In this document: positions 1 to 64,000 of the stretch, one piece after another
Numbering within the stretch: the first letter of the stretch is position 1
Layout of the letters: every line of letters begins with the position of its first letter
From: Caldilineae bacterium
GTDB lineage: Bacteria > Chloroflexota > Anaerolineae > JAAEKA01
Direction: 5' to 3'
Assembly (NCBI GenBank): GCA_020634555.1
Contig: JACKBK010000006.1
Location: 64,373-128,372, forward strand
DNA: 64,000 bases
Translations under genes and position numbers: made by a program
The notes under the pieces: generated by a model
Seen by the model: the letters and a program-made list of their open reading frames with translations, nothing else
Databases searched by the model: none
Told to the model about the DNA's origin: nothing

Positions 1-398
1 TCAATTCCGGCCACCGGGTGCAGGACATCCGCCTCGACCACGCGACGGTGCAGTACTTGTACCACCAGGACGACATGTATACCTTCATGGACCTGGAGAC
101 CTACGAGCAGCCCATGCTCACAGCCGATACGCTGGGCGGCGCGGTGTACTACCTGATGCCGGAGATGACGCTGGAGGTTGTCAGCTACGAAGGCAAGCCC
201 ATCGACATCGAGCTACCCACCACCGTAGACATGGAAGTGACCTACACCGAGCCAGGATTCGCTGGCGACACTGCCACGGGCGCTACCAAGGAGGCGGAGT
301 TCGAGACCGGTCTGAAGGTGCAGGTGCCGCTGTTCATCAATGTCGGTGATACAGTCCGCATCGATACCCGCTCAGACAGCTACGTCACCCGCGTGTGA
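1..398 (+). CDS. efp: Elongation factor P, C-terminal part (5' end cut by window edge)
   Basis: Track ORF 18..398 stays open to the window start in the same frame. The translation ...VQYLYHQDDMYTFMDLETYEQ...TYTEPGFAGDTATGATKEAEFETGLKVQVPLFINVGD... is the typical EF-P OB-domain II/III sequence. Confidence 0.9.
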   Translation, partial: NSGHRVQDIRLDHATVQYLYHQDDMYTFMDLETYEQPMLTADTLGGAVYYLMPEMTLEVVSYEGKPIDIELPTTVDMEVTYTEPGFAGDTATGATKEAEFETGLKVQVPLFINVGDTVRIDTRSDSYVTRV

Positions 399-412
399 TC
401 TCTCGGACCGCT

Positions 413-461
413 GCGTATCAGGTGACAGTCACTTTCCGAAAGTGACTGTCACCTGATACGC
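413..461 (+). terminator. Perfect 23-bp-stem hairpin 15 nt after the efp stop (gcgtatcaggtgacagtcacttt-ccg-aaagtgactgtcacctgatacgc)
   Basis: The two arms are exact reverse complements, read directly. No T-tract follows, so it may be a REP-like or protein-binding palindrome rather than a classical intrinsic terminator. Each arm contains the sub-palindrome GTGACAGTCAC. Confidence 0.45.
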
Positions 462-477
462 CACACCTGGCTATCAT

Positions 478-506
478 TTGGCGTTCATGTGCTAGCTGAT
501 TATAAT
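478..506 (+). promoter_or_regulatory. Sigma-70-like promoter for the tRNA (TTGGCG-17 nt-TATAAT)
   Basis: The -35 ttggcg lies at 478-483 and a perfect TATAAT at 501-506 with a 17-nt spacer. The element ends 29 nt upstream of the tRNA 5' end. Confidence 0.4.
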
Positions 507-534
507 CGGATTGCCGGTCGCTTTCCGGCATTGC

Positions 535-607
535 GCCACCCTAGCTCAGTCGGTAGAGCAGCGCATTCGTAATGCGCCGGTCGTCGGTTCAAATCCGACG
601 GGTGGCT
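535..607 (+). tRNA. tRNA-Thr (anticodon CGU)
   Basis: Manual cloverleaf. Acceptor gccaccc/gggtggc, D-arm gctc-agtcggta-gagc, anticodon arm gcgca-ttCGTaa-tgcgc, variable loop cggtc, T-arm gtcgg-ttcaaat-ccgac, discriminator t. CCA is not encoded. Confidence 0.9.
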
Positions 608-659
608 CCTCCCAGCCTCGCCAGGCGCACCACGCAGGCGGGGCCTCACTGAAGCGTGT

Positions 660-690
660 AGCCCCAACCGCCTGGGTTGGGGCTTTTCTG
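660..690 (+). terminator. Intrinsic terminator after tRNA-Thr
   Basis: The stem gccccaacc / ggttggggc has a 5-nt loop and is followed by tttt. Confidence 0.7.
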
Positions 691-735
691 TTGAGTTAAT
701 CCATCATCGCATGTAGCGCGAGCATAGAGGTACCT

Positions 736-2154
736 GTGACCCGCAGCGACTCGTCGCCGGCAGTTTCATCCCCGGCAGCGCTCCCGACACCCGACAACAC
801 TGCACACCCGATCGACCGGCTCTACCGCGCGCTGGCCAGCGATCGGGTGCTGGCGGTTGTCGCCGTGTTGGTGGGAGCGGCGCTGCTAGCCAGTCTCCTC
901 CTGCCACAACTGCCAGCCGATCGCAGCGAACCAGAGGCAGCCGCCCGTTGGTTGGCCGAGACAGCCGGCCAGTTTGGCTCGTTGGGCGGTCTGATGGCCG
1001 GCGTCGGGGTTTTCAACCTGTGGAACAGTTTTTGGTTCCAGGCGTTGGCCGGGCTGCTGGCCTTTATTCTGCTGCTGCGGCTTGGTCTGGCAATTGGCAA
1101 CGCATTGCGGCGTCTGCGCAATCCCGATCCGCGCGCCGCGGCCAGTCAGGCGCAACGCTGGCCACTCCATGCCGCAGTGCATCTGGAACAGGACGCGGGC
1201 AGCGCCGGCCTGCAACAAGACTTGGTCAATGAAGGCTGGCGCGTAGTTTCCACGACACAGGGCGGCAACGATCTGGTGATTGCCGAGCGTAGCCGCGCCG
1301 GCGTGATCGCTCCGATCCTGGTTACCGGTGGATTGCTGGTAGTCCTGGTCGGTCTTTGGCTGGGGCAACTGGTGGGCTGGCAAGAAAGCGGATTGACCCT
1401 CGCGCCGGGCGAAACGGTCGTGCTGGCCAACCATCCGGACAGCGCCCTCAGCGCAGGCCCGGATGTGGACGGCGCGCTGAGCGAGATTAGCATCGACCGA
1501 GGCGCCAGTGTATCTGAGACAGTCACATTTTCTGCCGGCGGCGCCGCGCGACTTGATGGCATCGCACTCAATCGGCGCTCCCAGGGCCCCGCGCTGGCAG
1601 TCAGCGCTGCCGGACCGGGCGGCGAGACGTTGCAACTCCAGCGAATGGAGGCGCAGCCGGAGTCTGCGCCTTCGTTGACGTTGGTGTTCGACCAGCCGCG
1701 TTCGGAGCAGGTGTTTCTGCTGCCTGATCGCCAGCTCGTCTTCAGCATCGTCAGTTTCCCTGCCCTGCCGGAGCGTGGTTTTTCCGGGCCGACGTTCCTT
1801 GTACAAGCTTTTCGCGCCGGGCAGCGCGAGCCGCTGTTGAACGCGTTTGTTGACGGCGATGCCAGCTTGAGCGTCGGCGAGGACATGTTGCATCTGAGCG
1901 CCGGCCAGTTCATCACCGTAGACGTCAGCTACGACCCAACCCGGCCGCTGATCTGGTTAGGGATGGCTCTGGCGATTTTGGGCGTTGCACTGGCACTCTG
2001 GCGGCCGGCCGGCCAGCTACTCTTGTCGGTACCGCGCGAAAGCGGCCATATTGCCGTGCAGGCAAGCCTCAACCCGGCATGGTCCTGGCGTGAGGCGAAC
2101 CGCTGGCTGGCAGCCTGGACGGCAACCTACGGCCAGGAGGACCAACCGTCATGA
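736..2154 (+). CDS. ResB/Ccs1-like cytochrome c biogenesis membrane protein (family assignment tentative)
   Basis: 472-aa ORF with a GTG start and agagg 7 nt upstream. The N-terminal ...IDRLYRALASDRVLAVVAVLVGAALLASLLLPQ and ...NLWNSFWFQALAGLLAFILLLRL resemble the ResB N-terminal TM motifs. A large soluble middle region and a C-terminal TM segment follow. The 4-nt ATGA overlap with udk suggests translational coupling. Confidence 0.5.
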   Translation: MTRSDSSPAVSSPAALPTPDNTAHPIDRLYRALASDRVLAVVAVLVGAALLASLLLPQLPADRSEPEAAARWLAETAGQFGSLGGLMAGVGVFNLWNSFWFQALAGLLAFILLLRLGLAIGNALRRLRNPDPRAAASQAQRWPLHAAVHLEQDAGSAGLQQDLVNEGWRVVSTTQGGNDLVIAERSRAGVIAPILVTGGLLVVLVGLWLGQLVGWQESGLTLAPGETVVLANHPDSALSAGPDVDGALSEISIDRGASVSETVTFSAGGAARLDGIALNRRSQGPALAVSAAGPGGETLQLQRMEAQPESAPSLTLVFDQPRSEQVFLLPDRQLVFSIVSFPALPERGFSGPTFLVQAFRAGQREPLLNAFVDGDASLSVGEDMLHLSAGQFITVDVSYDPTRPLIWLGMALAILGVALALWRPAGQLLLSVPRESGHIAVQASLNPAWSWREANRWLAAWTATYGQEDQPS

Positions 2155-2783
2155 GCGCAGACACCCGGCCCATCGTGATCGGTGTGGCGGGCGGCACCGG
2201 TTCCGGCAAGACCACGGTCGCGCACGCCATCCTGGAGAAGGTCGGTTGGAACCGCATCGCCTTCATTCAACACGACTCCTACTACTACGACGCCTCGAAC
2301 CTGCCGCTGGCGGAACGGGCCCGCCTCAACTTCGACCACCCCGACTCGCTGGAGACGCCGCTGTTGGTGGAGCATCTGCAAACGCTGCGAGCCGGCCGGC
2401 CGGTCAACATTCCCGTCTACGATTTCCGCGCCTTCACCCGCACCAGCGAGACTCGCCTGGTGCAGCCGGAGCCGGTGATTCTGGTCGAGGGCATCCTGAT
2501 CTTCGCCGAGCGGGTCCTGCGCGAGCTCTTCGACGTCAAGATCTTCGTCGACGCCGATTCTGACATCCGTTTCATCCGCCGGCTGGAGCGGGACATCAAG
2601 GATCGCAGCCGGTCGCTGGAGTCGGTGGTCGAGCAGTACCTGACAACGGTGCGTCCTATGCACCTTGAGTTCGTCGAGCCCAGCAAACGCTACGCCGACG
2701 TGATCATCCCGGAAGGCGGCCACAACAAGGTCGCGTTGGACATGGTTGTGGCGCGCGTGCAGACGCTATTGGGTGCAACCTAA
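2151..2783 (+). CDS. udk: Uridine kinase
   Basis: P-loop IGVAGGTGSGKTTVA, plus ...FDHPDSLE..., ...ILVEGILIF... and ...RRLERDIKDRSRS..., the canonical uridine/cytidine kinase motifs. Length is 210 aa. Confidence 0.9.
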   Translation: MSADTRPIVIGVAGGTGSGKTTVAHAILEKVGWNRIAFIQHDSYYYDASNLPLAERARLNFDHPDSLETPLLVEHLQTLRAGRPVNIPVYDFRAFTRTSETRLVQPEPVILVEGILIFAERVLRELFDVKIFVDADSDIRFIRRLERDIKDRSRSLESVVEQYLTTVRPMHLEFVEPSKRYADVIIPEGGHNKVALDMVVARVQTLLGAT

Positions 2784-2817
2784 AGAAGTTCGACTTTTTC
2801 GGCAAAGTCGAACTTCT
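2784..2817. repeat. Hairpin repeat family copy 1 (agaagttcgac-tttttcggcaaa-gtcgaacttct)
   Basis: 34-nt near-perfect palindrome that starts immediately after the udk TAA. Confidence 0.9.
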
Positions 2818-2842
2818 CAGATGGATGACGCCCTATGTTTTC

Positions 2843-2876
2843 AGAAGTTCAACTTTGCCGAAAAAGTTGAACTTCT
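2843..2876. repeat. Hairpin repeat family copy 2 (agaagttcaac-tttgccgaaaaa-gttgaacttct)
   Basis: Same family with the loop in opposite orientation. The stem carries a compensated G>A / C>T change relative to copy 1. Confidence 0.9.
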
Positions 2877-2908
2877 TGCGGCGCCGGCATGTTGAACTGC
2901 GCTGAGAC

Positions 2909-3709
2909 GTGACGGAGATTGCTTTGCTCAACAGCTACGATACCACCTTCATCGACCACTCTGCCGTGCTTGGCGACGGGTGTACGTTAGGCTTCGGTGC
3001 GGTGATCGAGGCGAATGCACAGATCGGACCGGGGTGCTCGATCGGCCACCACGCAGTGATCCATGCCGGCACACAGTTGGGCGCCGGCTGCCGCGTCGAG
3101 GCCCACGCGGTGCTGGGCAGGCAGCCGCGGCCAGCCGCCACCAGCACCGTGCGACCGCCGGCCCACCTGCCGCCGTTGGTCATCGGCGAAGGGACCAGCA
3201 TCGGTGCGGGTGCAGTAGCTTATGCCGGGACGACCATCGGCAGCCAGTGTCTGCTGGGCGACCACGCCTTTGTGCGCGAGAGCTGCACGATCGGCGACCT
3301 CGTGGTGGTTGGAACGCACGTGACCGTCGAAAACGAGGTCAGCATTGGCAGCCATAGCAAGCTGCAAACAGGCACCTACATCGCCGCCTGGACAACGATT
3401 GAGGAACACTGTTTTATCGCGCCGTGCGTCGTGACCAGCAACGACAACTTCATGGGCCGCACTGAGGCGCGCTTCGCCCAGCGCGGTGGTCCGACCATTC
3501 GCCGCGGCGCGCGTGTTGGCGCTAACGTCACACTTTTACCCAACGTCGAGGTCGGCGCAGAGGCTTTCGTCGCGGCCGGAGCGGTAGTCACGCGCGATGT
3601 TCCACCAGGCAAGCTGGTCATGGGCAGTCCGGCCCGTATCGTGCGCGATGTGCCACCGAGTGAGTTGCTGGAAGAGACAGAAATAACGGACTTGCTGAAT
3701 GCGCCATAA
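2909..3709 (+). CDS. Left-handed beta-helix (hexapeptide-repeat) sugar N-acyltransferase, WbpD-like
   Basis: Imperfect hexapeptide repeats run throughout (GDGCTLGFGAVIEANAQIGPGCSIGHHAVIHAGTQLGAGCRVEAHAVLG...). The C-terminal ...IRRGARVGANVTLLPNVEVGAEAFVAAGAVVTRDVPPGKLVMGSPARIV is typical of this family. GTG start. Confidence 0.75.
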   Translation: MTEIALLNSYDTTFIDHSAVLGDGCTLGFGAVIEANAQIGPGCSIGHHAVIHAGTQLGAGCRVEAHAVLGRQPRPAATSTVRPPAHLPPLVIGEGTSIGAGAVAYAGTTIGSQCLLGDHAFVRESCTIGDLVVVGTHVTVENEVSIGSHSKLQTGTYIAAWTTIEEHCFIAPCVVTSNDNFMGRTEARFAQRGGPTIRRGARVGANVTLLPNVEVGAEAFVAAGAVVTRDVPPGKLVMGSPARIVRDVPPSELLEETEITDLLNAP

Positions 3710-4148
3710 CGTGCAGGTTGATCAAAGCATCAAGATTGAACAGCCAGGCAACACGGTGTTAGCCTTCTCAAACGGAATCAGTTTCGCTGTCGTGGTCTCA
3801 CCGGATATTAAGCACGAGGCGATTCGGATATTGCGTGCTCGTGGAAAGAGCCGGGATGTCGCGCGTGTATTGGTGTTTGCTGCCGGTGTCTATCTCTTAC
3901 TTGCTGACTTTCTGGATAGCCTGGATCTGGTTGTTGTCGATACCGAATATGTCGGATATGACGCTTTGATCAAGGCGTTTCTGCTGCGCCACATTTGGCA
4001 GGAACACCCAATGTTTGATGGCCAGTGCATTATGTTTGCACAAGTAGGCAAAAAGTCACCGGCCCACGCGAAAGCCAATGCGGTGCGTCGACGTCAGGAC
4101 AAGGACTATCGTAAGTTGCAGTTACAAGAGGTAATAAGACTGTTGTGA
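3699..4148 (+). CDS. Hypothetical protein (149 aa), visibly lower GC than its neighbours
   Basis: ATG ORF overlapping the acyltransferase 3' end by 11 nt. I recognise no domain. It has one hydrophobic stretch (VLVFAAGVYLLLADFL) and a basic C-terminus (KKSPAHAKANAVRRRQDKDYRK). Its coding status rests only on ORF length and the lack of a competing ORF. Confidence 0.4.
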   Translation: MRHNVQVDQSIKIEQPGNTVLAFSNGISFAVVVSPDIKHEAIRILRARGKSRDVARVLVFAAGVYLLLADFLDSLDLVVVDTEYVGYDALIKAFLLRHIWQEHPMFDGQCIMFAQVGKKSPAHAKANAVRRRQDKDYRKLQLQEVIRLL

Positions 4149-4353
4149 GGAATCAGAAGATCGGGCGGGTCCCTTTCTGCCCAAATGGGCCGCCGGCCTT
4201 GTTGGCCAGGTGGGAACTGTTGTCAGGGTGTCACCCAAGAGTTAAGCCTCTCCTGCAGGGCGATGTTTCACGCCGGGGCGACCTGACCGCCCGATCTCTC
4301 TGCCCAAAGTATATCACAGTCTGTCAAGGTTTACCAAGAGGAGTTCACCGTTT

Positions 4354-5457
4354 ATGATCCCCATCCTGGATCTAAAAACTCAGTACGACTCGCTGCGCGT
4401 TGAGATCGCGGAGGCCATCAATCGGGTGTTGGAGAGCAGCCAGTTTGTGTTGGGGCCGGATGTGGCCGCGCTGGAGCGGGAGGTGGCTGCGTTCTGCGAC
4501 TGCGACTATGGTGTCGGTGTGGCGTCAGGCACCGATGCCCTGCGACTCTCGCTGGCTGCACTGAACATCGGCCCCGGCGACGAGGTGATCACCACGCCGT
4601 TCACCTTCGTCGCGACTGCCAATACCATCAGCCACAGCGGCGCGACGCCGGTCTTCGTTGACATCGAGCCCGACACGTTCAACATCGACCCGGCCGCGGT
4701 CGCCGCCGCCGTCACGCCGCGCACCAGGGCCATCGTGCCGGTGCATCTCTACGGCCAGCCGGCCGACATGGACGCGATCATGGATATCGCACGCCGTCAC
4801 GACCTGTACGTCATCGAGGACGCCGCCCAGGCCATTGGCGCAAGCTACAAAGGGCGGCGAGCGGGCAGTATCGGCACAGTGGGCTGCCTGAGCTTTTACC
4901 CGACCAAGAACCTGGGGGCGTACGGCGACGCCGGCATGGTCGTCACGGACGACGCGGCGCTGGCCGAACGGCTGGACCTGCTGCGGCGACAGGGCGGCAA
5001 GGATCGCTACTTTCACCAGGAACTGGGCTTCAACTCGCGGTTGGACAGCTTGCAGGCCGCGGTGCTGCGGGTCAAGCTGCGCTACCTGGACGGCTGGCAG
5101 GAGGCGCGCCAGGAGGTGGCAGCCCGCTACGACGCGATGTTGGCCGCGTCCGGCGTACCGGTGACGACGCCGGTCGTACGGCCAGATATGCGCCACGTCT
5201 ACCACCAGTACACGCTGCGCGCCCCGCGGCGGGACGAGCTGCTGGCGCACCTGAACAGCCGCGGCATCGGCGCCGTCGTTTACTACCCGCTGCCGCTGCA
5301 TCTGCAAGGGCTGTATGCCGATCTGGGATTGGGCGAAGGTTCGCTGCCTGTGGCCGAGCAGGCCGGACGCGAGGTGCTATCGCTGCCCATGTACCCTGAG
5401 CTGACCGAGACGCAGCAGGAGCAGGTGGTGGCGGCCATTGCTGAGTTCTACCGCTGA
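4354..5457 (+). CDS. DegT/DnrJ/EryC1/StrS-family PLP-dependent sugar aminotransferase
   Basis: The N-terminal MIPILDLKTQY...VLESSQFVLGPDV..LE.E.A, then ...GVASGTDALRLSL..., ...TPFTFVATANTI... and ...SFYPTKNLGAYGDAG are family hallmarks. SD aagaggag lies upstream. Confidence 0.9.
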   Translation: MIPILDLKTQYDSLRVEIAEAINRVLESSQFVLGPDVAALEREVAAFCDCDYGVGVASGTDALRLSLAALNIGPGDEVITTPFTFVATANTISHSGATPVFVDIEPDTFNIDPAAVAAAVTPRTRAIVPVHLYGQPADMDAIMDIARRHDLYVIEDAAQAIGASYKGRRAGSIGTVGCLSFYPTKNLGAYGDAGMVVTDDAALAERLDLLRRQGGKDRYFHQELGFNSRLDSLQAAVLRVKLRYLDGWQEARQEVAARYDAMLAASGVPVTTPVVRPDMRHVYHQYTLRAPRRDELLAHLNSRGIGAVVYYPLPLHLQGLYADLGLGEGSLPVAEQAGREVLSLPMYPELTETQQEQVVAAIAEFYR

Positions 5458-5509
5458 ATCTGCCGGATGAACGCTGCAACGGTATAATGCAGCCCGGACA
5501 GACCTTCCC

Positions 5510-6688
5510 ATGCAAACCCAGACGCGAGTGCAGACAAGCAGCGCAGTCAGAAGTTCGACTATTCCGAAAAAGTCGGACTTCTCAGAGTCGTCCTTCGCTG
5601 GCCTGACGGTTTGTGTGGTCGGTCCGCACTATCCGCGGCCGGGCGGCGTCTCCACGCAGGTAGAGATGCTGGAAAGCTGTCTGCGCGGCGAGGGCGCGAC
5701 GGTCCGCCCGGTGGACACCAACGTGCAATCGTTGCGACACCTGGGAAGGCCGGGGCGATGGCTGCTGCCCGCCGCGCAGGTGATGATTGTGCCGGTTCGA
5801 CTCTGGCGGGCAGCCGCTGGCGCGGATATAATCCACGCGCACCTGGCGTCGTATTGGGGCTTCTACCTGCCGATGCTGGCCGTGGCGCTGATCGGCAAGC
5901 TGCGCGGCGTGCCGTCCGTGGCGACCTACCACGGCGGCAAGGCTGCGGAATTTGTAACCGACCACAAAACCAGTGTCCGCGCGCTGCTAAACCGGCTGGA
6001 TGCCTTGATCGTCCTGTCGTCCTTTACCGGCCGGGTGTTTGAAGGTCTCGGCTTGAAGCCGGTCGTTGTCCCAAATGTGATCGACCTGCAACAGTTCCAA
6101 CCAGAACCGCCGGGACCGGGGTCCTCGCGGCTGTCCGAGCCAGATCGTCCGGCGTTGCTCTGGGTCAAGAGCTTCGACGACTCCGGCAACCCTGCACTGA
6201 TGGTCGAAGCGTTTGCGAGACTGCGCCGCGACCTTCCCAGAGCAACGCTGACCATGATCGGTGACGGCCCGCGCCTGCCAGACGCACGGGCACAGGCGGA
6301 GGCGCTCGCTACGCCGGTCTATTTTGCCGGCCGTGTCCCTTACGACGCGATGGCGCAGGCGTACGAGAAAGCCGACATCCTTGTGATTTCCAGCGCCGTA
6401 GACAACCAGCCCAACGTGCTGATCGAGGCCTCGGCCAGCGGGCTGCCGGTGGTTGCAACCGCGGTTGGCGGCATTCCCGACATGGTCGAGGACGGCGTGA
6501 ACGCTCTGCTGGTCGCACCAGACGACGCGGACGCGCTGGCAGCAGCCGTGTTGCAGGTCGCGCGCGACCCTAATCTGGCCGGTCGTCTTGGCCACGCCGC
6601 CGTTGAAAACGCCCAGAGGTACACGTGGATGCAGGTGCGCGGCCAACTGGCAGCAGTGTACCGACAGGTGATTCGAGGCGATCAATGA
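5510..6688 (+). CDS. Glycosyltransferase family 4 (GT-B); N-terminal boundary uncertain
   Basis: ...VCVVGPHYPRPGGVSTQVE... and the C-terminal ...ISSAVDNQPNVLIEASASGLPVVATAVGGIPDMVEDGVNALLV (an E-x7-E type motif). The only canonical in-frame start is ATG 5510. This places hairpin repeat copy 3 (5549-5582) inside codons 14-25. Confidence 0.8.
   Translation: MQTQTRVQTSSAVRSSTIPKKSDFSESSFAGLTVCVVGPHYPRPGGVSTQVEMLESCLRGEGATVRPVDTNVQSLRHLGRPGRWLLPAAQVMIVPVRLWRAAAGADIIHAHLASYWGFYLPMLAVALIGKLRGVPSVATYHGGKAAEFVTDHKTSVRALLNRLDALIVLSSFTGRVFEGLGLKPVVVPNVIDLQQFQPEPPGPGSSRLSEPDRPALLWVKSFDDSGNPALMVEAFARLRRDLPRATLTMIGDGPRLPDARAQAEALATPVYFAGRVPYDAMAQAYEKADILVISSAVDNQPNVLIEASASGLPVVATAVGGIPDMVEDGVNALLVAPDDADALAAAVLQVARDPNLAGRLGHAAVENAQRYTWMQVRGQLAAVYRQVIRGDQ
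5549..5582. repeat. Hairpin repeat family copy 3 (agaagttcgact-attccgaaaaa-gtcggacttct)
   Basis: Degenerate member of the same palindrome family, lying within the predicted 5' end of the GT4 ORF. Confidence 0.85.
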
Positions 6689-7632
6689 CCGAGCGCCCCC
6701 GCACGGCGTTGATCACCGGAGCAGCCGGCTTTTGCGGCAGCTATCTGGGCGAGTTGCTGTTGGGACAGGGCGTCCGCGTTGTTGGCGTCGACCGGGTGGC
6801 GTCAAGCGGCGCGCCGTATCGATTCGAGTCACTGGACCTGCGCGACGAGGCGGCTGTGCGTCGAATCGTTGCCGAGACACGGCCGGACTGGCTCGTACAC
6901 CTGGCTGCGCTCACCGACCCGGCCGCGCCCGCCGGCGACCTGTATCAAGTAAACGTATTGGCAACGATCCGTCTGCTGGAGGTTGTCCAGACCGCTGTCC
7001 CTGACTGCACGGTGCTTATCGCCGGCTCCAGCGCTCAGTACGGGCTGACCAGGCCGGATGAGAACCCGATCACTGAGGCGCAGCTTTTTCGACCGGTTAC
7101 GCAGTATGCTGTCAGCAAGGCGACGCAGGATATGGTCGGCGGCATGGCCAGCGCGGCCGGCCTGCCGGTCATCCGCACCCGCACCTTCAACATCGTAGGG
7201 CCGCGGCAAAGTCCGGCCTTTGTCACGGCGGCTTTTGCCCGCCAGATCGCCGAAATCGAGCACGGACTGCGCGAGCCGGTCATCGAGGTCGGCAACCTGG
7301 CAGCGCAGCGCGACTTCGTGGACGTGCGCGATGTGGCGCGGGCCTATTGGTTGGCGCTGGAACGGGGCCGGGCGGGCGCAATTTACAACGTCTGTTCCGG
7401 CCAGGGACGCCGCATTCAGGAGTTGCTGGACGGGCTGCTGGCCTTGTCCACCGTCCGCGACATCGAGGTACGCCGCGATCCGCAACGTTTGCAGCCGGCC
7501 GATGTGCCCGCACAGGTTGGCAGCTACGACCGCTTGCGCGCCGACACCGGCTGGCAACCGCAGATCCCCTGGGAACAGTCATTGCGCGATCTGCTGGACT
7601 ACTGGCGGGCGTCCATGAACACTGAACAGTGA
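6685..7632 (+). CDS. NAD(P)-dependent epimerase/dehydratase (extended SDR; GDP-6-deoxy-hexose reductase-like)
   Basis: The track ORF begins at 6625. I prefer ATG 6685, which makes an ATGA overlap with the upstream stop. This gives MTERPRTALITGAAGFCGSYL (GxxGxxG), then ...YAVSKATQD (YxxxK). Confidence 0.85.
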   Translation: MTERPRTALITGAAGFCGSYLGELLLGQGVRVVGVDRVASSGAPYRFESLDLRDEAAVRRIVAETRPDWLVHLAALTDPAAPAGDLYQVNVLATIRLLEVVQTAVPDCTVLIAGSSAQYGLTRPDENPITEAQLFRPVTQYAVSKATQDMVGGMASAAGLPVIRTRTFNIVGPRQSPAFVTAAFARQIAEIEHGLREPVIEVGNLAAQRDFVDVRDVARAYWLALERGRAGAIYNVCSGQGRRIQELLDGLLALSTVRDIEVRRDPQRLQPADVPAQVGSYDRLRADTGWQPQIPWEQSLRDLLDYWRASMNTEQ

Positions 7633-7696
7633 ACGGCGCGGTGGCCAGAGCAAGGTCGAGCGCCGGCGGCCGCATGCAAAACACAGAATACCTACC

Positions 7697-8716
7697 ATGA
7701 GCATGACTGATAAAAACGACAACGAACTGAACTGGTCGAGCCGGCAAGTGTTGGTCACCGGGGCTGGCGGGTTCATCGGCAGCCACCTGGTGGAGCGGCT
7801 GGCCGGCGAGGGTGCATCGGTGCGGGCTTTTGTGCGGTACACCTCTCGTGCGGATCTGGGCTTGCTTAGCCTGCTGCCAGCCGAGATGCTGGCGCGGGTG
7901 GAGATTGTGGCCGGCGATCTGCGTGATGTCGAGGCGGTACGCGGCGCGGTCAAGGGCGTCGATACGATCTTTCACCTTGGCGCTCTGATCGCTATTCCGT
8001 ACTCCTACGTCCACCCGCGCGAGGTGGTTGACACCAACGTGCTGGGAACGCTGAACGTGCTGATGGCGGCGCGCGACCATGGCGTGCGGCGGATGGTGCA
8101 CACCTCCACCAGCGAGGTCTACGGCACCGCTCAATATGTGCCCATCGACGAGAAGCATCCGCTGCAGGGCCAGTCGCCCTATTCAGCCAGCAAGATCGGA
8201 GCCGACAAGATCGTGGAGAGCTTCGTGCGCTCCTTCGAAACGCCGGTGGCCACGCTGCGGCCCTTCAACACCTACGGCCCGCGCCAGTCTGCCCGGGCCG
8301 TGATCCCGACCATCATCACCCAGGCGCTGGTCAGAGACGAGATCCGCCTCGGCTCGCTGACGCCACAGCGCGATTTCACCTTCGTGGCCGACACGGTGGA
8401 TGGCTTCATGCGCATGGCCAGCGTCGATGCCGCGGTCGGCCAGGAAGTGAACATCGGCGCCGACTCGACCATCTCCATCGGCGACCTGGCGCAGCGCATC
8501 CTGCGATTGGTGGGCAGGGATCTGCCCATCGTTGCCGACGACCAGCGCAAGCGGCCTGCGGGTAGCGAGGTGATGCGGTTGTGGGCTGACAACCGCAAGG
8601 CGGCCGCGTTGATCGGCTGGCGGCCGCGCGTTTCGCTGGATGAAGGGCTGGCGCTAACCATTGACTGGGTGCGCCAGAACCTGGCGCGGTTTCGGCCGGG
8701 AGTCTACGAAGTATGA
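7697..8716 (+). CDS. NAD-dependent NDP-sugar dehydratase/epimerase (extended SDR)
   Basis: VLVTGAGGFIGSHLVERL, ...TSTSEVYG... and ...YSASKIGADK form the catalytic S/Y/K triad context of 4,6-dehydratase/decarboxylase-type SDRs. Confidence 0.85.
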   Translation: MSMTDKNDNELNWSSRQVLVTGAGGFIGSHLVERLAGEGASVRAFVRYTSRADLGLLSLLPAEMLARVEIVAGDLRDVEAVRGAVKGVDTIFHLGALIAIPYSYVHPREVVDTNVLGTLNVLMAARDHGVRRMVHTSTSEVYGTAQYVPIDEKHPLQGQSPYSASKIGADKIVESFVRSFETPVATLRPFNTYGPRQSARAVIPTIITQALVRDEIRLGSLTPQRDFTFVADTVDGFMRMASVDAAVGQEVNIGADSTISIGDLAQRILRLVGRDLPIVADDQRKRPAGSEVMRLWADNRKAAALIGWRPRVSLDEGLALTIDWVRQNLARFRPGVYEV

Positions 8717-9420
8717 AAGCCGTCATTTTGGCCGGTGGGAAAGGGCGACGGCTGCGGCCCTACACCACCGTGCTGCCCAAGCCGCTGATGCCGCTGGGCG
8801 AGATGCCCATCGTCGAGGTCGTGCTGCGCCAACTGGCCGCCAACGGCTTCCGCGAGGTAACACTGGCCGTCGGCTATCTGGCCGAACTGATGATGGCTTA
8901 TTGCGGCGATGGCAGCAAGTTCGGCCTGCGGTTGCGCTACTCGCGCGAGGAAGAGCCACTGGGCACCGCCGGCCCGCTGGCATTGATCGAAGGGCTGACC
9001 GACACCACACTGGTGATGAACGGCGATGTGCTGACCACCCTTGACATGCGGGCAATGGTGGCGCGCCATCGCACCAGCGGCGCGGTAGCCACCATCGCCA
9101 CCCACCGCCGCCAGCATCAGATCAACTACGGCATTATCGAGAGCGACGGCGCCAATCGTGTCACCGCCTATATCGAGAAGCCGACGCACCACTATCAGGT
9201 CAGCATGGGACTCTATCTGCTGGAGCCGGCCGTGCTGGCGCGCATCGCACCCGGCGAATACCTGGACCTCCCCGACCTCGTGCGCCAACTGATGGCCGAT
9301 GGCCAACCGGTGATGGCCTATCCATTCGATGGCTACTGGCGAGACATCGGCCGCCACGACGACTACGAGCAGGCCGTTGAGGAGTTCGAGACCATGCAGG
9401 CGCAGTTGCTGCCTGGCTGA
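8713..9420 (+). CDS. Sugar-1-phosphate nucleotidyltransferase (NTP_transferase family)
   Basis: MKAVILAGGKGRRLRPYTTVLPKPLMPLGEMPI is the canonical G-x-G-x-R-L pyrophosphorylase signature. ATGA overlap with the upstream gene. Confidence 0.85.
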   Translation: MKAVILAGGKGRRLRPYTTVLPKPLMPLGEMPIVEVVLRQLAANGFREVTLAVGYLAELMMAYCGDGSKFGLRLRYSREEEPLGTAGPLALIEGLTDTTLVMNGDVLTTLDMRAMVARHRTSGAVATIATHRRQHQINYGIIESDGANRVTAYIEKPTHHYQVSMGLYLLEPAVLARIAPGEYLDLPDLVRQLMADGQPVMAYPFDGYWRDIGRHDDYEQAVEEFETMQAQLLPG

Positions 9421-9450
9421 AGGCACTATGTCCAGTGAGTTGACTGCAAT

Positions 9451-10935
9451 ATGAGCAACAACCTGGCGCGGCGCAGCATAGCGTCTGTCGGCTGGAACGC
9501 GGGCGCCAGCGTGATCACAATCACAGTCTTGTTTGTGCGGTCGGTGTTGCTGGCGCGCCTGCTGCCGGTGGATGTGTTCGGTGTCTATGCCGGTGTGGGC
9601 GCGCTGATCGCGTTGACCGTCGTGCTACCAAACTTCGGAATGGGCGCCGCATTCCTGCACCGCGCGCCGGAGACGGAGGACGAGGAACGCGCAGCCGCCG
9701 TACACTTCACGCTGAAGCTGATTTTCACACTGCTCTGGGCCGCGGCGATGATTGCGTGGGGGCTGATTTTTACGCAGGGACAAACGCGCACAACACTGAT
9801 AGTGGTGACGATTGCCACAGCCGGCATCCAGCTTGCCCAGACCCCGGATCTGATCCTGACGCGGCGCGTGGTGCATCGGCGACTGGCACTGCTGCAAAGC
9901 GCTACAGCGATTTCGACGACACTGGTAGCTGTCTTTCTTGCCTGGCGCGGCGTGACGTTGTGGGCGCTGCTGGCGACAGATATTGTCACCCTGGTGGTGA
10001 CGCTGGTGATGCTTTACGTATGGCGGCCGGTGTGGCGGCCGCGGCTGGCTTGGGTGCCGGATGTCGTGCGCTATTATCTGCGCTTCGGCAGCAAGGTAGT
10101 GACCTCGGTTGGGTTGCTGCAAGCGCTGAACAACGTGGACGATCTGTGGACTCGCTACTATCTTGGCACCACCGCGATGGGCTACTACTCACGCGCCTAC
10201 ACCTTCGCCACGTATCCGCGGCGTGTGCTTGCCGGTCCGGTCAACGATGTCGCCGGCGGCACCTACGCTGAGCTCAAGCGCGATCGGCGGCGATTGTCGC
10301 AGGCGTTCTTTCGGTCGAATGCACTGCTGGTGCGGACCGGCTTTTTCATGGGCGGCGTGCTGGCTTTGATCGCGCCCGAACTGGTGATGATCCTGCTGGG
10401 AGAGAAATGGCTGCCAATGCTCCAGGCATTCCGGCTCATGTTGGTCTTCACCCTGCTCGACCCGATCAAGCTGACAGTCGGCAACCTGTTTGTGGCGGTG
10501 GGCCAGCCTGAGCTTCTGATTCGGACCCGGCTTGTGCAACTGGCAGTGCTTGTAATCGGTTTGTATACTCTCGGTTTTCGGCTGGGCATTACCGGTGTTG
10601 CGCTGGTCGTTGATGTGATGCTGATCGTCGGCATGGTGGTTTTGTTTCACCAAGCGCGTGTTCATGTCGATTATTCCTTGCGACAACTTTTCGCTGTTCC
10701 GACCCTGGCGTTGATTCTGGGACTGGCTGCCGGCGCCGGCGCCATGTTACTGGCTGGCGATCAGGCCACCGCCAACCTGTTGATGGCCGTGTTGAAGGGC
10801 GGCGCCTTTTCGGTGGTCTTCGTCGCCGTTCTCTGGATATTCGAACATCGCCAGCTTACGTCCATGGCCATTCAAATAGGCATACGTCTGCCGTGGCTGT
10901 CGTTGGGTCGCTCACGCCCTGACGACGCCGAGTGA
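9451..10935 (+). CDS. Polysaccharide flippase (Wzx-like, MOP superfamily)
   Basis: 494 aa with about 12-14 hydrophobic helices. It is located inside the glycan locus and has the typical Wzx N-terminus (...SVGWNAGASVITITVLFVRSVLLARLL). Confidence 0.75.
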   Translation: MSNNLARRSIASVGWNAGASVITITVLFVRSVLLARLLPVDVFGVYAGVGALIALTVVLPNFGMGAAFLHRAPETEDEERAAAVHFTLKLIFTLLWAAAMIAWGLIFTQGQTRTTLIVVTIATAGIQLAQTPDLILTRRVVHRRLALLQSATAISTTLVAVFLAWRGVTLWALLATDIVTLVVTLVMLYVWRPVWRPRLAWVPDVVRYYLRFGSKVVTSVGLLQALNNVDDLWTRYYLGTTAMGYYSRAYTFATYPRRVLAGPVNDVAGGTYAELKRDRRRLSQAFFRSNALLVRTGFFMGGVLALIAPELVMILLGEKWLPMLQAFRLMLVFTLLDPIKLTVGNLFVAVGQPELLIRTRLVQLAVLVIGLYTLGFRLGITGVALVVDVMLIVGMVVLFHQARVHVDYSLRQLFAVPTLALILGLAAGAGAMLLAGDQATANLLMAVLKGGAFSVVFVAVLWIFEHRQLTSMAIQIGIRLPWLSLGRSRPDDAE

Positions 10936-10945
10936 CCGCGCAAGA

Positions 10946-11815
10946 TTGTCGCAGTTGCCCGCCAAATTCAGAGACATCATGATAATCACCGATCGCTTTG
11001 TAGCCATCAACCTTCCAAAGACCGGCAGCAGCTTTGTCCGCCGTGTGCTGAAGCAGCTACACAGCTACGAGGCGGTGCATAACCGGTTGTTGCGATGGGC
11101 TGGCCTCGCCGATCGCTCGGGCATGGTTGAACTGATCCTTCCGGTCATCGACCGCCAGTATCCGCCCAACCGAACCGGGCAACACGGGACTGTGCGCCAA
11201 ATCCCCGGATCGCATCGGGATGGGCCGATTATGAGCGTGGTGCGCAACCCGCTGGAACGCTATGTCTCTACCTACCGGTTTGGATGGTGGAAGAAAAACC
11301 CACACGCACCTGTCGAGGAACTGCTTCAGGTGTATCCATCCTATCCTGATCTTGCCTTCGGCGAGTATATAGAGATGATGAACACGTTCGGCAAGCGAAA
11401 CCGGTTGGGCGATATGCAACCACGCACTGATGTTGGATTTCAGACGATCCAGTTCTTGCAGTTTTTCTGTGAAGACCCAAAGCGTTTGCTCTCCAATTTG
11501 AACGATGACGCGGTTGAGCAACAACACTATCGGGAGGCGCTGGCCGAAGTGACCTTCCTGCACCAGGAGAGGTTGAACGAAGAACTGCACGACTTTCTCG
11601 TCAAGAGTGGTTATCCGGAGGAAGACGTAGCGTTTGTCCTGCAAGCCAGGCCGGTAAACGTTACCCCTGGCAAAGCAGGCAAGGTGGACCTTGCAGCACA
11701 CTATTCCGGAGCTTTGGCAAGACAGGTGATTCAGCAAGAGCGGGTGCTTTTCGATCTCTTCCCTGAATACCGCGCCCCGGCCCAGAACCTGCTGGAGTTG
11801 CGCGGTGGAATCTGA
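10946..11815 (+). CDS. Sulfotransferase-like protein (family-2 type); alternative start ATG 10979
   Basis: A 5'-PSB-like INLPKTGSSFVRRVL and a 3'-PB-like VVRNPLERYVSTY. The gene looks clearly AT-richer than its flanking genes. Confidence 0.6.
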   Translation: MSQLPAKFRDIMIITDRFVAINLPKTGSSFVRRVLKQLHSYEAVHNRLLRWAGLADRSGMVELILPVIDRQYPPNRTGQHGTVRQIPGSHRDGPIMSVVRNPLERYVSTYRFGWWKKNPHAPVEELLQVYPSYPDLAFGEYIEMMNTFGKRNRLGDMQPRTDVGFQTIQFLQFFCEDPKRLLSNLNDDAVEQQHYREALAEVTFLHQERLNEELHDFLVKSGYPEEDVAFVLQARPVNVTPGKAGKVDLAAHYSGALARQVIQQERVLFDLFPEYRAPAQNLLELRGGI

Positions 11816-12743
11816 ACTGCTGGGCTACCAGCACCGCGCCTACGCCGAGGCGCTTAGCGGCCTCGGCACACCGCTCTTCCTGCCGCGCAGCCGGGGCTGG
11901 CTGCTGCAACGCACCATTCCCGGCACTGGTATGCGCGACGCTATGGGCGTCTACCCGCTGTTCTCGTGTGCCAACTGGGACGCGCTGGGCGATGATCTGG
12001 ATGCGCTGGCTGGCCGGCTGGTCAGCACAGTGCTGGTGGCCGATCCCTTCGGCGAATACAGCAACGACCAGTTGCAGCGGTGGTTCCCCGACGTGATGCG
12101 ACCGTTCAAGGAGCATTTCGTCGTCGATCTGAGTCGCGACCCGGCTACCTTCGTCGCAAAAAACCATCGCCGTAACGCGCGCAAGGCGCTGCAAGTCGTG
12201 ACAGTGTCGCGCTGTCTGCCTGTTGAGCAGTGGGCTGGCCAGTGGACTGCGCTCTACCGGTTGCTGGTACAGAAACACAAGATACGCGGCCCCGCAGCTT
12301 TTTCAGACCGGTCGTTGACGGCGCAACTGCGCGTGCCCGGGCTGGTCGCCTGGCGGGCCGAGGCAAGCGGCGAGACGGTGGGCATGGTTCTCTGGTACGT
12401 GCAGGGCGATGTCGGCTATTATCACCTGGCGGCCTACAGCGATGCCGGCTACCGGCTGCGGGCTTCCTTTGCCCTCTTCTGGCGCTCGCTGGCGTATTTC
12501 GCGGCCGGCGGTCTGCGTTGGCTGAACCTGGGCGCGGGCGCGGGTCTGGAAGCGGCCGAGGATGGACTGACCCGCTTCAAGCGCGGTTGGTCCACAGGCA
12601 CGCGTACGGCGATGTTGTGTGGTCGGGTTTTTGACCGCACCAAGTATGATGCGCTGACCAACGTCCGCCAGATCGGAGCAACCTCCTATTTCCCGGCCTA
12701 CCGGCTGAACGAATTTACCCAAACGGAGCCAGAAACCGCTTGA
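11805..12743 (+). CDS. FemAB/GNAT-like acyl- or aminoacyl-transferase (BioF2-like acetyltransferase domain)
   Basis: ...GYYHLAAYSDAGYRLRASFALFWRSLAYFAAGGLRWLNLGAGAG...GLTRFKRGWSTG resembles the FemAB-type GNAT C-terminal module (the ..FK.G.. motif). GTG start overlaps the upstream gene. Confidence 0.5.
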   Translation: MESELLGYQHRAYAEALSGLGTPLFLPRSRGWLLQRTIPGTGMRDAMGVYPLFSCANWDALGDDLDALAGRLVSTVLVADPFGEYSNDQLQRWFPDVMRPFKEHFVVDLSRDPATFVAKNHRRNARKALQVVTVSRCLPVEQWAGQWTALYRLLVQKHKIRGPAAFSDRSLTAQLRVPGLVAWRAEASGETVGMVLWYVQGDVGYYHLAAYSDAGYRLRASFALFWRSLAYFAAGGLRWLNLGAGAGLEAAEDGLTRFKRGWSTGTRTAMLCGRVFDRTKYDALTNVRQIGATSYFPAYRLNEFTQTEPETA

Positions 12744-12796
12744 GAAGTCCTCCCAGACTGAAGTCTCCTGGCCACTTTTCAAACAGTTTGTCAGCA

Positions 12797-13807
12797 ATGC
12801 AACCAGTACGACAACCACAACACCAACGCAACCCACAGTTAGAAACGCTGCTGCAAGAGATCAGCGGGCTGCTTGGCCCCGCAGAACAGCAGGTAGCAGC
12901 GCAGTACAGAATGCCAACCCACCCGGTGGTACTCGTCATGGGACTGCCTCGCTGCGGTTCGACCCTGACCATGCAGTGGCTGGCGGCCTCCGGACGTTTC
13001 GCCTATCCCAGTAACCTGCTGTCGCGCTTCTACGCCGCGCCCTATGTGGGCGTCAGAATCCAGCAACTGCTGACTGACCCGGCATTCAGTTTTGGCAACG
13101 AGCTGCACGACCTGGCAGCCAGCATTGATTTTGCGTCAACCCTGGGAAAGACCCGCGGCGCGCTGGCGCCCAACGAGTTCTGGTACTTCTGGCGCCGCTT
13201 CATCCCAAACATCGAGCCGCGCCGGTTGACAGACGAGGAACTGGCAGAGGTTCGCTCGTCTGAGTTCGCCGCAGAACTGGCCGCGCTGGAAGCGGCCTTT
13301 GGCAAACCGCTGGCCATGAAAGGGCTGATCCTCGCGCTGAACATTTCCTTTCTCGACCAACTGCTGGACAAGGTGCTCTTCTTGCACCTGCGGCGCCATC
13401 CCTTCTATAATATTCAGTCGTTGCTGGAGTCCCGGGAGCGCTACTACGGCGACCGGGCCGGCTGGTATTCGATCAAGCCGCCAGAGTATGACTGGCTGGT
13501 GGGCGAGGACCCCATCACCCAGGTAGTAGGTCAGGTGGTCTTCACCCACCAGGCCATGGCCGCTGACCTGGCGCAGATCGACGCCGCGCGGCAGCTTGCC
13601 GTCAGCTACGAAGCATTCTGCGCCGATCCTGCCGGCGTGTGGGATCAACTCACCGGTCGCCTGCGAGCGCAGGGTTTGGACGCTGATTGGCCGTATGACG
13701 GGCCGGATCGGTTTCCAGACACCAACCAGGTGCGCCTGCCGGCCGGCGATGTACAGGCGATCCTCGACGCGTACCGGCGCTTCACCGGCGAGCAACTTGC
13801 ACTATGA
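12797..13807 (+). CDS. Sulfotransferase-like protein
   Basis: The track ORF starts at 12740 (TTG). I prefer ATG 12797. It has a 5'-PSB P-loop VVLVMGLPRCGSTLTMQWL and a 3'-PB-like VLFLHLRRHPFYNIQSL. Confidence 0.65.
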   Translation: MQPVRQPQHQRNPQLETLLQEISGLLGPAEQQVAAQYRMPTHPVVLVMGLPRCGSTLTMQWLAASGRFAYPSNLLSRFYAAPYVGVRIQQLLTDPAFSFGNELHDLAASIDFASTLGKTRGALAPNEFWYFWRRFIPNIEPRRLTDEELAEVRSSEFAAELAALEAAFGKPLAMKGLILALNISFLDQLLDKVLFLHLRRHPFYNIQSLLESRERYYGDRAGWYSIKPPEYDWLVGEDPITQVVGQVVFTHQAMAADLAQIDAARQLAVSYEAFCADPAGVWDQLTGRLRAQGLDADWPYDGPDRFPDTNQVRLPAGDVQAILDAYRRFTGEQLAL

Positions 13808-15018
13808 CCAAGCAGTTTGTGACCGACCTGGCCGTTTTCGGCGGCCCACCCGCCTTCACCGAGGTGCTGCACGTCGGCCGGCCCAACATCGGCGATCGCG
13901 ACCGCCTGCTGGCGCGCATCGACGAAATGCTGGACCGCCGCTGGCTGACCAACCATGGCCCCTTTGTCGCGGAGCTTGAGGCAAAGCTGGCTGCATTTCT
14001 GGGCGTCAAACACGTCATCGCCATGTGCAACGGCACCGTCGCGCTGGAGATCGCCGCTCGCGCGCTGGGACTGAACGGCGAGGTTATCGTGCCCGCGTTT
14101 ACCTTTGTTGCGACGGCCCACGCCTTGCAGTGGCAGGAGATCACACCCGTGTTCTGCGACGTGGACCCGCAAACCCACCTGCTGGACCCGGCGCGGGTCG
14201 AGGCGATGATCACGCCGCGCACCAGCGGCATCGTGGGCGTCCACCTTTGGGGGCAGCCTTGCAACGTAGATGCGCTGGCCGAGATTGCACAACGACGTGG
14301 TCTACGGCTGCTCTACGACGCCGCCCATGCGTTTGCCTGTTCACGCGATCAGCGAATGATCGGCAACTTCGGTGACGCCGAGGTGTTCAGTTTCCACGCC
14401 ACCAAGTTCTTCAACACCTTCGAGGGCGGCGCGGTGGCCACCAACGACGACGACCTGGCGCAGCGCATCCGGCTCATGCAGAACTTCGGCTTCACCGGCC
14501 TGGACACTGTGGTGTACATCGGTGTCAACGGCAAGATGAGCGAAGTGTCGGCGGCCATGGGGCTGACGGGGCTGGAGGGACTGGACACTTTCGTGGCCGC
14601 CAACCGGCGCAACTACGACTGCTACGCGGCTGCACTGGCCGGTGTTCCCGGGCTGCGGATGCTGCGCTACGACAGGCAGGAGCACCAGAACTACCAGTAC
14701 ATCGTGCTCGAAGTGGACGAAGCGGCCGGCATCAGCCGCGATGTTCTGGTACGCGTGTTACACGCCGAAAACGTGCGCGCCCGGCGTTATTTCTATCCCG
14801 GCGTCCACCGGATGGAGCCGTATCGTTCCTATTTTCCGCACGCCGGCCTGTTATTGCCGGTCACGGAAAGGCTGGCCGGGCAGGTATTGGTGCTCCCCAC
14901 CGGAACCGCTGTGTCACCGGACGACATTGCCCAGATCGCCCAGCTCATCGCGTTTGCCGTAGCCAACGGCCCGGCCATCAGTCGGGAGTTGAACCGGTTG
15001 GAAAAGAGCGCCGCATGA
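13804..15018 (+). CDS. DegT/DnrJ/EryC1/StrS-family sugar aminotransferase (second copy)
   Basis: ...IAMCNGTVALEIAARAL..., ...VPAFTFVATAHAL... and ...FSFHATKFFNTFEGGAV. ATGA overlap with the upstream gene. Confidence 0.9.
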   Translation: MTKQFVTDLAVFGGPPAFTEVLHVGRPNIGDRDRLLARIDEMLDRRWLTNHGPFVAELEAKLAAFLGVKHVIAMCNGTVALEIAARALGLNGEVIVPAFTFVATAHALQWQEITPVFCDVDPQTHLLDPARVEAMITPRTSGIVGVHLWGQPCNVDALAEIAQRRGLRLLYDAAHAFACSRDQRMIGNFGDAEVFSFHATKFFNTFEGGAVATNDDDLAQRIRLMQNFGFTGLDTVVYIGVNGKMSEVSAAMGLTGLEGLDTFVAANRRNYDCYAAALAGVPGLRMLRYDRQEHQNYQYIVLEVDEAAGISRDVLVRVLHAENVRARRYFYPGVHRMEPYRSYFPHAGLLLPVTERLAGQVLVLPTGTAVSPDDIAQIAQLIAFAVANGPAISRELNRLEKSAA

Positions 15019-15926
15019 GCGTCAAGGTCAGCGTCCTGACGACGACCTACAACCACGAGCGGTTCATCGCCCAGAACATCATCGGCGTGCTGGCGCAGCA
15101 GACCAATTTCGCGGTAGAGCACATCATCGGCGAGGACTGCTCCACCGACGGCACGCGGGCTGTAGTGGAGCATTTCCAGCAGCAACGGCCCGACATCGTC
15201 AAGCCGATCCTGCGCCCGCGCAACGTCGGCCGGCGCGCCAACTTCATCGAATGCTTCCACACCTGCCAGGGTGACTACATCGCCATCGTGGAAGGAGACG
15301 ACTACTGGACGGCGTCGGACAAACTGCAAGCACAGGCCGATTTCCTGGACGCCAACCCGGATCACGCAATTTGCTTCCATGCACTTGAGCACCGCTACGA
15401 GGATAAATCACAGCTGCCACGGATCAATCGGCGGGAACAGGCGCGCTATTCGCTGCGCGATCTGCTGGACAGCAACTTTATCCCGACCTGCACGGTGATG
15501 TTCCGCAACCACCTGTTCGATGAGTTTCCCGCCTGGTTCAACGATGTGCCGGCCGGCGACTGGCCGCTGCACATGCTCAATGCACAGCATGGCGACATCG
15601 GCTACATCGACGACGTGATGGCGGTCCACCGGACGCACAGCGGCGGTGTCTGGTCGCCCAAGCCAGCCTCCGAACGCCGGCAAAGCATGGTGTCGATCCT
15701 GGAAACATTCCGCGACAATCTCGATCCGCGCTATCGCCCGATTTTGGAACAGAACATCGCGCGCTGGCAGTTCAAGGTGCTCAACGCGCTGCTGGTCGAA
15801 GGACGGTACACAGCCGCGGGACGTTACGGGCTGGATCTGCTACTTCGCCCTGACGTGCCGCGGGTCGAGGTGTTGCGCGCCGCTGGCTGGTCAAGCCAGG
15901 CGCGCAGACTTCGGACTGCGTCATAG
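15015..15926 (+). CDS. Glycosyltransferase family 2
   Basis: VSVLTTTYNHERFIAQNIIGVLAQ...IIGEDCSTDGT...YIAIVEGDDYW (GT-A fold, with an EGDD acidic D-x-D-type motif). Confidence 0.85.
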   Translation: MSVKVSVLTTTYNHERFIAQNIIGVLAQQTNFAVEHIIGEDCSTDGTRAVVEHFQQQRPDIVKPILRPRNVGRRANFIECFHTCQGDYIAIVEGDDYWTASDKLQAQADFLDANPDHAICFHALEHRYEDKSQLPRINRREQARYSLRDLLDSNFIPTCTVMFRNHLFDEFPAWFNDVPAGDWPLHMLNAQHGDIGYIDDVMAVHRTHSGGVWSPKPASERRQSMVSILETFRDNLDPRYRPILEQNIARWQFKVLNALLVEGRYTAAGRYGLDLLLRPDVPRVEVLRAAGWSSQARRLRTAS

Positions 15927-15935
15927 GAGCGTCCC

Positions 15936-17087
15936 ATGCGACTGTGCGTTATCTCCAATCCCAACAGCATCCACACCCACCGCTGGGTGGATTACTTTGT
16001 TGGCCGCGGCCACGAAGTTACCCTGATCGGTGACCTGCCGCTGCGCCGCGCCGCGCCGGTGGGTGTTGACTACGTTGACCTGCCTGGCAGGCAACGCGGC
16101 GGCAAGATGCGTTACGCCGGCTGGGCGCGTTCTGTGCGCCGCATCGTGCGCGAGCTGCGTCCTGATGTGCTGCACGCCCACTACATTGCCAGCACCGGTT
16201 GGTTGGGCGCAGCGGCCGGTTACCATCCGTTTCTGGTGACCGCCTGGGGGTCCGACCTGTTGGTTAACGCGCAGCGCTCTGTCGTGCAGCGCCAGTTGGC
16301 GCGCTGGGTGCTACGCAGCGCCGACTACGTTACCTGCGTCTCAGAAAACCTGGCGACGGTAGCCCAGCAACTGGGCGCCGATCCGGGACGACTGGAGGTG
16401 GCGCCGTGGGGCGTCGATACCGAGGTGTTCCGTGCCGCTGACGACCGCGATGTGCTGCGCGGCAAACTGGGAATAGAGCAAGCTTTGACAGTGATGAGCA
16501 TCCGCTCGATCAAGCCGGTCTACAACCCACTGGTTATCGCCGACGCGTTTGGGTTGGTGGCGCAGCAGGAGCCAGCCGCCCGCTTCATCGTCCGCACCCA
16601 CAACTCCAATCCTGATTTGCTGGCAGCGTTTCGACGGCGAATCGACAGCGCCGGGGCGGCCAGATCGGTAAGCTACACTGGCGATCTGGCCGATGACCGT
16701 GCGATCGCCGAAGGCTATGCAGCATCTGACATCGCTGTCTCCGTGCCCTCATCGGATGGGACGCCTTCCTCTGTACTGGAGGCTATGGCCTGCGGCGCGG
16801 TGCCCGTGTTAAGCGACTTGCCTTCCCTGCACGAGTGGGTCAGCGACGGGCAGGATGGACTGTTCGTTCCCGTCGGTGACGCCGGTGCGCTGGCCGCTGC
16901 GATTCTGCGGCTGGTGTGGGACAAGGAGCTGCGTAGCCGGCTGCAAGCAAACAGCGCAGCCACGATTCGCTCCCGTGGCGATCGCACCCACCTGATGCGG
17001 CGGGCCGAGGAGATCTACGAGACACTGGCAGCCGGCAAGAATCCGTGGCCTGCCGGTCCAGAAGTTCAACTTTTCGGAAAAAGTTGA
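15936..17087 (+). CDS. Glycosyltransferase family 4
   Basis: [21 protein letters not shown]... and the C-terminal ...[44 protein letters not shown]. The last 9 codons (EVQLFGKS) and the stop lie inside hairpin repeat copy 4. Confidence 0.8.
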
Positions 17088-17093
17088 ACTTCT
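17060..17093. repeat. Hairpin repeat family copy 4 (agaagttcaac-ttttcggaaaaa-gttgaacttct)
   Basis: A palindrome that overlaps the 3' end and TGA (17085-17087) of the GT4 gene. Confidence 0.9.
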
Positions 17094-17118
17094 GGGCGGC
17101 GCCGCAAGAGAACCCGCT

Positions 17119-17646
17119 ATGACACGCTCACCCACCTACTGGTTTCATCGAATCCTCTACAACGCCAGCAACCTGCCGCGGTTCGACGCCGTCAAGCGCT
17201 GGCGCGGCAGGCACTACAGCGCGCTTATGCGCAGCGCGGGCAAGAATCTGAACGTCGACGCGGGCGTCAAGATATTCAATCCCGCCAACGTCTCGGTAGG
17301 CGACAACTGCTTCATCGGTGCAGGCACACGGCTGTACGCCTGGAACGAACGCATCACCATTGGCAACGATGTGATGATCGCCGCCGACGTGCTGATGATC
17401 ACCCGCAACCACGGCCACCAGCGAACCGACATCCCCATGACCCGCCAGGGATACACCAACGCGCCCATCATTATCGAGGACGACGTGTGGATCGGCTTCC
17501 GCGCCGTGGTGCTGGCCGGCGTGACCATCGGCCGCGGCAGCATCGTTGGCTCAGGCGCGGTGGTGACCAAGGATGTCGCGCCCTACAGTGTCATCGGCGG
17601 CGTGCCGGCGCGCGTCATCAGGAGCAGGGTGGACACTGATCGGTAA
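17119..17646 (+). CDS. Hexapeptide-repeat O-acetyltransferase (maltose/galactoside/WcaF-like)
   Basis: ...[39 protein letters not shown]... and ...[49 protein letters not shown]. Confidence 0.8.
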
Positions 17647-17702
17647 CCAGCCTTGTCCGGTTTCTGATCACGTTTCTCGCTTCACGTTTCACGGTCGAGT
17701 CA

Positions 17703-18911
17703 ATGTCACTCAAGATCTGCATTCTCTCCAGCGTCCACATCGCACTGGATAACCGCGTCTTCTACCGCGAGGCGTGCAGTCTTCAGCGCGCCGGCTATGA
17801 AGTGACGCTGGTCGCCGTCCACGACCGCGAGGAGGTCAAGGAAGGGGTACGCATCGTGCCGCTGCCGCGGGTGCCGCGCTGGCAGCGGCCGTTGCTGTGG
17901 CGCGAGGTACTGCGTCTGGCGCGAGTCGTTGATGCTGATCTCTATCTGTTCCACGACCCGGAACTGCTGCTGCCGACACCGCTGCTCCGTCTACAAACTG
18001 GCGCGCCAACGGTCTACGATGTACACGAAGCGAACGCTGACTTCATCGCGGTCAAGGATTACATGCCGGCTGGGCTGCGTTACCCGGCAGCGTGGATTTT
18101 TGGCTGGCTGGAGCCGCTGCTGGCGCGTTTGCAGAGCGGGCTGATCTTTGCGGACGACCAGATAGCGGAGGATTTTGCCGGCATCGACGTACCGAAAACC
18201 ACGCTATTTAACTTTCCGTCGATAGAGTTTGTGGAGCGAGGGAGTTCTCTCACCCTTGCCCCCTCCCAGAGGGAGAGTGAGACGGAAACGGAAGCGGAGG
18301 CAGGACGAGGGCCGACGGTGCTGTATTTGGGTGGGATGGAACGCAACCGAGGCTCAGGGTTGATGATCGAGGCGTTTGCGCGCGTCCAGCGGGAGATGCC
18401 GGCGGCGCGGCTGTTGGTAGTCGGACATTTCATGCCGCCGGAACTGGAGCAGGAGGTGGCGGAGCACGCAGCGCGGCTGGGGATCGATGACGCGGTGACG
18501 CTGACCGGCCGGGTGCCGTTCGAGAGCATCGGGCGCTATTTGCAACAGGCGACAGTGGGCTGGGTGACGTGGCAGGCCGTTCCCAAGAACCAGAAAAACA
18601 TCCCCACCAAGCTGTTCGAGTACATGGCATTCGGGCTGCCGGTGGTCAGCAGCGATCTGCCATCGACGCGGCCCTTCGTGTACGACGGCGTCAACGGCTA
18701 CCGGGTGCGCGCCGATGATCCGGACGCGCACGCGGCGGCAATCCTGAGCCTGTTGCGCGACCGGGAATACGCCGCGCGGCTAGGCCGCGCCGGGCAGGTA
18801 TTGGTTCAGGAACGATGGAATTGGCAAGAGATGGAGAAGCGGCTGCTGCGGCTGGTTGAGAAGTTGGTTGCCGTGCGCGAAGGAAGTTCGGAAGTCGCCG
18901 ACTGGGATTGA
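17703..18911 (+). CDS. Glycosyltransferase family 4
   Basis: MSLKICILSSVHIALDNRVFYREACSL... and ...TWQAVPKNQKNIPTKLFEYMAFGLPVVSSDLPSTRPFVYDGVNGYRV. An acidic low-complexity insert (SQRESETETEAEAG) sits between the two Rossmann halves. Confidence 0.8.
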   Translation: MSLKICILSSVHIALDNRVFYREACSLQRAGYEVTLVAVHDREEVKEGVRIVPLPRVPRWQRPLLWREVLRLARVVDADLYLFHDPELLLPTPLLRLQTGAPTVYDVHEANADFIAVKDYMPAGLRYPAAWIFGWLEPLLARLQSGLIFADDQIAEDFAGIDVPKTTLFNFPSIEFVERGSSLTLAPSQRESETETEAEAGRGPTVLYLGGMERNRGSGLMIEAFARVQREMPAARLLVVGHFMPPELEQEVAEHAARLGIDDAVTLTGRVPFESIGRYLQQATVGWVTWQAVPKNQKNIPTKLFEYMAFGLPVVSSDLPSTRPFVYDGVNGYRVRADDPDAHAAAILSLLRDREYAARLGRAGQVLVQERWNWQEMEKRLLRLVEKLVAVREGSSEVADWD

Positions 18912-18975
18912 GAGTGAGGTCCGTGCGCTGGGACATGCTCTGTTCTATGCCCGGCAACCGCCGAAGTCTGGCGTC

Positions 18976-19980
18976 CTAAGTCCCATACCCCAACCGCGCC
19001 ATGGTCGGTTCGATGAGCGGCTGGATGCGTTCGATCTCGACTCCGTGTTTGCGGCGCCACTTCTGGGCATCAGGCGCGGAGACGATATTGATCTCTGGCA
19101 GTTTGTCAGCGTACCGGCCAAAGTTAGCTGTGAAGTCAACAGCCAGGAACGTTGCAACGTCCTGCAGTGCGCTGCGAGGGTCGGCGATCAGATCCTCGTA
19201 GCGCAGCGTCAGGTAGGGCACGCGACCGGCGGTCTGTTCCCGATGCTCCAGTACAGCCTCGTTGCATCGAATCCACTGCCAGGCGCAGATTTCCTCCAGT
19301 GGGCTTTTGGTCAGGTCCCGCCAGCCAGGAATCAGTGAGAAGGCCCAGCGCGGCCGGCTGTAACCGGGGATGGACAGCGTCGCCGGCACGTCGTAGCCGG
19401 GGAAGGTGTGCGGCTCCAGCCAGCCTTCCATCAGTGAGCTGACGTTGCTGCGCCCATCGCGGGTCAGATAGATGATGCGGGCGTCCGGAAAAAGAGCCAG
19501 GAAGAAAGGCAGGCGCAAGCAGTTCTCCGGTGTCTTCTCGACCAGGCAGATGTCTCCACTGGGCGGCGCGACCCGGTTGCGCAGCGCCACAGCCCGGCGA
19601 ATCGTGTCCAGTCCTGCCTGTGGCAGCGCGCTGCTGACGCTCGATCCGGCCGCGGTGCTCCGGCCGCGGCGGCGGATGCTGCGATAGAACGAGTTGTCCC
19701 GCAGGCCGCTGCGGAACCGATTCACCCGGCGCCAAAACGTGCCCGGCGCGGCCTGCCGTTGGAACTCGTGCAGCATGAAGGCACGGGACTCTGCTGTCAA
19801 GTCGTCAGCGTCCAGCGCGCCCGAGTCCCAGCCTTTGACGGCTGGCGCGTGGTAGCGTTCGATGATGGCCTTGCTCTCGTAGCCGATGGACCAGAGAGCG
19901 GGCGCCTCGGAGAGGATGTTGAACAGGAGTGTAGTGCCCGAGCGCGGGCAGCCGATGACGATGACGGGTGAACGGATCAT
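18976..19980 (-). CDS. Sulfotransferase (P-loop type)
   Basis: A 5'-PSB motif VIVIGCPRSGTTLLFNIL and a 3'-PB motif IIYLTRDGRSNVSSLMEGW. It is the only minus-strand gene within the glycan locus. Confidence 0.75.
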   Translation of the reverse strand: MIRSPVIVIGCPRSGTTLLFNILSEAPALWSIGYESKAIIERYHAPAVKGWDSGALDADDLTAESRAFMLHEFQRQAAPGTFWRRVNRFRSGLRDNSFYRSIRRRGRSTAAGSSVSSALPQAGLDTIRRAVALRNRVAPPSGDICLVEKTPENCLRLPFFLALFPDARIIYLTRDGRSNVSSLMEGWLEPHTFPGYDVPATLSIPGYSRPRWAFSLIPGWRDLTKSPLEEICAWQWIRCNEAVLEHREQTAGRVPYLTLRYEDLIADPRSALQDVATFLAVDFTANFGRYADKLPEINIVSAPDAQKWRRKHGVEIERIQPLIEPTMARLGYGT

Positions 19981-20022
19981 GTGTGGATACTACCAGACGC
20001 TGCGCGCAAGCGTCAAGAACGG

Positions 20023-20338
20023 CGGCGCGACGTTCAACTTTTTCGGCAAAGTTGAACGTCTGGATGTGCGATACCCTAAAAGATCGACTTTGCGGAAAAA
20101 GTCGAACTTTCCACGGACCTGCCATGAAACTTCTTTGTTTGACACCGCGCTTGCCCTTCCCGCCTGACCGGAGGGACCAGCGGCGCGACGTTCAACTTTT
20201 TCGGCAAAGTTGAACGTCTGGATGTGCGATACCCTAAAAGTTCGACTTTGCGGAAAAAGTCGATCTTTCCACGGACCTGCCATGAAACTTCTTTGTTTGA
20301 CACCGCGCTTGCCCTTCCCGCCTGACCGGGGCGACCGG
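20023..20338 (+). repeat. 158-bp tandem duplication (2 units) carrying two hairpin-family repeats plus the start codon and first 16 codons of the downstream GT4 gene
   Basis: 20023-20171 and 20181-20329 differ at only 2 of 149 positions. ATGAAACTTCTTTGTTTGACACCGCGC... occurs at both 20124 and 20282. Hairpins lie at 20029-20060, 20078-20110, 20187-20218 and 20236-20268. Confidence 0.9.
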
Positions 20339-21514
20339 CTGCGCGCGTTCAATATCATCCGGCGGCTAGGCAGCGAGCATGAGTTGCACCTGCTGTCTTT
20401 CATCGCGTCGGACGAGGAGCGACGGCACGCGGACGCGCTGGCGCCGTATTGCCGGTCGGTGCAAATGGTGCCGCTCGGTCCGCGGCGTTCTGCTGCCACG
20501 GTCGCGCTGAACGCGTGGCGACGGCTGCCTTTGCAGGCGTTGTACTACCGCTCGGCAGCTATGCAGCGTCTGGTGGATAATACACTGCACCACCAGCGAT
20601 TCGACGCGGCCTACATCCATCTGTTTCGCATGGCGCCATACCTCAGCCAGCAGAATGGCCTGTACCGGATCGTCGATCTGACGGACGTGATCTCCAGCGA
20701 GTTGGCGCGGTCGATGGCTTTCCGAGGCGCGGCATCCAGGCTGGTCTACCAAGTCGAGCGGCCGCGCATCGCTCGCTATGAACGTGAGGTGGCACAACGC
20801 TACGAAGAGGTCTGGCTGGTTAGCGAGCACGACCGGCAGCTACTGGCAGCCCAGTGCCCCGGAGCCAACATCCGTGTCGTGTCCAACGGCGTCGATTTCG
20901 AGGCCTTTTATCCCACCGGCCAGTTGGCTGAGCCGAACAGCCTGCTTTTCACCGGCCACATGCGCGTCTTTCACAACATCGACGCGGCGACTTTTCTGGC
21001 GCAGGAGATCCTGCCACTGGTACGCCAGGAGTTGCCTGATTGTACCCTAACGTTAGCCGGTGCTGATCCTGGTCCTGAGGTGCGTGCGCTGGCGAGTGAG
21101 CCGGGGGTCACGGTGGCCGGCTTCGTGCCTGACCTGAACGCGGCGTTGAACCATGCGGCTGTCTTCGTGGCGCCGCTGCGCTTTGCCGCTGGCGTGCAGA
21201 ACAAGGTACTGGAGGCCATGGCCGCGGGCCGGCCGGTGGTGACCACCAGCATTGTCAACCAGGGGCTGGCCGCGCAGCCGGGCCGCGATTTGCTCATCGC
21301 CGACGACGCGGCGACAATGGCAAGCCAGATAATCGGCCTGTTGCAGAATGCCGAGGAGCGCGAGCGCACCGGCGCAGCGGGGCGAGAGTTCGCCATCCGG
21401 CGCTTTTCCTGGGACGTCGTGGGCGAACGCCTGCGAGAGATCGCACAGACAGTGCATCCTGGACTCCCGCCTGCGCGGAGTGACGAAGAACTAGAACGGA
21501 GACTATCCCGTTGA
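20282..21514 (+). CDS. Glycosyltransferase family 4
   Basis: The track ORF (20210, TTG) reads through the repeat. I prefer ATG 20282, giving MKLLCLTPRLPFPPDRGDRLRAFNIIRRL. The C-terminal ...APLRFAAGVQNKVLEAMAAGRPVVTTSIVNQGL... is typical GT-B. Confidence 0.8.
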   Translation: MKLLCLTPRLPFPPDRGDRLRAFNIIRRLGSEHELHLLSFIASDEERRHADALAPYCRSVQMVPLGPRRSAATVALNAWRRLPLQALYYRSAAMQRLVDNTLHHQRFDAAYIHLFRMAPYLSQQNGLYRIVDLTDVISSELARSMAFRGAASRLVYQVERPRIARYEREVAQRYEEVWLVSEHDRQLLAAQCPGANIRVVSNGVDFEAFYPTGQLAEPNSLLFTGHMRVFHNIDAATFLAQEILPLVRQELPDCTLTLAGADPGPEVRALASEPGVTVAGFVPDLNAALNHAAVFVAPLRFAAGVQNKVLEAMAAGRPVVTTSIVNQGLAAQPGRDLLIADDAATMASQIIGLLQNAEERERTGAAGREFAIRRFSWDVVGERLREIAQTVHPGLPPARSDEELERRLSR

Positions 21515-22530
21515 CCATTCGTTTCGGACTGATTGGCTGTGGCAGAGTGGCGCCCCGACACGCGCAGTCGATCCAACAGATCCATGAAGCATCACTGGTG
21601 GCGGTAGCCGACATCAAGCCCAGCCGGGCTGACCACTTCAGCCGCGAATACAGCGCAGCCGCGCACTACGACCACCGTGACCTGCTGGAGCGCCAGGACA
21701 TCGACGCGGTGAGCGTCTGTGTCCCCAGCGGCCTGCACGCACAGGTTGTCCTCGACGCCCTGGAGGCAGGCAAACACGTGCTGGTCGAAAAGCCCATTGC
21801 ACTCATCTTGGCGGACGCTGACCGCATGATCGCCGCCGCTCAGGAACGCGGACTGACGTTGGGCGTGGTGCTGCAGAATCGCTACAACTCACCCATGCAG
21901 ATGCTGCGACTCGCCATCGACGAGGGACTGCTGGGGAGGCTGTATCTCGGCAACGCATGCGTGCGCTGGTATCGTCCCCAGTCATACTACGAGGATGACT
22001 GGCACGGCACCTGGGCCATGGACGGCGGGGCGCTGATGAACCAAAGCATCCACCATATCGACGCCCTGCAGTGGTTCATGGGACCGGTGCAGACAGTCTC
22101 GGCCTACTCGGCCACACTGGCGCATCAGATGGAGGCGGAGGATGTGGGCGTCGCGGTGCTGCGTTTTGCCAGCGGCGCGCTGGCGACGGTCGAAGGTTCG
22201 ACGTTGACGTGGCCGCAAAACCTGGAAGGATCGGTGTCGATCTTCGGCGAGCACGGATCGGTGAAGGTCGGCGGCACGGCGCTGAACCGCGTCACGCTCT
22301 GGAAGGTACGCGGACAACTGGAGCAGGAGTCGGAGATACTGACCAGCCAGCGGGTCGATCCACCATCGGTTTACGGCTACAGCCATCGCGAGGTGATTCG
22401 TGACTTCGCCGCGGCACTGTTGGAAGGTCGTTCTCCGGGGACTCCTGGCCCCGAGGCGCGCAAGTCGCTGGCTTTGGTGCTGGCTATCTACCAGTCGGCG
22501 AGCGAGGGACGAGAGGTGAAGTTGGGCTGA
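21511..22530 (+). CDS. Gfo/Idh/MocA-family NAD-dependent sugar oxidoreductase (WbpB-like)
   Basis: MTIRFGLIGCGRVAPRHAQ..., ...HVLVEKPIAL... and ...GGALMNQSIHHIDAL... The TTG start overlaps the upstream stop (TTGA). Confidence 0.85.
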   Translation: MTIRFGLIGCGRVAPRHAQSIQQIHEASLVAVADIKPSRADHFSREYSAAAHYDHRDLLERQDIDAVSVCVPSGLHAQVVLDALEAGKHVLVEKPIALILADADRMIAAAQERGLTLGVVLQNRYNSPMQMLRLAIDEGLLGRLYLGNACVRWYRPQSYYEDDWHGTWAMDGGALMNQSIHHIDALQWFMGPVQTVSAYSATLAHQMEAEDVGVAVLRFASGALATVEGSTLTWPQNLEGSVSIFGEHGSVKVGGTALNRVTLWKVRGQLEQESEILTSQRVDPPSVYGYSHREVIRDFAAALLEGRSPGTPGPEARKSLALVLAIYQSASEGREVKLG

Positions 22531-22569
22531 CGGCTCACGGCTTGGCATTCGCCAACCGCCTTCCCGCTG

Positions 22570-22578
22570 TGCTATAAT
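22570..22578 (+). promoter_or_regulatory. Extended -10 promoter element TGCTATAAT
   Basis: TGC + TATAAT (22573-22578) sits in the 144-nt gap upstream of the ligase/TPR gene. I see no good -35. Confidence 0.4.
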
Positions 22579-22674
22579 CCTGCGACTCCCCGGGAGCCCG
22601 CTAATGGTTTACGAACACCACCCCACCGCTCAACAGATCGACGCCGACCTGTCGGATAATCTTGCTAACAATTC

Positions 22675-25600
22675 ATGACAACAAAACTAACTCGCTTCTG
22701 CGAGGCAATCATCGAAGCCGGATGGCTGGCGGCGCTGATCTACGTGCCGCTTTTCTTCAACGTTCATTCCAGCCGGGTGTTCGAGCCGGATAAGATCAGC
22801 GTGTTGCGGTCCATCGCTCTGGTGATGGCTGTTGCCTGGCTGATCAAGGTGCTCAACGACGGTCTTGGCCGCGGTGGCGACGACGAAGGCGAGCGAGTCT
22901 CTCTGTGGCAGAGAATCGTCAGGACGCCGCTGGTGCTGCCGACGCTATTGCTGGTGCTGGCTTACCTGATCAGCACGGTCTTCTCTATCAACCCGCGCAT
23001 CAGCTTCTTTGGCTCCTACCAGCGACTGCAGGGCACGTATTCGACGCTGTCGTACATCGTGATCTTCTTTCTGGTGCTGGGACACCTGCGCCGGCCGGCG
23101 CAATGGCGGCGCATGGCCTATGTCATCATCCTGGTCAGCGTGCCGATTGCGATCTACGGCTTGTTGCAGCGCGCCGACCTGGATCCGCTGCCATGGGGCG
23201 GCGACGTACAGCGACGTATCGCCGGCAACATGGGGAATGCGATCTTTGTGGCCGCGTACCTGATCATGGCTTTTTACCTGACGCTGGAGCGGCTGTTGGA
23301 GCATCTGGGCAGGCTCGTAGGTGGGGATGACAACCGGCAATCGATCATGGATGCTGTCTTGGCCGGCTTCTACCTGTTCATCATTGCAGTACAGAGCCTG
23401 GCGATTCTCTTTACCCAAAGCCGCGGCCCGCTGCTGGGCTGGCTGGCCGGGATTTTTGTGTTTATCCTACTCTTCCTGCTCGGACTGCGCGGACGAGCCG
23501 GTGAAGAGGAAAACAAGGGCGGATTTGTACGGCTTTTGGAGCGCTGGCTCTGGCTGCCATGGATCGGTTTCGCGTTGGCCGGCCTTGTGTTCCTGGTGGT
23601 GTTCAACATTCCGGGATCGCCGCTGGCTCCCCTGCGGACCAACCCCATCATTGGCCGCCTGGGCACCGCGTTGGATCTGGAGAGCCAGACCGCGCGCGTG
23701 CGCACGCTGATCTGGGAAGGCGCTTCGGAACTAATTGGCCCACACGACCCGCTGCAATATCCGGTCACGGGTGGCGAAGGGGACGTCACAGCGATGACAC
23801 CGGACCGGCTAAACGCGATCCGCCCGCTGATCGGCTACGGCCCCGAGTCGATGTGGATGGCGTTCAACCCCTTCTACCCGCCCGATCTGGCACACTACGA
23901 GTCGCGCAACGCGTCTCCTGACCGCTCACACAACGAGACCTTCGACTCGCTGGTGATCACCGGCATCCTTGGATTCATCGCCTATATGGCGCTCTTCCTT
24001 AGCATCTTCTTCTTTAGCCTGTCGTGGTTGGGCCTGATGCGCAGCCGCGGGCAGAAGATCCTCTTCTCTGTTCTGGCGATAGGCGGCGCGTTGTTAGGGT
24101 CGCTGCTGGCCTATGCCGCGATGGGCAACTGGGTGCTGTTCGGCATCGCTCTGCCAGCCGGGATGAGTCTGGGAATTCTGGCCTACATCTTGGTAGCAGC
24201 CATCTGGAACGAGGTCGGCCAGCATCCCATGCGTCTCGGCCAACGCGAGCTGATCGTCATGACCGTCCTGTCGACGATCATCGCCCACTTCATCGAGATC
24301 CACTTCGGCATCGCCATCGCGTCGACGCGCACCTACTTCTGGATCTGGAGCGCGGTGCTGGTGGTAGTGGGGATGGGCTGGCTCAAGTTGGGCGAACCCG
24401 CCGAGCAGCCAGCGCCACAGCCGGAACCTGTGGCTGCAACGGGCCGCCGCAAAAAGGGTCGGGGGCGCCGTCGTGTGCCGGCACCGTCCGGCACGACATC
24501 CACACCTGGCCAGTGGGACGAGGTGATCATCTACGCCGTGACGCTGGGCATTATGCTCTTCATCATTGCGTTCAACTACATCATCAACCCCAACGTCCTG
24601 GACCTGCGCAGCACCAACCCGATTGTCGTCTTCATTCAGTCGTTCACCACTCGGGTAGACACCAAGCTGGGCGAGCGGTTTGTCAGCCTCGGCCTGTTCT
24701 GGATGGTGACGTTCGTGGTGCTGGTGGGCACGGTAGTCGCGCTGCTGGATATCGCCCGCAGCCGGGCTACCGCAGTGACAGGGCGATGGCTGGGCAAGGC
24801 TGCGCTGATCTCGCTGGCGATCTCGCTGGGCATGTTCCTTGGTCTTGGCTTGCTGCACGCGGCGACAATTGCCCGCGACGCGGCCCGCCAGCAGCCCGGC
24901 CGCTCGATCACATTGGAGCAACTGGCCAGCATGTCGGCCAGCCATGTCACCGAGCTGTACATCATCAGCTTGCTGCTCATATTTCTGCTGGCGTTCACAG
25001 TCTGGCGCACACAGCGCGGAACGAATAGCTGGCTGGGCGCAGGCGGCTGGCTGGCGCCCGCGGGCGGTGCAGTGCTGGCAGTGGTCGGCCTGCTGATCAT
25101 CTTCAACCTCAACGCCAGCCTGGTACGAGCCGACATTGTCTATAAACAAGGGCAGGCCTACGACAACGCAGGACGTTATACCGAAGCGATCCAGCTCTAC
25201 CAGATGGCGCTCGACGAGGAGCCAAAAGAAGACTACTACTGGTTGTTCCTTGGGCGCGCTCAACTGGAGCAGGCGCGTGCCGCCTCAGGTGCCCAGCAAG
25301 CTAGTTTCCTGGCCAACGCGGAAGAGTCGCTGCTGCGCGCGCAGGAGTTGAACCCGCTGAACACCGACCACTCGGCTAATCTGGGCCGGCTTTACCTGGC
25401 CAAATCGCAGATGACCACCGGGGAGGGGCGAGCCGAAGCCGTTCAGAAGGCACTGGACTACTACTCCGTCGCCACACGGCTGAGCCCCAACGCAGCCCAT
25501 CTGCACAACGAGTACGGCACTGCGTATCAGGTGGCCGGTCAAATCGACAAGGCGTTGGAGCAGTTCGACATCTCGTTGGCGCTGGACCAGGAATACCCGG

Positions 25601-25962
25601 ACACCTATCGACGGCTGGGTGATTTCTACCAGCGCACTAACCAGAACGACAAGGCTATCGAAGCCTACGAGGCTGGTGTGAAGATCGCGCCGCGCGATGT
25701 GACTTTCCACAGCAATCTTGGTTTCTTGTACGCCGAAGCCGGCGACAGAGAAAAGGCGATCCAGGAAAATCTGACGGTGGTGGACAGGCGTCCCAACGAC
25801 CTGGCGTCGCTCCGCAACCTGGCCATCCTCTACAGCGAGGTCGATGACTTCGACAACGCGCTGGTGTTCGCTCAACGAGCGCTGGAACTGGTCACAAAGG
25901 ACGAGGACCGGGCAGCCTTGCAGACATTGATCGACCAGCTTCAGGCGCAGCGCGGCGGCTAG
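22675..25962 (+). CDS. O-antigen polymerase/ligase-like (Wzy_C-type) polytopic membrane protein fused to C-terminal TPR repeats
   Basis: 1095 aa with more than 12 TM helices. ...LFTQSRGPLLGWLAGIFVF... resembles the O-antigen ligase domain core. A basic loop (RRKKGRGRRR) is present. The C-terminal ~280 aa carry repeated TPR-like units (...YDNAGRYTEAIQLYQMALDEEP..., ...AYQVAGQIDKALEQFDISLALD..., ...DKAIEAYEAGVKIAP...). Confidence 0.7.
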   Translation: MTTKLTRFCEAIIEAGWLAALIYVPLFFNVHSSRVFEPDKISVLRSIALVMAVAWLIKVLNDGLGRGGDDEGERVSLWQRIVRTPLVLPTLLLVLAYLISTVFSINPRISFFGSYQRLQGTYSTLSYIVIFFLVLGHLRRPAQWRRMAYVIILVSVPIAIYGLLQRADLDPLPWGGDVQRRIAGNMGNAIFVAAYLIMAFYLTLERLLEHLGRLVGGDDNRQSIMDAVLAGFYLFIIAVQSLAILFTQSRGPLLGWLAGIFVFILLFLLGLRGRAGEEENKGGFVRLLERWLWLPWIGFALAGLVFLVVFNIPGSPLAPLRTNPIIGRLGTALDLESQTARVRTLIWEGASELIGPHDPLQYPVTGGEGDVTAMTPDRLNAIRPLIGYGPESMWMAFNPFYPPDLAHYESRNASPDRSHNETFDSLVITGILGFIAYMALFLSIFFFSLSWLGLMRSRGQKILFSVLAIGGALLGSLLAYAAMGNWVLFGIALPAGMSLGILAYILVAAIWNEVGQHPMRLGQRELIVMTVLSTIIAHFIEIHFGIAIASTRTYFWIWSAVLVVVGMGWLKLGEPAEQPAPQPEPVAATGRRKKGRGRRRVPAPSGTTSTPGQWDEVIIYAVTLGIMLFIIAFNYIINPNVLDLRSTNPIVVFIQSFTTRVDTKLGERFVSLGLFWMVTFVVLVGTVVALLDIARSRATAVTGRWLGKAALISLAISLGMFLGLGLLHAATIARDAARQQPGRSITLEQLASMSASHVTELYIISLLLIFLLAFTVWRTQRGTNSWLGAGGWLAPAGGAVLAVVGLLIIFNLNASLVRADIVYKQGQAYDNAGRYTEAIQLYQMALDEEPKEDYYWLFLGRAQLEQARAASGAQQASFLANAEESLLRAQELNPLNTDHSANLGRLYLAKSQMTTGEGRAEAVQKALDYYSVATRLSPNAAHLHNEYGTAYQVAGQIDKALEQFDISLALDQEYPDTYRRLGDFYQRTNQNDKAIEAYEAGVKIAPRDVTFHSNLGFLYAEAGDREKAIQENLTVVDRRPNDLASLRNLAILYSEVDDFDNALVFAQRALELVTKDEDRAALQTLIDQLQAQRGG

Positions 25963-25983
25963 GCGGAACCAGAGCAACGCTTC

Positions 25984-26997
25984 ATGCTTCACGCAGCAGG
26001 TATCTACATTCTGGTTGCCATCACAGCGTTGGTTGCTGTGGTGCTGGCGACGCCGGTGGTTCGACGCGTTGCCTGGCGCTTTGGGTTCATCGACCAGCCC
26101 AGCTTCCGCAAGGTACACAGCACGCCAATGCCGCGGCTGGGTGGGCTGGCGATCTACGCCGGGTTTATTGTGGCGCTGCTGGTGTTGGGCGCACGGTTTC
26201 GCTTCAACGAGGCGGTCGGCATCCTGGTCGGCGCGACGCTGGTGTCGGTAGTCGGCGGGATCGACGACCGCAACCCCGTTGCCCCATTGCCCAAGCTGTT
26301 GGCACAAGCAGTGGCGGCCGGTATACTGATCATCAGCGGCGTTCAGGTGGAGGTGTTCGACCAGCAGTGGCTGAATGTGGTTGTCACTGTGATCTGGGTT
26401 GTCGGCATCACCAACGCGCTCAACTTCCTGGACAACATGGATGGCCTGTCGGCCGGCGTGGCCGCGGTGGCGGCCGCGTTTTTCCTGCTGTTGGCCGCGC
26501 TCAACGACCAGTATCTGGTGGGCGCGCTGTCGGCGGCGCTGTTGGGGGCATGCATCGGCTTCCTGGTGTACAATTTCAACCCGGCCAGCATCTTCATGGG
26601 TGACAGCGGCTCGCTGTTCATTGGTTTTGTGCTGGCGGCGCTGGGCATCAAGCTGCGCTTCCCGGCTAACACGGATATCGTGACCTGGATGGGGCCGGTG
26701 CTGGTGCTGGGGCTGCCGATTCTCGACACGACGTTGGTAACTATCTCGCGGCTGCGGCGGGGCAAAAACCCGCTGACCACGGCCGGCAAGGATCATATTT
26801 CCCACCGACTCGCACGCCTGACCGGCTCGAAGCGCGAGGCCGTCTTGTTGTGTTATCTGATTGGCTGCGGCTTTGGCATGACGGCAATCTTTGTCACCAC
26901 GGCGTCGATCGTCGAAGGCTATCTTGTCGGGGTTGTCATGGCTGTGAGCGGCCTGGCAATGATCTGGTGGTTGGAAGCACGGGTAGGATACGAGTAG
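25984..26997 (+). CDS. Polyprenyl-phosphate N-acetylhexosamine-1-phosphate transferase (MraY/WecA family, initiating transferase)
   Basis: ...[17 protein letters not shown]..., ...GGIDDRNPV..., ...[17 protein letters not shown]... and ...[18 protein letters not shown] are the conserved glycosyltransferase family 4 (MraY-like) motifs. Confidence 0.9.
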
Positions 26998-27214
26998 GCG
27001 TGTCGCCGTCACTCCCGCGAAGGCGGGAGTCCAGAACGTTGTCGAGGCGAGTGATCGATTGCGCGTGTGGACGCATGGATGCCCGCCTTCGCGGGCATGA
27101 CGAAGTAGGCGTGTCGCCGTCACTCCCGCGAAGGCGGGAGTCCAGAACGTTGTCCAGACGAGTGATCGATTGCGCGTGTGGACGTATGGATGCCCGCCTT
27201 CGCGGGCATGACGA
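26994..27214. repeat. Two tandem 111-bp units of a MITE-like element built from CCCGC-GAAG-GCGGG hairpins
   Basis: Units start at 26994 and 27105. Each has gtcactcccgcgaaggcgggagtccag at the left end and tggatgcccgccttcgcgggcatgac at the right end, so the ends are imperfect inverted repeats of each other. The repeat starts inside the stop codon of the upstream gene. Confidence 0.85.
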
Positions 27215-27245
27215 GAAGACGAAGTGTGACGACTGACGAGGTTCA

Positions 27246-28589
27246 ATGTCACTAAGTACAAAAATCAGCGACAAGACCGCCACCATCGGCATCGTCGGGT
27301 TGGGGTATGTCGGGCTGCCGCACGCGGTGGCATTTGCAACAGCCGGCTTTCCGGTGATCGGCATCGACGTCAACGGCGAGCGGGTCGCGGCTATCAACCG
27401 CGGCGTGAGCCAGATTCCCGACGTGCCATCGGAACAACTGGCGCCGCTGGTGGCTACCCACCGGCTGTCCGCATCCACCGATCCAGGCCATCTGGTCGAG
27501 GCCGATGTAACGCTGATCTGTGTGCCGACGCCGTTCGACGACATGAAGACGCCCGATCTGCGCTATATTGTGGCCGCCGCGCGGGGCATCGCCGCCAACC
27601 TGCGGCCCGACACCATGGTGATCCTGCAGAGCACCACCTATCCCGGCACAACTGAGGAGGTGGTGCAACCGATTCTGGAGAACAGCGGCCTAAAAGCCGG
27701 CCGCGACTTTCATCTGGTGTTCTCGCCGGAACGCATCGATCCGGGCAACCGCCAGTACAGTGCCCACAACATCCCCAAGGTCGTAGGCGGACTGACTCCG
27801 CAGTGTACTGAGTTAGCCTGCGTGCTGTTCGGCCACCTGACGCCGGACGTACACCCGGTCTCAACGCCGCGGGCGGCGGAGATGACCAAGCTGCTGGAGA
27901 ACATCTTCCGCAGCGTCAACATCGCGATGGTCAACGAGTTGGCGGTGCTGATGGAGCGGATGCAGATCGATATCTGGGAAGTCATTGATGCGGCGCGCAC
28001 CAAGCCTTTCGGCTTCATGGCGTTCACACCAGGTCCGGGCGTCGGTGGCCACTGTATCCCGGTCGATCCGTATTACCTGTCGTGGAAGGCGCGCGAGTTC
28101 GACTTCTACACCAAGTTCATCGAGCTGGCGGCTGAGGTCAACGCTGACATGCCCGACCATGTGGTGCGCAAGGTGATCGCCGGCCTGAATCTGGACGGCA
28201 AGCCGGTGCGCGGCTCCACGGTGCTGATCCTGGGCGTCGCCTTCAAGCGCGACATCGACGACGCCCGCAACTCGCCGGCGCAGCGTGTCATCGAGCTGTT
28301 ATTGGACGCAGGCGCGCATATCGAGTATCATGACCCATTTGTAGCGACCTTTCGCACCGGCGGCAACGCGCTTCATCGCAGACCAACGACTTTGCGCAGC
28401 ATCTCACTTGATGAGGGGCTGAACGCGGCCGATGCAGTGGTCATCCTGACCGGCCATACGACGGTTGATTATGCCCAGGTAGTAAGCCGGGTACGAGTGG
28501 TGGTGGATGCGGTCAACGTGACCGGAGAGGTGGCCGAAGCCGCCGGCCGTGTGATCCGCCTGGGCGCACCGATGCCGGTTAGTCTGTGA
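27246..28589 (+). CDS. UDP-N-acetyl-hexosamine 6-dehydrogenase (nucleotide-sugar dehydrogenase family; WbpA/WecC/Cap5O-like)
   Basis: ...IGIVGLGYVGLPHAVAFA..., ...GGHCIPVDPYYL... (catalytic Cys) and ...GVAFKRDIDDARNSPA... Confidence 0.9.
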   Translation: MSLSTKISDKTATIGIVGLGYVGLPHAVAFATAGFPVIGIDVNGERVAAINRGVSQIPDVPSEQLAPLVATHRLSASTDPGHLVEADVTLICVPTPFDDMKTPDLRYIVAAARGIAANLRPDTMVILQSTTYPGTTEEVVQPILENSGLKAGRDFHLVFSPERIDPGNRQYSAHNIPKVVGGLTPQCTELACVLFGHLTPDVHPVSTPRAAEMTKLLENIFRSVNIAMVNELAVLMERMQIDIWEVIDAARTKPFGFMAFTPGPGVGGHCIPVDPYYLSWKAREFDFYTKFIELAAEVNADMPDHVVRKVIAGLNLDGKPVRGSTVLILGVAFKRDIDDARNSPAQRVIELLLDAGAHIEYHDPFVATFRTGGNALHRRPTTLRSISLDEGLNAADAVVILTGHTTVDYAQVVSRVRVVVDAVNVTGEVAEAAGRVIRLGAPMPVSL

Positions 28590-28767
28590 CGTTCGACTTG
28601 TTCGGCAAAGTCGAATATCTGAAAACTGTCGCGTTGAGACGTTCGACTTTTTCGGCAAAGTCGAACGTCTGGAGACTGTCGTGTTGAGACATTCGACTTT
28701 TTCTGAAAAGTCGAACGTCCGAGAATAGTGTGAAAGAAACTCGGTTTTGCCGAAAAAGTCGGGTTTC
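28588..28767. repeat. Tandem array of four hairpin-family repeats (period 50, 50, 48 bp)
   Basis: Hairpins lie at 28588-28619, 28638-28669, 28688-28719 and 28736-28767. The inter-hairpin linkers are homologous (tgaaaactgtcgcgttga / tggagactgtcgtgttga). The first hairpin overlaps the TGA of the dehydrogenase. Confidence 0.9.
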
Positions 28768-28792
28768 GAGAGACGACTGGAGAAAAAGTCAC

Positions 28793-30181
28793 ATGGAAAC
28801 CAAGAAAACTCTACGATTCGCGTTCATCATTGGCCTGGTCACCCTGTCGCTGATGTTGGTTGCTGCCTGTTCAGCACCGCCGCCATCCGGCACAACCACG
28901 GCTACCGAGGTACCGCCAACGGCCGCGCCCGTCGACACGCCGGCTGACACTGCCGCACCGGCCACCGATACATCCGCCTTGACCACAACGGCTGACCTGC
29001 CTGATTTCGGCGTCATGCCGGTGATGCCTGCTGATGGCGAGCGACCGTTGGCAGAAGTAGACCTGACCAGCCGCGCCTACATCTTCCAGGAACCGCCGGA
29101 CATGGCCATCGATCCCGACAAGGTCTACCTGGCAACCTTCGAGACGACCAAGGGCGACTTCACGGCTGAGCTTTATTCGCAGGAAGCGCCAAACGCTGTC
29201 AACAATTTTGTGGTCCTTTCGGAAATGGGCTACTACGACGGCATGCCGGCCTTCCCAGCCGGCCCGCCGATGGCAGTGCTGACAGGTGACGCGGCAGGCG
29301 ACGGCAATGGCAGTCCCGGCTATGATTTCGCGGCCGAGATCGGCATTCCCAATCCTGCCGGCACCATCGGCTATCTGCGGTTGCCCGACCAGGTCAACCC
29401 GGAGCGGCTCAGCAACGGCAGCCAGATCTACATTACCCTGGAAGCAGTGCCGGAGATCGACGGCGTCTACTCGGCGTTTGGGCTGATCCTGGACGGGCTG
29501 GATGTGGCTGAAGCTATCACACAGACTGATGTCATCAACCAGGTGGTGATCAGCGAGGCAGAGGAGCGGAAAGCGCCCACCCCGCCGCCGCCGACACCAA
29601 CACCAACTCCCTTTGCACCGACCTCCGACGCCTCGGGCGACCGCCCGTTGGCAGCTCTGGATCCGGCCGAGCGCAACGATATGTTCAACTCAGCGCCGGA
29701 AATGACGCTTGAGGACGGCGTAGACTATACAGCGCGCATCGTCACCGACAAGGGCGACATCGTGGTGGATCTGTACGAAGACCAGACGCCTATCACCGTC
29801 AACAACTTCGTGACGCTGGCCAACCTCGGCTACTACGACAACACCATGTTCCACCGCGTCATTGAGGGCTTCATGGCGCAGGCCGGCGACCCGACCGGCA
29901 CCGGTACGGGCGGCCCCGGCTACACCTTCCAGGACGAGATCGTGCCCGACCTTGTCTTCGACAGTGCAGGCATCCTGGCCATGGCCAACGCCGGCCCATC
30001 CACCAACGGCAGCCAGTTCTTCATCACCTACGACGCCACCGACTGGCTCAACGGCCAGCACACGATCTTTGGCAAGGTGCTCGAAGGTGAGGACGTGCTG
30101 GCAGAGATCAACCTGCGCGACCCGGCGACGGCCACCGAGCCTGGCACGATGATCGAGCAGATCCTGATCGAAACCAAGTAA
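28793..30181 (+). CDS. Secreted lipoprotein with two cyclophilin-type peptidyl-prolyl isomerase domains (N-terminal one degenerate)
   Basis: The track ORF (28730) begins inside the repeat array. ATG 28793 gives [26 protein letters not shown] (lipobox). Domain 2 is canonical (...[31 protein letters not shown]...[15 protein letters not shown]...). Domain 1 lacks the FHRV/GFM.QGG core. Confidence 0.85.
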
Positions 30182-30210
30182 GCTGTCACAAGACAGAATC
30201 CTGTTTTGTA

Positions 30211-30248
30211 GAGCGTCCCCGGAAACAATGGCGTTTCCGGGGACGCTC
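30211..30248 (+). terminator. GC-rich 16-bp-stem hairpin after the cyclophilin gene
   Basis: gagcgtccccggaaac-aatggc-gtttccggggacgctc is a perfect stem. There is no clear T-tract. Confidence 0.5.
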
Positions 30249-30335
30249 GTTCCTCCAAACTAAGCTCTGCCCGTGCCGGAAACAATACTACCCCGGCAAG
30301 GCCAGGCTGTGCCACATTCTTCTTACAACTGCATT

Positions 30336-31229
30336 ATGAGCAAAGCCCTCGTCATATTCAATCCTCATGCCGGCCGCGGGCGCGGCGCCAAGCGCGCTGA
30401 GTCTGTCGTCGCGGCGCTGCACGCCGTGGACTTCGAGTTCGACTCGGTGGTATCGGAAACCCGCGGCCATGCGATCGAGCTGGCACAGCGCGCGGCGGAA
30501 TCGGGGCGTGAGCTGATCGTGGCGGCCGGCGGTGATGGCACGCTCAACGAGGTGGTCAACGGCGTCATGCAGGCCAGGCAGCATGGCGTGCCGGCCCGGT
30601 TGGGCGTCATGCCCATCGGTTCAGGCAACGACTTTGCCGGCTCGTTGGGCATCACCACCGACCTGCGGCAAGCGGCGGAGATCCTCAAGCGCGACCACGT
30701 GCGCCGGGTAGATGCCGGCATGGTTAACGGTCGTTACTTTGCCAACAATGTGGGCATGGGCCTGGAAGCGCAGGTCGACATCGAGGCACACAAGATGACC
30801 TGGGTGAGCGGTCAGGCGCTGTACCTGATTGCGATCTTCCGCGCGATCCGCAGTTTTCCCCATCCGGTGGTCCAGATCGAGCGCGATGGCCAGCAGATCA
30901 ACGACAAAAGTATCCTGATGATCACGGCCGGCAACAACCGGCGCATCGGCGGCGGCTTCCTGGTGTTTCCCGATGCCGTGCCAGACGATGGCTTGCTGGA
31001 CTTATGTGTCGTCGATGCCATCCCGCGGCGCGAGATACTGCGCTTGCTCCCGAAACTACCCAAAGGAAAGCATGTTGGCGAGCCGGCCGTGGAGATGTCC
31101 CGCTTCACGCATCTGGTGGTCGAATCCGAGAGCCCGCTCCCCGTTCACGCCGACGGCGAAATCCTATGGACCGACGCCCGGCGGGTGGAGATCGAGGTGC
31201 TGCCCGACCGGCTGGATGTAGTCGCTTAG
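30336..31229 (+). CDS. Diacylglycerol-kinase-family lipid kinase (YegS/BmrU-like)
   Basis: ATG 30336 is preferred over the track start 30273. This gives MSKALVIFNPHAGRGRG..., then ...VAAGGDGTLNEVVNG... and ...LGVMPIGSGNDFA... Confidence 0.85.
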   Translation: MSKALVIFNPHAGRGRGAKRAESVVAALHAVDFEFDSVVSETRGHAIELAQRAAESGRELIVAAGGDGTLNEVVNGVMQARQHGVPARLGVMPIGSGNDFAGSLGITTDLRQAAEILKRDHVRRVDAGMVNGRYFANNVGMGLEAQVDIEAHKMTWVSGQALYLIAIFRAIRSFPHPVVQIERDGQQINDKSILMITAGNNRRIGGGFLVFPDAVPDDGLLDLCVVDAIPRREILRLLPKLPKGKHVGEPAVEMSRFTHLVVESESPLPVHADGEILWTDARRVEIEVLPDRLDVVA

Positions 31230-31831
31230 CTTCGTCTGAGCAGGTACCACGCCACCGGCCGCTCGCCCTGCAAACTGGGGCGGCGCCACAGCATCTCGAA
31301 ATGGGGAGCGAAGCGCTGGGCGATCTCGTCCGCGTCAAAGCCGGCCGGGCCGGAATCCAGTTCCGTGTCCTGGTCGAAACCGTACATCAGGTAAAGTCCA
31401 CCGCTTTCCAGCCGCCGGGCCAGCGAGGCAGCGTAGCGCGCCCGGTTGTCAGGGGAGAGGCTGTGCAGGCAGCCGATGTCCAGCGCGAAGGTAGCCTGCA
31501 CCGGCAGAAACCCCAGGTCGGCCACGTTGCCCGCACAGAAGAAAGCCGGCAGGCCGGCTGTGCGTGCTTTCGTGCGCGCCCGTTGCAGGGCTGTCACCGC
31601 CAGATCAACTCCGTAGACGCTGAATCCCAGCCGCGCCAGAAACGCCGAGTTGGTCCCCGTGCCGCAGCCCAGGTCCAGCGCAACGCAGGGCGGCCGCAAC
31701 GCGCCGCTGTCCACAAGCTCGTGGACCTCAGGCGGCACGATGCCCGTGTCCCAGGGCGTTTCAGCCATCTGGTAGCGTTGGTTCCACCAAGCGGGAGAGC
31801 CGCGGTCGTTGTTGGTAGCAAGATCGGTCAT
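31226..31831 (-). CDS. Class I SAM-dependent methyltransferase (TPMT-like)
   Basis: ATG 31831 gives MTDLATNNDRGSPAWWNQRYQMAETPWDTG...VALDLGCGTGTNSAFLARLGFSVYGVDL (motif I). The track ORF extends to 31981 through the divergent promoter region. Its end overlaps the lipid-kinase stop by 4 nt. Confidence 0.75.
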   Translation of the reverse strand: MTDLATNNDRGSPAWWNQRYQMAETPWDTGIVPPEVHELVDSGALRPPCVALDLGCGTGTNSAFLARLGFSVYGVDLAVTALQRARTKARTAGLPAFFCAGNVADLGFLPVQATFALDIGCLHSLSPDNRARYAASLARRLESGGLYLMYGFDQDTELDSGPAGFDADEIAQRFAPHFEMLWRRPSLQGERPVAWYLLRRS

Positions 31832-31844
31832 TTCGTGGATTTCG

Positions 31845-31873
31845 TTGCGGTAACTTCCCAATTGTGGTATATT
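31845..31873 (+). promoter_or_regulatory. Candidate promoter TTGCGG-17-(TGg)TATATT, ending 6 nt before the AbiEi-like ATG (a leaderless transcript is predicted)
   Basis: Direct reading gives -35 at 31845-31850, an extended -10 TGGTATATT at 31865-31873 and the ATG at 31880. Confidence 0.3.
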
Positions 31874-31879
31874 GTTGCC

Positions 31880-32521
31880 ATGAAATTCAGCGAACTTGTT
31901 GAGATTGTCGGCGACGAACCGCTTTTCGAGACTGGCCTGTTGGTAGCAGGCGATGTAGACTTCGCCGCGCTGCGCAAGCAACTGTCGCGGTGGACTGCGG
32001 CCAGCAAGCTGTTTCAGTTACGACGGGGATTGTACGCCCTTGCACCGCCGTTTCAAAAAATCAAGCCGCATCCGTTCGTGGTCGCCAATCACCTGGTCCA
32101 GGGATCGTATGTCAGTTGCCAGTCGGCGCTGGCTTACTACGGCATGATTCCCGAGCACGCGCCGGTCGTGGTTAGTGTCACGAATGCCCGCCCCGGACGC
32201 TGGGATACACCGCTGGGCAGCTTCCTCTTCCGCCACATCAAGAAGGATCTGCTAAACGGCTACCGGCTGGTGCAACTTGGCGGGCGACAGCGAGCGTTTG
32301 TCGCTTCTCCCGAAAAGGCCCTGTTGGATCTACTCTACCTCCAACCGGGTGCCGATGATTCGGGCTACCTGCGTGAACTACGGCTGCAAAACCTCCATAC
32401 TTTGGACACGGATAAACTACGCCGGATGGCTTCTGCAACTGAGCGTCCGAAGTTGATGCGCGCGGCCAAGACCATCGCCGGCTTGGCCTCTTCTGAAAAC
32501 CTGGAGTATGAACCCTTGTGA
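31880..32521 (+). CDS. AbiEi-like antitoxin/transcriptional-regulator family protein (no cognate AbiEii toxin gene adjacent)
   Basis: ...LSRWTAASKLFQLRRGLYAL...VANHLVQGSYVSCQSALAYYGMIPE...FVASPEKALLDLLYL matches the conserved blocks of AbiEi-type proteins. The track ORF 31004..32521 is an artefactual 5' extension antisense to the methyltransferase. Confidence 0.65.
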   Translation: MKFSELVEIVGDEPLFETGLLVAGDVDFAALRKQLSRWTAASKLFQLRRGLYALAPPFQKIKPHPFVVANHLVQGSYVSCQSALAYYGMIPEHAPVVVSVTNARPGRWDTPLGSFLFRHIKKDLLNGYRLVQLGGRQRAFVASPEKALLDLLYLQPGADDSGYLRELRLQNLHTLDTDKLRRMASATERPKLMRAAKTIAGLASSENLEYEPL

Positions 32522-32532
32522 AGGATTATCTT

Positions 32533-33498
32533 TTACAGCCCGCGTTCGCCGCGGATGTAGGGGACGCCCAGCGCGGCCGGCGCGCCGATGCGTTGGCGCA
32601 TGGCGGCCCGGGAGCCGATGAGCAGGGCTACGATGGTCAGCAGATAGGGTGTCATCTTCAGGAAGAAGCCCAGGTTGGAGTTAGCAAACAGGGGATTGGG
32701 GAAGCCAAGGATTACCGCCGGGCCTTGCAGGTCCAGAATGGCCCGTTGCAGCGCGCCGAACAGATAGGCGCCCACGACCGCCCGCACAGGGTTCCATTGA
32801 GCGAAGATCACCAGACCGATGGCGATCCAGCCCAGGCCGGACGTCGTCTGAGCGCTGTACCAGCCTGGAGAGACCGACAAACTGATAGTGACGCCGGCCA
32901 GTCCTGCCAGACAGCCGCCCACGATGGTGTAGAGATAGCGCAGGCCGTAGACGCTCACACCCATGGTATCGGCTGCCTCCGGCTTTTCACCCACCGCTCG
33001 CAGATGCATACCAGGGCGCGTATACTTGATATAGTACCAGACAAGCGGGATCAGCAAGTATCCCACGTAGACCAGAATACTTTGCTCCTGGAAGAAGATT
33101 GGGCCGATGAAGGGGATCGCGGAGAGTACGGGAATATTTACCACCGGAATCAACGGCGGCGATTGGCCGGTCAACCCCTCACCCAGTACCAGCGCCAAAC
33201 CGGTGCCGAGAAAGGTGAGCGATAGCCCGCTGACCACCTGGTCTGCCTGGAAGTTGATCGTGACCACGGCGTGCAAGATAGAGAGAATGCCGCCGGCAAT
33301 CATGGCGGCCAGCACGCCCAGCCACGGGTTGCCGGTAGCCAGGGACACGCTGAAACCAGTCATCGCGCCGATCAGCATCATGCCCTCAACACCCAGATTG
33401 AGGATGCCTGATCGCTCAGCCAGCAGCTCGCCGATGGTGGCGAACAGCAGGATCGTGCCGGTAGCAATGCCCGCGTGAAGGATGATTTCGAGATTCAT
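32533..33498 (-). CDS. ABC transporter permease (BMP/nucleoside-type, YufQ/NupQ-like)
   Basis: 321 aa with about 8-10 TM helices. ...ERSGILNLGVEGMMLIGAM... is typical of branched-chain/sugar-type permeases in BMP-family nucleoside uptake systems. It overlaps the upstream permease by 4 nt. Confidence 0.85.
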   Translation of the reverse strand: MNLEIILHAGIATGTILLFATIGELLAERSGILNLGVEGMMLIGAMTGFSVSLATGNPWLGVLAAMIAGGILSILHAVVTINFQADQVVSGLSLTFLGTGLALVLGEGLTGQSPPLIPVVNIPVLSAIPFIGPIFFQEQSILVYVGYLLIPLVWYYIKYTRPGMHLRAVGEKPEAADTMGVSVYGLRYLYTIVGGCLAGLAGVTISLSVSPGWYSAQTTSGLGWIAIGLVIFAQWNPVRAVVGAYLFGALQRAILDLQGPAVILGFPNPLFANSNLGFFLKMTPYLLTIVALLIGSRAAMRQRIGAPAALGVPYIRGERGL

Positions 33499-34613
33499 GC
33501 GTCGCTCCCTGCTGTGACGGGCGTCGTCGTGCGCTGCAGGCGAATGCTGTAGCGTAGCAGGACGTCGCTGCTGATGACCATGAAGAGAATGATACCTTGC
33601 AACATGGCGGCCAAACCGGATGGCTGGATCTCCCTTCCGGCCACGATTAACGCGCCAAACAGGATCGAAACCAGAATCACGGCAAAGGGATTGAGTTTGG
33701 CCACCCAGGCAATAATGATCCCCGTAAATCCATATTGGGGCGAGATTCGCTCCTGCAGGCGATGCACCACGCCGCTGATCTCGGACATGCCGGCCAGTCC
33801 CGCCAATGCACCGGAGAGCATCATGACCAGGATGATGTTGCGGGCGATGTTAAGACCGGCGTAGCGCGCTGCGTTCGGGTTATCACCGATAAGCTTGATC
33901 TCATAGCCCCAGCGGCTGCGGTCGAAGATCCACCACACAAGGACGGCAGCCAGCAAGGCAACCACAAACCCCAGATGAAGGGTGATGCCGGAAAGGGTGG
34001 GATATTCGCGGGCATAGTCGGCAAGCCGGGGCAGCCAGTAGCCTCGTTCGAAGAGGCGGGTCATCTGGAAGCCGCCCTCGCTCCAGCGGTCAAAGATCCA
34101 GAAGTTGTTCCAAAGGATGGCTACGTAGTTCAGCATCAGCGTGGTAATGATCTCGCTGACGGCGAATTTGGCCTTCAGGAAGCCGGGAACAAAGCCCCAG
34201 ATCGCGCCGCCGATCATGCCCATGACAGCCATGGCCAGCAGAATGAGCGGTTTCGGTGCGTCGGGAGGCAGGATGGGAACCAACACAACCAGGCTGGCAA
34301 AAAAGGCGCCCATGTAGAACTGGCCTTCCGCCCCGATGTTCCACAGTTTCATCCTGAAAGCTACCGAACAGGCCAAACCCACCAGGATCAACGGGGTCGC
34401 CTTGACCAGCGTGTCGGAAATAGTAGCCACACTGCCAAAGGTGGCGCTCCAGAAGAACTTGCCCACCTGAACGGGATCGCCGCCGATCAGCTTCAGGATG
34501 ATGCCGCTGATGATGAAGGCCAGGATCACGGCTGCCAGGGAGGTGGCGGCCGGTAGCCATTTGGGGTAGTCCTCGGTCCGTTTTTCCACAACCAGATCGA
34601 CCGGTAGCCTCAT
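33495..34613 (-). CDS. ABC transporter permease (YufP/NupP-like)
   Basis: 372-aa polytopic protein. ...FRMKLWNIGAEGQFYMGAF... It overlaps the ATPase gene by 4 nt. Confidence 0.85.
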   Translation of the reverse strand: MRLPVDLVVEKRTEDYPKWLPAATSLAAVILAFIISGIILKLIGGDPVQVGKFFWSATFGSVATISDTLVKATPLILVGLACSVAFRMKLWNIGAEGQFYMGAFFASLVVLVPILPPDAPKPLILLAMAVMGMIGGAIWGFVPGFLKAKFAVSEIITTLMLNYVAILWNNFWIFDRWSEGGFQMTRLFERGYWLPRLADYAREYPTLSGITLHLGFVVALLAAVLVWWIFDRSRWGYEIKLIGDNPNAARYAGLNIARNIILVMMLSGALAGLAGMSEISGVVHRLQERISPQYGFTGIIIAWVAKLNPFAVILVSILFGALIVAGREIQPSGLAAMLQGIILFMVISSDVLLRYSIRLQRTTTPVTAGSDA

Positions 34614-36157
34614 GGTGCTGCCTCCTGTTCCTGTTCGATCTCTTCCAGCCGAGTGCCCATCATCATCTGGCCAACGGTGTCGATATCTGCGTCTTCCGCC
34701 GGGAGAATGCCCATAATCTGCCCGTGAAAGATCACCGCAATGCGATCGCTCAAACTGAAAAGCTCCTCCAGCTCTTCCGAGATCAGCAGCACTGCGGTGC
34801 CAGTCGATCGTTGCTCCAACAGAAGACGCTGGATCGCCTCGATGGCGCCCACATCAAGCCCGCGGGTGGGCTGCACTGCCACCATCAATTTCGGGTCGGT
34901 GGAGATCTCTCTCGCCAGAATCACCTTCTGCAGATTGCCGCCGGACAACTTGCGCGCCAGTGTACGGACTCCCGGAGCCAGGATACCGTAGGACTCCTTG
35001 AGCTTGCGGGCGTAGATGCGGGCATTGCTACGGTTGATAGTGACACCGTTGCCGATGGGTGCCTCGCGGTAGTTCTTCATGATGCTGTTTTCGGTGATGG
35101 ACAGGTTGGGCGCCGTTCCCACGTGGGTGCGGTCCTCCGGCACATGGGCCACGCCGTTCTTAATCGCCAGAATAGGCGGCGCGTTGGCCAGATCTCTGCC
35201 ATCGATGGTGATCTGGCCGCGACACGCCCGCAGACCGGTGATGCATTCCGCCAGCTCGCTTTGGCCATTGCCCGCCACCCCGGCGAAGCCCAGAATTTCG
35301 CCTGCATGAACATCGAACGAAACGCCGCGCAACGCAGGAACCCCCTTGTTGTTCGACGCTTGAAGATCGCGCACGGAAAGAACTACCTCGCCCGGCTTCT
35401 GGGCAGTTCGCTCCACATCGAATACCACGTCCCGCCCTACCATCAACTGGGCCAGCTTGCGTTTGTCGAGGCCGGCAATGTCGATCCCTTCGGCGGTGAC
35501 GACACCTTTGCGCAACACGGTGATGCGGTCGGCCACCTGTTCAACTTCGTGGAGCTTGTGGCTGATGAAGATGATGGACTTGCCCTGGTCTACCAGAGAC
35601 CGCATGGTTGCCATCAACTCATCGATCTCTTGCGGGGCCAGCACAGCCGTCGGCTCGTCCAGAATCAGTATCTCTGCGCCTCGGTAGAGGGTCTTGAGAA
35701 TCTCAACGCGTTGCTGCTCGCCCACAGAAAGCTGCCAGATCTTCGATTTCACATCCACATAAAGACCATACTGCTTCTGTAAAGCCAGAATTTCTTCGTC
35801 GTATTTGGCAAGGTTGATGTGGAAACGAGGCGTGGATAGGCCCAGCAAGATGTTCTCGGTAGCCGTTTGGGTGGGCACGAGCATAAAATGCTGATGCACC
35901 ATACCGATCCCGCAGGCAATGGCATCCCGCGGGGAATGAAAATCTGCCACTTCTCCGTTGATCTTGATGATACCGGAGGTGGGACGATAAAGGCCGGCGA
36001 GCGCGTTCATCAACGTGCTCTTGCCTGCGCCGTTTTCCCCCAGCAGGGCATGGATTTCGCCCTTCTTGAGCACCAGATTGACGTGATCGTTTGCCAGGAC
36101 GCCGGGAAAGCGGATGACGATGTCCTTCATCTCGACAGCGTTGGGGTGTGTTTCCAT
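34610..36157 (-). CDS. ABC transporter ATP-binding protein with duplicated ATPase domains
   Basis: Walker A GENGAGKST, signature LSVGEQQRVEI and Walker B ILILDEPT, then a second cassette (GVAGNGQSEL, LSGGNLQKV, LLISEEL). 515 aa. Confidence 0.9.
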   Translation of the reverse strand: METHPNAVEMKDIVIRFPGVLANDHVNLVLKKGEIHALLGENGAGKSTLMNALAGLYRPTSGIIKINGEVADFHSPRDAIACGIGMVHQHFMLVPTQTATENILLGLSTPRFHINLAKYDEEILALQKQYGLYVDVKSKIWQLSVGEQQRVEILKTLYRGAEILILDEPTAVLAPQEIDELMATMRSLVDQGKSIIFISHKLHEVEQVADRITVLRKGVVTAEGIDIAGLDKRKLAQLMVGRDVVFDVERTAQKPGEVVLSVRDLQASNNKGVPALRGVSFDVHAGEILGFAGVAGNGQSELAECITGLRACRGQITIDGRDLANAPPILAIKNGVAHVPEDRTHVGTAPNLSITENSIMKNYREAPIGNGVTINRSNARIYARKLKESYGILAPGVRTLARKLSGGNLQKVILAREISTDPKLMVAVQPTRGLDVGAIEAIQRLLLEQRSTGTAVLLISEELEELFSLSDRIAVIFHGQIMGILPAEDADIDTVGQMMMGTRLEEIEQEQEAAP

Positions 36158-36300
36158 GAAGGTTTCCTTATGCAGTTTACCGGAGTGGAGTCGTTGTTGA
36201 GCCGAATCGACGAAAGGCCGGGAGGTTTAGCACAGCATCCCGGCGGGCGTGTCAAGCCAATTACCGACTCAAATTCATAAACCGGTGATGGGGGGACGTT

Positions 36301-36335
36301 GAAAAAAGCAAGGCGGCCTCTCGGCCGCCTTGCTT
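36301..36335 (-). terminator. Intrinsic terminator between the binding-protein gene and the ATPase gene
   Basis: On the minus strand: gcaaggcggcc-gaga-ggccgccttgc followed by tttttt. It lies 10 nt after the TAG of the BMP gene. Confidence 0.75.
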
Positions 36336-36344
36336 GACTGAAGA

Positions 36345-37631
36345 CTAATCCAGGGAGGGCAGCTCCGCTGAGATGTTTTCGTTCCACCAGTACATGCAGG
36401 TCTCGCACTCACTGCCGAACTCTTTGAAGCCGTCCAGGTCTTCCTGCTTCAGGCTTACGCCTTCTGGCACAACCAGGTTCCCCTGGTTGTCGGTGATGGG
36501 ACCGGAGAAGACATCGAAACGATCAAGCTCGCCCGACAGGAACTTCATGTAGGTCTCCTTGATCATGGCCAGATCTTCTTCGGGGATCGATGCCACGCCC
36601 GGCATCAGCTCCTCGTCCTCGCCAAAGCCGAAGAGCCCCATGCCGCCGGTGTCGCTGTCGAAGTATTCCCAGCCGCCCACGTACTCACCGTTGCGCGACT
36701 GGTCGACAATGTTGGCGTAGACCGGGCCCCAGTTCCAGTACATCGACGTGAGGCACTGCGGGTTGGTGCAGTTATACTGGTAGTCGTAGGTGATGCCCCA
36801 CTTGCCATCCGGTGCGGCCTCGGCGGGTGCAGGTGTGTCGGCGCCGGTCATCACTACCTGGGCGCCGCTGTCAAAGAGCGACGATGCGGCTTCCTTTTCC
36901 AAAACCGGATCGTGCCAGGTGAAAATCCAGCGCACATCGATGGTGCACTCAGGGCAGGTTTCCTCGACACCCAGGCCGAAGGCGTTGCCCAGCCGCAGCT
37001 CTTCGGGAATCGGGAAGGTAGCGATATAGCCCAGCTTGGGGTTGCCATCGGCCTTGGCCCTGGCGCCAGCCACCATGCCGGCCACGTACTTCATGTTCTC
37101 CATGGATCCCATCAGGTTGCCGAAGTTCTCGCCGTTGGCCTTGAAGCCAGAAATGTGGATGATGTCCACATCGGGGAACTCGCTGGCCACAATCTCGGAG
37201 GCGTCCATGAAGCCAAAGGAGGTGGTGAAGATGACGTCGAAACCTTTGCGGGCCAGGGAGCGAATCACCTGCTCGGCATCCGCGCCTTCCGCCACGTTTT
37301 CGACGTATGCTGTATGCACGTCAGCGACGTTGTTCTCGACAAATTCCCGGGCCTGGTCGTGAGCCTGGGTCCAGCCGCCATCGTCATGGGGGCCGACGTA
37401 GACAAAGGCAACGTTGTACTTGCCCTCTTCAGTGGTCGGAATTTGGTAGGTGCCTGCATCTGTGCTCGTGTCAGCCGGCGCTTGGGCGGGCGCCTCCTCG
37501 GCCGGCGTATCCTGTGCTGAAGCCGATTGATCGGCAGCCGGCGCAGGGGTTGCGGCTGGCGCACAGGCTGCGACCAGCATGACCAGAACCAGCAACAGTG
37601 CCAGCAGGCTCCAAAGACGTTTGTTCGACAT
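36345..37631 (-). CDS. BMP-family (PnrA/Med-like) ABC substrate-binding lipoprotein, probable purine nucleoside binding
   Basis: ATG 37631 (SD ggagaa upstream) gives MSNKRLWSLLALLLVLVMLVAAC (lipobox), followed by an A/P/T/D-rich linker. ...VAFVYVGPHDDGGWTQAHD... and ...IFTTSFGFMD... are BMP-family blocks. The track start 37829 is an upstream extension. Confidence 0.85.
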   Translation of the reverse strand: MSNKRLWSLLALLLVLVMLVAACAPAATPAPAADQSASAQDTPAEEAPAQAPADTSTDAGTYQIPTTEEGKYNVAFVYVGPHDDGGWTQAHDQAREFVENNVADVHTAYVENVAEGADAEQVIRSLARKGFDVIFTTSFGFMDASEIVASEFPDVDIIHISGFKANGENFGNLMGSMENMKYVAGMVAGARAKADGNPKLGYIATFPIPEELRLGNAFGLGVEETCPECTIDVRWIFTWHDPVLEKEAASSLFDSGAQVVMTGADTPAPAEAAPDGKWGITYDYQYNCTNPQCLTSMYWNWGPVYANIVDQSRNGEYVGGWEYFDSDTGGMGLFGFGEDEELMPGVASIPEEDLAMIKETYMKFLSGELDRFDVFSGPITDNQGNLVVPEGVSLKQEDLDGFKEFGSECETCMYWWNENISAELPSLD

Positions 37632-37775
37632 AGCTTTCTCCTCGTGCTGAGTGGTTGGGCCAAGGGGCCAGTGAATGAAGGTCAGTGGGATGAGCCGGCA
37701 GAGTTGGGCGGTCTCTGCCAGGGTGGGAGGTTGGCAAGCCTGGCTGCGTGAGAATTGACAATCGACTGCGCGGAA

Positions 37776-37804
37776 AAGATACCGCAGAAAGCTGTTGTTG
37801 TCAA
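37776..37804 (-). promoter_or_regulatory. Candidate promoter of the BMP-ABC operon (TTGACA-17-TATCTT on the minus strand) embedded in an 8-bp inverted repeat pair
   Basis: Minus-strand TTGACA = 37804..37799 and TATCTT = 37781..37776. ATTGACAA (37754-37761) and TTGTCAAT (37798-37805) form an inverted repeat around an inner ctgcgcgg/ccgcag stem. Confidence 0.4.
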
Positions 37805-38029
37805 TCTCGTCACCTGCCGCCTGGCTCACACCACCGGCTCATCCACACAGCGATGCATCGAGTCTACCATGCTGTCGCAAATCCTGGTATGACATTGGTC
37901 ATGTTTGAGCGGTGGGAGACCAGCAAATATGGACTTGCCACGGTTTGATGGTAAAATTCGGCCAGCCCGGTGCAGGAAATCTACACCTGAAGTTGGACCA
38001 CAAGGTACTGCACTCAATGAGGAGGCGCT

Positions 38030-39742
38030 ATGGAATCAGCACAATTGCTTCGTGTTGCCCGCGGGGAAGAACCAGCCGATCTGGTTCTGCGTGGCGGCGC
38101 AGTGATCAATGTTTTCTCCGGGGAGATCGAACAGACCGATATCGCATTAGCCGGCGGCAAGATCGCCGGTCTCGGCCCTGGGTATGCAGCCGTGCAGGAG
38201 GTGGATCTGGCTGGCGCGCTGGTGGCGCCTGGCTTCATCGACGCCCACGTCCACATCGAAAGCTCCATGTGTACCACGCCCCAGTTCGCCCGCGCCGTGT
38301 TGCCGCGCGGCACCACGACCGTCATCACCGATCCCCATGAGATCGCCAACGTCCACGGGCTGGAGGGCATTCGCTACATGCTGCACGCCGCTCGTCACAC
38401 ACCGTTGAGCGTCTGGGTCAACGTGCCCTCGTGCGTGCCGGCCACCGCGATGGAAACATCGGGTGCCGTGCTGCCGGCGGAAGATTTGCTGACGCTGCTG
38501 GACGATCCGGGCGTGCTGGGTCTGGCCGAGATGATGAACTACCCCGGCGTTGTTTTCGGCGATCCCGATGTGCTGGCCAAGATCGCCGGCTTCCGCGGGC
38601 ATCCATTGGACGGCCACGCACCGGCGTTGAGCGGCCAGCAACTTAACGCCTACATCGCGGCCGGCATCGGCTCGGACCACGAGTGCACCACGGTCGAGGA
38701 AGCAGCGGAAAAGCTGGCGCGCGGGCTGTACATCCTCATTCGCGAGGCCACCAACGCCCACAACCTGGAGACGCTGCTGCCGTTGGTCACGCCGCGCAAC
38801 AGCCGGCGCATCTGCTTCTGCACCGATGACCGCCAACCGGCCGACCTGCTGGACCAGGGCGGGATCGACTACATGGTGCAGACTGCGATCCGCCGCGGCG
38901 TCGATCCGGTGACCGCGATCCAGATGGCGACGCTGAACACCACCGAGTGGTTCGGCCTGCACGACCGCGGCGCGGTGGCGCCGGGCCGCCGCGCCGATCT
39001 GGTTGTCTTTGACAGCTTCGATGATTTGCAGGTGCGCCGGGTCTATATCGCAGGGCGGCTGGCAGCGCGCGACGGCGCGCTGCAGATGGCGACTCCGGCC
39101 GCGCCACCTTTCTCCTTGCCGCAGAGCATGAACATCGCCTGGGACCAGATCGACCTGGCTATCCCGGCCGCGGGCACGAAGGTCCGCGTCATCGGCGCGA
39201 TCGAGAATCAACTGGTCACCGAGCACCTGATTCTGGAACCGCGACTGGCGGAGGGCATGGCCGTGGCCGACGTGGCGCGGGACGTGCTGAAGATAGCCGT
39301 CATCGAGCGCCATCATGGTACCGGCAACGTCGGCAAGGGGTTCATCAAGAACATCGGTTTGAAGCGGGGCGCGCTGGCCTCGTCGGTAGCTCACGACCAC
39401 CACAACATCGTCGTAGTCGGCGCGGACGACACCAGCATGATGACCGCCGCGCGCGCCGTTGCTGCGATGGGCGGCGGGCTGGCGGCTGCGGAGGGGGAGC
39501 AGGTGCTGGGGCGCTTGCCGCTGCCGGTGGCCGGGCTGATGTGCGAGGAACCCATCGAGCAAGTCCGCGCTCAGTTCGACAACCTGCTTGACGCGGCGCA
39601 TGCGCTGGGATCGCCCCTGCACGACCCCTTCATGGCCATGAGCTTCAGCGCGCTGGAGGTCATCCCACACCTCAAGCTGACCGATGTCGGCCTGGTAGAC
39701 GTGGACCGCTTCGAGGTCGTGCCGCTGTTTGTCGCCCCGTAG
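38030..39742 (+). CDS. ade: Adenine deaminase
   Basis: ...ADLVLRGGAVINVFSGEIEQTDIALAGGKIAGLG...APGFIDAHVHIESSM...TTVITDPHEIANV...LDGHAP...GIGSDHECT... is the canonical adenine deaminase (amidohydrolase) signature. 570 aa, SD gaggag. Confidence 0.9.
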   Translation: MESAQLLRVARGEEPADLVLRGGAVINVFSGEIEQTDIALAGGKIAGLGPGYAAVQEVDLAGALVAPGFIDAHVHIESSMCTTPQFARAVLPRGTTTVITDPHEIANVHGLEGIRYMLHAARHTPLSVWVNVPSCVPATAMETSGAVLPAEDLLTLLDDPGVLGLAEMMNYPGVVFGDPDVLAKIAGFRGHPLDGHAPALSGQQLNAYIAAGIGSDHECTTVEEAAEKLARGLYILIREATNAHNLETLLPLVTPRNSRRICFCTDDRQPADLLDQGGIDYMVQTAIRRGVDPVTAIQMATLNTTEWFGLHDRGAVAPGRRADLVVFDSFDDLQVRRVYIAGRLAARDGALQMATPAAPPFSLPQSMNIAWDQIDLAIPAAGTKVRVIGAIENQLVTEHLILEPRLAEGMAVADVARDVLKIAVIERHHGTGNVGKGFIKNIGLKRGALASSVAHDHHNIVVVGADDTSMMTAARAVAAMGGGLAAAEGEQVLGRLPLPVAGLMCEEPIEQVRAQFDNLLDAAHALGSPLHDPFMAMSFSALEVIPHLKLTDVGLVDVDRFEVVPLFVAP

Positions 39743-39810
39743 AATAGCCCCTTGTGGGCGTTCGGGAGTCCTCGGAACGGGCACAAGGCCCTATCCTACA
39801 CGTACCCGCC
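39739..39810. repeat. 72-bp repeat, copy 1 (gtagaatagccccttgtgggcgttc...gaacgggcacaaggccctatcctacacgtacccgcc)
   Basis: Nearly identical to the copy at 39861-39932. It contains a 25-nt imperfect inverted repeat and starts within the ade stop codon. Confidence 0.85.
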
Positions 39811-39860
39811 GGACCGCCTTCGCAGTGTAGCACCTTGTCGATGCTCGCGTTCATCCTGTC

Positions 39861-39932
39861 GTAGGATAGCCCCTTGTGGGCGTTCGGGAATCGCCGGAAC
39901 GGGCACAAGGCCCTATCCTACACGTACCCGCC
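39861..39932. repeat. 72-bp repeat, copy 2
   Basis: A direct repeat of 39739-39810, 122 bp downstream, with a few substitutions concentrated in the loop (gggagtcctcgg vs gggaatcgccgg). Confidence 0.85.
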
Positions 39933-39941
39933 GATGAGTAG

Positions 39942-39979
39942 TTTGAGGAGTTCGCATGCTCACATGCGAACTCCTCAAA
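39942..39979. terminator. Perfect 17-bp-stem hairpin between the convergent ade and META-lipoprotein genes
   Basis: tttgaggagttcgcatg-ctca-catgcgaactcctcaaa. It lies 30 nt 3' of the minus-strand gene stop. There is no T-tract on either side. Confidence 0.5.
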
Positions 39980-40008
39980 TCAAGGTTGGCGAGACGCTGA
40001 CGCTGCGG

Positions 40009-42348
40009 TTAGCCGCCGTTGTAGCGCAGGATCTCCTGGCCGCCGGCGTCGAAGATGACAAGCTGGCCGCCGGGCAGGTCGAAGCTGGCGGCGCCCTGCA
40101 GGCTGGCCAGATATATCTGTTCCTGGTCCATCACATCCTGCTCGCACGCCATCTGAGTGGAGATCAGCGGTCCGACCGTCAGCGTCGTGCCGTCCACGGT
40201 GTAGGCGCCGCTGTAGGTGTTGCAGCCGCTGTTGCCGCTGACCGTGCCTGCATTGTCGAAGGCCAGGGTAATGGTTGTGTTAGGCAACGGCACTCGACCC
40301 GGCTCGAAGGAACTCAGCGCCCAGCTTGTGTTGGCCAGCGGGTTGCCCGGAATCACCGTCACCGTCACCTGTTGCGTCTGCGTCGTGCCGTCGATGAGCG
40401 CCACGCGTATCTCATAGGTCGTCGTCGTGTCGAGGCAATGGACCTGGACGCCATTGCCGGTGACCGGGTAGTCTTCGTAGGCTGCGCCCTGCGGGTAGAC
40501 CCAGACAGCCTGCACGTTCTCTACGTTCCACGCCAGCGTTGTACACTGACCGGCGTCGATGGTAGTCGGATTGGCGCTGAACTGAATGATCGGCTCCGGC
40601 GGCGCCGTTGGCTCCGGTGTCGCTGTGGGAGGAAGCGGGGTGTTGGTCGGTGGAACCGGGATCACCGTGGCTGCTGGCGGCTGGGTTGCGGTCGGTTCAG
40701 GAGGCGGCGGCACGGTGACGTAGGCACGCTGGTCAACCATGATCAGCCAGCCGCCGCCGGCCGGCAGGACCAGTTCCATGGTGTTGCCGCCGGCGCGAAC
40801 TCTGTAGGTTTGGGCTGCCAGCAGCGCGTTGATGAAACCCTGATCGTAGGAGTCGGGACCGCACTCGGCCAGCGTCACCGGGCCGGGTTGCGCCAGCATT
40901 CCTCCTGCCATGCCTCCCTGGCTCAGCTCGTAGGTCATTCCACCGTTGTTGCAGTCAGCCGTAAACCGGATCATTCCGTCGGAGTTGTAGATCACTTGGT
41001 AGGCCTCTGGGTTGGGGATCGCGACGATCGAGTCGCTGCCGGGCTGCTCAGGACCATTGGTCCACAGCCAGACCACGTCCTGCAGCCCTGAGGCCGGCAC
41101 GCCCTTGATCTCCAGCGAGGCCACCAGCGCATCCAGCGTTTCCAGGTCAGGTTCCCAGTCAGCGGGCGGCAGCGCGTTCAGGGCATCGGCAGTCGTGGAG
41201 ATCACGCCCATGGGATCAGCATTGAACGCGTCCCAGTCCTCTTGTGGAATCTGGCTGACGTCGGCGGGCGCCGCATCCGTAGTAACCGGATACCAGAAGG
41301 AAACCAGGTACTGGCCGTCGTTGGTGAATCCCTGGTAGACGTAGCGCAGCCCCTGGTTGGTCACCGGATTGGCGTCCTGCGCCCAGCGGCCGACAAAGCG
41401 GTAGCCGGTCTGGGTGGCGCTGAGAAGGTTCAACTCGCTGGCCGGCACGGCGCGGCTGATCTGCACCGCCAGATCGTTGTACCCTGCAATCTCCGATGAG
41501 GGTAGCGCGGGCATTCCGCTGGTCGGCGCCGGGCTGGGCATGGTGAAGGCGTACTGCTCGATCCGGTCGAGGGTGCGGCTGACCGACGGATCGCCTGCCG
41601 CGTCCCACTGCGCCCGGTAGGCGTTGACCGGGATGATGTACATGATCGGATCGCTGGGCTGGCGGTCAGCAGGGTCGGTGACGCCGAAGAGGATCTCGAT
41701 GTGTTCCGGCAATCCCGTCGGGCCGGGCGGCATACTGGCGTCGTAAGGCGTCTCAGGCACCAGCACCGGCTGCCAGGAATAGGGCAATCCCTGGGTGTCG
41801 AGGCTGATATCGTTGGGACCGATGCCGAGCGCGCTAAAGGGAGTGAACTGCATCTGCCCGGCGGCGTCACCCAACACCAACTGCAGATCGCCCGTTTCAG
41901 TAACCAACGCGCCGCTGACCCGCCCCAGCAGGCTGAGATAGAGCTGGTCCATGGACCCCTCGCCGCAGAACGCCATGGTCGCGGCGCCGAGTTGGATGGT
42001 CAACGACTCGCCGTCTAGCGTGTAGCTGCCGGCGACCTGGTTGCAGTCGGCCTGGATGGCCACCGTGTTGTCGTCGGCAAAGGTCAGTGTGTAGTTCTGC
42101 GGGTCGGGGACCACTGACTGGTTGGCTGGCGCGGTTTCGGTCAGCGCCGTCCATTGCCAGGGAGTGGCGGTCAGTTCCTCCTGGGTCGCCGGCGCGTGGG
42201 TGGTATCGGTCGCGGGCGGACGCGCGGGCTGCTCGCCCGCGGGGATCTGATCAGGCGTTGGGGCTTCAGGGATGCCAGCAGGCTGGCAGGCGGCAAAGAG
42301 CAGCAGGCTGACCAGCAGCAGCAAAGCAAGCGGGGTGGACCGTCTCAT
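40009..42348 (-). CDS. Secreted lipoprotein with three META (HslJ-like) domains and an Ig-like module
   Basis: MRRSTPLALLLLVSLLLFAAC (lipobox). META-like blocks: ...WQWTALTE...YTLTFADDNTVAIQADCNQVAGSYTLDGESLTIQ...MAFC, then ...IRFTADCNNGGMTYEL...LAEC, then ...WALSSFE...ITLAFDNAGTVSGNSGCNTYSGAYTVDGTTLTVGPLISTQMAC. Confidence 0.75.
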   Translation of the reverse strand: MRRSTPLALLLLVSLLLFAACQPAGIPEAPTPDQIPAGEQPARPPATDTTHAPATQEELTATPWQWTALTETAPANQSVVPDPQNYTLTFADDNTVAIQADCNQVAGSYTLDGESLTIQLGAATMAFCGEGSMDQLYLSLLGRVSGALVTETGDLQLVLGDAAGQMQFTPFSALGIGPNDISLDTQGLPYSWQPVLVPETPYDASMPPGPTGLPEHIEILFGVTDPADRQPSDPIMYIIPVNAYRAQWDAAGDPSVSRTLDRIEQYAFTMPSPAPTSGMPALPSSEIAGYNDLAVQISRAVPASELNLLSATQTGYRFVGRWAQDANPVTNQGLRYVYQGFTNDGQYLVSFWYPVTTDAAPADVSQIPQEDWDAFNADPMGVISTTADALNALPPADWEPDLETLDALVASLEIKGVPASGLQDVVWLWTNGPEQPGSDSIVAIPNPEAYQVIYNSDGMIRFTADCNNGGMTYELSQGGMAGGMLAQPGPVTLAECGPDSYDQGFINALLAAQTYRVRAGGNTMELVLPAGGGWLIMVDQRAYVTVPPPPEPTATQPPAATVIPVPPTNTPLPPTATPEPTAPPEPIIQFSANPTTIDAGQCTTLAWNVENVQAVWVYPQGAAYEDYPVTGNGVQVHCLDTTTTYEIRVALIDGTTQTQQVTVTVIPGNPLANTSWALSSFEPGRVPLPNTTITLAFDNAGTVSGNSGCNTYSGAYTVDGTTLTVGPLISTQMACEQDVMDQEQIYLASLQGAASFDLPGGQLVIFDAGGQEILRYNGG

Positions 42349-42440
42349 CTTAGTTTTCTCACTTTCGTTGGGGTTGAGTGGTTTTGCAGCGTACGCTGAA
42401 CGCCGGTTACATGCACCGGGGAAGCGAAATGTTTACTCGT

Positions 42441-43814
42441 CTACATTGACACCAATGGCAGATACGCCCGCCGGCGCACCTGGGGCTTCTCCATGCACGC
42501 CCACGTTGCCCCGCCGTCGTCGGAGCGGTACATGTAGTCGTCGTAGGTCCCCGCGACGTAGGCGTGCATGAACAACGAGTACGGTTTGGCGGGAACAGGT
42601 GTGCCCGGTGCATCGACGCGCGGCAGGAAGACCTGGTGTAGGGTGGCGTTGCTCGTTGCCGACCGCTCACTGTTCATCGGCTGGTTCAAGATCACGGGCG
42701 CAGCGGGGTTGGCAGTCATCGGATTCATCAGCGATGAACTGGCTCGTCTGGCCACTTCCAGGCTGAACACCGTCCCCGATACCGTCAATCGCCGCCAGCT
42801 TAGTCCATCGTCGTAGCTGGCGTACAGCCCATCTCTGGTGGCAAGATAGATCGTGGGGTCTTCGGGGTAGTCGGGCGCAAAGCGTGGAATGAGTCCTCCC
42901 ACTTGTGTCAGCGAATGGTCACATGCTGCAGTCGAGCCCCAAGGGAAGATCGCCCGCCACGTCAGTCCGCCATCCCTGCTCTGAAACAGCGAGTTGTCAT
43001 AGAAACTTATCAGGAGTGTGTGGTCACGGGCATAGCCGGGTGACACCTGGAGATGCGAATTCAGCATCGAGGTGTAGCACAGTCCCTGGCCAGCCGTCTG
43101 CCACGTTTCGCCGCCGTCATGGGAGAGGATGAAGTCGTTGCCCAAAGTCTGGCTGTTGCCCAACAGCGTCGCCCAGATAGTCTGGTCGTTGTCGTAGTCG
43201 GACGACACCGCCACACTCCAGGCGTTGGTTTCCTCCCAGATCATCTGCCAACTCTGGCCGCCGTCCTCTGAACGGGCGATACCAAAGGGTAGTGGACTCC
43301 AGTCGAAATACCACCAGCGCGGTTGAAACAGAACATTTGCTTGGCCAGCGGCGCGTAGACTAAACCAAGAACAGTCAAGATCAACTGCACTGCAAGCCGC
43401 AGTGCGTTCCTCCCAAACGTCGCCTGTTTGCTCGCTCCGAAATAGGTGGTACTGGCGATAGTAGAGGTCCTGCACCCCGAGATAGAGGGTGATCCCACCA
43501 TCGGCGTTGTGCGGCGTCATCTGAAACTGCTCAATGCTTGAAAGGAACAGGTCTGGCGCAAATGTGAAAATTAATTGCCACGTTTGGCCATTATCCTGAC
43601 TGCGCCACAGCAAGCTCTCAGACACGTTGATCCAAAACATCGTCTCATCCTGGTCGTATCGAGGCGACGGAAACACGTAGTCGCGAGTCAACTCTTGTTG
43701 GCATGCGGGTAAGATCGTCTGAGCACGCGTCCGTTGGCTGCCCCATGGCCCCAGGAGCGACAACAACAGAAACGCCGAAGCCACGGCTGTCGTGAAGAGG
43801 GTTGCTCGTCTCAT
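42441..43814 (-). CDS. Secreted BNR/Asp-box repeat beta-propeller protein (Ycf48/sialidase-like fold) with a C-terminal YLPLV tail
   Basis: ATG 43814 gives MRRATLFTTAVASAFLLLSLLGPW (signal peptide). Asp-box repeats are present: SQDNGQTWQ, SEDGGQSWQ, SHDGGETWQ, SRDGGLTWR, SYDDGLSWR, SDDGGATW. The track start 44021 is an extension. Confidence 0.75.
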   Translation of the reverse strand: MRRATLFTTAVASAFLLLSLLGPWGSQRTRAQTILPACQQELTRDYVFPSPRYDQDETMFWINVSESLLWRSQDNGQTWQLIFTFAPDLFLSSIEQFQMTPHNADGGITLYLGVQDLYYRQYHLFRSEQTGDVWEERTAACSAVDLDCSWFSLRAAGQANVLFQPRWWYFDWSPLPFGIARSEDGGQSWQMIWEETNAWSVAVSSDYDNDQTIWATLLGNSQTLGNDFILSHDGGETWQTAGQGLCYTSMLNSHLQVSPGYARDHTLLISFYDNSLFQSRDGGLTWRAIFPWGSTAACDHSLTQVGGLIPRFAPDYPEDPTIYLATRDGLYASYDDGLSWRRLTVSGTVFSLEVARRASSSLMNPMTANPAAPVILNQPMNSERSATSNATLHQVFLPRVDAPGTPVPAKPYSLFMHAYVAGTYDDYMYRSDDGGATWACMEKPQVRRRAYLPLVSM

Positions 43815-44405
43815 GATGCATGCCCCTATTGGTCCGGCGTGGCTGTCACGGGAACACCCCCTGCCCAAGTCGTTCCAGCCGGTATCGTGAGCGAGTATTC
43901 GCCAGACTGCATGACGTAAAACAGGAGCAGGATGGCTGCCCCCCGACGGTTGTTGCGATGGTCGTCCATGAGCTTCCTCCACATGATAGCCAGCAGTAAC
44001 GCCAGCCGATTTCATCATCAACGAACTGACCTGATGATAGCACCTGTTTGGCGGGGCGTCAACAGGGCATTTGGAGCATTGACGAACCGATCATGACTGT
44101 GTTCCGGGAACTTGATGTGTTGTTCATAGCGCTGGCGTCCGCGAAGCTGACCTGGATCATACCACGAAACAGCCGAGTCGTGGTACATTGCTGGTACGGG
44201 AAATAGACGCGGTGCGATTCTCGCCTTGAGCGGGAAGATGAAAGCATTGTCATGAAATTCACGCACTCGTGTAATCAAGGATTAATGTTCATCGCGTACA
44301 TTGAGACTGTAAGAAACTACCGAGTTGTAGGACATGATGGCATGGGAAGATCGCAGGACGGGAAGAGACGACCTACCGACTTACCACCTCTGGTGAGGGA
44401 AACTC

Positions 44406-46143
44406 ATGAAACACAATCACAACCGCAAACCCACAACCACGACATCGGCCGCCTGGCACATCTTTGCGATGCTTCTGCTGGCTGCCTTGCTGGTGGGACC
44501 GTCGCCGTCGCCGGTGCGCGCCGGTGAGAGCCAAACCGACAAATCTCCCCAGTTCGACTGCACCACGGTCACCGAGATACCGGTGGCCAGTGTGAAGCGC
44601 TGGTGGCGCTGTACGACAGCACCAACGGCGACAATTGGTACTGGAAGGACGGCTGGCTGCAAACCGACACGCCTTGCAGTTGGTTGGCATCACCTGTGAT
44701 GCAGGCCATGTCACCAAGCTTGAACTGGTCATAGTAACACTTTTGCGCGGTGCGCTTCCGCCCGAATTAGGGCAACCTGGCTGAACTAGCGAGGCTGGAC
44801 TTGCGAGCTGAGAATTACCTGACCGGTCCGCTTCCTGGCACGTTGACAAACCTCGAGCCATGTCTCGGTTTTCAGTCTGTTTCTCAACGAGCTTACCGGT
44901 CCGCTTCCTCCTGAACTGGGCAACATGACTTCGTTTAGTGGCTTGGATCCTGAATGACAATCAGATTGACGGTCCCATCCCCCTCCATTGGGGCGACCTG
45001 ACTGCAATCTGGGGATATTTCTCAGAACAAAACCAGTTGAGCGGCCCCATCCCGCCGGAACTGGGCGATCTTTCCAATCTGGAAAACCTGTCCGTTGGAG
45101 GAGAACCACCTCAGCGGCTCGATCCCTCCGAAACTCGGCCAACTCAGCAACCTGTGCGACCTCGAACCTGAGCGAGAACGAGTTGACCGGGACCATGCCG
45201 CCCGATCTGGGCAACCTGACCGGCCTCGGTTGGTGCCGCTCCTCGGTCCCACCAACGGCGACCTGGCCCGGTTGCGGGACAGAAGCAACACACCTGCGCG
45301 GCTGTATCCTGGCGCCGCTATAGTTCGCCGATGGCCGGCCGCCGCAACCTGAAACCGGCTACCTCAACCTCAACAGCAACCACCTCAGCGGCTCCATTCC
45401 GGTGGAGTTGAGCCAACTGACGGACGCCTCGGGCTTGAATCTGGGCTGCAACATGCTGTCGGCGACCCGTTCCCTACCCCGTGGCGCAGCGTAATCCGCT
45501 GGGGTAATCTTGCCTTCAACGCGTTGACTCGCTACGAACCGGTGCTCCGTCCCTTTGGTATTGGCGCCAGACCAGACCGTGGCCCCGGCGAACCTGGCGG
45601 CGACCGGCAGCAGCAACGGCGATCCTATCATCATCACCTGGACGCCTATTCTCATCTTGGGACGAGGGCTACTACGAGATCAGCTACGCTTCGGCGCCCG
45701 GCGGACCCTTCACCGTGTACGGCCAGACGGCCGACAAGATCGCCAGCAGCTACACCGTCCAGCTGCCGGCCCAGGAGACGCCCTATTACTTCCGGCTGCG
45801 CACCGTCACCTTGCCCCATACCTACATCAACTACGGTGTCGATTGTGACTATCAATCAAACACGGTGATCAGCGAGTACACGGAGGTAGTGGCGTCGGGC
45901 GGCTGGGATCCGCCGCCCACCGAGACGCCGACCCCCACCCCGACAGGAACATCGACGGCGACGCCGACGGCTACAGCGACGACCACTGCAACCGCCACTG
46001 CCACACCTACGCACACCGCCACGGCTACTGCGACACCGACCGCGACTGCGACCGAAACCGCCACGCCAACCGCGACACCCACTGCGACGGCCACCGCCAC
46101 AGCGACCCCGTCCCGACTGTGGCTGCCGCTGATCCTGCACTGA
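44406..46143 (+). pseudogene. Degraded gene for a secreted leucine-rich-repeat + FN3-like protein (many frameshifts)
   Basis: A signal peptide (MKHNHNRK...FAMLLLAALLVGP) is followed by recognisable pieces scattered over all three forward frames. These include QCEALVALYDSTNGDNWYWKDGWLQTDTPCSW / GITCDAGHVTKLEL / NQLSGPIPPELGDLSNLENL / NHLSGSIPPKLGQLSNL / NELTGTMPPDLGNLTGL / NHLSGSIPVELSQL. An FN3-like block and a (T/A/P)n linker ending RLWLPLILH* follow. Confidence 0.75.
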
Positions 46144-46440
46144 CGAGGGCATCTGCCCCTTGACATTGAAGACCGGGATTGGAGGTTTTCGCGTCTGATG
46201 ATCGCCGTCGCCGCGCGTCTCCTTTCGCCGGCTGCTTTCTGCTTGGACGCGTGATCAGCTCACTCCAATGGAGAGTCTGTTAGCGCCCGTCTCCTGCCAA
46301 ACGGTGGTGAAGGATTGTTCGCCGGACCAGGGCAGGATGTCGGCCTCCAGATCGACGAAAACCCTCATGACGGGCCACAAACACGGGATGCCCCGTCCCT
46401 ACGCGCCAACGCATTCTGAGCGCCCCCGAATGCTCAGACA

Positions 46441-47346
46441 CTAGGACGATTCCTCTCCCAGCGCCAGCAGCAGCGCATGGTCGCTCACTGACTGGTAGGC
46501 CGCCGCCAGCGGGTCGGTGATCTCGCCGGGCTTGCGCTCGAAGGGCGGTTTGCCCAGCCGCTTCAGCAGTCCCGCCTCGACAGCTGGACGGACGACCGGT
46601 GCGCTGAACCCGTCCAGCCCGTCGCCCATATCCCAGAACCGATCCAGGACAGCCTCCAGCGGTTCGATGCTCTCCGGCAAGGACTCCGGCGCTGGAGCGA
46701 CCTCATACGCCGGCGAATCCTCGGCCAGCGCCAGGTCAGCCACGCCGCGCCGCCGATGCAGCTCGGCCAGCAACTGATCCTTGTCCTTGCCGCGCAGGTG
46801 AAAGATCAGGAAGGGGTCCTGGTCAAAGCGCTCACCCAGCAAGAAGTAGACCGCGGCGACGTGCTTGCACGGGTTGGCGTAGTCGGGGCAGGAACAGTCC
46901 GTGTGCAGGTCGTCGCTGCGCGTGGGAAAGAGGCTGACGTGCGCGGCCCAGAACGCAGTTTCCACATCGGGCGGCATCTCGCCGGCCAGCAGCTTGGCAG
47001 CAAAGATCGCCTGCCCGGCCAGCGCTTCAATCACTTCGGACCACTCGGCGTCTGTCAGAGTCTTGACCGCGATCTTCACCTTGTAGGGCCGGGCGCGCGA
47101 TCCCTGGACGCGCGATGTGACCACGCCGGGGCCGATGTCCAGGTCCAGCACCTGGCCTTTGCGGGCGTAGCTGCGGCCGCGGCTCAACCGGCCCGAGTCC
47201 AGCAGCGGCTCCAGCGCGGCGATCCACTTGTCGGCCCACCAGCTCTCGCCGATCTTGCCGCGTTTGCTGCGGGCCTTGATGCCGTCGGCCGCGCGCGGCT
47301 TGCTGGGCTGGGGATACCAATCGTCGTAGTCGTAGCGTCGTGGCAT
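46441..47346 (-). CDS. SWIM zinc-finger protein
   Basis: A C-x-C-x(n)-C-x-H SWIM signature ...DCSCPDYANPCKHVAAVYFLL... in a 301-aa protein. It lies immediately downstream of, and co-oriented with, the SNF2 gene. Confidence 0.85.
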   Translation of the reverse strand: MPRRYDYDDWYPQPSKPRAADGIKARSKRGKIGESWWADKWIAALEPLLDSGRLSRGRSYARKGQVLDLDIGPGVVTSRVQGSRARPYKVKIAVKTLTDAEWSEVIEALAGQAIFAAKLLAGEMPPDVETAFWAAHVSLFPTRSDDLHTDCSCPDYANPCKHVAAVYFLLGERFDQDPFLIFHLRGKDKDQLLAELHRRRGVADLALAEDSPAYEVAPAPESLPESIEPLEAVLDRFWDMGDGLDGFSAPVVRPAVEAGLLKRLGKPPFERKPGEITDPLAAAYQSVSDHALLLALGEESS

Positions 47347-47393
47347 AGGTGTCTCTCAATGAAGTTTACAGAGGATCGCCGCGGAAACTTGTA

Positions 47394-47567
47394 GCTTAGC
47401 GCCGGTCGAGTAGCGGATTGAGGCAACCCAAATCTCATGAAACGGTGAGACATCAGCGTACCGAGACCAAGCGGATTGCGCGCGCGACTCGCTTGGTCTC
47501 GGTACGCTGACTGTACTCATCTTCATTCAAACAGTCTCCACAACCCGCTACTCGACCGGCGCTAAGC
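47394..47567. repeat. 174-bp nested double-hairpin element filling the SNF2-SWIM intergenic gap
   Basis: The outer stem is a perfect 23 bp (47394-47416 with 47545-47567). The inner stem is a perfect 21 bp (47453-47473 with 47490-47510) around a GC-alternating loop gattgcgcgcgcgact. The element starts 1 nt after the SNF2 stop codon. Confidence 0.85.
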
Positions 47568-47568
47568 C

Positions 47569-50500
47569 TTAACCTGCTGCGTCCTGGCGCAGCGTCAAAA
47601 GTTGGCGCAGGTCGTCGGTAGACAGCTCGGTCAGCCACCCCTCGCCAGCGCCGACCACGGCGTCGGCCAGCGCCTGCTTGCGCTCGATCAGGTCGTCGAT
47701 GGCCTCCTCCAGCGTGCCGGCGCACACCAGCTTATGAACGTGAACGTTGCGCGTCTGGCCGATGCGAAAGGCGCGGTCGGTGGCCTGGTTCTCCACAGCC
47801 GGGTTCCACCAACGGTCGAAGTGGAAGACGTGGTTGGCCGCGGTCAGGTTCAGACCGGTGCCGCCTGCTTTCAGCGACAGGATGAACAGCGCAGGGCTGC
47901 GGCGGCTCTGGAAGCGGGCAACCATCTCGTCGCGCTTCGACAGCGGCGTGCCGCCATGCAGGAAAAGCACCTCCTGGCCAAAAGCCTCCTGTAACTGGCG
48001 CTTGAGCAGCCCACCCATCTCGGCGAACTGGGTGAAAATCAGCGCCTGGTCGCCCTCGGCCAGCGCCTCCTCCAGCATTTCGTTGAGGCGCGCCAGCTTG
48101 CCGGAGCGGTGTTCCGGCCCGTCAGGACCGGAGAGCAGGGCCGGACTGCCGTCGGCCAGGAACTGCGCCGGGTGGTTGCAGACCTGTTTGAGCTTGAGCA
48201 GCGTGGCAAGCACCAGACCGCGCCGCCCGATGCCTTCACTCACCTCCAACTGCTGAAGCGAGTCCTTCACCACAGCCTGGTAGAGTGTGGCCTGCTCGGC
48301 GGTCAGCGTGCAGTAGGTGGTCATCTCCAGCTTGTCGGGCAGGTCCTGGATGATGGTGGGGTCGGTCTTGAGGCGGCGCAGAATGAACGGCTGCGTCAGC
48401 GAGCGCAACCGACGGGCCGCTTCCTCGTCGCCGGCCTTCTCGATAGGGCGGGCGAAATGCCGCTGGAAGTCGCGCTGCGATCCCAGATAGCCGGGGTTGA
48501 GGAAGTGCATGATCGACCACAGCTCGTTCAGGCGGTTCTCCACCGGGGTCCCGGTCAGGGCAATCCGGTGCTCGGCCGGCAGCTTGCGGATGGTCTGCGT
48601 CTGTTTGGCGCCTGGGTTCTTGATGTTCTGCGCCTCGTCCAGGATCACATCGCCCCAGTCGATGGTCAGCATCATGTCGGCATCGCGCCGGGCCAGCGCG
48701 TAGGTGCTGATGACCACATCGTGCCCGCGTGCGGCCTCCGCGAACTCTTCGCCGCGCCGCCGGTCGCCGCCGTGATGCACCATGACGCGCAGCGAGGGTG
48801 CAAAGCGTTGGATCTCGCGCTGCCAGTTGCCCACCACAGACGTCGGGCAGATAACCAGCGCCGGGCTGGCTCGGGTCCCCGCCGATGCGCCGGGCGAGCG
48901 CGTTGCCAGCAGATAGGCGATGGTCTCGGCGGTCTTGCCCAGCCCCATGTCGTCGGCCAGACAGGCGCCGAATCCCCAGCGGCGGAGAAAGGCGAGCCAG
49001 GAAAAGCCGCGCTGCTGGTAGGGGCGCAACTGGCCGCTGAATGCAGCCGGCTGTGGCAGCACCGCCATCTGGCCACCCGCCGTTTGCAGTTCTTCCACCA
49101 GGCGCGACAGCCATCCATCCGCGCTCACGCCGACCACATCGATGCCGGCGATCTGTTCCTGCGAGCCAAGCAGCACGCGCAGGGCCTCTTGCAGTGACAG
49201 CTCGCCCGCAGTTTTCTGCCGCGTTTCCCAGAACTTGATCGCCGTCTCCACCTGCTCCGGGTCGAGGACAGCCCACTGGCCGCGAATCCGTACCAACGGC
49301 TGCTTCAGGCTGGCAAGCCGTTCCAGCTCCTTGAGGGTCAGCGGTTCATCCCCCAACGCCAGGCTCCAGTCCACCGACACGATGCGCTCGAAACTCATGC
49401 CGCCAACCCCGCCCGATGGCGCTTTTTGCTGCGCTGGGCGCAGATTGAGCCGGGCGCCTAGCCGGTTGGAGGCACCGCGGCGGCCCCACCACTGTGGCGC
49501 CAGCACGCCAAAACCGCTCTCCTCCAGCAGCAAGGCCGTCTCGCGCAGGAAAGTGTATGCCTCCTCGGTGGTCAACGCGGCTGCCTCTGGCCGGGCCGCG
49601 TGCAGGCTCTCTTCGATGGGAGCGAAGAGACGCGACGCCTTGCCCAGCCCGGCCAGCATCTGTTCCTGTGGCTGGTCGAAGCGCCGATCCAGATAGCGCA
49701 GCTTCTGGCCGCGCGCCCGCCAGACCTGCTCCGCAGGCACCAGCAGGCTCAGATCGTCGGCGGCCTGCAAGAGGTAGCGCAGTTGCCAGGCGCGCTCATT
49801 CCGCTCAACCGGGGGTTCTTCAGGCGGTTCCAACCGAAAACAGAGGCGAAAGGCCTCGTCGCCGTCGGTCCGTAGCTGTGCCAGCCAGTCATTGACCTGT
49901 CCGGCAAGACGCGCGAGGTCGCCGGCCGAACCGTCCACCGCCGGATCGGCGCGCAGCAGCGCATTTCGCCAGCGCAACTCGGAACGCACAGGAACGCGAG
50001 CGGCAGTCGCGGCGGACTGCGCAGCCCAACCGCGCACACAGGCATCGGTGACGGTGTGCAGGAAGTTGGTCAGCAGACCGGCAGGCCCGGGTGGGTTGGC
50101 CGGGTCGTCAGGCAGACGCAGCGCACGGCAAACCGGCGGCATGGCGGCTGCCAGTTGCTCCAGCCGTGTCCGGTCGGCCGGGTCGTCCAGAGAGGGTTGC
50201 CACGCAGCACGATAGGTTGCCTGGGACTTCTGACTACCCGCGGCTGGAGCAACTGGTTCCGGCAAGGCCGGCACCAAGCGTTGCCGCGCCAGCAAGCTGA
50301 GCTGGAAGCGCGCCGCCATCCGCCAGAACTTCACGTCCGCGCCCAACGTGACCTGCGGTGGCAGCCGGTCACGCTCCGGCAGGCGAGCCAACCAGGGCAA
50401 CGCATCTTCAGGAGAGAGCAAGCAGCCGGCTACCTGCCAGGTGGCCAGACTGGTCTCGCCGTCTGGCGTATCCTCGGCGTCAACCAGCAGGTCGGGCGAT

Positions 50501-50799
50501 GACAGAGGTTGTATGCCGCGGCTGGGGAGATCTACATGAAGGAGCGCGGCTGATCGCGATGCACTGTCGCCGGGCAAGCTGCGCATCGCCGTCTCCAGTG
50601 TTCCGGCATCAGCGGCGAAAGGATGCGGGCTGACCCTGGGGCGTCTGCCGCGACGTTTTGCCGCCGGTGGGCCGGGCGAAGCCTCGCACCAGATCGCGAG
50701 CGCGCCGTCCGACGCTGGATTGGAAGATGAGGGAAGCCAGGCGCAGTGGAGAACAACCATGGGGGTGTGATTAACGATGTCTTGTGAGATGAGAGCCAA
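47569..50799 (-). CDS. SNF2/Rad54-family helicase-like ATPase with a long N-terminal SNF2-associated region
   Basis: ...[10 protein letters not shown]... (motif I), ...[11 protein letters not shown]... (DEAQ, motif II), ...[11 protein letters not shown]... and the helicase-C region ...[19 protein letters not shown]...[42 protein letters not shown]. The track start is TTG 50799. An alternative is ATG 50760 ([10 protein letters not shown]). Confidence 0.9.
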
Positions 50800-50918
50800 T
50801 GGCCGCCAGGGCCAGAGGTCTGTCCGCCCTCTGGCCGGTCATCACGGTCAATCATAGCCCGTCCGATGTATCCTGTCAATGTCGTGTGGTTGCGCTTCAA
50901 AGTCACTTTGTACAATGA

Positions 50919-50947
50919 TTGCATCCCATTTGAAAACTGGATATAAT
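50919..50947 (+). promoter_or_regulatory. Candidate promoter TTGCAT-17-TATAAT for the STAND ATPase gene
   Basis: Read directly in the AT-richer 228-bp divergent intergenic region. It is flanked by two copies of caaagtcac (about 50898 and 50951). Confidence 0.35.
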
Positions 50948-51027
50948 CAACAAAGTCACCCCGTCTTTGTGCTGGTACGTTGACGGTGTTCTGACATGTC
51001 AACCACGGTTTACCAAAGGTAATCGCC

Positions 51028-53118
51028 ATGTCTCCTCGCCTATCTGATCGAATTAGCGCCGCGCGCCGGCACCGTTTTATAGGTCGTGTGGCTGAGCAAG
51101 CCCTTTTTGAGTCTGCCATCAGCGCCGACGATCTTCCCTTCAATGTCTTGCACGTCTACGGCCCCGGTGGTGTCGGCAAAACGAGCCTGCTGCGCCAGTT
51201 TGCCGAGATCAGCCAAAGCCACGGCGCGGCCGCCTACAGCATCGACGCACGCAACACTGAGCCTGCACCAGACTCGTTTCTCGCCGCGCTGAGCATGGCG
51301 ATGGGATCGAATCCGGCCGAGTCGCCGGCCGACGTGCTGGCACAGCGCAAGGCGCGAGCGGTGATTCTTGTTGATACCTTCGAGAAGTTGTCGCCGCTGG
51401 AGGACTGGCTGCGCGACGGGTTCCTGCCGCGGTTGCCGGAGTCAGTCCTGGTCGTTCTGGCCGGCCGCAACCCGTTGAGCTCAACCTGGCGCGCCGATCC
51501 GGGATGGCAACCTTTTCTGCGCAGTGTGGCGTTGCGCAACCTCAGCCCCGAGGAAGGGCGCAGCTATTTGAAGCAGCGCAACCTGCCCGCCGACGAACTT
51601 CAGTCTGTTCTCGACTTCACCCACAGCTATCCCCTCGCGTTGTCGCTGGTGGCCGATATGTACGACCAGCGGCCCGATTTCCGCTTTATGCCGGCCGCTG
51701 CGCCCGATGTTATCAAGATGCTGTTGGAGCAGTTTCTGCAGCGCGTACCCGGCCCGGCGCACCGTGCGGCGCTGGAAGCCTGCGCGTTGGTGCGTGTGAT
51801 GACCGAGTCGTTGTTGGCCGAGATGCTCAACATGCCAGAGCCCAACGACCTGTTCGATTGGCTGCGAAGTCTGTCGTTTATCGAGACCCGACCGGGCGGC
51901 CTGTTTCCCCACGACCTGGCACGCGATGCACTGGTGGTCGATCTGCGCTGGCGCAACCCGGAGTGGTACGGCGAGATGCACCGGCGGGCGCGGGCGCACT
52001 ATACACAACGCCTGCAAAGCACCAATGGGCCGGAACAACAACTTGCCCTCTTCGATCTGGTTTTTCTGCACCGTGATAACCCAATGGTGCGCCCTTTCTT
52101 CGAATGGCAAACCAGCGGCAGAATGCTGCCCGACATGCTGCGCGATGCGGACGGTAGCGTCTTGCTGGACATGGTCTCCCGTCTCGAGGGACCGCAGTCG
52201 GCGCACCTGGCCGCCCAGCTGTTTGAGCAACAGCCGGAGAACGTGATAGTCTTCCGCGACGGCGAAGGTCAGGCCACCGGCTTCCTGACCCTGATCAACT
52301 TGAACCGGCTGAATGCCGCTGATCGGGAGCAGGACCAGGCGTTTGTCAGCGCCTGGCGCTATCTTCGACAGCGGCGCGCGCCGCTACGCGCTGGCGAGTC
52401 GGCCACCTATTTCCGCTTCTGGATGGCCGACGACACCTATCAGGGTGTGTCGCCAACGCAGAGTCTGATCTTCATCAACATGGTGCGTCACTATCTGACC
52501 ACGCCAGGCCTGGCCTTCACCTTCATTCCCTGCGCCGATCCTGATTTTTGGACCGAGGTGTTCGCCTATGCCGATCTGGCGCGGCTGCCCGATGCTGATT
52601 TCGAGATCGACGGACGCCGCTTTGGCGTCTACGGACACGATTGGCGCGCCACGCCGCCGGCCGCCTGGCTGGAGCTGTTGGCTGAGCGCGAGACTGCCCT
52701 GGCGCCGGAGACGATCCAGCCGCCACCGCCGGAGGAGCGGCTTGTCGTCCTCAGCGCAGAAGAGTTTGGCGACGCGGTGATCAACGGGCTGCGCGAGATG
52801 TCCAGGCCCGGCGGCCTGCGGGACAATCCACTGCTGCGCTCACGATTGGTAGTGCAACGCGCCGGATCCGATTCTGGTGAAAGCCAACGCAACACCGCGC
52901 TGGATGAGTTGCTGCGCGAGGCGGTTGCCAGCCTGCAGATGTCACCCAAAGATCTGAAGTATTACCGCGCTGTGTATCACACCTACGTACAGCCGGCTGC
53001 TACACAAGAGTTGGCTGCCGAGCTGCTGGATCTGCCTTTTAGCACCTATCGCCGGCACCTGAAGACAGGCATCACTCTGGTGACAGAGATGCTGTGGCAG
53101 GCAGAACTCGATACGTAG
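51028..53118 (+). CDS. STAND/NB-ARC-like P-loop ATPase with a C-terminal sigma70-r4/LuxR-type HTH (signal-transducing transcriptional regulator)
   Basis: ...FIGRVAEQALFE...NVLHVYGPGGVGKTSLLRQF (Walker A), ...AVILVDTFEKL (Walker B), ...THSYPLALSLVA (GxPLAL-like NB-ARC motif), an uncharacterised ~350-aa middle region, and a C-terminal ...QELAAELLDLPFSTYRRHLKTGITLV (HTH). Confidence 0.65.
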   Translation: MSPRLSDRISAARRHRFIGRVAEQALFESAISADDLPFNVLHVYGPGGVGKTSLLRQFAEISQSHGAAAYSIDARNTEPAPDSFLAALSMAMGSNPAESPADVLAQRKARAVILVDTFEKLSPLEDWLRDGFLPRLPESVLVVLAGRNPLSSTWRADPGWQPFLRSVALRNLSPEEGRSYLKQRNLPADELQSVLDFTHSYPLALSLVADMYDQRPDFRFMPAAAPDVIKMLLEQFLQRVPGPAHRAALEACALVRVMTESLLAEMLNMPEPNDLFDWLRSLSFIETRPGGLFPHDLARDALVVDLRWRNPEWYGEMHRRARAHYTQRLQSTNGPEQQLALFDLVFLHRDNPMVRPFFEWQTSGRMLPDMLRDADGSVLLDMVSRLEGPQSAHLAAQLFEQQPENVIVFRDGEGQATGFLTLINLNRLNAADREQDQAFVSAWRYLRQRRAPLRAGESATYFRFWMADDTYQGVSPTQSLIFINMVRHYLTTPGLAFTFIPCADPDFWTEVFAYADLARLPDADFEIDGRRFGVYGHDWRATPPAAWLELLAERETALAPETIQPPPPEERLVVLSAEEFGDAVINGLREMSRPGGLRDNPLLRSRLVVQRAGSDSGESQRNTALDELLREAVASLQMSPKDLKYYRAVYHTYVQPAATQELAAELLDLPFSTYRRHLKTGITLVTEMLWQAELDT

Positions 53119-53139
53119 GAAAATCGTAACTGTTCACCC

Positions 53140-53206
53140 GTCATTGCCGTGAAGGCGGGAGTCTAGTGACTGTGAAGACGTGGATTCCCGCCTCCGCGGG
53201 AATGAC
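53140..53206. repeat. Short (67-bp) member of the CCCGC-GAAG-GCGGG MITE-like family
   Basis: gtcattgccgtgaaggcgggagtctag...tggattcccgcctccgcgggaatgac. The ends are related to the 26994 and 57093 elements. Confidence 0.8.
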
Positions 53207-53293
53207 GCAACAGTGAAGGGTTCATAATAACGGAAAATTGATCAACAATTGAGCACCTTTTGGTCTGGAGATCAGCCAGCCAACGGAGATAGA

Positions 53294-53328
53294 CTGCGGT
53301 TGTCGTTGTGACAACCGCAGTTTTATTT
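53294..53328 (+). terminator. Canonical intrinsic terminator in an intergenic region (orphan)
   Basis: ctgcggttgtc-gttgt-gacaaccgcag followed by ttttattt. It lies 176 nt after the STAND gene stop and beyond the MITE-like element. Confidence 0.65.
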
Positions 53329-53411
53329 AAGAGCGGCCATCGGCAACAGCGCCTGCTCCACTAATTTTGGATCAACCCACAGATCAAACGCAGACAAAGG
53401 AGAGTCGAAGA

Positions 53412-54812
53412 ATGTTAACTTCCAAGTCCGACACCCACGTTGTGGTCATGGGCGCAAGCATGGGCGGCCTGCTGGCTGCCAGAGTGCTCAGCAATCATTT
53501 CGGCCAGGTCACGCTGGTCGAGCGCGATCCGGTACATGACCAGCCGGAATCGCGCAAGGGCCAGCCGCAGACCCGCCATCTCCATGGCCTGCTGGCCAGC
53601 GGCCTGGATATTCTAACCCGTTACTACCCCGATCTGCCGGAGGCATTGACAGCCAGAGGTGCGCTGGTTACCGATATGACGGAACATATGCAGTGGTATG
53701 CCTTTGGCGGCTACCGCAAGCGGTTTTCCATGGGCGTGCGCGCCGCGCTGATGAGCCGTCCGCTCCTGGAGTACCTGATCCGCCAGCGCACCCTGGCCTT
53801 GCCCAACATCACGCTGTTAGACAACACAGCGGTCAAAGGACTGGCTATCACGACCGACCGCCAACGGGTGACCGGCGTCCAGGTCGAGCGCCGCAACGAC
53901 GATGCAGACGTACACACCCTGGCCGCTGATCTGGTGGTGGACGCCACCGGCCGCGGCTCGCGCACCCCCCAATGGCTGGCCGAGATGGGCTATGTCGCGC
54001 CGGACGAGAGCGAGGTCAAGGTTAACGTCGGCTACGCCTCGCGCGTCTATCGCCGTAACCCCGCGGACCCGCTCGCCAACGACTGGATTCTGGTGACTCC
54101 CGATGCGCCCAGAGAAACGCGCTTCGGCGGCATGTTCCCCATCGAGGGCAATCGCTGGATCGTGTCACTGGGTGGTTGGATGGGCGACCACGCCCCCATC
54201 GACGAGCCAGGTTTTCTGGAATATGCCCGGTCGCTGCCGGCGCCTGATATCTACGAGACGATCCGGGACGCCGAGCCGCTGTCGGACATCATCCCGCACA
54301 AGTTTGTCTCCAGCCTGCGCCGCCACTATGAAAAGCTGGCGCGGTTTCCGGAAGGTCTGCTGGTGATGGGCGATGCGATCAGCAGTTTTAACCCAACCTA
54401 CGGCCAGGGCATGACCTCGGCGGCCATGCAGGCCATCGAACTGGACCAACTGCTGGCGGAGAGCGACATCAGCCAGCCCGGCCTGGCAGCAGCGTTCTTC
54501 AAACGGGCCGCCAGGGTGGTGGACATTCCCTGGCAGTTGGCCGTTGGTGAGGACTTCCGTTTTCCAGGAACGACCGGCCCCAAGCCTGCCGGCATCGATC
54601 TGATCAACCGCTACGTCGCGGCCGTCCACCGGGCAACTCAGGACGACATCGTGGTCGGCGCGGCCTTCATCAACGTGATGAACCTGACGGCCGCGCCCAC
54701 CAGCCTGATGACTCCCGGCATGATGCTGCGGGTCTGGCGAGCTAACCGGCGCCTGAATCAGCAGCCCAGCAAGCAGAACCGGCTCACGAGTTCATCGACC
54801 GTTCCCGCCTGA
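53412..54812 (+). CDS. FAD-dependent monooxygenase/oxidoreductase
   Basis: ATG 53412 with SD aaggagag is preferred (track: TTG 53367). The dinucleotide-binding motif is HVVVMGASMGGLLAARVL...VTLVERD. ...VDATGRGSR... and ...GDAISSFNPTYGQGMTSA are typical flavoprotein monooxygenase blocks. Confidence 0.75.
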   Translation: MLTSKSDTHVVVMGASMGGLLAARVLSNHFGQVTLVERDPVHDQPESRKGQPQTRHLHGLLASGLDILTRYYPDLPEALTARGALVTDMTEHMQWYAFGGYRKRFSMGVRAALMSRPLLEYLIRQRTLALPNITLLDNTAVKGLAITTDRQRVTGVQVERRNDDADVHTLAADLVVDATGRGSRTPQWLAEMGYVAPDESEVKVNVGYASRVYRRNPADPLANDWILVTPDAPRETRFGGMFPIEGNRWIVSLGGWMGDHAPIDEPGFLEYARSLPAPDIYETIRDAEPLSDIIPHKFVSSLRRHYEKLARFPEGLLVMGDAISSFNPTYGQGMTSAAMQAIELDQLLAESDISQPGLAAAFFKRAARVVDIPWQLAVGEDFRFPGTTGPKPAGIDLINRYVAAVHRATQDDIVVGAAFINVMNLTAAPTSLMTPGMMLRVWRANRRLNQQPSKQNRLTSSSTVPA

Positions 54813-54879
54813 AACACGCGCTGTGCTGTCTTCGTGAGATCGCGGACCATCCGAACACGGAACGGCGTTGAAACGCTTA

Positions 54880-57027
54880 CTACGAACAAGTCTGTATCGC
54901 AGTTGCCAGCGCGACCACGTGCGGCGCCGGCGTTTGAGGGCCGATGCCGCACGCGGAGCCTGCGACGAAGCCGCCGCCCGCTCCCATCTCAACGCACAGA
55001 CTGCGAGCGTGTGCCTGAATAGCCTCTACCGGTCCCGCCATCAGCAGATCGTTGGGAAAGCCGCCGGCCAACGCCATCTTACCGGCCCACGCCCGACGCA
55101 TCTCGGCCAGATCGTTGTGAGCCGGATCGACCGGATGCACGAAGTCGAAACCAACCTCATGCAACAGCGGCATGACGGCCCCGACTTGGCCTGGCGTGTG
55201 AATACCGACCGGCTTGCCGTGTTCCATAGCCGGCGCGATCAGCCGGCGCGCCCGTTCGCCATACACCGTTTCCAGCAGATCGAGAGCCAGTCGCGGCCCT
55301 TGCGGCCCGCTGAGCACGTCGCTGATCAACACAGCAGCCAGCTCGTCACCGAAGCGGTCGCACAGAGCGCGCAGCAGGCGAAGCTGGTGTTTCAGCAGAT
55401 CGTCCATGCGGCGCTCCGCCAGCGGACGATCTGCCTGCATAAGTTGCGCCAGGTCGAAGGCATCTTCATTGCCGGCCCCCATCACCCCTGTAATGTGGAC
55501 GATAACACCGACATCTGTCTCCCGGACAGCGCGCAGATAACGCTCCAGATAGTTTAGCTGATCCAGCAGGGGCGCGGCAGGCCGGCCGAGCTCGCCCGCG
55601 CCGCCGTTTTGGTTGCCGCCTGGCCAGGAGAGGTCGCACACCACGGCGTCCATGCCCAGCCGTCCGGCCAGTTCGACGTGGTCCTCGGGCGTAGCCGGAC
55701 GTCCGCTGAGCGGATCGTGTTGCGCCGGCCTGCCCAGCATATGCGAATAGAGGGCTGGACTGTTGATCCACATCTCCAGATAGGGCGTCCGGTCGGCCGG
55801 CTCGTGCCGGAGGGTCGCCAGCAGGCGGTCCACATCCGCTTGCGGCGTTTCCACCGCGGCCACGCGGGAAGCGACCAAGACACCCATTGCACCAAGACTT
55901 GCCCGGCTGGCCTCCACCACCTCCGGCGGCACGCGCGGCGCGATGCTCACCGACTCTGGCGCACCGAAGGCAACGGGCAGGCTGAGCGAGTTGCCACCCG
56001 GGTCAGAAAGCCGTGCGCCGCAGGAATAGCGCACCACCAGCCGCGTTGGCAGCACCACCTGGCGGGCCGGCAAATCCTCATCGGCGGCCAGGCGGCTGAG
56101 CAACAGTTGCGCCGCGTTGACCCCTAAATCGTAGACCGGTTGGCTGGCGACGGTCAGAAACGGGAACAGATGCGATGCGTGCGGCAGGTCGTCGAAACTG
56201 ACCAGTGCGATGTCGTGGGGGATGCGCAGTCCATGGCGGCCCACGGCATCGATGATGCCCATGGCGATGGTGTTGTTGGCGGCGAAGATGGCCGTTGGAG
56301 GGTGGGACATGCGCAGCAGGGTGTCGGCCTCGCGCTCGCCAGCGCCGGCGCGGAACTCGCCAAAGCGGATCAGCGCCGGATCGGCCGCGATGCCGGCGTC
56401 ACTCAGCGCCAGATGATAGCCCACCACCCGGTCGATGGCGGTGGACGTGTTGGCTGGGCCGGTAACGACCGCGATGCGCCGGTGTCCCAGCGCAATCAGA
56501 TGCCTGACCAGCGCGCGCGCGCCGGCCACCGAGTCGCCGCGCACCGTGTCCACCTCCCAACCGGCGATGTCGCGGTCCACAACGACAACCGGAATGTTCC
56601 GCCGGCGCAGCTTCTCCAGGTTGTCCGCATCGGTGTCATAAGGTGCGATGATGACGCCATCGACCTGCTGGCTGATCACCACGTCGAGATAGCTCTGTTG
56701 CTTGGCGGGGTTCTCGTCGGTGTTGCAGAGAAAGACTGAATACCCTTTTCCCTGCGCGGCATCCTCAACGCCGCGCGCGATGGTGGTCCAGAAGGTGTTG
56801 TTGACATCGGGAACGATGAGGGCGACGGTGAAGGTCTGGCGGGAACGCAGGCTGCGGGCCGCGATGCTTGGCACATAGCCCAGCTCTTCAATGGCGCGCT
56901 GCACTCGCGCCTGGGTGGTCGAGCTGACCCGGTTGGAGTTGTTGAGCACCCGCGACACCGTAACCGCCGACACGCCGGCCAGCTTGGCTACGTCATGGAT
57001 AGTTGCCAAAACACAATCTCCCTTCAT
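54880..57027 (-). CDS. Fusion protein: LacI-family transcriptional regulator (HTH + periplasmic-binding-fold sensor) fused to a C-terminal uroporphyrinogen-decarboxylase (URO-D)-like domain
   Basis: The N-terminus ATIHDVAKLAGVSAVTVSRVLNNSNRVSSTTQARVQRAIEELGYVPSIAARSLRS plus a ~270-aa PBP-fold domain ends near ...LVVRYSCGA. A ~40-aa linker follows. Then ...VDRLLATLRHEPADRTPYLEMW...GMDAVV...GKPVGIHTPGQV...GFDFVHPVDP...GGFVAGSACGI resembles URO-D/MtaA-family TIM barrels. It is a single uninterrupted 715-codon ORF. Confidence 0.75.
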   Translation of the reverse strand: MKGDCVLATIHDVAKLAGVSAVTVSRVLNNSNRVSSTTQARVQRAIEELGYVPSIAARSLRSRQTFTVALIVPDVNNTFWTTIARGVEDAAQGKGYSVFLCNTDENPAKQQSYLDVVISQQVDGVIIAPYDTDADNLEKLRRRNIPVVVVDRDIAGWEVDTVRGDSVAGARALVRHLIALGHRRIAVVTGPANTSTAIDRVVGYHLALSDAGIAADPALIRFGEFRAGAGEREADTLLRMSHPPTAIFAANNTIAMGIIDAVGRHGLRIPHDIALVSFDDLPHASHLFPFLTVASQPVYDLGVNAAQLLLSRLAADEDLPARQVVLPTRLVVRYSCGARLSDPGGNSLSLPVAFGAPESVSIAPRVPPEVVEASRASLGAMGVLVASRVAAVETPQADVDRLLATLRHEPADRTPYLEMWINSPALYSHMLGRPAQHDPLSGRPATPEDHVELAGRLGMDAVVCDLSWPGGNQNGGAGELGRPAAPLLDQLNYLERYLRAVRETDVGVIVHITGVMGAGNEDAFDLAQLMQADRPLAERRMDDLLKHQLRLLRALCDRFGDELAAVLISDVLSGPQGPRLALDLLETVYGERARRLIAPAMEHGKPVGIHTPGQVGAVMPLLHEVGFDFVHPVDPAHNDLAEMRRAWAGKMALAGGFPNDLLMAGPVEAIQAHARSLCVEMGAGGGFVAGSACGIGPQTPAPHVVALATAIQTCS

Positions 57028-57092
57028 CCGCCGCGTGTCGGACGACAGTCACTTGTGGGGACTCCTGATAACCACTCAACCTTCATTGTTGC

Positions 57093-57158
57093 GTCACTCC
57101 CGCGCAGGCGGGAGTCCAGCGCCCGTGAAGATGTGGATTCCCGCCTTCGCGGGAATGA
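57093..57158. repeat. Short (66-bp) member of the CCCGC-GAAG-GCGGG MITE-like family
   Basis: gtcactcccgcgcaggcgggagtccag...tggattcccgccttcgcgggaatgaa, in the same orientation as the 53140 copy. Confidence 0.8.
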
Positions 57159-57227
57159 AGGGTGAGCAGTTATTACTCCTGAAGCCCAGCAAAGGAGCCG
57201 AAGGTGACTGTCACCTCAACAAGCGCG

Positions 57228-58247
57228 CTACGCTGCTACGTCCACCATCACCTTCGTAAAACTCACCGGGTCGGCGTCCCAGGCGCGCAGCGCTTCGCCG
57301 GCTTCCGCGAACGGGAAGGTGCGGCTGATCAGCTCAGGAAAAGGCCGCTCGCGCGCCTCCAGCATCTTGATGACGGCGGGAAAGACGCGCAGGGCGTTGC
57401 GCGCGCCGCAGATGTCCAGCTCTTTGCGCACGAAAAGCGCGGTGTCGTAGCAGACGTCCTGCTTGGCGTAGCCAACATAGACCACTCGCCCGGCAAAGGC
57501 GACCGCATCCACGGCCAGCCGAAAGGTCTGCGGCAGCCCGACCGCCTCGACCGCCACGCTAACGCCGTCGCCGCCGGTGAGATCACGTACCGCGTGCAGC
57601 ACATCCGCCTGGGCTGAGTTGATGGTGTGGCGGGCGCCAAATCGCCGCGCGCCGGCCAGCTTGCCGTCATCGATGTCGCTGGCAATAACCGTGGCGCCTT
57701 TACGAGCCGCAGCCGCGATCACGCCGATGCCGACCACGCCGCAACCCATGACCAGAACCGTGTCGGTCTCGCTGATACGGCCGCGGTTGGCAGCATGGTA
57801 GCCAACGCTGAGCGGTTCCGTCAGCGCCAGTTCCGGCAGCGTCAGGCGGGTACTGGTGAATACCTTGCTGTAGTGGATCGCCACCAACCGCGTCAACGCG
57901 CCATCGCGCTGCAGGCCCATGGTCTCGTTGAACTGGCAGCAGTTGGGCCGGCCGGCCCGGCAGGCCGGGCAGATGCCACATTCGGAGTAGGGCGACAAGA
58001 CGACCTGCGCGCCCTGGGCGATGCGGTCGGGCACAGCCGCGCCCTTGTCCACCACAATCCCGCTGGCCTCGTGGCCGAGAACGCGCGGATAGCGCATCAA
58101 TGGAAACGTGCCGCGGTAAGCGTTGAGGTCGCTGCCACACATTCCCACGGTGCGCATCTCGACCAGAACCTCCTCCGCGCCAAGGTGGGGTTCAGGTATT
58201 TCGACGAGTTCAATCTGGCGCGGCGCAACGAGTCGAACTGCTTGCAT
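57228..58247 (-). CDS. Zinc-dependent medium-chain alcohol/polyol dehydrogenase
   Basis: ATG 58247 gives MQAVRLVAPRQIELVEIPEP...VGMCGSDLNAYRG...LGHEASGIVV (Zn ligands) and ...VLVMGCGVVGIGVIAAA (Rossmann). The track ORF to 58625 is an extension. Confidence 0.85.
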   Translation of the reverse strand: MQAVRLVAPRQIELVEIPEPHLGAEEVLVEMRTVGMCGSDLNAYRGTFPLMRYPRVLGHEASGIVVDKGAAVPDRIAQGAQVVLSPYSECGICPACRAGRPNCCQFNETMGLQRDGALTRLVAIHYSKVFTSTRLTLPELALTEPLSVGYHAANRGRISETDTVLVMGCGVVGIGVIAAAARKGATVIASDIDDGKLAGARRFGARHTINSAQADVLHAVRDLTGGDGVSVAVEAVGLPQTFRLAVDAVAFAGRVVYVGYAKQDVCYDTALFVRKELDICGARNALRVFPAVIKMLEARERPFPELISRTFPFAEAGEALRAWDADPVSFTKVMVDVAA

Positions 58248-58297
58248 GGGTGGCTCCACAGTAATCGGCCAGGCGACAGAACTTCCGCCACCAATTT

Positions 58298-58350
58298 CAC
58301 GAATTTCACCAATTCTGGTTCCGAAATTCGTACCATCCGTGTAATTCGTG
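58298..58350. promoter_or_regulatory. Cluster of three ACGAATT half-sites (CACGAATT, AATTCGTA, AATTCGTG) upstream of the Zn-ADH gene
   Basis: Sites lie at 58298-58305, 58325-58332 and 58343-58350 in an AT-rich 125-bp gap between the AKR stop and the ADH start. The first site is inverted relative to the other two. Confidence 0.25.
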
Positions 58351-58372
58351 GCAGATGCTCGGCTCTGGCAGT

Positions 58373-59329
58373 TCAGGATTGCTTCGGCACCGCGCCGGGA
58401 TCGTCGTTTTCCGGCCGGCCTTCGCGCCAGACCACGTCGGCCACGGGGTCGATCATCGCCTGTATCTCGGCCAGTAGCCGCGGATCGGGCGCGACGCCAA
58501 CCGCCTTGACATTGCTGTCCACGTGGCTGACCTTGCTCATGCCCACCAGAGTCGTGGCGACATCGTCGTAGGCCAGCGCGTATTGCATGGCCAGGTCGGC
58601 GATGTCCACGCCCTGGGATCGGCACCAGTCGGCCACCTCGCGGCTTTTTTCGATCACTGCCTGGGGCGCGGGGTGCCAGTCAGGCGCGCCCTTTTCGGTC
58701 AGAGCACGCATATGCAGCGGCGATGCGTTGATCAGGCCTACGCCGCGCTCCTTGGCAACAGGCGTCAGCATGGCATCCATGGTGGTGTCGAACAGGTTGT
58801 AGCGGCAGTAAGAGAGTATGGTGTCAACCCTGGTTTGCGAGATGACATCCGCAAGCTGCAACAGGGGATAGCCGGTGATGCCCACGAAGCGCACCTTGCC
58901 CGCCTCCACCAACGAGTACAGGGCCGGCAACGTCTCATGAACGATCTGTGCGCGGTCGCCGTACTCGATGTCGTGGATCTGGATCACGTCGATGACGTCG
59001 GTACGCAGCCGCCGCAGGCTTTCGTCCACGGAACTGACCACACAACGAGCCGAGAAGTCGAAGTGGTCGATGTCGTAGCGCCCGACCTTGGTGGCCAGGA
59101 TCACCTGGTGGCGCTTGTCTTCCAGAAACTCACCCAGTCGGGTTTCCGCCAGTGTGCGCCCGTAGTAGGGCGCCACGTCAAAGTAGTTGATGCCGCAGGC
59201 GATGGCGTGATGAACCGCGCGCCGCCCCTCTTCCGGGTCGATGCGGCCAAACTCGGCTCCCAGAGGAGACGCGCCATAGCCGACGACAGAGACTTGCAGG
59301 CCGGTTCTCCCCAGGGTTCGGTAGATCAT
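58373..59329 (-). CDS. Aldo/keto reductase (L-fucose / L-galactose / D-threo-aldose 1-dehydrogenase-like)
   Basis: ATG 59329 (SD caggag) gives MIYRTLGRTGLQVSVVGYGASPLG...INYFDVAPYYG...ILATKVGR...DVIQIHD. This is the AKR catalytic D/Y/K/H context. The track start 59458 is an extension across the promoter region. Confidence 0.85.
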   Translation of the reverse strand: MIYRTLGRTGLQVSVVGYGASPLGAEFGRIDPEEGRRAVHHAIACGINYFDVAPYYGRTLAETRLGEFLEDKRHQVILATKVGRYDIDHFDFSARCVVSSVDESLRRLRTDVIDVIQIHDIEYGDRAQIVHETLPALYSLVEAGKVRFVGITGYPLLQLADVISQTRVDTILSYCRYNLFDTTMDAMLTPVAKERGVGLINASPLHMRALTEKGAPDWHPAPQAVIEKSREVADWCRSQGVDIADLAMQYALAYDDVATTLVGMSKVSHVDSNVKAVGVAPDPRLLAEIQAMIDPVADVVWREGRPENDDPGAVPKQS

Positions 59330-59353
59330 ACGAGGCTCCTGTTCAGGAAGGTG

Positions 59354-59375
59354 AAACCGATTAATCGAAATCGAT
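59354..59375. promoter_or_regulatory. Candidate operator: overlapping palindromes CGATTAATCG and ATCGAAATCGAT
   Basis: The 10-bp perfect palindrome at 59358-59367 has a CG-type centre like LacI-family operators. It lies just downstream of the predicted minus-strand transcription start. Confidence 0.3.
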
Positions 59376-59384
59376 ACCATGATA

Positions 59385-59412
59385 ATGATAAACATCTTGG
59401 CCCATTTGTCAA
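59385..59412 (-). promoter_or_regulatory. Candidate promoter for the AKR/ADH operon (TTGACA-16-TATCAT, minus strand)
   Basis: Minus-strand TTGACA = 59412..59407 and TATCAT = 59390..59385. Confidence 0.4.
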
Positions 59413-59433
59413 GCTGGTTGGAAATGCTATAAT
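59406..59433 (+). promoter_or_regulatory. Candidate promoter TTGTCA-16-TGCTATAAT, ending 9 nt before the kinase ATG (leaderless or near-leaderless mRNA)
   Basis: The -35 at 59406-59411 overlaps the divergent promoter's -35 back to back. The extended -10 TGCTATAAT is at 59425-59433 and the ATG at 59443. There is no SD. Confidence 0.45.
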
Positions 59434-59442
59434 GACCATACC

Positions 59443-60930
59443 ATGAAACACACCGCAAACTTCCTTGCTATCGATCTGGGCGCATCCAACGGACGTGTCG
59501 TGCTGGGCCGCTGGGACGGCCAGCGCTTCGATCTGCACGAGCTGCACCGCTTCGCCAACGGTCCGGTCAACGTGCTGGGCAGCCTGTACTGGGACCCGCT
59601 GCGGCTCTGGAGCGAGATCAAGGCCGGTATGGCGCGCTATGGACAGCAGTTCAGCCAGCCGCTGGCCGGCATTGGCCTGGACACCTGGGGCGTGGACTTT
59701 GCGTTGTTGGACCGGGCCGGCCGCTTGCTGGGCAATCCGTTCCAGTACCGCGACGCCCGCACCGACGGCATGATGGAGCTGGCGTTCGAGCGAGCCGGCC
59801 GATCGGCCATCTTTCGCCACACCGGTATCCAATTCATGCAGATCAACACCCTCTATCAGCTTCTGAGCATGGTGGAAGCACGCGATCCCCAACTGGACGC
59901 GGCCGAGACGTTGTTGCTGATGCCCGACCTGTTCAACTATTGGCTGACCGGCCGCACCGTGGCTGAGTACACCATCGCCAGCACCAGCCAGATGCTGGAC
60001 GCGCGCCGGCGCACCTGGGCAACCGGCCTGTTGGACCAACTGGGCATACCGACAGCCATCCTGCCGCCGGTGGTCGACGCAGGCACGGTGCTGGGCGATC
60101 TCAGAAGCGACATCGCTGGCGAGGTCGGCGCGCCGGGAACACCCCAGGTCATCGCCGTTGGCAGCCACGATACCGCCAGCGCAGTGGCGGCTATTCCCGA
60201 TCTGGGGCCGGAGAGCGCCTACATCAGCAGCGGCACCTGGAGCCTGATCGGCGTCGAGACGCCACAGCCGGTGCTGAGCGATCAAGCGCTGGCGCTGAAC
60301 TTTACCAACGAAGGGGGCGTCGCCGGCGATATCCGGCTGTTGAAGAACAGTACCGGTCTCTGGCTGCTGCAGGAAAGCCGCCGCCAGTGGCAGCGGGACG
60401 GTCACGATTACTCCTGGGACGAGCTGTTGGATCTGGCAGGCAAAGCACCTGCCTTCCGCAGCCTGGTCGACCCCGATGACCGCGCGTTCCTCAACCCGCC
60501 CGACATGCCCGCTGCGATCCGGGCGTATTGCCGGCGCACCGGCCAGCCTGAGCCGGAAAGCGTCGGTGCCGTGGTACGTTGCTGCCTGGAGAGCATGGCG
60601 CTGGCGTCGCGGGCTGTCATCGACTCGCTGGAGACGTTGCTGGAACGACGGCTGGAGGTGGTGCGGATCGTCGGCGGCGGCAGCCAGAACGCGATGCTTT
60701 CCCAGTTCACTGCGGATGCCTGCCAGCGGCCGGTGGTCTGCGGCCCGGTGGAAGCCACGGCGCTGGGCAACGTCATGGTGCAGGCCATTGCCACCGGCCA
60801 GATCAACGACATCGCGGCCGGCCGCCGCGCGATCGCCAGCTCGATCCCATTGCTTCGCTACGACCCGGAGGCCAGCGCTGCAGCGGCGTGGGAGGACGCA
60901 TCCGGCAGGTTCGCGGCACTGCACGGGTAA
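59443..60930 (+). CDS. Rhamnulokinase-like FGGY-family sugar kinase
   Basis: ...FLAIDLGASNGRVVLGRWDGQRFDLHELHRFANGPV...GIGLDTWGVDFALLD...GSHDTASAV...GGGSQNAMLSQFTADA... closely follows the RhaB pattern. Confidence 0.85.
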   Translation: MKHTANFLAIDLGASNGRVVLGRWDGQRFDLHELHRFANGPVNVLGSLYWDPLRLWSEIKAGMARYGQQFSQPLAGIGLDTWGVDFALLDRAGRLLGNPFQYRDARTDGMMELAFERAGRSAIFRHTGIQFMQINTLYQLLSMVEARDPQLDAAETLLLMPDLFNYWLTGRTVAEYTIASTSQMLDARRRTWATGLLDQLGIPTAILPPVVDAGTVLGDLRSDIAGEVGAPGTPQVIAVGSHDTASAVAAIPDLGPESAYISSGTWSLIGVETPQPVLSDQALALNFTNEGGVAGDIRLLKNSTGLWLLQESRRQWQRDGHDYSWDELLDLAGKAPAFRSLVDPDDRAFLNPPDMPAAIRAYCRRTGQPEPESVGAVVRCCLESMALASRAVIDSLETLLERRLEVVRIVGGGSQNAMLSQFTADACQRPVVCGPVEATALGNVMVQAIATGQINDIAAGRRAIASSIPLLRYDPEASAAAAWEDASGRFAALHG

Positions 60931-61019
60931 ACACAATGTGGAATTGACAGGAACTCTGACCAATCGTACAATGATCGTGTCTTTGACAACGAGGTCGAGA
61001 CAAGCTACGTCGACCTGTC

Positions 61020-62447
61020 ATGGTCGGCATTTTGTTTTCCGAAAGGACGTCTGTTGTGGACGCCATTGCTTCAAACGAGACACGAAGCGCAGTCCAGCTC
61101 GAAAAGGACTATGTGTTGCACACCTGGCAGAATCGCCAGGGAGACTGGGACGGTCCGACAGTGGTTGGCGGCGAAGGCGCCTGGTTTTGGGACGAGGAAG
61201 GTAAGCGCTACCTGGACCTTAGCAGCCAGGCTCAGTGCAACCACCTGGGCCACCAACACCCCGACATGGTGGCAGCTATTCAGAAGCAAGCCGCTGAGCT
61301 CTGTTTTATCCACATCGCCTGGGGAGCGAAGCCGCGTGCAGAACTGGCCAAGCGGCTGATCGAGACAAGCGGCATGGAAGGTGGCAAGGTATACTATGCC
61401 CAGTCGGGGGCCGGCGCCACCGAGCACGCGATGAAGGTAGCCCGCTGGATCACAGGGCGCCAGAAGATCATCAGCCGCTATCGTTCCTATCACGGCGCAA
61501 CCAGCAACGCGATCGCGCTCAGCGGGGACTCGCGCAACTGGTCCACACCCGGCGTGCCCAACATCATGCACGCGCTGCCTCCCTATTGTTACCGCTGTCC
61601 CTTCCAGTTGACCTATCCCGGCTGCAACCTGCGCTGCGCCAGCCACATCGCCGACATCATCGAGTGGGAAGGACCGAACAACGTGGCCGCGCTGGTGGTG
61701 GAGCCTATCGTGGGAACAAACGGTGTTTTTGCCGGGCCCGGCGACTACTGGCGCGAGCTGCGCGACATCTGCAACCACTACGGCGTCCTCCTCATCGCAG
61801 ACGAGGTGATGACCGGCTTCGGCCGCACCGGGGCCTGGTTTGGCTGGCAGCACTGGCCCGATGCCGCTCCCGACATCATGCTGTTGGGCAAGGGACTGAC
61901 GGCTGCCTATCAGCCTCTCGGCGCGGTGGTGCTCAACCAGCACTGCGCCAGCTTCTTTGGCGATCATCCACTTCCCACGGGACTGACCTATTCAGGACAT
62001 CCCCTGTGTTGTGCGGCCGGCGTGGCCGCTATCGACCTCTACGAACGAGACGGGTTGATCGAGCGCAGCCGCAAGCTGGGCGCCTGGATGCACGGCCAAC
62101 TGCGGGAGATCAGCACGCACCATCCCAGCGTGGGCGACCTGCGCGGCATTGGGCTTTTTGCGGGCATGGAACTGATCGTCAACGAGGAAACGCGGCAGCC
62201 GCTTTCGCCGTGGCCACACATGCACCCCGCCTTGAAGCGTCTGAAGTCAGAAGCCAGGGATCGCGGGATAACGTTGACCACCCGAGGCAACCTGCTGATC
62301 ATCTCCCCGCCGTTGATCATCGAAAAGAGCGATCTGGCCTGGGGTATTGCGCAGGTCGACGAGTTGCTCGACATCATCGACGAAGAATACGGCACTCAGT
62401 CCAACGGGTGGAGACCTGAGCGTACCCACCACATTGGATTCCGTTAG
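61020..62447 (+). CDS. Class-III (omega) PLP-dependent aminotransferase
   Basis: ...GEGAWFWDEEGKRYLDLSSQAQCNHLGHQHPDMV..., ...SGAGATEHAMKVAR..., ...LLIADEVMTGFGRTGAWFG... and ...LGKGLTAAYQPLGAV (Schiff-base Lys). Confidence 0.85.
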   Translation: MVGILFSERTSVVDAIASNETRSAVQLEKDYVLHTWQNRQGDWDGPTVVGGEGAWFWDEEGKRYLDLSSQAQCNHLGHQHPDMVAAIQKQAAELCFIHIAWGAKPRAELAKRLIETSGMEGGKVYYAQSGAGATEHAMKVARWITGRQKIISRYRSYHGATSNAIALSGDSRNWSTPGVPNIMHALPPYCYRCPFQLTYPGCNLRCASHIADIIEWEGPNNVAALVVEPIVGTNGVFAGPGDYWRELRDICNHYGVLLIADEVMTGFGRTGAWFGWQHWPDAAPDIMLLGKGLTAAYQPLGAVVLNQHCASFFGDHPLPTGLTYSGHPLCCAAGVAAIDLYERDGLIERSRKLGAWMHGQLREISTHHPSVGDLRGIGLFAGMELIVNEETRQPLSPWPHMHPALKRLKSEARDRGITLTTRGNLLIISPPLIIEKSDLAWGIAQVDELLDIIDEEYGTQSNGWRPERTHHIGFR

Positions 62448-62476
62448 TCATTTCACACTCAAAGAGGAGACGAAAC

Positions 62477-64000
62477 ATGACCAAACCAAAGTTTAAGATC
62501 ACCTACGCGACCCTTTCCGCGGACAACCCGGAACTCAACGAGATGTTTGACCAGGCTGTGACGCGCGTGAAGAGCCGCTTCGGCGCGAACTATCCTCTTT
62601 TTATCAACGGTGAGGAACGTTGGGCCGAGGAAACCTTCGAGGATCGCAGCCCCATCAACAGCGACTGGCTGCTGGGGACATTCCAGAAGGGCACCAGGGA
62701 AGACGCGGCCGAGGCATTGGCTGTCGCGCGCGCGGCCTTCGATGGCTGGCGCAAAACCCCGTGGCAGGAGCGCGTGGCGATCATGCGCCAGGCCGCCGAC
62801 CTGATCAGCGAACGCAGCTTCGACATCGGCGCGGCGGTAACGCTGGAGATCGGCAAGAACCGGTTGGAAGCGCTGGGCGACGTGGAAGAGACCGCCGACC
62901 TGATCCGCTGGTACTGCGACGAGATGGAGCGCAACAACGGCTTTATCAAGCCACTGAACGAAGAGTCGCCCAAGCACCACAACACCAGCGTGCTCAAGCC
63001 CTACGGCGTCTGGGTGGTGATCTCTCCCTTCAACTTCCCCTTTGCGCTGGCAGGTGGGCCGGCCGGCGGCGCGCTGGTGGCCGGCAACACGGTGGTTTTC
63101 AAGCCGGCCACCGACACGCCGCTCAGCGGCTGGTTGCTGACCGAGTGCATCCGCGACGCTGGGGTGCCGGCGGGCGTTTTCAACTACGTCTCCGGGCCGG
63201 GACGCACCGTGGGCGAGGAGCTGATCACCAACAACGAGGTGGATGGCATCACCTTCACCGGCTCCTTCGACGTCGGTATGCACATCTACCGCACCTTCGC
63301 AGCCGGCGCATATCCCCGACCCTGCATCGCTGAGATGGGCGGCAAGAACGCCACCATCGTGAGCCGCAAGGCCGACCTGGACAAGGCCGCGTTGGGCGTC
63401 ATGCGCTCCGCTTTCGGCCTCACCGGCCAGAAGTGCTCGGCGTGCAGCCGCGTCTACGTAGAAGAGCCGGTCCACGAGGCCTTCGTGCAGAAGCTGGTTG
63501 CACTGACCAGCAAGATGAACGTGGGCGATCCCTCGCGCCGCGAGGTGTATATGGGACCGGCAGCCAACAAGGGCGCCTACCGCGACTACCAGACCTTTGT
63601 CGAGGCGCTGCACCGCGACGGCGAGGTGCTGACCGGCGGCAAACTTCTGACCGAGGACGGCTTCGACAAGGGCTTCTTCGTGGCGCCGACCGTGGTGGAC
63701 AACCTGCCGTTGGACCACGAGCTGTGGAAGGTCGAGATGTTCCTGCCCATCGTCAAGGTGGCGGGCGTTGAGTCGCTGGACCAAGCCATGGCGCTGGCCA
63801 ACGACAGCGTCTACGGGCTGACCGGCGGCTTCTTCAGCGAGGATCCCGACGAGGGACGGTGGTACCTGGACAACATCGAGGCCGGCGTGGTCTACGTCAA
63901 CCGGCCGGCGGGCGCGACCACCGGCGCGTGGCCGGGGTTCCAGCCCTTCGGCGGCTGGAAGGGCAGCGGCAGCACCGGCAAGGCCGGCGGCGGCTTCTAC
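62477..64000 (+). CDS. Aldehyde dehydrogenase, 1-pyrroline-5-carboxylate (glutamate-semialdehyde) dehydrogenase-like; 3' end runs off the window
   Basis: Not in the supplied track because there is no stop before the window end. ATG 62477 has SD gaggag 8 nt upstream. My own translation is MTKPKFKITYATLSADNPELNEMFDQA...VISPFNFPFALAGGPAGGALVAGNTVVFKPA...ITFTGSFDVG...AEMGGKNATIV...GQKCSACSRVYV..., which contains the catalytic Glu/Cys ALDH motifs. It is open for 508 codons. Confidence 0.85.
   Translation, partial: MTKPKFKITYATLSADNPELNEMFDQAVTRVKSRFGANYPLFINGEERWAEETFEDRSPINSDWLLGTFQKGTREDAAEALAVARAAFDGWRKTPWQERVAIMRQAADLISERSFDIGAAVTLEIGKNRLEALGDVEETADLIRWYCDEMERNNGFIKPLNEESPKHHNTSVLKPYGVWVVISPFNFPFALAGGPAGGALVAGNTVVFKPATDTPLSGWLLTECIRDAGVPAGVFNYVSGPGRTVGEELITNNEVDGITFTGSFDVGMHIYRTFAAGAYPRPCIAEMGGKNATIVSRKADLDKAALGVMRSAFGLTGQKCSACSRVYVEEPVHEAFVQKLVALTSKMNVGDPSRREVYMGPAANKGAYRDYQTFVEALHRDGEVLTGGKLLTEDGFDKGFFVAPTVVDNLPLDHELWKVEMFLPIVKVAGVESLDQAMALANDSVYGLTGGFFSEDPDEGRWYLDNIEAGVVYVNRPAGATTGAWPGFQPFGGWKGSGSTGKAGGGFY

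Follow-up and report, generated by a model that had tools for sequence, protein, structure and literature searches.

A lineage-specific family of palindromic hairpin repeats, probably of the REP/REPIN/BIME kind, at gene boundaries of a glycan locus and across an Anaerolineales genome

The window analysed here, a stretch of 64,000 nt, contains a glycan locus, a long cluster of 24 genes in which five clusters of short hairpins lie within a span of about 26 kb. Twelve hairpins had been reported at this locus in the first-pass annotation, and all of them were recovered by a repeat search as one 12-copy family of 33 nt; the copies stood as described, except that five of the starts were displaced by 1 nt (Table 1). 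The strict sequence pattern proposed in that annotation gave 6 matches against 0.02 expected by chance. A covariance model, designated R1, was built for the hairpin family, and the scan of the window with R1 at E≤0.1 detected no copy between 29 and 64 kb, in agreement with the earlier remark that the remaining ~35 kb is free of them.

Table 1. Hairpin copies in the glycan locus (coordinates are those of the window)
Feature	Position	Loop type or order	Setting
Copy 1	2784..2816	A (TTCGGC)	Starts right after the stop of a uridine-kinase-family gene (2151-2783)
Copy 2, stem variant GTTCAAC/GTTGAAC	2843..2875	B (GCCGAA)	Hexapeptide-transferase ORF (2909) begins 33 nt downstream
Copy 3	5549..5581	B	Within the N-terminal coding tail of a GT1 glycosyltransferase (ATG 5510)
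Copy 4	17060..17092		Covers the 3' end of a glycosyltransferase gene (15936-17087), with its final ~9 codons and TGA stop (17085-17087)
Four copies (starts 20028, 20078, 20186, 20236)	20028..20268	A, B, A, B	Divergent gap between a sulfotransferase (-) and a GT1 (+) gene
Four copies (starts 28587, 28637, 28687, 28735)	28587..28767	A, A, A, B	Between UDP-glucose dehydrogenase and cyclophilin-domain genes

Copies 1 and 2 form an A->B doublet, and the region 2780-2881 is predicted to fold as a single hairpin of ~33 bp (-52.3 kcal/mol, versus -37.1 for two separate hairpins). The ABAB order in the divergent gap is due to a 158-nt tandem duplication (20017-20174 / 20175-20332), by which the first ~17 codons of the adjacent glycosyltransferase gene were duplicated as well. 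The array behind the UDP-glucose dehydrogenase gene has a period of 50/50/48, and its first copy overlaps the TGA stop. The observation that every copy in the locus sits at a gene boundary was borne out, yet the copies at 17060 and 5549 overlap conserved coding sequence. The former folds at -28.7 kcal/mol; the latter is translated as ..RSSTIPKKSDFS.., and from this hairpin to the conserved beta-1 strand the GT1 gene has no canonical start codon.

The consensus of the family is AGAAGTTCGACTTT-TTCGGC-AAAGTCGAACTTCT. Each copy comprises 33-34 nt with a 14-bp stem and a 6-nt loop, as the proposed stem of 13-15 bp had implied, and both loop orientations, TTTTTCGGCAAA and its reverse complement TTTGCCGAAAAA, are present. 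The units are near-perfect palindromes, and their orientation is therefore set only by the 6-nt loop. Folded as RNA, the copies have calculated energies of -18 to -29 kcal/mol (z -5 to -8.5); for DNA folding the values are -13 to -15 kcal/mol. The elements have ~40-50% GC in a genome of 62% GC. The stem sequences GTTCGAC, GCTCGAC, GTCCGGC and GTTCAAC all occur, and their compensation, already pointed out in the first-pass annotation, was confirmed on 55 genome-wide copies, in which 95% of the cells of the stem alignment pair. Changes on both sides of the stem were counted in 47 cells as compared with 6.9 in shuffles, and 9 of the 14 pairs covary. Within the stem, wobble pairs (only ~4) are fewer than mismatches (~18). 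Positions G4, A5, G7, C10 and A12-T15, with their pairing partners, are invariant or nearly so. A terminal GTAG tag is not conserved (6 of 132 element ends, with alignment columns 1-2 unconserved). The stem subtype GACGTTCGAC...GTCGAACGTC ends in CGTC, but this tag was found at only 17 of the 132 ends, and at both ends of the copies that bear it. A search of Rfam gave no family matching the hairpins, the sole match in the window being a tRNA.

The genome of the window (3.79 Mb, 75% complete, 92 contigs) was searched with an iterated nhmmer profile, and about 78 copies in 47 clusters were obtained on about 28 of the 92 contigs. Sixty-six of these copies lie outside the glycan locus, and the family is accordingly not private to it, as had been supposed. 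The strict pattern likewise gave dispersed matches, on about 25 contigs, and the census comes close to an ordinary genome-wide REP, the picture that the first-pass annotation had itself set against exclusivity. Of the 11 hairpin families that have four or more members in this genome, the present one is the largest. Coding sequence makes up about 86% of the genome, but gene boundaries harbour 44 of the 47 clusters; two copies are exceptions to the extragenic placement in that they overlap the ends of coding sequences. Singlets account for 28 of the 47 clusters, and the tandem arrays hold 2-5 copies separated by linkers of 15-25 nt, with units 70-86% identical to the reference copy. Clusters of up to 5 units mix GACG-type and GAAG-type stem subtypes with short linkers in a preferred order. 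Inverted neighbours are arranged A->B in 12 cases and B->A in 1, and head-to-tail neighbours (AA or BB; 15 pairs) are as frequent as inverted ones. These arrays expand through local tandem duplication.

The distribution of the family was followed in related genomes. All three genomes of the same genus contained it, with 81-136 matches each, and so did 8 of the 10 genomes of a second genus; the carriers across both genera have 30-136 matches each, and those named are MAGs of Anaerolineales/Chloroflexota. Four other genera of the same family and 13 other families of the class gave none or at most 4 matches. The hairpin family is thus confined to two genera of one Anaerolineales family. For the comparison of sites, the genome of the window is labelled G000 and the relatives G001, G002 and G003. 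The copy numbers at orthologous sites were 4/3/2 (the UDP-glucose dehydrogenase/cyclophilin-domain junction, in G000, G001 and G002), 4/1 (the divergent sulfotransferase/GT1 gap, where G002 has a single type-A copy), 1/1 and 1/2/1, and a further common site was found outside the locus (G003:C8 = G000 C30:8338). The G002 ortholog of the glycosyltransferase at 15936-17087 ends at the same TGA in the 3' arm of the hairpin, and the GT1 gene with copy 3 retains its ATG and reading frame in G001 and G002, all indels being in-frame. The linkers diverge across three species, while the positions and the hairpin sequence stay conserved. Pairing persists at orthologous sites as the sequence diverges in the related genomes, and this part of the first-pass reading stands. 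These results show that the sites are vertically inherited, that the copy number per site varies, and that presence or absence differs between species. A 58-nt extra segment in G001 permitted one comparison of a filled with an empty site, in which no clear target-site duplication was seen. Mapping of the relatives' hairpin sites back to G000 was mostly uninformative, the flanks being missing from the 75%-complete assembly.

The glycan locus, with its five clusters in 26 kb, is nevertheless the densest region for the family (genome-wide corrected p about 0.01-0.02). Because four of the five locus sites are common with the congener G002 (two of the five with G001), this enrichment is largely inherited. 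We infer that the concentration is mostly historical, produced by old insertions at tolerated junctions and by local duplications, and that it does not point to a locus-specific function. A general link to polysaccharide genes was examined with paralogs of the locus genes at a distance of 5 kb, and was rejected, since 5 of 42 clusters fell within 5 kb where 3.5 were expected (p = 0.27). Two other hairpin sites adjoin Wzx/Wzz-like and sugar-transferase genes. The locus is not a compositional island (its GC of 62.5% equals that of the rest of the window and is near the genome's 61.8%), nor does it contain a subfamily of its own, as the stem variants GTTCGAC and GTTCAAC found there match those elsewhere. 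A binding factor specific to the locus, as suggested in the first-pass annotation, was not supported; the family is an ordinary, genome-wide one, and therefore a special regulator for the glycan locus is unneeded.

A search for a RAYT/IS200-type transposase had also been suggested. The Y1 genes of the own genome (2) and of seven carrier relatives (28) were scanned with R1, and no Y1 transposase flanked by the family was found in the eight genomes. Two of the seven relatives are 98% complete; the assemblies are incomplete, so that a flanked gene may have been missed. The nearest approach to a Y1 gene was a doublet 2.7 kb away in G003. In the same genomes, RAYT-like genes are flanked by other hairpin families. 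A sister family, AGAAACYSRGTTTCT, surrounds a RAYT in G001; this sister family is absent from the genome of the window. A small gene between two doublets on contig C14 was considered as a candidate mobilising enzyme, but it encodes an ordinary CBS-domain protein. No parent IS for the hairpin family was found.

From these results, we consider it likely that the hairpins represent repetitive extragenic palindromes of the REP/REPIN/BIME kind, in a family specific to this lineage. The REP/MITE-like reading in the first-pass annotation thus stands, while its claim that the family is private and confined to the glycan locus is wrong. The absence of a flanking RAYT and of a tag, the common direct neighbours and the long near-perfect stems count against the REP reading. 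The only signs that the elements may be mobile come from comparing sequences, namely from their distribution and from the presence/absence differences between species. The family would have spread at the DNA level, through a process that acts on the hairpin when the DNA is single-stranded, and the most likely agent would be an HUH/Y1 (RAYT-type) enzyme acting in trans, because several RAYT-like genes, each accompanied by a hairpin family of its own, are present in these genomes. E. coli REPs affect mRNA decay or read-through when transcribed, and by analogy transcribed hairpins of the present family would probably have such side effects, which would not be its defining feature. Palindromy is probably kept by the hairpin requirement together with arm homogenisation and loop inversion via replication template switching; two reports describe template switching as homogenising inverted-repeat arms and inverting spacers (PMC8794818, PMC8604942). 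REP families without a dedicated transposase, and untagged families, have already been documented (PMC3733652).

The same elements could be RNA-level punctuation under selection, that is, U-tract-less (I-shaped) or bidirectional terminators, attenuators or barriers to 3'-exonucleases, through which the genes of long operons, the glycan cluster among them, would be expressed at different levels. The RNA hairpins are very stable, the family is densest at the glycan locus, and position and hairpin sequence are kept in three species in which the linkers have diverged. Moreover, 39 of 44 clusters adjoin a gene 3' end, 24 of them beginning ≤10 nt from the stop codon, and convergent gaps hold about twice the expected number of clusters (11 vs 5.1-5.5, p about 0.02). 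However, although 24 of 39 clusters begin so close to a stop codon, this closeness does not exceed what short gaps would produce: uniform placement within each gap predicts nearly as many (21 observed vs 17.9 expected, p = 0.11), and a special affinity for stop codons was not supported. The mixed positions (3' ends, 5' leaders, a divergent promoter gap, and N- and C-terminal coding tails) fit poorly, the loop orientation of singlets is unbiased with respect to transcription (about 5 A / 6 B in a manual tally), wobble pairs are not favoured over mismatches, and punctuation does not readily account for arrays with as many as 5 copies. The stem also has no trailing T-run, while classical GC-stem/T-run terminators, including canonical A-run/GC-stem/T-run hairpins, are present elsewhere in the genome. 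We therefore regard selected punctuation as unlikely. Local enrichment and long retention at common sites would also fit some selected role. One such case combines a RAYT-independent Anaerolineales palindrome family, palindromic via template switching, with co-option of hairpins at fixed junctions of the sulfated-polysaccharide cluster and a functional local enrichment; we consider this combination quite unlikely. If true, the co-opted hairpins would have been retained at fixed junctions for longer than the three congeners have been diverging; they might serve to punctuate operons, as barriers to read-through or decay, and to supply glycosyltransferases with short coding tails.

Near-perfect dyad symmetry, Watson-Crick-only variation, several (nearly) invariant positions and AT-rich elements in a GC-rich genome would also suit double-stranded DNA sites bound by a protein dimer, for instance a nucleoid-associated protein, a gyrase- or IHF-like factor or a regulator. 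The stem covaries freely, however, as would be expected more of a constraint on structure than of recognition of particular bases; half-sites are seldom as long as 14 bp, and operators are not expected to form tandem arrays or to lie in coding sequence. Nor is any functional gene class tied to the family genome-wide (glycan genes, 5/42 vs 3.5). We consider such sites very unlikely. Mutation by-products only, in which template switching makes or perfects inverted repeats and duplication copies them with neither transposition nor function, have hardly any probability in our estimate. The arm homogenisation and spacer inversion described in those reports (PMC8794818, PMC8604942) would explain the compensated stems and both loop orientations, and array growth by local duplication is clear, but ~47 dispersed sites on about 28 contigs with one 34-nt consensus, the same consensus in two genera, and the 12:1 A->B order are left unexplained. 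The dispersal of sites in particular argues strongly against mutation as the sole mechanism.

The preferred REP/REPIN/BIME-like assignment was compared with known systems. The hairpins are not CRISPR arrays, because the linkers are 15-25 nt, the units differ, both loop orientations occur and arrays have ≤5 units; no cas domains were found among the genes neighbouring the arrays. The comparison with MITEs, which have the terminal inverted repeats of a parent IS, a target-site duplication and a size of about 100-400 bp, is less clear-cut; the unit here has only 34 nt and is wholly palindromic. Like intrinsic or I-shaped terminators, the hairpins are stable, lie by stop codons, are commoner between convergent genes, and by their symmetry would be capable of bidirectional action. 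Unlike terminators, they have an AT-rich stem (40-50% GC) followed by variable sequence and share one 34-nt consensus that is not gene-specific, with copies also in promoter gaps and coding tails; in a scan for the canonical terminator consensus, the only matches were to parts of the inner stem in 2 copies, on the minus strand. The two stem subtypes per cluster, the short linkers and the preferred order recall the bacterial interspersed mosaic elements (BIMEs) of E. coli, from which the present units differ in being near-perfect palindromes with polarity from the 6-nt loop alone.

REP/REPIN elements of Escherichia coli, Pseudomonas fluorescens and Stenotrophomonas are mobilised by RAYTs (REP-associated tyrosine transposases), for which the GTAG tetranucleotide is the cleavage site. 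The present family resembles them in its ~33-nt palindromic stem-loops in tens to hundreds of copies, its extragenic position often just 3' of genes, its lineage restriction and vertical inheritance, and its singlets, clusters and compensated stem variants. It differs in having neither the GTAG tag nor a flanking RAYT in eight genomes, and most described REPs have shorter and less perfect stems than the 14-15 bp found here. The host is no proteobacterium but a member of an uncultured Anaerolineales lineage; to our knowledge, REP/REPIN-like elements have hardly been described in Anaerolineales. The doublets agree only in part: the inverted ones have a nearly fixed order and can fold as a single long hairpin, as in REPINs, but many clusters are singlets and head-to-tail neighbours are common. 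The latter are rare in classical REP families (PMC3733652). The CGTC-tagged and untagged families of Di Nocera et al. (2013, PMC3733652) also have no apparent dedicated transposase and lie mostly downstream of coding regions, with some copies within genes. The CGTC-tagged REPs described so far have a stem of 8-9 bp, a loop of 4-5 nt and a CCA-like tail, with no report from Chloroflexi (PMC3733652), and the present family, with its 14-bp stem, 6-nt loop and CGTC at few ends, falls outside their definition. A REP/REPIN-like family with a covariance model is now documented in uncultured Anaerolineales. As a further abundant palindrome family without adjacent RAYT or GTAG, it bears on how 'orphan' REPs spread and persist, and its two coding-tail copies and cross-species sites provide markers for start/stop annotation and for locus history.

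The twelve hairpins of the glycan locus, a sugar-polymer gene cluster, belong to a family that is dispersed throughout the genome, although the first-pass annotation had called them private to this locus. The draft assembly of this genome (G000) comprises 3.79 Mb in 92 contigs, with 61.8% GC and 75% completeness, and the window corresponds to C56:64373-128372. The annotation's strict pattern alone matched about 25 contigs, and an iterated nhmmer profile detected 78 copies in 47 clusters at E<0.2, i.e., 28 singlets, 11 pairs, 5 triplets, 2 quadruplets and 1 quintuplet. When all hairpins of G000 with stems of 11 bp or more were inventoried, no family was larger. Coding sequence makes up about 86% of the genome by a rough gene call from codon usage; nevertheless, 44 of the 47 clusters are located at gene boundaries. 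A further, small family (7-8 copies), AGAG(A/T)TGCCAACTTT-loop-AAAGTTGGCA(A/T)CTCT, has the outer AGA...TCT and inner ACTTT...AAAGT in common with the studied family, and its middle stem is different.

Within the window, the repeat finder placed the twelve copies in one 33-nt repeat family, and R1, a covariance model of the family, recovered exactly the same twelve. The strict pattern matched the window 6 times against 0.02 expected. Folded singly, each copy forms a stem of 14 bp closed by a loop of 6 nt; the folding energies, -18 to -29 kcal/mol for RNA and -13 to -15 kcal/mol for DNA, were far lower than those of shuffled controls. The near-perfect palindromes were thus as first described, as were their two loop orientations, type A (TTCGGC) and type B (GCCGAA), their placement at gene boundaries (after stops, before starts, in a divergent gap and in coding tails at gene ends) and their absence from the remaining ~35 kb, where R1 at E<=0.1 gave no copy between 29 and 64 kb.

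Hairpins, genes and other features (window coordinates unless a contig is named), with copies at compared sites in G000 and its congeners G001 and G002
Feature	Position	Description	Copies G000; G001; G002
Hairpin	2784	directly after stop	
Hairpin	2843	just upstream of start	
Hairpin, 5.5-kb site	5549	inside coding tail	1; 2; 1
Hairpin, 17-kb site	17060	inside coding tail	1; no match; 1
Hairpins, 20-kb site	20028, 20078, 20186, 20236	divergent promoter gap (20028-20268); 20236 just upstream of start	4; no match; 1
Hairpins 3' of UDP-glucose dehydrogenase gene	28587, 28637, 28687, 28735	28587 directly after stop; 28735 just upstream of start	4; 3; 2
Glycan cluster	~2.9-28.6 kb	polysaccharide genes around the hairpins	
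Cluster: glycosyltransferases		several GT1/GT4-family and GT2	
Cluster: sugar-nucleotide enzymes		NDP-sugar epimerases/dehydratases; one nucleotidyltransferase	
Cluster: acyl/amino enzymes		hexapeptide acyltransferases; two DegT aminotransferases	
Cluster: export/polymerisation		Wzx-type flippase; Wzy-like/TPR protein	
Cluster: others		four sulfotransferase-like; WecA-like transferase; UDP-glucose dehydrogenase	
Sulfotransferase-like genes	10946-13807, 18976-19980	four, one a weak Pfam match just under the curated cut-off	
Sigma-70-like promoter	19987-20016	of minus-strand sulfotransferase; TTGACG-18-TAGTAT with TG, ending 7 nt from ATG; block conserved in G002	
TATAAT box	5484-5489	~20 nt upstream of GT1 ATG at 5510; conserved in three species	
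GGATTCCCGC...GCGGGAATGA hairpins, a different family	26993-27214	111-nt unit, tandem duplicate 97% identical, between WecA-like and UDP-glucose dehydrogenase genes	
GGATTCCCGC...GCGGGAATGA hairpins	53139-53205, 57092-57158	two 67-nt copies	
CCCCTTGTGGGCGTTCGGGA...CCGGAACGGGCACAAGGCCC palindromic element	39738-39811, 39860-39933	two 74-nt copies, 95% identical, spaced 122 nt	
Leucine-rich-repeat-like coding repeats	44886-45418	41-nt period	
tRNA	535-607		
AGAG(A/T)TGCCAACTTT family, examples	C1:38120, C1:39842, C14:3977, C23:125267, C34:17245, C49:10243, C89:43892		
Mixed-stem arrays, examples	C56:84416, C56:92969, C30:17116, C40:10482, C3:30578, C35:22096, C1:79825, C14:42699		
Y1 genes (PF01797), G000	C10:20450-21230, C2:83600-84560	each single-copy	
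RAYT-like gene, 189 aa	locus L036 (G001:C22) 1420-2140	HUH motif NHYHLLV	

The four sulfotransferase-like proteins suggest that the polysaccharide is sulfated, an uncommon feature in bacteria. With its promoter ending so close to the ATG, the minus-strand sulfotransferase seems to have a leaderless mRNA.

The enrichment at the glycan locus is real but modest. Its 26-kb stretch, with 5 clusters and 12 copies, was the densest in the assembly; when the 47 clusters were randomised over intergenic gaps or the whole genome, 5 clusters were reached in 0.8-2.2% and 12 copies in 0.3-0.5% of the trials. Site-by-site comparison with G001 and G002 indicated that much of the enrichment is inherited. Part of the excess is recent local duplication, with the extra first copy at 28587 missing in both congeners and a 158-nt duplication that converted AB to ABAB at the 20-kb site. 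A general association with glycan genes was rejected: of the 42 clusters lying elsewhere, 5 had a paralog of a locus gene within 5 kb, and 3.5 were expected. A compositional island was rejected on composition. A locus-private subfamily was rejected too, since the stem variants in the locus are those found outside it as well.

An alignment of 55 copies gave the consensus nnAGAAGTTCGACTTTTTCGGCAAAGTCGAACTTCTnn; the hairpins are also denoted AGAAGTTCGAC-type. Across the 14-pair stem, 95% of the cells were paired and 9 of the 14 pairs covaried. The compensation of stem variants noticed earlier was borne out by 47 stem cells changed on both sides, compared with 6.9 in column shuffles, and the covariation signal was lost when the partner was slid by one column. 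With wobble pairs (~4) far fewer than outright mismatches (~18), the G·U tolerance that a purely RNA-level constraint would predict was not evident. Neighbouring copies were ordered A->B in 12 cases, B->A in one, which lies inside a recent duplication, and AA or BB in 15. Because A->B reads identically from either strand, this order represents a fixed inverted arrangement. An A->B doublet can fold as a single hairpin of ~33 bp; at -52.3 kcal/mol, this is more stable than two separate hairpins (-37.1 kcal/mol). Two stem subtypes, GACG...CGTC and GAAG...CTTC, are mixed within arrays. In 8/8 mixed arrays the GACG...CGTC member was the leading one along the plus strand of the contig, regardless of gene direction; this post hoc observation (p about 0.008) is surprising, since contig orientation should be arbitrary. 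No conserved terminal tag was detected at 132 element ends (GTAG at 6, CGTC at 17).

Among the 44 classified clusters, 28 were in co-directional, 11 in convergent and 5 in divergent gaps, with 5.1-5.5 expected for the convergent ones. Of the 39 clusters adjoining a gene 3' end, 24 begin no more than 10 nt from the stop codon. A special affinity for stop codons was not supported, with 21 against 17.9 under uniform placement in short gaps (p = 0.11). A glycosyltransferase gene ends within the copy at 17060, which encodes its final nine codons and TGA stop, as it does in G002. The copy at 5549 follows an ATG conserved in three species, among which all indels are in frame, and between this hairpin and the conserved beta-1 strand there is no other canonical start codon. 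Such heterogeneous positions fit tolerated insertions better than a single dedicated regulatory role.

The family is restricted to this lineage. All three congeners carry it, with at least 81-136 R1 matches each (both strands counted); in a second genus, 7 of 10 genomes had 14-106 matches and an eighth had 4, and R1 gave 0 or at most 4 matches in four other genera of the same taxonomic family and in a further 13 families of the class. When named genomes were scanned for the exact pattern, the only ones matched were two MAGs, 'Anaerolineales bacterium HK-STAS-CHLO-17' and 'uncultured Chloroflexia bacterium MFD09779.bin.2.73'. Where sites are shared, the linkers can no longer be aligned between genomes, whereas the hairpins are still recognisable, and some of their differences are compensated (CAAC/GTTG vs CAGC/GCTG; GAAAC...GTTTC vs GAAGT...GACTTC); pairing is mostly kept across orthologous loci.

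A search for a RAYT (REP-associated tyrosine transposase) or IS200-type enzyme, as proposed earlier, revealed Y1 genes, none of them flanked by the studied family. Both Y1 genes of G000 have tandem units of their own, different hairpin families before or around them; one scores as IS200-type (NCBIfam, 80 bits) and the other has the HUH motif DHIHLL, and the family at the C2 gene (GAGTTCGCAT...ATGCGAACTC) has ~15 copies in G000. R1 scanning of all 28 Y1 genes found in seven carrier relatives, together with their flanks, gave no studied hairpin beside them, the nearest being a doublet 2.7 kb from a Y1 gene in G003, a further relative. The RAYT-like gene of G001 (72 bits against NCBIfam REP_Tyr_transpos, cut-off 80) is bracketed by one upstream and two downstream AGAAACYSRGTTTCT hairpins, a sister family related to but distinct from the studied one and absent from G000. 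Further RAYT-like genes of these genomes likewise have palindromes of their own on both sides, e.g., AGGTGACAGTCACTTTC in G002, a family with 16 copies in G000. The lineage clearly runs several RAYT/REP pairs; the cognate enzyme of the studied family was not found among the Y1 genes scanned. The fourth hairpin of the 28.6-kb array (AGAAACTCGG...) looks like a hybrid of the studied and AGAAACYSRGTTTCT families.

Dispersed, lineage-restricted and with doublets of fixed polarity, the studied hairpins are best supported as a REP/REPIN-class element family, as the REP-like reading had proposed, with the caveats that they lack RAYT adjacency and a terminal tag. On this reading they were spread at the DNA level by an agent recognising the hairpin, most likely a RAYT-type HUH enzyme acting in trans, and were afterwards inherited vertically and multiplied locally by duplication. 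Two papers report that replication template switching homogenises inverted-repeat arms and inverts spacers (PMC8794818, PMC8604942). Compensated stems and two loop orientations need not mean selection on RNA, since template switching can yield both, and the few wobble pairs fit a DNA-level process. E. coli REPs protect mRNA 3' ends and cause partial termination. By analogy, the copies in the glycan operon, when transcribed, probably affect mRNA decay or read-through.

Di Nocera et al. described CGTC REPs that have no transposase of their own, as well as stem-loop families lacking a tag (PMC3733652), and the studied family, with neither a dedicated transposase nor a conserved tag found, is in a similar situation. 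Its A->B doublet, folding as a single long hairpin, has the geometry of a REPIN, an inverted REP doublet, and the mixing of stem subtypes within arrays resembles BIMEs, which mix REP types.

Follow-up and report, generated by a model that had tools for sequence, protein, structure and literature searches.

Function of the locus

The 26-kb locus at positions 2909-28589 of the DNA analysed here (a stretch of 64 kb, hereafter the window) raises the question of which glycan it builds, and whether the three sulfotransferase-like proteins that it encodes act on that glycan. The host is an uncultured, filamentous Chloroflexota of the class Anaerolineae, represented by a metagenome-assembled genome (MAG). 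A literature search returned no report of a sulfated glycan from any Chloroflexota, and in a mat metagenome study genes of the sulfotransferase family PF13469 were absent from its two Chloroflexi MAGs (PMC9723792). We consider the product of the locus to be probably a sulfated surface glycan, with a sulfated, anionic envelope or sheath glycan being on balance the best explanation overall. This reading draws on what is observed, namely the identity of the genes, the conservation of motifs, the folds, synteny and variation of the cassette, and from these we infer the acceptors, the order of steps, polymerization versus ligation, and sulfation itself.

ORF calls and Pfam searches of the 64-kb window delineate a single, nearly unidirectional glycan locus, in which every gene named by the first-pass annotation was recovered in place. 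By these criteria the 26-kb sugar-polymer gene cluster is real and carries three predicted sulfotransferases (ST1, ST2 and ST3). All features lie on the plus strand with the exception of ST3. The nearest related loci (89-91%) are found in Chloroflexota MAGs labelled Caldilineales, Anaerolineales or Promineifilaceae.

Nucleotide-sugar pathways and tailoring enzymes

The sugar genes are predicted to specify two dedicated pathways, to a 2,3-diacetamido uronic acid and to a 4-amino-4,6-dideoxyhexose. The first would yield a sugar of the UDP-2,3-diacetamido-2,3-dideoxy-glucuronic acid type through a WbpA/WecC-like NDP-sugar 6-dehydrogenase (27246-28589; TIGR03026 424.8 bits, cut-off 189.8; three UDPG_MGDP_dh Pfam domains), a WlbA/WbpB-like UDP-GlcNAcA 3-dehydrogenase of the GFO/IDH/MocA family (21511-22530; PF01408, PF02894), a DesV/QdtB/WbpE-like sugar C-3 aminotransferase of the DegT family (4354-5457; Pfam DegT 429.9 bits) and a QdtC/WlbB(WbpD)-like hexapeptide N-acetyltransferase (2909-3709; Pfam Hexapep 125 bits). 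The dehydrogenase at 21511 matches the PDB entries 3q2k (1.7e-82) and 3q2i (2.7e-79), both of which we take to be WlbA. The aminotransferase matches 2oga (1e-113), QdtB (7e-101) and WbpE (8e-98), with DesV/QdtB/WbpE values ranging from 8e-98 to 1e-115, and the best matches of the acetyltransferase are QdtC (1.5e-23) and 3mqg, an LPS biosynthesis acetyltransferase. These four types of enzyme also make up the WbpA/B/E/D (WlbA-C) pathway by which Pseudomonas aeruginosa O5 and Bordetella produce UDP-2,3-diacetamido-2,3-dideoxy-uronic acids for LPS, whereas the Anaerolineae locus would feed a non-LPS glycan and its corresponding genes are scattered rather than contiguous. As no WbpI/WlbD 2-epimerase was seen in the locus, we provisionally assume the gluco configuration in preference to manno.

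The second pathway would comprise a sugar-1-phosphate nucleotidylyltransferase (8713-9420; Pfam NTP_transferase 153.8 bits, with NCBIfam matches), a LegB-like NAD-dependent NDP-hexose 4,6-dehydratase (7697-8716; TIGR04180 441 bits, cut-off 475) and a DesI-like NDP-4-keto-6-deoxyhexose 4-aminotransferase (13804-15018; TIGR04427 544.5 bits, cut-off 650; Pfam DegT 363.8 bits). The resulting amine would be acylated by a FemAB-like GNAT (Acetyltransf_6; 11805-12743; PF13480 41.9 bits), which presumably N-acylates this 4-amino sugar. With a WcaF/WbbJ-like hexapeptide O-acetyltransferase (17119-17646; Pfam Hexapep 55.7 bits; NCBIfam WcaF 92 bits, below cut-off), the tailoring set first proposed (i.e. 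two DegT aminotransferases, two hexapeptide acyltransferases and a FemAB-like GNAT) is borne out by Pfam matches at 4354, 13804, 2909, 17119 and 11805. An SDR-type NDP-sugar epimerase or dehydratase (6625-7632; Pfam Epimerase 167.5 bits) matches every NCBIfam equivalog weakly, and its true start is probably near 6700, the Pfam match beginning at residue 28. A 149-residue ORF (3699-4148) coincides with a GC dip (0.50), has no Pfam, NCBIfam or PHROG match, and is possibly foreign or not a gene.

Membrane assembly and the fate of the oligosaccharide

Pfam calls agree with the assignment of a Wzx/Wzy-type glycan locus with a WecA-type primer, a flippase and a Wzy_C-TPR protein. The initiating enzyme is a WecA/MraY-family polyprenyl-phosphate HexNAc-1-phosphate transferase (25984-26997; PF00953 123.7 bits; TIGR02380 WecA 118.9 bits, below cut-off). 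Five glycosyltransferases are present rather than the six originally counted: GT4a (5510-6688; Pfam Glyco_trans_1_4 113.8 bits, Glycos_transf_1), a GT2 enzyme (15015-15926; PF00535 81.3 bits), GT4b (15936-17087; PF13477, PF13439, PF00534), GT4c (17703-18911; PF13692 93.4 bits) and GT4d (20210-21514; TIGR03087 (stp1) family, 325.8 bits, cut-off 316.65). The Wzx-type MOP flippase (9451-10935) matches Polysacc_synt_3 (PF13440; 130 bits) and the NCBIfam MOP flippase model (100.9 bits). The presumptive terminal enzyme is a polytopic membrane protein of 1095 residues (22675-25962) that combines a Wzy_C domain (PF04932 36.8 bits, cut-off 31.7) and ∼18-20 hydrophobic segments within residues 1-820 with a C-terminal TPR array matching many TPR families. 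It is 87-90% identical in the two nearest related loci that cover it (L008 and L019) and 37-39% identical across the clade. PF04932 spans ligases, O-oligosaccharyltransferases and some polymerases, and the protein could be any of the three.

The ORFs that were scanned across the 64-kb window include no members of the sat/cysDN/cysC, Wzz/Wzc or OPX families, in agreement with the absence of PAPS-synthesis, chain-length regulator and outer-membrane exporter genes noted earlier. Chloroflexota, regarded as monoderm, have neither BAM nor LPS genes (PMC13319060); thus, a missing outer-membrane exporter is expected and is probably not a gap. As the search yielded a single Wzy_C-family protein and no regulator of chain length, polymerisation is not established, and of the 'polymer' first proposed it is the Wzx-dependent glycan that stands.

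The same observations lend themselves to an alternative that we regard as possible but rather unlikely, in which the sulfated oligosaccharide is made and not polymerised. The Wzy_C-TPR protein would then be a ligase of the WaaL/PglL/WsaB type and would attach individual units either to a protein of the S-layer or sheath, by O-glycosylation, or to some other acceptor in the envelope. A single Wzy_C-family protein with no PCP/Wzz in the window would fit such a role, as would the breadth of PF04932, a large C-terminal TPR array that suggests protein binding, the match of Wzx to the NCBIfam 'O-glycosylation flippase' (weak, at 91.7 bits, far below cut-off) and a host phylum without LPS (PMC13319060). 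However, the locus holds no candidate acceptor protein, and the Wzy_C-TPR protein has no sequence relative in the PDB, so that its catalytic type is not assignable. Moreover, a locus with this many glycosyltransferases (five), two pathways to sugars and the hypervariable cassette described below is equally compatible with a repeat-unit polymer.

ST1 and ST2 lie in a variable amino-sugar cassette

The 5′-PSB and 3′-PB motifs ascribed to three sulfotransferase genes are readable in ST1, ST2 and ST3 and invariant in homologue alignments, the PAPS-binding residues being retained in all three families. ST2 and ST3 also exceed the Pfam thresholds for sulfotransferases, whereas ST1, its motifs invariant, falls 0.2 bit short (21.8 bits against Sulfotransfer_2, PF03567; cut-off 22) and is marginal by this measure. 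ST1 (10946/10979-11815) is a divergent PAPS-type sulfotransferase whose family has no curated model of its own. Across 31 homologues K14/T15/G16, H69 and R89/P91/S97 are invariant, and H69 aligns with the catalytic His of SULTs, making it a candidate catalytic residue. In the PDB the family profile matches nothing but SULTs, and the best 44 PDB matches of the AF2 model (pLDDT 94) are all PAP(S)-binding sulfotransferase-fold entries. Elsewhere, ST1-family genes always occur in glycan loci, adjoining a Wzx or ABC exporter and another sulfotransferase, with a DegT gene adjoining in two of the three contexts read. The gene has a low GC content (0.554) and is missing from the syntenic related locus L009, and so appears to be accessory.

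ST2 (12797-13807) belongs to the Sulfotransfer_3 family (PF13469 42.5 bits, cut-off 27), with R52/G54/T56 and R200/P202/S208 invariant in the homologue alignment. Its profile matches essentially only sulfotransferases, namely TPST and the sulfotransferase domains of CurM and OLS. ST1 bears no significant similarity to ST2 or ST3, and ST2 and ST3 share 30% identity over 99 residues (E 2.5e-4); the three are not recent duplicates.

A hypervariable slot adjoins the gene for the DesI-like aminotransferase, and this is where ST1 and ST2 are located. The slot holds ST1-GNAT-ST2 in the window and GNAT-ST2 in L009, a different sulfotransferase and WbqC in L008, an ATP-grasp and a methyltransferase-like gene in L001, and four sulfotransferases with a decarboxylase and an ATP-grasp gene in L057. 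The GNAT recurs in L009 (73%) and L028 (53%), again accompanied by ST2 and the DesI-like gene, and ST2 adjoins a DegT gene and an amide-forming enzyme in L009, L028, L057 and L059, which by its gene neighbourhood links ST2 to an amino-sugar acylation cassette. The first-pass annotation found three sulfotransferases in one locus striking, a view that does not hold within the clade: the number of sulfotransferase-like genes in related Anaerolineae loci ranges from one to six and is at least two in about half of them, and three is typical.

ST3 belongs to a conserved core

ST3 (18976-19980, minus strand; PF13469 89.4 bits; Sulfotransfer_1, PF00685, 34.4 bits) is the core sulfotransferase, with a TPST/Stf/CurM-like fold. 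Comparison of the locus across related genomes, as initially suggested, shows that GT4c, ST3 and GT4d are kept at 52-91% identity in ∼35 related loci, with ST3 always on the opposite strand. In those examined, and also in two Holophagae MAGs, ST3 lies between glycosyltransferase genes. GT4c (57-84% identical) adjoins ST3 in 12 of 16 tabulated loci, GT4d (49-83% identical) is next to ST3, and 10 of the 16 gave matches to both flanking genes. The 616 ST3 homologues form more than 100 clusters at 60-70% identity, with records named sulfotransferase in Anaerolineae, Promineifilaceae and Chloroflexota. Invariant positions comprise P12-T17, E35, E148-N153 and R174/S182, of which E35 aligns with the Glu of the TPST2 GEETR motif and is a candidate catalytic residue. 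In an alignment of 24 sequences column identity averages 69%, which implies that purifying selection on ST3 is strong.

The AF2 model of ST3 (pLDDT 82) retrieves essentially sulfotransferases only, the nearest folds being TPST1/2, Stf9 and the CurM sulfotransferase domain. As these are protein-tyrosine, glycolipid and polyketide rather than glycan sulfotransferases, the acceptor is not indicated by homology. Such neighbours (with Stf1 and the OLS domain), together with a strand of its own and a promoter-like site (20016-19987, minus strand), might suggest that at least one sulfotransferase, ST3 especially, acts on protein tyrosine (TPST/RaxST-like), a glycolipid (Stf-like) or a small metabolite, and is present in the glycan locus through co-regulation only. 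We consider this improbable, as ST3 keeps its position between glycosyltransferase genes throughout the 52-91% identity range, homologues of ST1 and ST2 are consistently next to amino-sugar genes, and PF13469 is a broad family in which fold likeness does not predict the acceptor. It is very improbable that the sulfotransferase genes are idle through gene decay or want of PAPS, leaving the glycan unsulfated: PAPS-synthesis genes were found neither in the window nor in 56 related loci (L001-L056), ST1 appears recently acquired and the ST3 orthologues of L036, L037 and L042 are each divided between two ORFs, but none of the three ORFs in the window is broken or has lost a motif residue, ST3 is under the constraint described above, and the split ORFs come from long-read MAGs, where frameshift errors are common and presumably account for them.

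Comparison with known systems

[quoted passage not shown] 2021, PMC8205485). Both systems pair a Wzx-dependent hetero-oligosaccharide and several glycosyltransferases with more than one sulfotransferase of distinct subfamilies, and in both the PAPS genes and exporter are encoded elsewhere or absent from the cluster. In contrast to the separate Wzy and PCP, chromosomal OPX and diderm host of xss, the Anaerolineae locus has a single Wzy_C-TPR fusion, no PCP/OPX and a host phylum without BAM/LPS. It also has three sulfotransferases rather than two, and pathways to a diamino-uronic acid and a 4-amino-6-deoxyhexose with N- and O-acyltransferases in place of neutral hexoses and rhamnose. The wps-1 cluster of the monoderm, non-cyanobacterial Actinoplanes missouriensis is likewise of Wzx/Wzy type with two sulfotransferases of different families, and its sulfated polysaccharide is, as here, a prediction (PMC13390465, 2026). 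Unlike our locus, wps-1 has recognisable Wzy and Wzz, a glycoside hydrolase, a kinase-like protein and genetic phenotypes in sporangium formation, and it has not been described as having a sulfotransferase core that is conserved throughout a clade. Rhizobial and mycobacterial NodH, LpsS and Stf0/Stf1/Stf9 belong to the same PAPS-dependent superfamily and act on glycoconjugates, and the ST3 fold matches Stf9 and Stf1. The sequence relationship is distant (20.7 bits for ST3 against NCBIfam NoeE), and their substrates are Nod factors, LPS and trehalose lipids rather than Wzx-flipped repeat units in Chloroflexota.

A model for a sulfated envelope glycan

Taken as a whole, and within the reach of sequence evidence, the gene content supports the candidate first put forward, a glycan of N-acylated amino sugars that carries sulfate and is assembled in a Wzx-dependent manner. 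In such a scheme, the WecA-type transferase would prime a lipid-linked hetero-oligosaccharide on the cytoplasmic side of the membrane, and the five glycosyltransferases would extend it. Three PAPS-dependent sulfotransferases of unrelated families and the O-acetyltransferase would decorate the unit before Wzx flips it, and outside the membrane the Wzy_C-TPR protein would polymerise it or hand it to a final acceptor, giving a glycan of the envelope or sheath that would be strongly anionic. Together with the GT4 enzymes encoded on either side of it, ST3 may work on a conserved glycan core. ST1 and ST2 may form a rapidly exchanged cassette that varies the amino-sugar substituent, comparable to the way in which O-antigen loci give rise to different serotypes.

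RESULTS

Gene content of the glycan locus

The glycan locus (2909–28589) comprises 23 closely packed ORFs, all on the + strand save one, with intergenic gaps that lie mostly between −64 and +64 bp and reach a maximum of 248 bp. Housekeeping genes are found on both sides, namely a ResB-like gene and a uridine kinase on the upstream flank, and genes for a double cyclophilin and a DAG-kinase-like protein on the downstream flank. Pfam searches of the ORFs assign to the + strand two hexapeptide acyltransferases (Hexapep1 at 2909, Hexapep2 at 17119), two DegT aminotransferases (DegT1 at 4354 and a DesI-like protein at 13804), four GT4 glycosyltransferases (5510, 15936, 17703 and 20210), a GT2 glycosyltransferase (15015), two SDR epimerase/dehydratases (6625 and 7697), a sugar-1-P nucleotidyltransferase (8713), a Wzx-type flippase (9451), a FemAB-like GNAT (Acetyltransf_6, 11805), a GFO/IDH/MocA oxidoreductase (21511), a Wzy_C + TPR protein of 1095 aa (22675), a WecA/MraY-family transferase (25984) and an NDP-sugar dehydrogenase (27246). 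Three sulfotransferase-like proteins complete the inventory, ST1 (start at 10946/10979, end at 11815, +), ST2 (12797–13807, +) and ST3 (18976–19980, −). The gene content given by the first-pass annotation is thus correct, except that it counted six glycosyltransferases besides the WecA-type primer, where we find five. A 149-aa ORF within the locus (3699–4148, +) has a GC content of 0.50 (∼0.63 in its neighbours), one hydrophobic segment and no match in Pfam, NCBIfam or PHROG, and may be a foreign insertion or a non-gene. The only RNA gene detected in Rfam and tRNA scans of the window is a tRNA-Thr (CGT) at 535–609 (+), outside the locus.

The Wzx-type pathway parts are borne out by Pfam for both the initiating transferase and the flippase. 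The former matches PF00953 with 123.7 bits and the WecA model TIGR02380 with 118.9 bits, the latter being below the equivalog cut-off, whereas the flippase matches PF13440 (130.3 bits) and PF01943 (55.7 bits) and has multiple hydrophobic segments. The sole Wzy candidate is the Wzy_C-TPR protein (Wzy_C 36.8 vs 31.7 bits), in which ∼18–20 hydrophobic segments are followed by a TPR array, and a PDB sequence search returned no relative of its membrane part. PF04932 spans polymerases, ligases and O-oligosaccharyltransferases.

As stated in the first-pass annotation, genes for PAPS synthesis, a Wzz/Wzc-type chain-length regulator (PCP) and an outer-membrane exporter (OPX) are lacking: sat/cysDN/cysC as well as the PCP and OPX families are absent from the Pfam-scanned ORFs of the 64-kb window. 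No sat/cysDN/cysC gene is present in 56 related loci (L001–L056) either, and the E. coli CysC sequence, used as query, found no match among the window ORFs or in these loci with ∼10 kb of flank each; as this flank is all that was covered per locus, the result says little about the genomes. The uridine-kinase-family gene at 2151–2783 was considered as an APS kinase and rejected (PRK/uridine kinase 138.7 bits, no APS_kinase match).

Three predicted PAPS-type sulfotransferases

The three sulfotransferase-like genes had been described as carrying the 5'-PSB and 3'-PB motifs that bind PAPS, the sulfate donor. The motifs are invariant in the families of all three, and ST2 and ST3 exceed the Pfam thresholds, whereas ST1 falls 0.2 bit short. 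The three are not tandem paralogues, an origin that was rejected by comparing the proteins with one another. NCBIfam holds no match to ST1 or ST2 and only NoeE (20.7 bits) for ST3.

ST3 passes two HMM thresholds (PF13469, 89.4 bits; PF00685, 34.4 bits). An alignment of 24 homologues shows no variation in the 5'-PSB (P12-R13-x-G15-T16-T17), the 3'-PB (R174...S182), E35 or an EKTPEN block, and E35 aligns with the Glu of the ‘GEETR’ segment of TPST2. The AF2 model (pLDDT 82) has the sulfotransferase fold, its nearest structures being TPST1/2, Stf9 and the CurM sulfotransferase (E of 2e-7 to 1e-5), and Stf1 and the OLS domain match as well. The mean column identity of ST3 over the 24 homologues is 69%, a level of conservation that is unusual in a tailoring enzyme and argues for a conserved acceptor. 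A promoter-like site lies directly upstream of ST3 in the window. In three long-read MAGs, including that of Ca. Promineofilum glycogenicum, the ST3 orthologue appears as two overlapping ORFs (L036, 9668–11009; L037, 10026–10989; L042, 10087–10996); a sequencing error that shifts the frame may account for this, or the gene may be a pseudogene.

ST2 scores 42.5 bits against a cut-off of 27 for PF13469, and R52/G54/T56 together with R200/P202/S208 are invariant among 26 sequences. Its profile matches nothing in the PDB except TPST and the sulfotransferase domains of CurM and OLS.

ST1 is below both curated cut-offs (PF03567, 21.8 vs 22.0 bits; PF00685, 17.9 vs 22), but a few members of its family do have precomputed matches to one or other of these models. 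In a 31-sequence alignment, K14/T15/G16, H69 and R89/P91/S97 are invariant, giving a 5'-PSB, a catalytic base and a 3'-PB, and the ST1 profile aligns these elements with the PKxGTT, the catalytic His and the RNPKDxxVS of the cytosolic SULTs (SULT1C3 and SULT1C2). Foldseek comparison of the AF2 model (pLDDT 94, pTM 0.91) with the PDB gave PAP(S)-binding sulfotransferase-fold entries for all of the best 44 matches, at TM scores of only 0.28–0.45 and an E value of 1.7e-3 at best, so that the fold is a divergent one. The family lacks a dedicated curated model but is not a tiny one, with 525 cluster representatives at E ≤ 1e-30 among 1.84 billion. We conclude that, by sequence and fold, ST1, ST2 and ST3 are all predicted to act as bona fide PAPS-type sulfotransferases.

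Two predicted amino-sugar pathways

The reading of the product as an N-acylated amino-sugar glycan is well founded, since homology points to two amino-sugar pathways and to acyltransferases that include the GNAT. The first is a predicted WbpA/B/E/D-type route to UDP-2,3-diacetamido-2,3-dideoxy-glucuronic acid, for which homologues of the 6-dehydrogenase, 3-dehydrogenase, 3-aminotransferase and 3-N-acetyltransferase are all present. The NDP-sugar 6-dehydrogenase (27246) scores 424.8 bits with TIGR03026, and the GFO protein (21511) finds 3q2k and 3q2i in the PDB (best E value 1.7e-82), which we take to be WlbA, the UDP-GlcNAcA 3-dehydrogenase. DegT1 matches the C-3 aminotransferases DesV, QdtB and WbpE at 1e-98 to 1e-115 (WbpE, 8e-98), and Hexapep1 matches QdtC (1.5e-23) and the Bordetella acetyltransferase 3mqg (2.7e-15).

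The second pathway is predicted to give a 4-amino-4,6-dideoxyhexose through the nucleotidyltransferase, a LegB-like 4,6-dehydratase (441 bits vs an NCBIfam cut-off of 475) and the DesI-like 4-aminotransferase (544 vs 650 bits). The FemAB-like GNAT beside the DesI-like gene is the obvious candidate for the N-acylating enzyme; a PDB sequence search with it returned nothing. Hexapep2 resembles the O-acetyltransferases WcaF/WbbJ.

A conserved core and a hypervariable slot

Comparison across related genomes, as proposed in the first-pass annotation, revealed a conserved core around ST3 and a hypervariable slot. The locus is syntenic in the three nearest species (80–93% protein identity). The core consists of the GT4 gene at 17703 (GT4c), ST3 and the GT4 gene at 20210 (GT4d, TIGR03087/stp1), recurs in ∼35 loci with ST3 identities of 52–91% (mostly 60–70%), and is often joined by WecA, Wzx and the Wzy_C-TPR protein. 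In the related loci, ST3 always lies on the strand opposite to its neighbours.

The slot sits between Wzx and the DesI-like gene. It is occupied by ST1-GNAT-ST2 in the window, by GNAT-ST2 in L009, by another Sulfotransfer_3 gene and a WbqC-like gene in L008, by ATP-grasp and methyltransferase-like genes in L001/L019, and by four sulfotransferases, a PLP decarboxylase and an ATP-grasp gene in L057. ST1 is absent from L009, an otherwise syntenic, 89%-identical relative in which the GNAT comes immediately after Wzx (L009, 17289–19687), and looks like a recent horizontal insertion; its GC content of 0.554 (∼0.63 for the locus; GC3 0.65) is consistent with this origin. The hypervariable cassette suggests serotype-like diversification.

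Three sulfotransferases in one locus, which had been called striking, are normal for this clade, as in about half of the ST3-bearing loci one or more additional sulfotransferases lie within 10 kb, and in one of them (L010) the sulfotransferase-like ORFs number up to six, ST3 included; the number in the window was accordingly rejected as exceptional. Elsewhere, genes of the ST1 and ST2 families belong to glycan loci of the Wzx or ABC type and there, too, adjoin DegT genes and genes for enzymes that form amides.

In L057 (960–7014, Logan SRR33304589), which is syntenic with the window locus, the Orn/DAP/Arg-type PLP decarboxylase and the ATP-grasp ligase gene lie between the four sulfotransferases, directly upstream of the DegT aminotransferase gene, a gene set which suggests that the amino sugar carries an amide substituent derived from an amino acid. 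In L058 (6001–10364, GCA_004196275.1), a single small ORF separates an ST2 homologue from a formylglycine-type sulfatase of 667 aa (PF00884) that is ∼1.3 kb away, and the ST2 homologue is also near a PMT_2-TPR glycosyltransferase-like membrane protein, so that genes for putative sulfate-adding and sulfate-removing enzymes occur in close proximity.

Distribution among Chloroflexota

A scan with ST3 at one genome per GTDB species gave 49 loci, and none of these genome matches is a cultured isolate. The nearest are in the Chloroflexota MAGs Caldilineales ABC2.10 (91%), Anaerolineales HK-STAS-CHLO-17 (89%) and MFD09779.bin.2.73 (89%), followed by many Promineifilaceae and Ardenticatenaceae MAGs (54–71%) and two Holophagae (52–56%). 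Among 616 ST3 homologues, those that are named are each a ‘sulfotransferase’ of Anaerolineae, Promineifilaceae or Chloroflexota MAGs. An exact-match look-up with the ST3 sequence of the window gave no record. In the two Holophagae MAGs (Acidobacteriota; L026 and L027), ST3 is likewise flanked by these GT4 genes and accompanied by Wzx and WecA, which implies inter-phylum transfer of the core module or mis-binning.

Other features of the window

In a 715-aa ORF at 54880–57027 (−), a regulator of the LacI type (HTH and periplasmic-binding-protein) is joined to a URO-D-like domain at the C-terminus (50.5 bits); this is an unusual fusion, unless ORF calling has merged two genes. At 46441–53118, genes for a SWIM zinc-finger protein and a SNF2/DUF3670 helicase of 1076 aa (both −) adjoin that for a STAND/AAA_16-like NTPase of 696 aa (+), and this stretch may be a defence or remodelling island. 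Two ORFs are probably spurious, the 505-aa ORF at 31004–32521 (+), which has no family match and overlaps a well-supported SAM methyltransferase (TPMT/Methyltransf_25; 31226–31981, −), and the ORF at 32518–33225 (+), which overlies a BPD_transp_2 permease gene.

DISCUSSION

In the mechanism that is best supported, the oligosaccharide would be assembled in the cytoplasm on a polyprenyl carrier, with WecA priming and the five glycosyltransferases extending the chain. On the carrier, the unit would be decorated by N-acylation and O-acetylation and would receive sulfate from PAPS up to three times, after which Wzx would flip the decorated unit and the Wzy_C-TPR protein would either polymerise it or transfer it to an acceptor. 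Judged from gene neighbourhood, ST3 would have its acceptor in the conserved core of the glycan, and ST1 and ST2 would have theirs at the variable N-acylated 4-amino sugar or close to it. Chloroflexota are without BAM and LPS genes and are regarded as monoderm or ‘neoderm’, and the composition of their envelope layers is unknown (PMC13319060). The absence of an OPX exporter is explained by the missing outer membrane of this phylum (PMC13319060), and, as LPS genes are missing, the product of the locus would not be an O-antigen on lipid A.

Among characterised systems, the xss cluster for synechan comes closest; it contains two sulfotransferases, eight glycosyltransferases and Wzx/Wzy/PCP, and sulfate was measured for it (PMC8205485). 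A similar Wzx/Wzy cluster with two sulfotransferases has been predicted in Actinoplanes (2026; PMC13390465), and sulfated polysaccharides of bacteria have been stated to be known only from cyanobacteria (PMC8205485, PMC13390465). As in xss, sulfotransferases are clustered with glycosyltransferases and Wzx in the window, which has three of the former, five of the latter, WecA and Wzx in 26 kb; in synechan, however, sulfate was measured in the product, whereas the window locus is known from its genes. Sulfated LPS and capsules are also found in rhizobia and some marine Proteobacteria. A literature search on sulfotransferases of Anaerolineae/Chloroflexi and on sulfate metabolism of Promineofilum found nothing on glycan sulfation, and a mat study found no PF13469 genes in its two Chloroflexi MAGs (PMC9723792).

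Every component family is familiar and the logic of the locus is that of xss; the phylum is new, as are the ST3 core shared across the clade, the fusion of Wzy_C with TPR, the chemistry of the amino sugars and an ST1 family that lacks a model. The sulfated glycan locus is a solid, testable prediction and no surprise in principle. A bolder reading, which we consider improbable, is that ST3, the two GT4 enzymes, WecA and the Wzy_C-TPR protein make a clade-wide sulfated structural glycan, an outer layer or sheath of filamentous Anaerolineae (Promineifilaceae, Ardenticatenales-like) of a kind not known in the phylum, and that the ST1/ST2 cassette in addition sulfates the N-acyl/amino substituent of the 4-amino-4,6-dideoxyhexose, whether by O-sulfation of a side chain held in amide linkage or even by N-sulfation. 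To our knowledge, sulfation of this substituent has not been described for bacterial glycans.

With ST3 conserved in many Anaerolineae glycan loci, predicted glycan sulfation would reach an abundant and mostly uncultured phylum that occurs commonly in activated sludge, soils and sediments. The locus also provides a defined set of genes with which to study the composition of the enigmatic, multilayered Chloroflexota envelope. A strongly anionic surface that is sulfated and rich in uronic acid would matter for the properties of flocs and filaments in wastewater treatment and for metal binding, as well as for recognition by phages and predators and for sulfatase-based carbon cycling in the environment.

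Follow-up and report, generated by a model that had tools for sequence, protein, structure and literature searches.

A SNF2-family ATPase gene and a SWIM zinc-finger gene in the genome of a Caldilineae bacterium form, with a probability that we put at about 0.85, an ordinary and intact copy of a widespread, ancient and horizontally spread SNF2-SWIM operon, and the hairpin between them is, in the same reading, a lineage-restricted palindromic repeat that was inserted recently. The features that bear on this reading lie within the 64,000-nucleotide stretch of DNA that was analyzed (the window) and are as follows.

46441..47346, minus strand: SWIM zinc-finger partner gene, 301 aa, with PF04434 at residues 141–168
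47347..47357, minus strand: ribosome-binding stretch before the SWIM ATG, GAGAGACACCT, retained (read from the sequences)
47358..47572, no strand: insertion block, 215 nt here versus 9 nt in the congener, a net difference of about 206 nt
47394..47567, no strand: nested palindrome of 174 nt, belonging to a repeat family with dispersed copies (inverted-repeat search, fold and copies)
47569..50799, minus strand: SNF2-family ATPase gene of the SsoRad54/SSO1653 kind, 1076 codons from the TTG at 50799
50851..50879, minus strand: sigma-70-like promoter candidate upstream of SNF2, TTGACA-17-TATGAT, 11 of 12 consensus matches

The junction between the two genes

An earlier note on this DNA had described a 1076-codon SNF2 gene followed by a 301-aa SWIM gene across a gap of 222 nt, and open reading frames and Pfam matches agree with that layout exactly, placing the gap at 47347–47568 and both genes on the minus strand. 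The description of the gap as a nested double hairpin of 174 nt with perfect stems of 23 bp (outer) and 21 bp (inner) proved equally accurate. The outer arms (47394–47423 and 47538–47567) are 30 nt long and 93% complementary, with the first 23 nt perfect; the inner arms (47453–47481 and 47482–47510) are 29 nt long and 90% complementary, with the first 21 nt perfect, and the center of the palindrome reads GCGCGCGC. The spacers are partly symmetric, with a TCATGA motif on one side, and the palindrome ends at 47567, leaving 1 nt before the SNF2 TAA stop codon at 47569–47571. As RNA, the gap is predicted to fold at -130.1 kcal/mol, compared with -75.9 ± 4.9 kcal/mol for shuffled sequences (z = -11.1; 0 of 200 shuffles as stable). 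A scan of the 222 nt found no terminator-like site (GC stem plus U tract) and no promoter-like site, and the lone match in an Rfam scan was a chance miRNA, with 27.7 bits where the cut-off is 100.

In a sequenced congener, the orthologous SNF2-SWIM junction is a gap of 16 nt from which the palindrome is absent, and the flanks of this empty junction align on both sides at 86–91% nucleotide identity, such that 215 nt here correspond to 9 nt there; filled and empty orthologous sites of this kind are among the marks of a miniature element of the MITE type. At the protein level, the pair in the congener is 90% identical. The inserted block comprises the palindrome and a further 36 nt (47358–47393), which were considered as a remnant of a third, outer palindrome; this was rejected, as the alignments are no better than those of shuffles (p 0.19–0.73). 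The congener stretch before SWIM reads TGA-GAGAAGAGAGGCATCT-ATG, the congener has TGA in place of the TAA at which SNF2 stops here, and the TGA at 47356–47358 looks like what remains of the stop codon of the ancestral SNF2 gene. Four other relatives have SNF2-SWIM gaps of 3–89 nt and no palindrome. A check for the hairpin in orthologous pairs and elsewhere in the genome, which the earlier note had proposed, found it in none of the 81 homologous junctions compared, making it unique to this copy, and found five further copies in the genome.

These observations suggest that a copy of the palindrome landed precisely at the stop codon of SNF2 after the species had split from the sequenced congener. 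The insertion would have brought a new TAA and spared both the SNF2 C-terminus (…DAAG), which is intact, and the SWIM ribosome-binding site, while a junction of 16 nt, across which translation was probably coupled, grew to 222 nt. At the ends of the inserted palindrome a clear direct repeat was not seen, only a possible TTAA/TTGA.

A family of palindromic repeats

The palindrome at the junction belongs to a family that has six copies in this genome, with identities of 72–78%, and three, seven and five copies in congeners. The family is confined to one family of the Caldilineales (23 other families from the class yielded no matches), all of its copies are intergenic, and it appears to be undescribed so far. 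The suggestion that the hairpin is an inserted MITE was therefore essentially right, in that the hairpin, a palindromic repeat, is dispersed, specific to the lineage and missing from orthologous junctions. Across 19 aligned copies, pairing is seen in 92% of cells, and both sides have changed in 17 of 49 pairs; the arms are evidently kept palindromic by compensatory change. Because the copies are diverged, a recent burst of copying is not indicated. Three palindromic modules are reused, occurring alone, nested in one another or in tandem arrays: a third, outer palindrome, which is also found alone, encloses three copies in this genome and several of those in congeners, and related palindromic units form 128-nt tandem arrays in a sister genus. 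For the copy on G000:C22, a search for empty sites in congeners matched only the repeat itself and not its flanks. The exact 19-mer arm occurs on 33 metagenome contigs; 6 of these carry elements, and the other 27 have it as a chance or coding match in sequence unrelated to the element, chiefly in conserved genes.

The orientation of the copies was also considered as a sign of function at the RNA level, given that the six in this genome all run antisense to the genes on either side. This was rejected: with 14 copies from three congeners added, the bias is lost, and sense, antisense, convergent and divergent contexts are found alike.

Because the junction is empty in relatives, and because the copies are dispersed, lineage-specific and intergenic, take no consistent orientation, have compensatory arms and are built of modules, the hairpin is, as judged from these comparisons, a REP/BIME- or MITE-like insertion and not a built-in regulator. 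The family resembles the REP, BIME and REPIN elements of proteobacteria in consisting of short non-coding intergenic palindromic units, often right after stop codons, that combine in modular mosaics, form tandem arrays (in a sister genus) and have co-varying arms. It differs from them in that the Caldilineales element is much longer, a two- to three-layer nested palindrome of 162–230 nt, in its very few copies (3–7 per genome), in its Chloroflexota host and in that no RAYT partner was found. In this 75%-complete genome, no RAYT gene flanked by the same repeat is present; the only PF01797 gene (G000:C10:20738-21076), tried as a Y1/RAYT partner, has an unrelated repeat of 123 nt on its flanks and was rejected.

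Likewise, the family has the terminal inverted repeats, the lack of an open reading frame and the several dispersed copies that define a MITE, and it shares with the operon-inserting MITEs (Correia of Neisseria, ERIC/IRU of enterobacteria and RUP/BOX of pneumococci) its non-coding nature, presence/absence polymorphism among close relatives and a predicted long double-stranded RNA hairpin if co-transcribed. Unlike those elements, the Caldilineales unit is palindromic throughout and not just at its ends, has no recognizable target-site duplication and has no parent transposon that we could find: there are no far-apart arm pairs in the genome, no autonomous parent with the same ends among the 33 metagenome contigs with the 19-mer, and no cognate transposase in the genome as far as it is complete (75%). 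One can imagine that the family is an undescribed modular Caldilineales repeat system, spread or maintained by a mechanism new for the Chloroflexota and captured here as an intercistronic double-stranded RNA site by which expression of SWIM is uncoupled from that of SNF2, but we regard this as a long shot.

Possible consequences for expression

A consensus scan of 46300–51200 predicts a single promoter-like site, the candidate at 50851..50879, and because no such site lies in the gap, the SWIM gene would depend on read-through. We propose that SWIM is now expressed by read-through from this lone promoter, which lies ahead of SNF2, and that the transcript has to pass through a very stable RNA hairpin on the way. 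Should the SNF2:SWIM ratio be altered, for instance by RNase III cleavage or by protection of 3′ ends, we would regard this as incidental to the insertion rather than as the reason for it. Repeats of the REP, ERIC and Correia types change the stability of segments of operon mRNAs.

It is worth considering whether the hairpin might instead be a functional intercistronic RNA element, selected or co-opted in this species, that sets the ratio of SNF2 to SWIM through processing, stabilization or attenuation, which was the second possibility raised in the earlier note. Its extreme stability (z = -11), its position 1 nt past a stop codon between two genes that are both intact and under purifying selection (dN/dS versus the congener of 0.165 for SNF2 and 0.19 for SWIM), the apparent reliance of SWIM on read-through and the orientation shared by 6 of 6 copies in the genome would all suit such a role. 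However, the element is absent from 81 of 81 homologous junctions, which have a median gap of 16 nt and include that of the congener with 90% protein identity; its copies in congeners lie between convergent as well as divergent genes and in both orientations; it has neither a U-tract terminator nor an Rfam match; and the purifying selection covers the whole divergence and so does not prove that the insertion is beneficial. A dedicated regulator is therefore improbable, and we favor the insertion of a repeat of REP/BIME or MITE likeness.

The SNF2-SWIM pair

The SNF2 protein contains DUF3670 (residues 403–542), SNF2-rel_dom (594–878, E 8e-73) and Helicase_C (901–1014, E 8e-21), and motifs I–VI read from the translation are all intact. 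With SsoRad54 as the closest solved structure (PDB 1z63, E 6e-150, residues 581–1070), it is a Snf2-type motor nearest to SSO1653. Alignments of homologues begin only at residue 14, and for this reason the true start is probably the ATG at 50760, which would give a protein of 1063 aa. Residues 14–622 match the NCBIfam sll1366-type N-domain, and DUF3670, which no paper in the literature searched mentions, is part of this N-terminal region. The roughly 480-aa N-terminal part to which the earlier note had pointed is present, but it is, by these matches, a conserved region of the SNF2 family and not the extension that it was taken for. Scores of 776.5 bits against the SCO1167/SCO6262 helicase equivalog (cut-off 1200) and 437.8 bits against the sll1366 N-domain equivalog (cut-off 550) mark the protein as a relative, not an equivalog, of both models, and the 39.5 bits scored against the RapA/HepA equivalog (cut-off 576) leave it outside that group.

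The SWIM gene is adjacent to and co-oriented with SNF2 and encodes a CxCxnCxH protein with a Pfam match to PF04434 (E 7e-7), in which the CxCx6CxH residues (C151, C153, C160 and H162) are invariant in 49 homologues. An AlphaFold2 model of this protein is good (pLDDT 82.8); a Foldseek search of the PDB with it gave at best E 0.14 (ZSWIM8), and a profile search of PDB sequences gave no match.

The class of SWIM-associated SWI2/SNF2 ATPases was named in PMC5512222. Like its members (SSO1653/SsoRad54, YwqA-YwqB of B. subtilis, HelZ of M. tuberculosis and sll1366 of Synechocystis), the copy studied here has the full set of motor motifs, the conserved N-terminal region including DUF3670 and an adjoining SWIM gene. 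It departs from them in scoring under the SCO1167/SCO6262 and sll1366 equivalog cut-offs and in that its genes are split by a palindromic repeat, which is the case only here, in 1 of 81 examined. In about 76 of 80 loci, SNF2 is the gene immediately upstream of a co-oriented SWIM gene; the loci come from the Chloroflexota, Acidobacteriota, Planctomycetota and many other bacterial phyla as well as from archaea, including Methanophagales and Methanoperedens. Many of the 81 homologous pairs have 4-nt overlaps, and one genome has an in-frame fusion (L062 566-4648). Because the genes are so tightly coupled and are fused in one case, the SWIM protein may be a stoichiometric partner of SNF2.

The pair is patchy and not core: 8 of 41 relatives have it, as do 2 of 4 congeners. 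The earlier note would have abandoned its reading had the pair been a core housekeeping feature and the hairpin one of many identical MITE copies; several copies there are, but they are diverged rather than identical, and the pair is not core.

That the association of SNF2 and SWIM has no established function, as the earlier note held, still stands. Within the SsoRad54/SSO1653 kind, ATP-dependent translocation on duplex DNA is known only for SsoRad54, the DNA-remodelling biochemistry of which has been described (PMC2677860), and YwqA has been called poorly characterised (PMC7385302). A paper on Variovorax “snf2” was set aside, as it deals with unrelated small proteins. By homology to SsoRad54, the SNF2 motor would be an ATP-driven double-stranded-DNA translocase; our guess is that the pair remodels or removes protein-DNA complexes in recombination or in transcription-replication conflicts, and does not act in immunity.

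A possible role in defence

SWIM-associated SNF2 ATPases have been placed among mobile or conflict systems (PMC5512222), and the earlier note saw in the neighborhood the flavor of a defence island. The pair could be a two-gene anti-phage or anti-plasmid system in such an island, which would be in keeping with its patchy distribution, with close homologues in bacteria and archaea that point to horizontal transfer, with the similarity of the SNF2 core to the PADLOC models of ZorD and DpdE, with the divergently adjacent STAND-like ATPase and with a few defence-like neighbors at other loci (AbiEii, PsyrTA, a DpdF-like helicase and ShosA). Examination of the neighborhoods of homologous pairs for nucleases and methylases, another of the proposed checks, found no such effector conserved beside the pair, nor any other third gene; the best cluster, a generic ABC ATPase, occurs at 12 of 81 loci. 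The immediate neighbors (130, at about 70 loci) are mostly metabolic or housekeeping genes, and each PADLOC family matches at most 2 of them. In the window, the neighbors have no PADLOC match except a generic ABC ATPase, and the downstream META-domain lipoprotein gene is shared with the congener pair, which makes part of the surroundings ordinary and syntenic. An AbiEi-like gene (Pfam) lies about 14 kb away, past a purine-salvage operon.

The PADLOC and NCBIfam matches are limited to the generic motor and fall far under the equivalog cut-offs. ZorD, DpdE and DrmD share the SNF2 motor fold with this protein, with PADLOC E-values down to 1e-129 over the motor half only, but they have a different N-terminal region and partner genes that are absent here. 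The scores are 285 bits for ZorD (cut-off 1500), with no ZorA, ZorB or ZorC among the neighbors; 41 bits for DpdE (cut-off 500), with Dpd partners not conserved; and 86 bits for DrmD (cut-off 950), with DISARM partners not conserved. The island flavor is thus weak, and a defence function for the pair seems unlikely.

There is, finally, hardly any chance that the palindrome arose as an assembly artefact. Mis-assembly can generate long palindromes, and this metagenome-assembled genome is incomplete (75% complete, 92 contigs), but the palindrome lies deep in a 129-kb contig with uniquely matching flanks, and homologous elements with independent substitutions occur in three further assemblies from the genus as well as in unrelated contigs from metagenomes.

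Implications

The impact of these findings beyond annotation is small. Since the hairpin is foreign to SNF2-SWIM biology, it provides no argument for a regulatory or a defence role of the pair, which becomes one more well-documented case for the long-standing question of what SNF2 and SWIM proteins do together. The palindrome family, with its AGCGYCGRTCGAGTAGCGG arms, adds in a small way to the known palindromic repeats of bacteria, in a phylum that has received little study, and the filled and empty junctions offer a natural pair in which the effects of such a repeat on a coupled operon may be tested.

The gene pair and its junction

The pair lies in a metagenome-assembled genome (3.79 Mb, 92 contigs, 75% complete, 61.8% G+C), and the earlier note's description of the two genes, the gap between them and its double hairpin is borne out in every detail.

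Features of the pair and its junction in the window
50879-50851, minus strand: good match to a sigma-70-like promoter (TTGACA-17-TATGAT)
47569..50799, minus strand: SNF2-family ORF (Pfam DUF3670, SNF2-rel_dom, Helicase_C)
47394-47567: nested palindrome, 174 nt of the 222-nt gap
46441..47346, minus strand: SWIM zinc-finger gene, after SNF2 (Pfam SWIM)

The SNF2 ORF is listed from a TTG at 50799; because the alignment with homologues begins at residue 14, the true start is probably the ATG at 50760, which would leave the 13 codons before it untranslated. The outer arms of the palindrome are 30 nt long and 93% complementary (the first 23 perfectly so), the inner arms 29 nt and 90% (the first 21 perfect), with GCGCGCGC at the centre, and a single base separates the palindrome from the SNF2 TAA stop. 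Folded as RNA, the gap reaches -130 kcal/mol (z = -11 relative to shuffles), and no promoter-like or terminator-like site was found within the 222 nt.

A dispersed palindromic repeat

The earlier note had raised the possibility that the hairpin recurs elsewhere in the genome, and it does: BLAST and an HMM made from the copies find exactly six, five complete and one with an internal insertion, the five others being 72-78% identical to the window copy. With a covariance model, three congeners give 3, 7 and 5 copies, and weaker relatives turn up in two more genera of this family; another three of its genera, and 23 other families in the class, have none. In every case the copies are intergenic. 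An alignment of 19 copies, drawn from four genomes and fitted to the covariance model, which biases it toward pairing, has standard pairs in 92% of model pair cells. Both partners have changed at 17 of 49 pairs; at one position of the outer stem, 9 copies have T-A and 8 have C-G. Some copies carry the spacer motif TCATGA on both sides, which makes the unit in essence a single long palindrome in which two segments are strongly conserved.

Searching metagenomes for the 19-nt arm AGCGTCGGTCGAGTAGCGG recovered just six contigs that hold elements, full-length in five and partial in the sixth. The remaining 27 of 33 exact matches are unrelated sequence, mostly conserved coding genes, so exact-word scans for this repeat return mostly false positives; in metagenome contigs L143-L175, high-G+C soil bacteria carry the exact arm within unrelated, conserved coding genes, at least two of them.

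The family is also modular. Three copies in this genome (G000) and several in congeners are enclosed by a third, outer palindrome, GGGTGTRTTTGAAACTGGTTGAT. This shell is a palindromic family in its own right, the second, with arms GGGTGTRTTTGAAACTGGTTGAK matched about 20 times in G000; besides surrounding the double hairpin it stands alone, in units about 100 nt long. In a sister genus (genome G010) the hairpin's own sequence modules (GGTCGAGTAGC..., GCGTATCGAGACC...GGTTTCGATACGC and ...CCGCTACTCAACC) are repeated in tandem, in arrays with periods of 128 and 175 nt and at least 3-7 units.

Modular arrangements
G000 C9:40444-40545, C23:111800-111901, C23:169637-169759: second-family elements alone
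G000 C87:728-951, C22:34430-34653, C37:22786-22984: second-family shell around the double hairpin (three nested layers)
L141 (G010:C293:8600-10500), about 490-1500: tandem array
L142 (G010:C223), 447-845: tandem array

Several distinct palindromic families are present in the genome. In the window, two 72-nt hairpin units follow the adenine deaminase gene (39739-39932) and a palindrome follows the STAND gene (53119-53215), both unrelated to the element. The genome's sole Y1 (IS200/RAYT-like) transposase gene (C10:20738-21076) was rejected as the hairpin's partner, being flanked by a different repeat: two tandem 123-nt structured units, 93% identical to each other, precede it, gene and units together spanning C10:20442-21076. 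This repeat, with more copies on C13 and C80, is a separate family, possibly forming a REPIN-RAYT pair.

Insertion between SNF2 and SWIM

The orthologous pair of a congener (G001; SWIM 90% and SNF2 88% identical in protein) lacks the element, which answers the earlier question of its presence in orthologues. Its junction reads ...GCAGGC TGA GAGAAGAGAGGCATCT ATG, a 16-nt gap; the flanks are 86-91% identical in nucleotides up to the junction itself, where 9 nt correspond to 215 nt in the window. Gaps in other relatives are 62, 10, 89, 42, 76 and 3 nt, and across 81 homologous pairs the median is 16 nt, many genes overlapping by 4 nt. The window SNF2 keeps the congener's C-terminus (...DAAG) and ends in a new TAA instead of TGA, a remnant of the old TGA seeming to survive in cat-TGA-gagacacct-ATG, with a GAGAG ribosome-binding stretch. 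No clear target-site duplication is seen at the element, and an attempt to assign the 36 nt between palindrome and old junction to an outer-module remnant failed. The element was inserted here recently.

The suggestion of an inserted MITE stands as to a dispersed repeat and its insertion at the junction; in its mosaic make-up the family is closer to REP/BIME elements than to a classical transposase-dependent MITE. Our searches found no partner transposase. It is an intergenic palindromic repeat, a known kind of which this family is a new member.

The alternative that the hairpin is a built-in regulator of the pair fares less well. All six copies in this genome are antisense to flanking genes; once congeners are added, both orientations are seen and the flanking genes are variously tandem, convergent or divergent. 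This, with no Rfam match and no U-tract at the hairpin, argues against a regulator. A tolerated insertion is the simplest reading. Such an insertion would nonetheless have consequences: translational coupling between SNF2 and SWIM would be lost, SWIM would rely on read-through from the promoter upstream of SNF2, and the transcript would bear a long perfect duplex of the sort that RNase III cuts, which could also shield the upstream mRNA. The dN/dS values against the congener, 0.19 for SWIM and 0.165 for SNF2, indicate purifying selection as averaged across the whole divergence.

The pair across genomes

At about 76 of 80 loci SWIM comes after SNF2 on the same strand; these loci belong to many bacterial phyla and to Methanophagales, Methanoperedens, Methanothrix and Thermoplasmata. 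Among relatives, 8 of 41 genomes carry the pair, and within the genus 2 of 4, a patchy distribution. Three loci carry intein-sized in-frame insertions in SNF2 (ORFs of 1487-1518 aa where read), which fit inteins and the NCBIfam name 'intein-prone helicase'.

Variant loci
L040, 595-4625: reversed order, SWIM before SNF2 (one locus; Methanophagales contig)
L062, 566-4648: in-frame SNF2-SWIM fusion, 1360 aa (uncultured Anaerolineales contig)
L058 3736-7937, L059 2015-6571, L083 3512-7975: in-frame insertions of ~1.3-1.4 kb near motif I of SNF2

The best solved relative of the motor is Sulfolobus SsoRad54 (1z63; E 6e-150), an ATPase that depends on duplex DNA, remodels DNA and stimulates strand exchange by RadA (PMC2677860); the Bacillus subtilis member YwqA is still termed poorly characterised (PMC7385302). 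SNF2 scores far under every NCBIfam equivalog cut-off. The SWIM partner gives a good structural model (pLDDT 82.8), whose sole resemblance to a solved structure is a weak match to ZSWIM8.

The defence-island flavour suggested earlier found little to sustain it: PADLOC matches of SNF2 to ZorD and DpdE are limited to the motor, and among 130 immediate neighbours no PADLOC family occurs in more than two loci and no Pfam family in more than three. Nor is there a conserved third gene, the biggest flanking cluster being an ABC ATPase at 12 of 81 loci, in varying positions. One side is syntenic with the congener, where the same META-domain lipoprotein gene comes 47 nt after SWIM; the window has an extra 4.1-kb block (42349-46440) that the congener lacks, in which 42441-44021 encodes a BNR/sortilin-like protein and another stretch, a decayed gene, has short ORFs only.

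The SNF2-SWIM pair here is an ordinary example of a gene pair already known, split at its junction by the repeat. The main value of these observations is that the hairpin can be dropped as an argument about SNF2-SWIM function; at the same time, a natural pair of filled and empty junctions is on hand for experiment.
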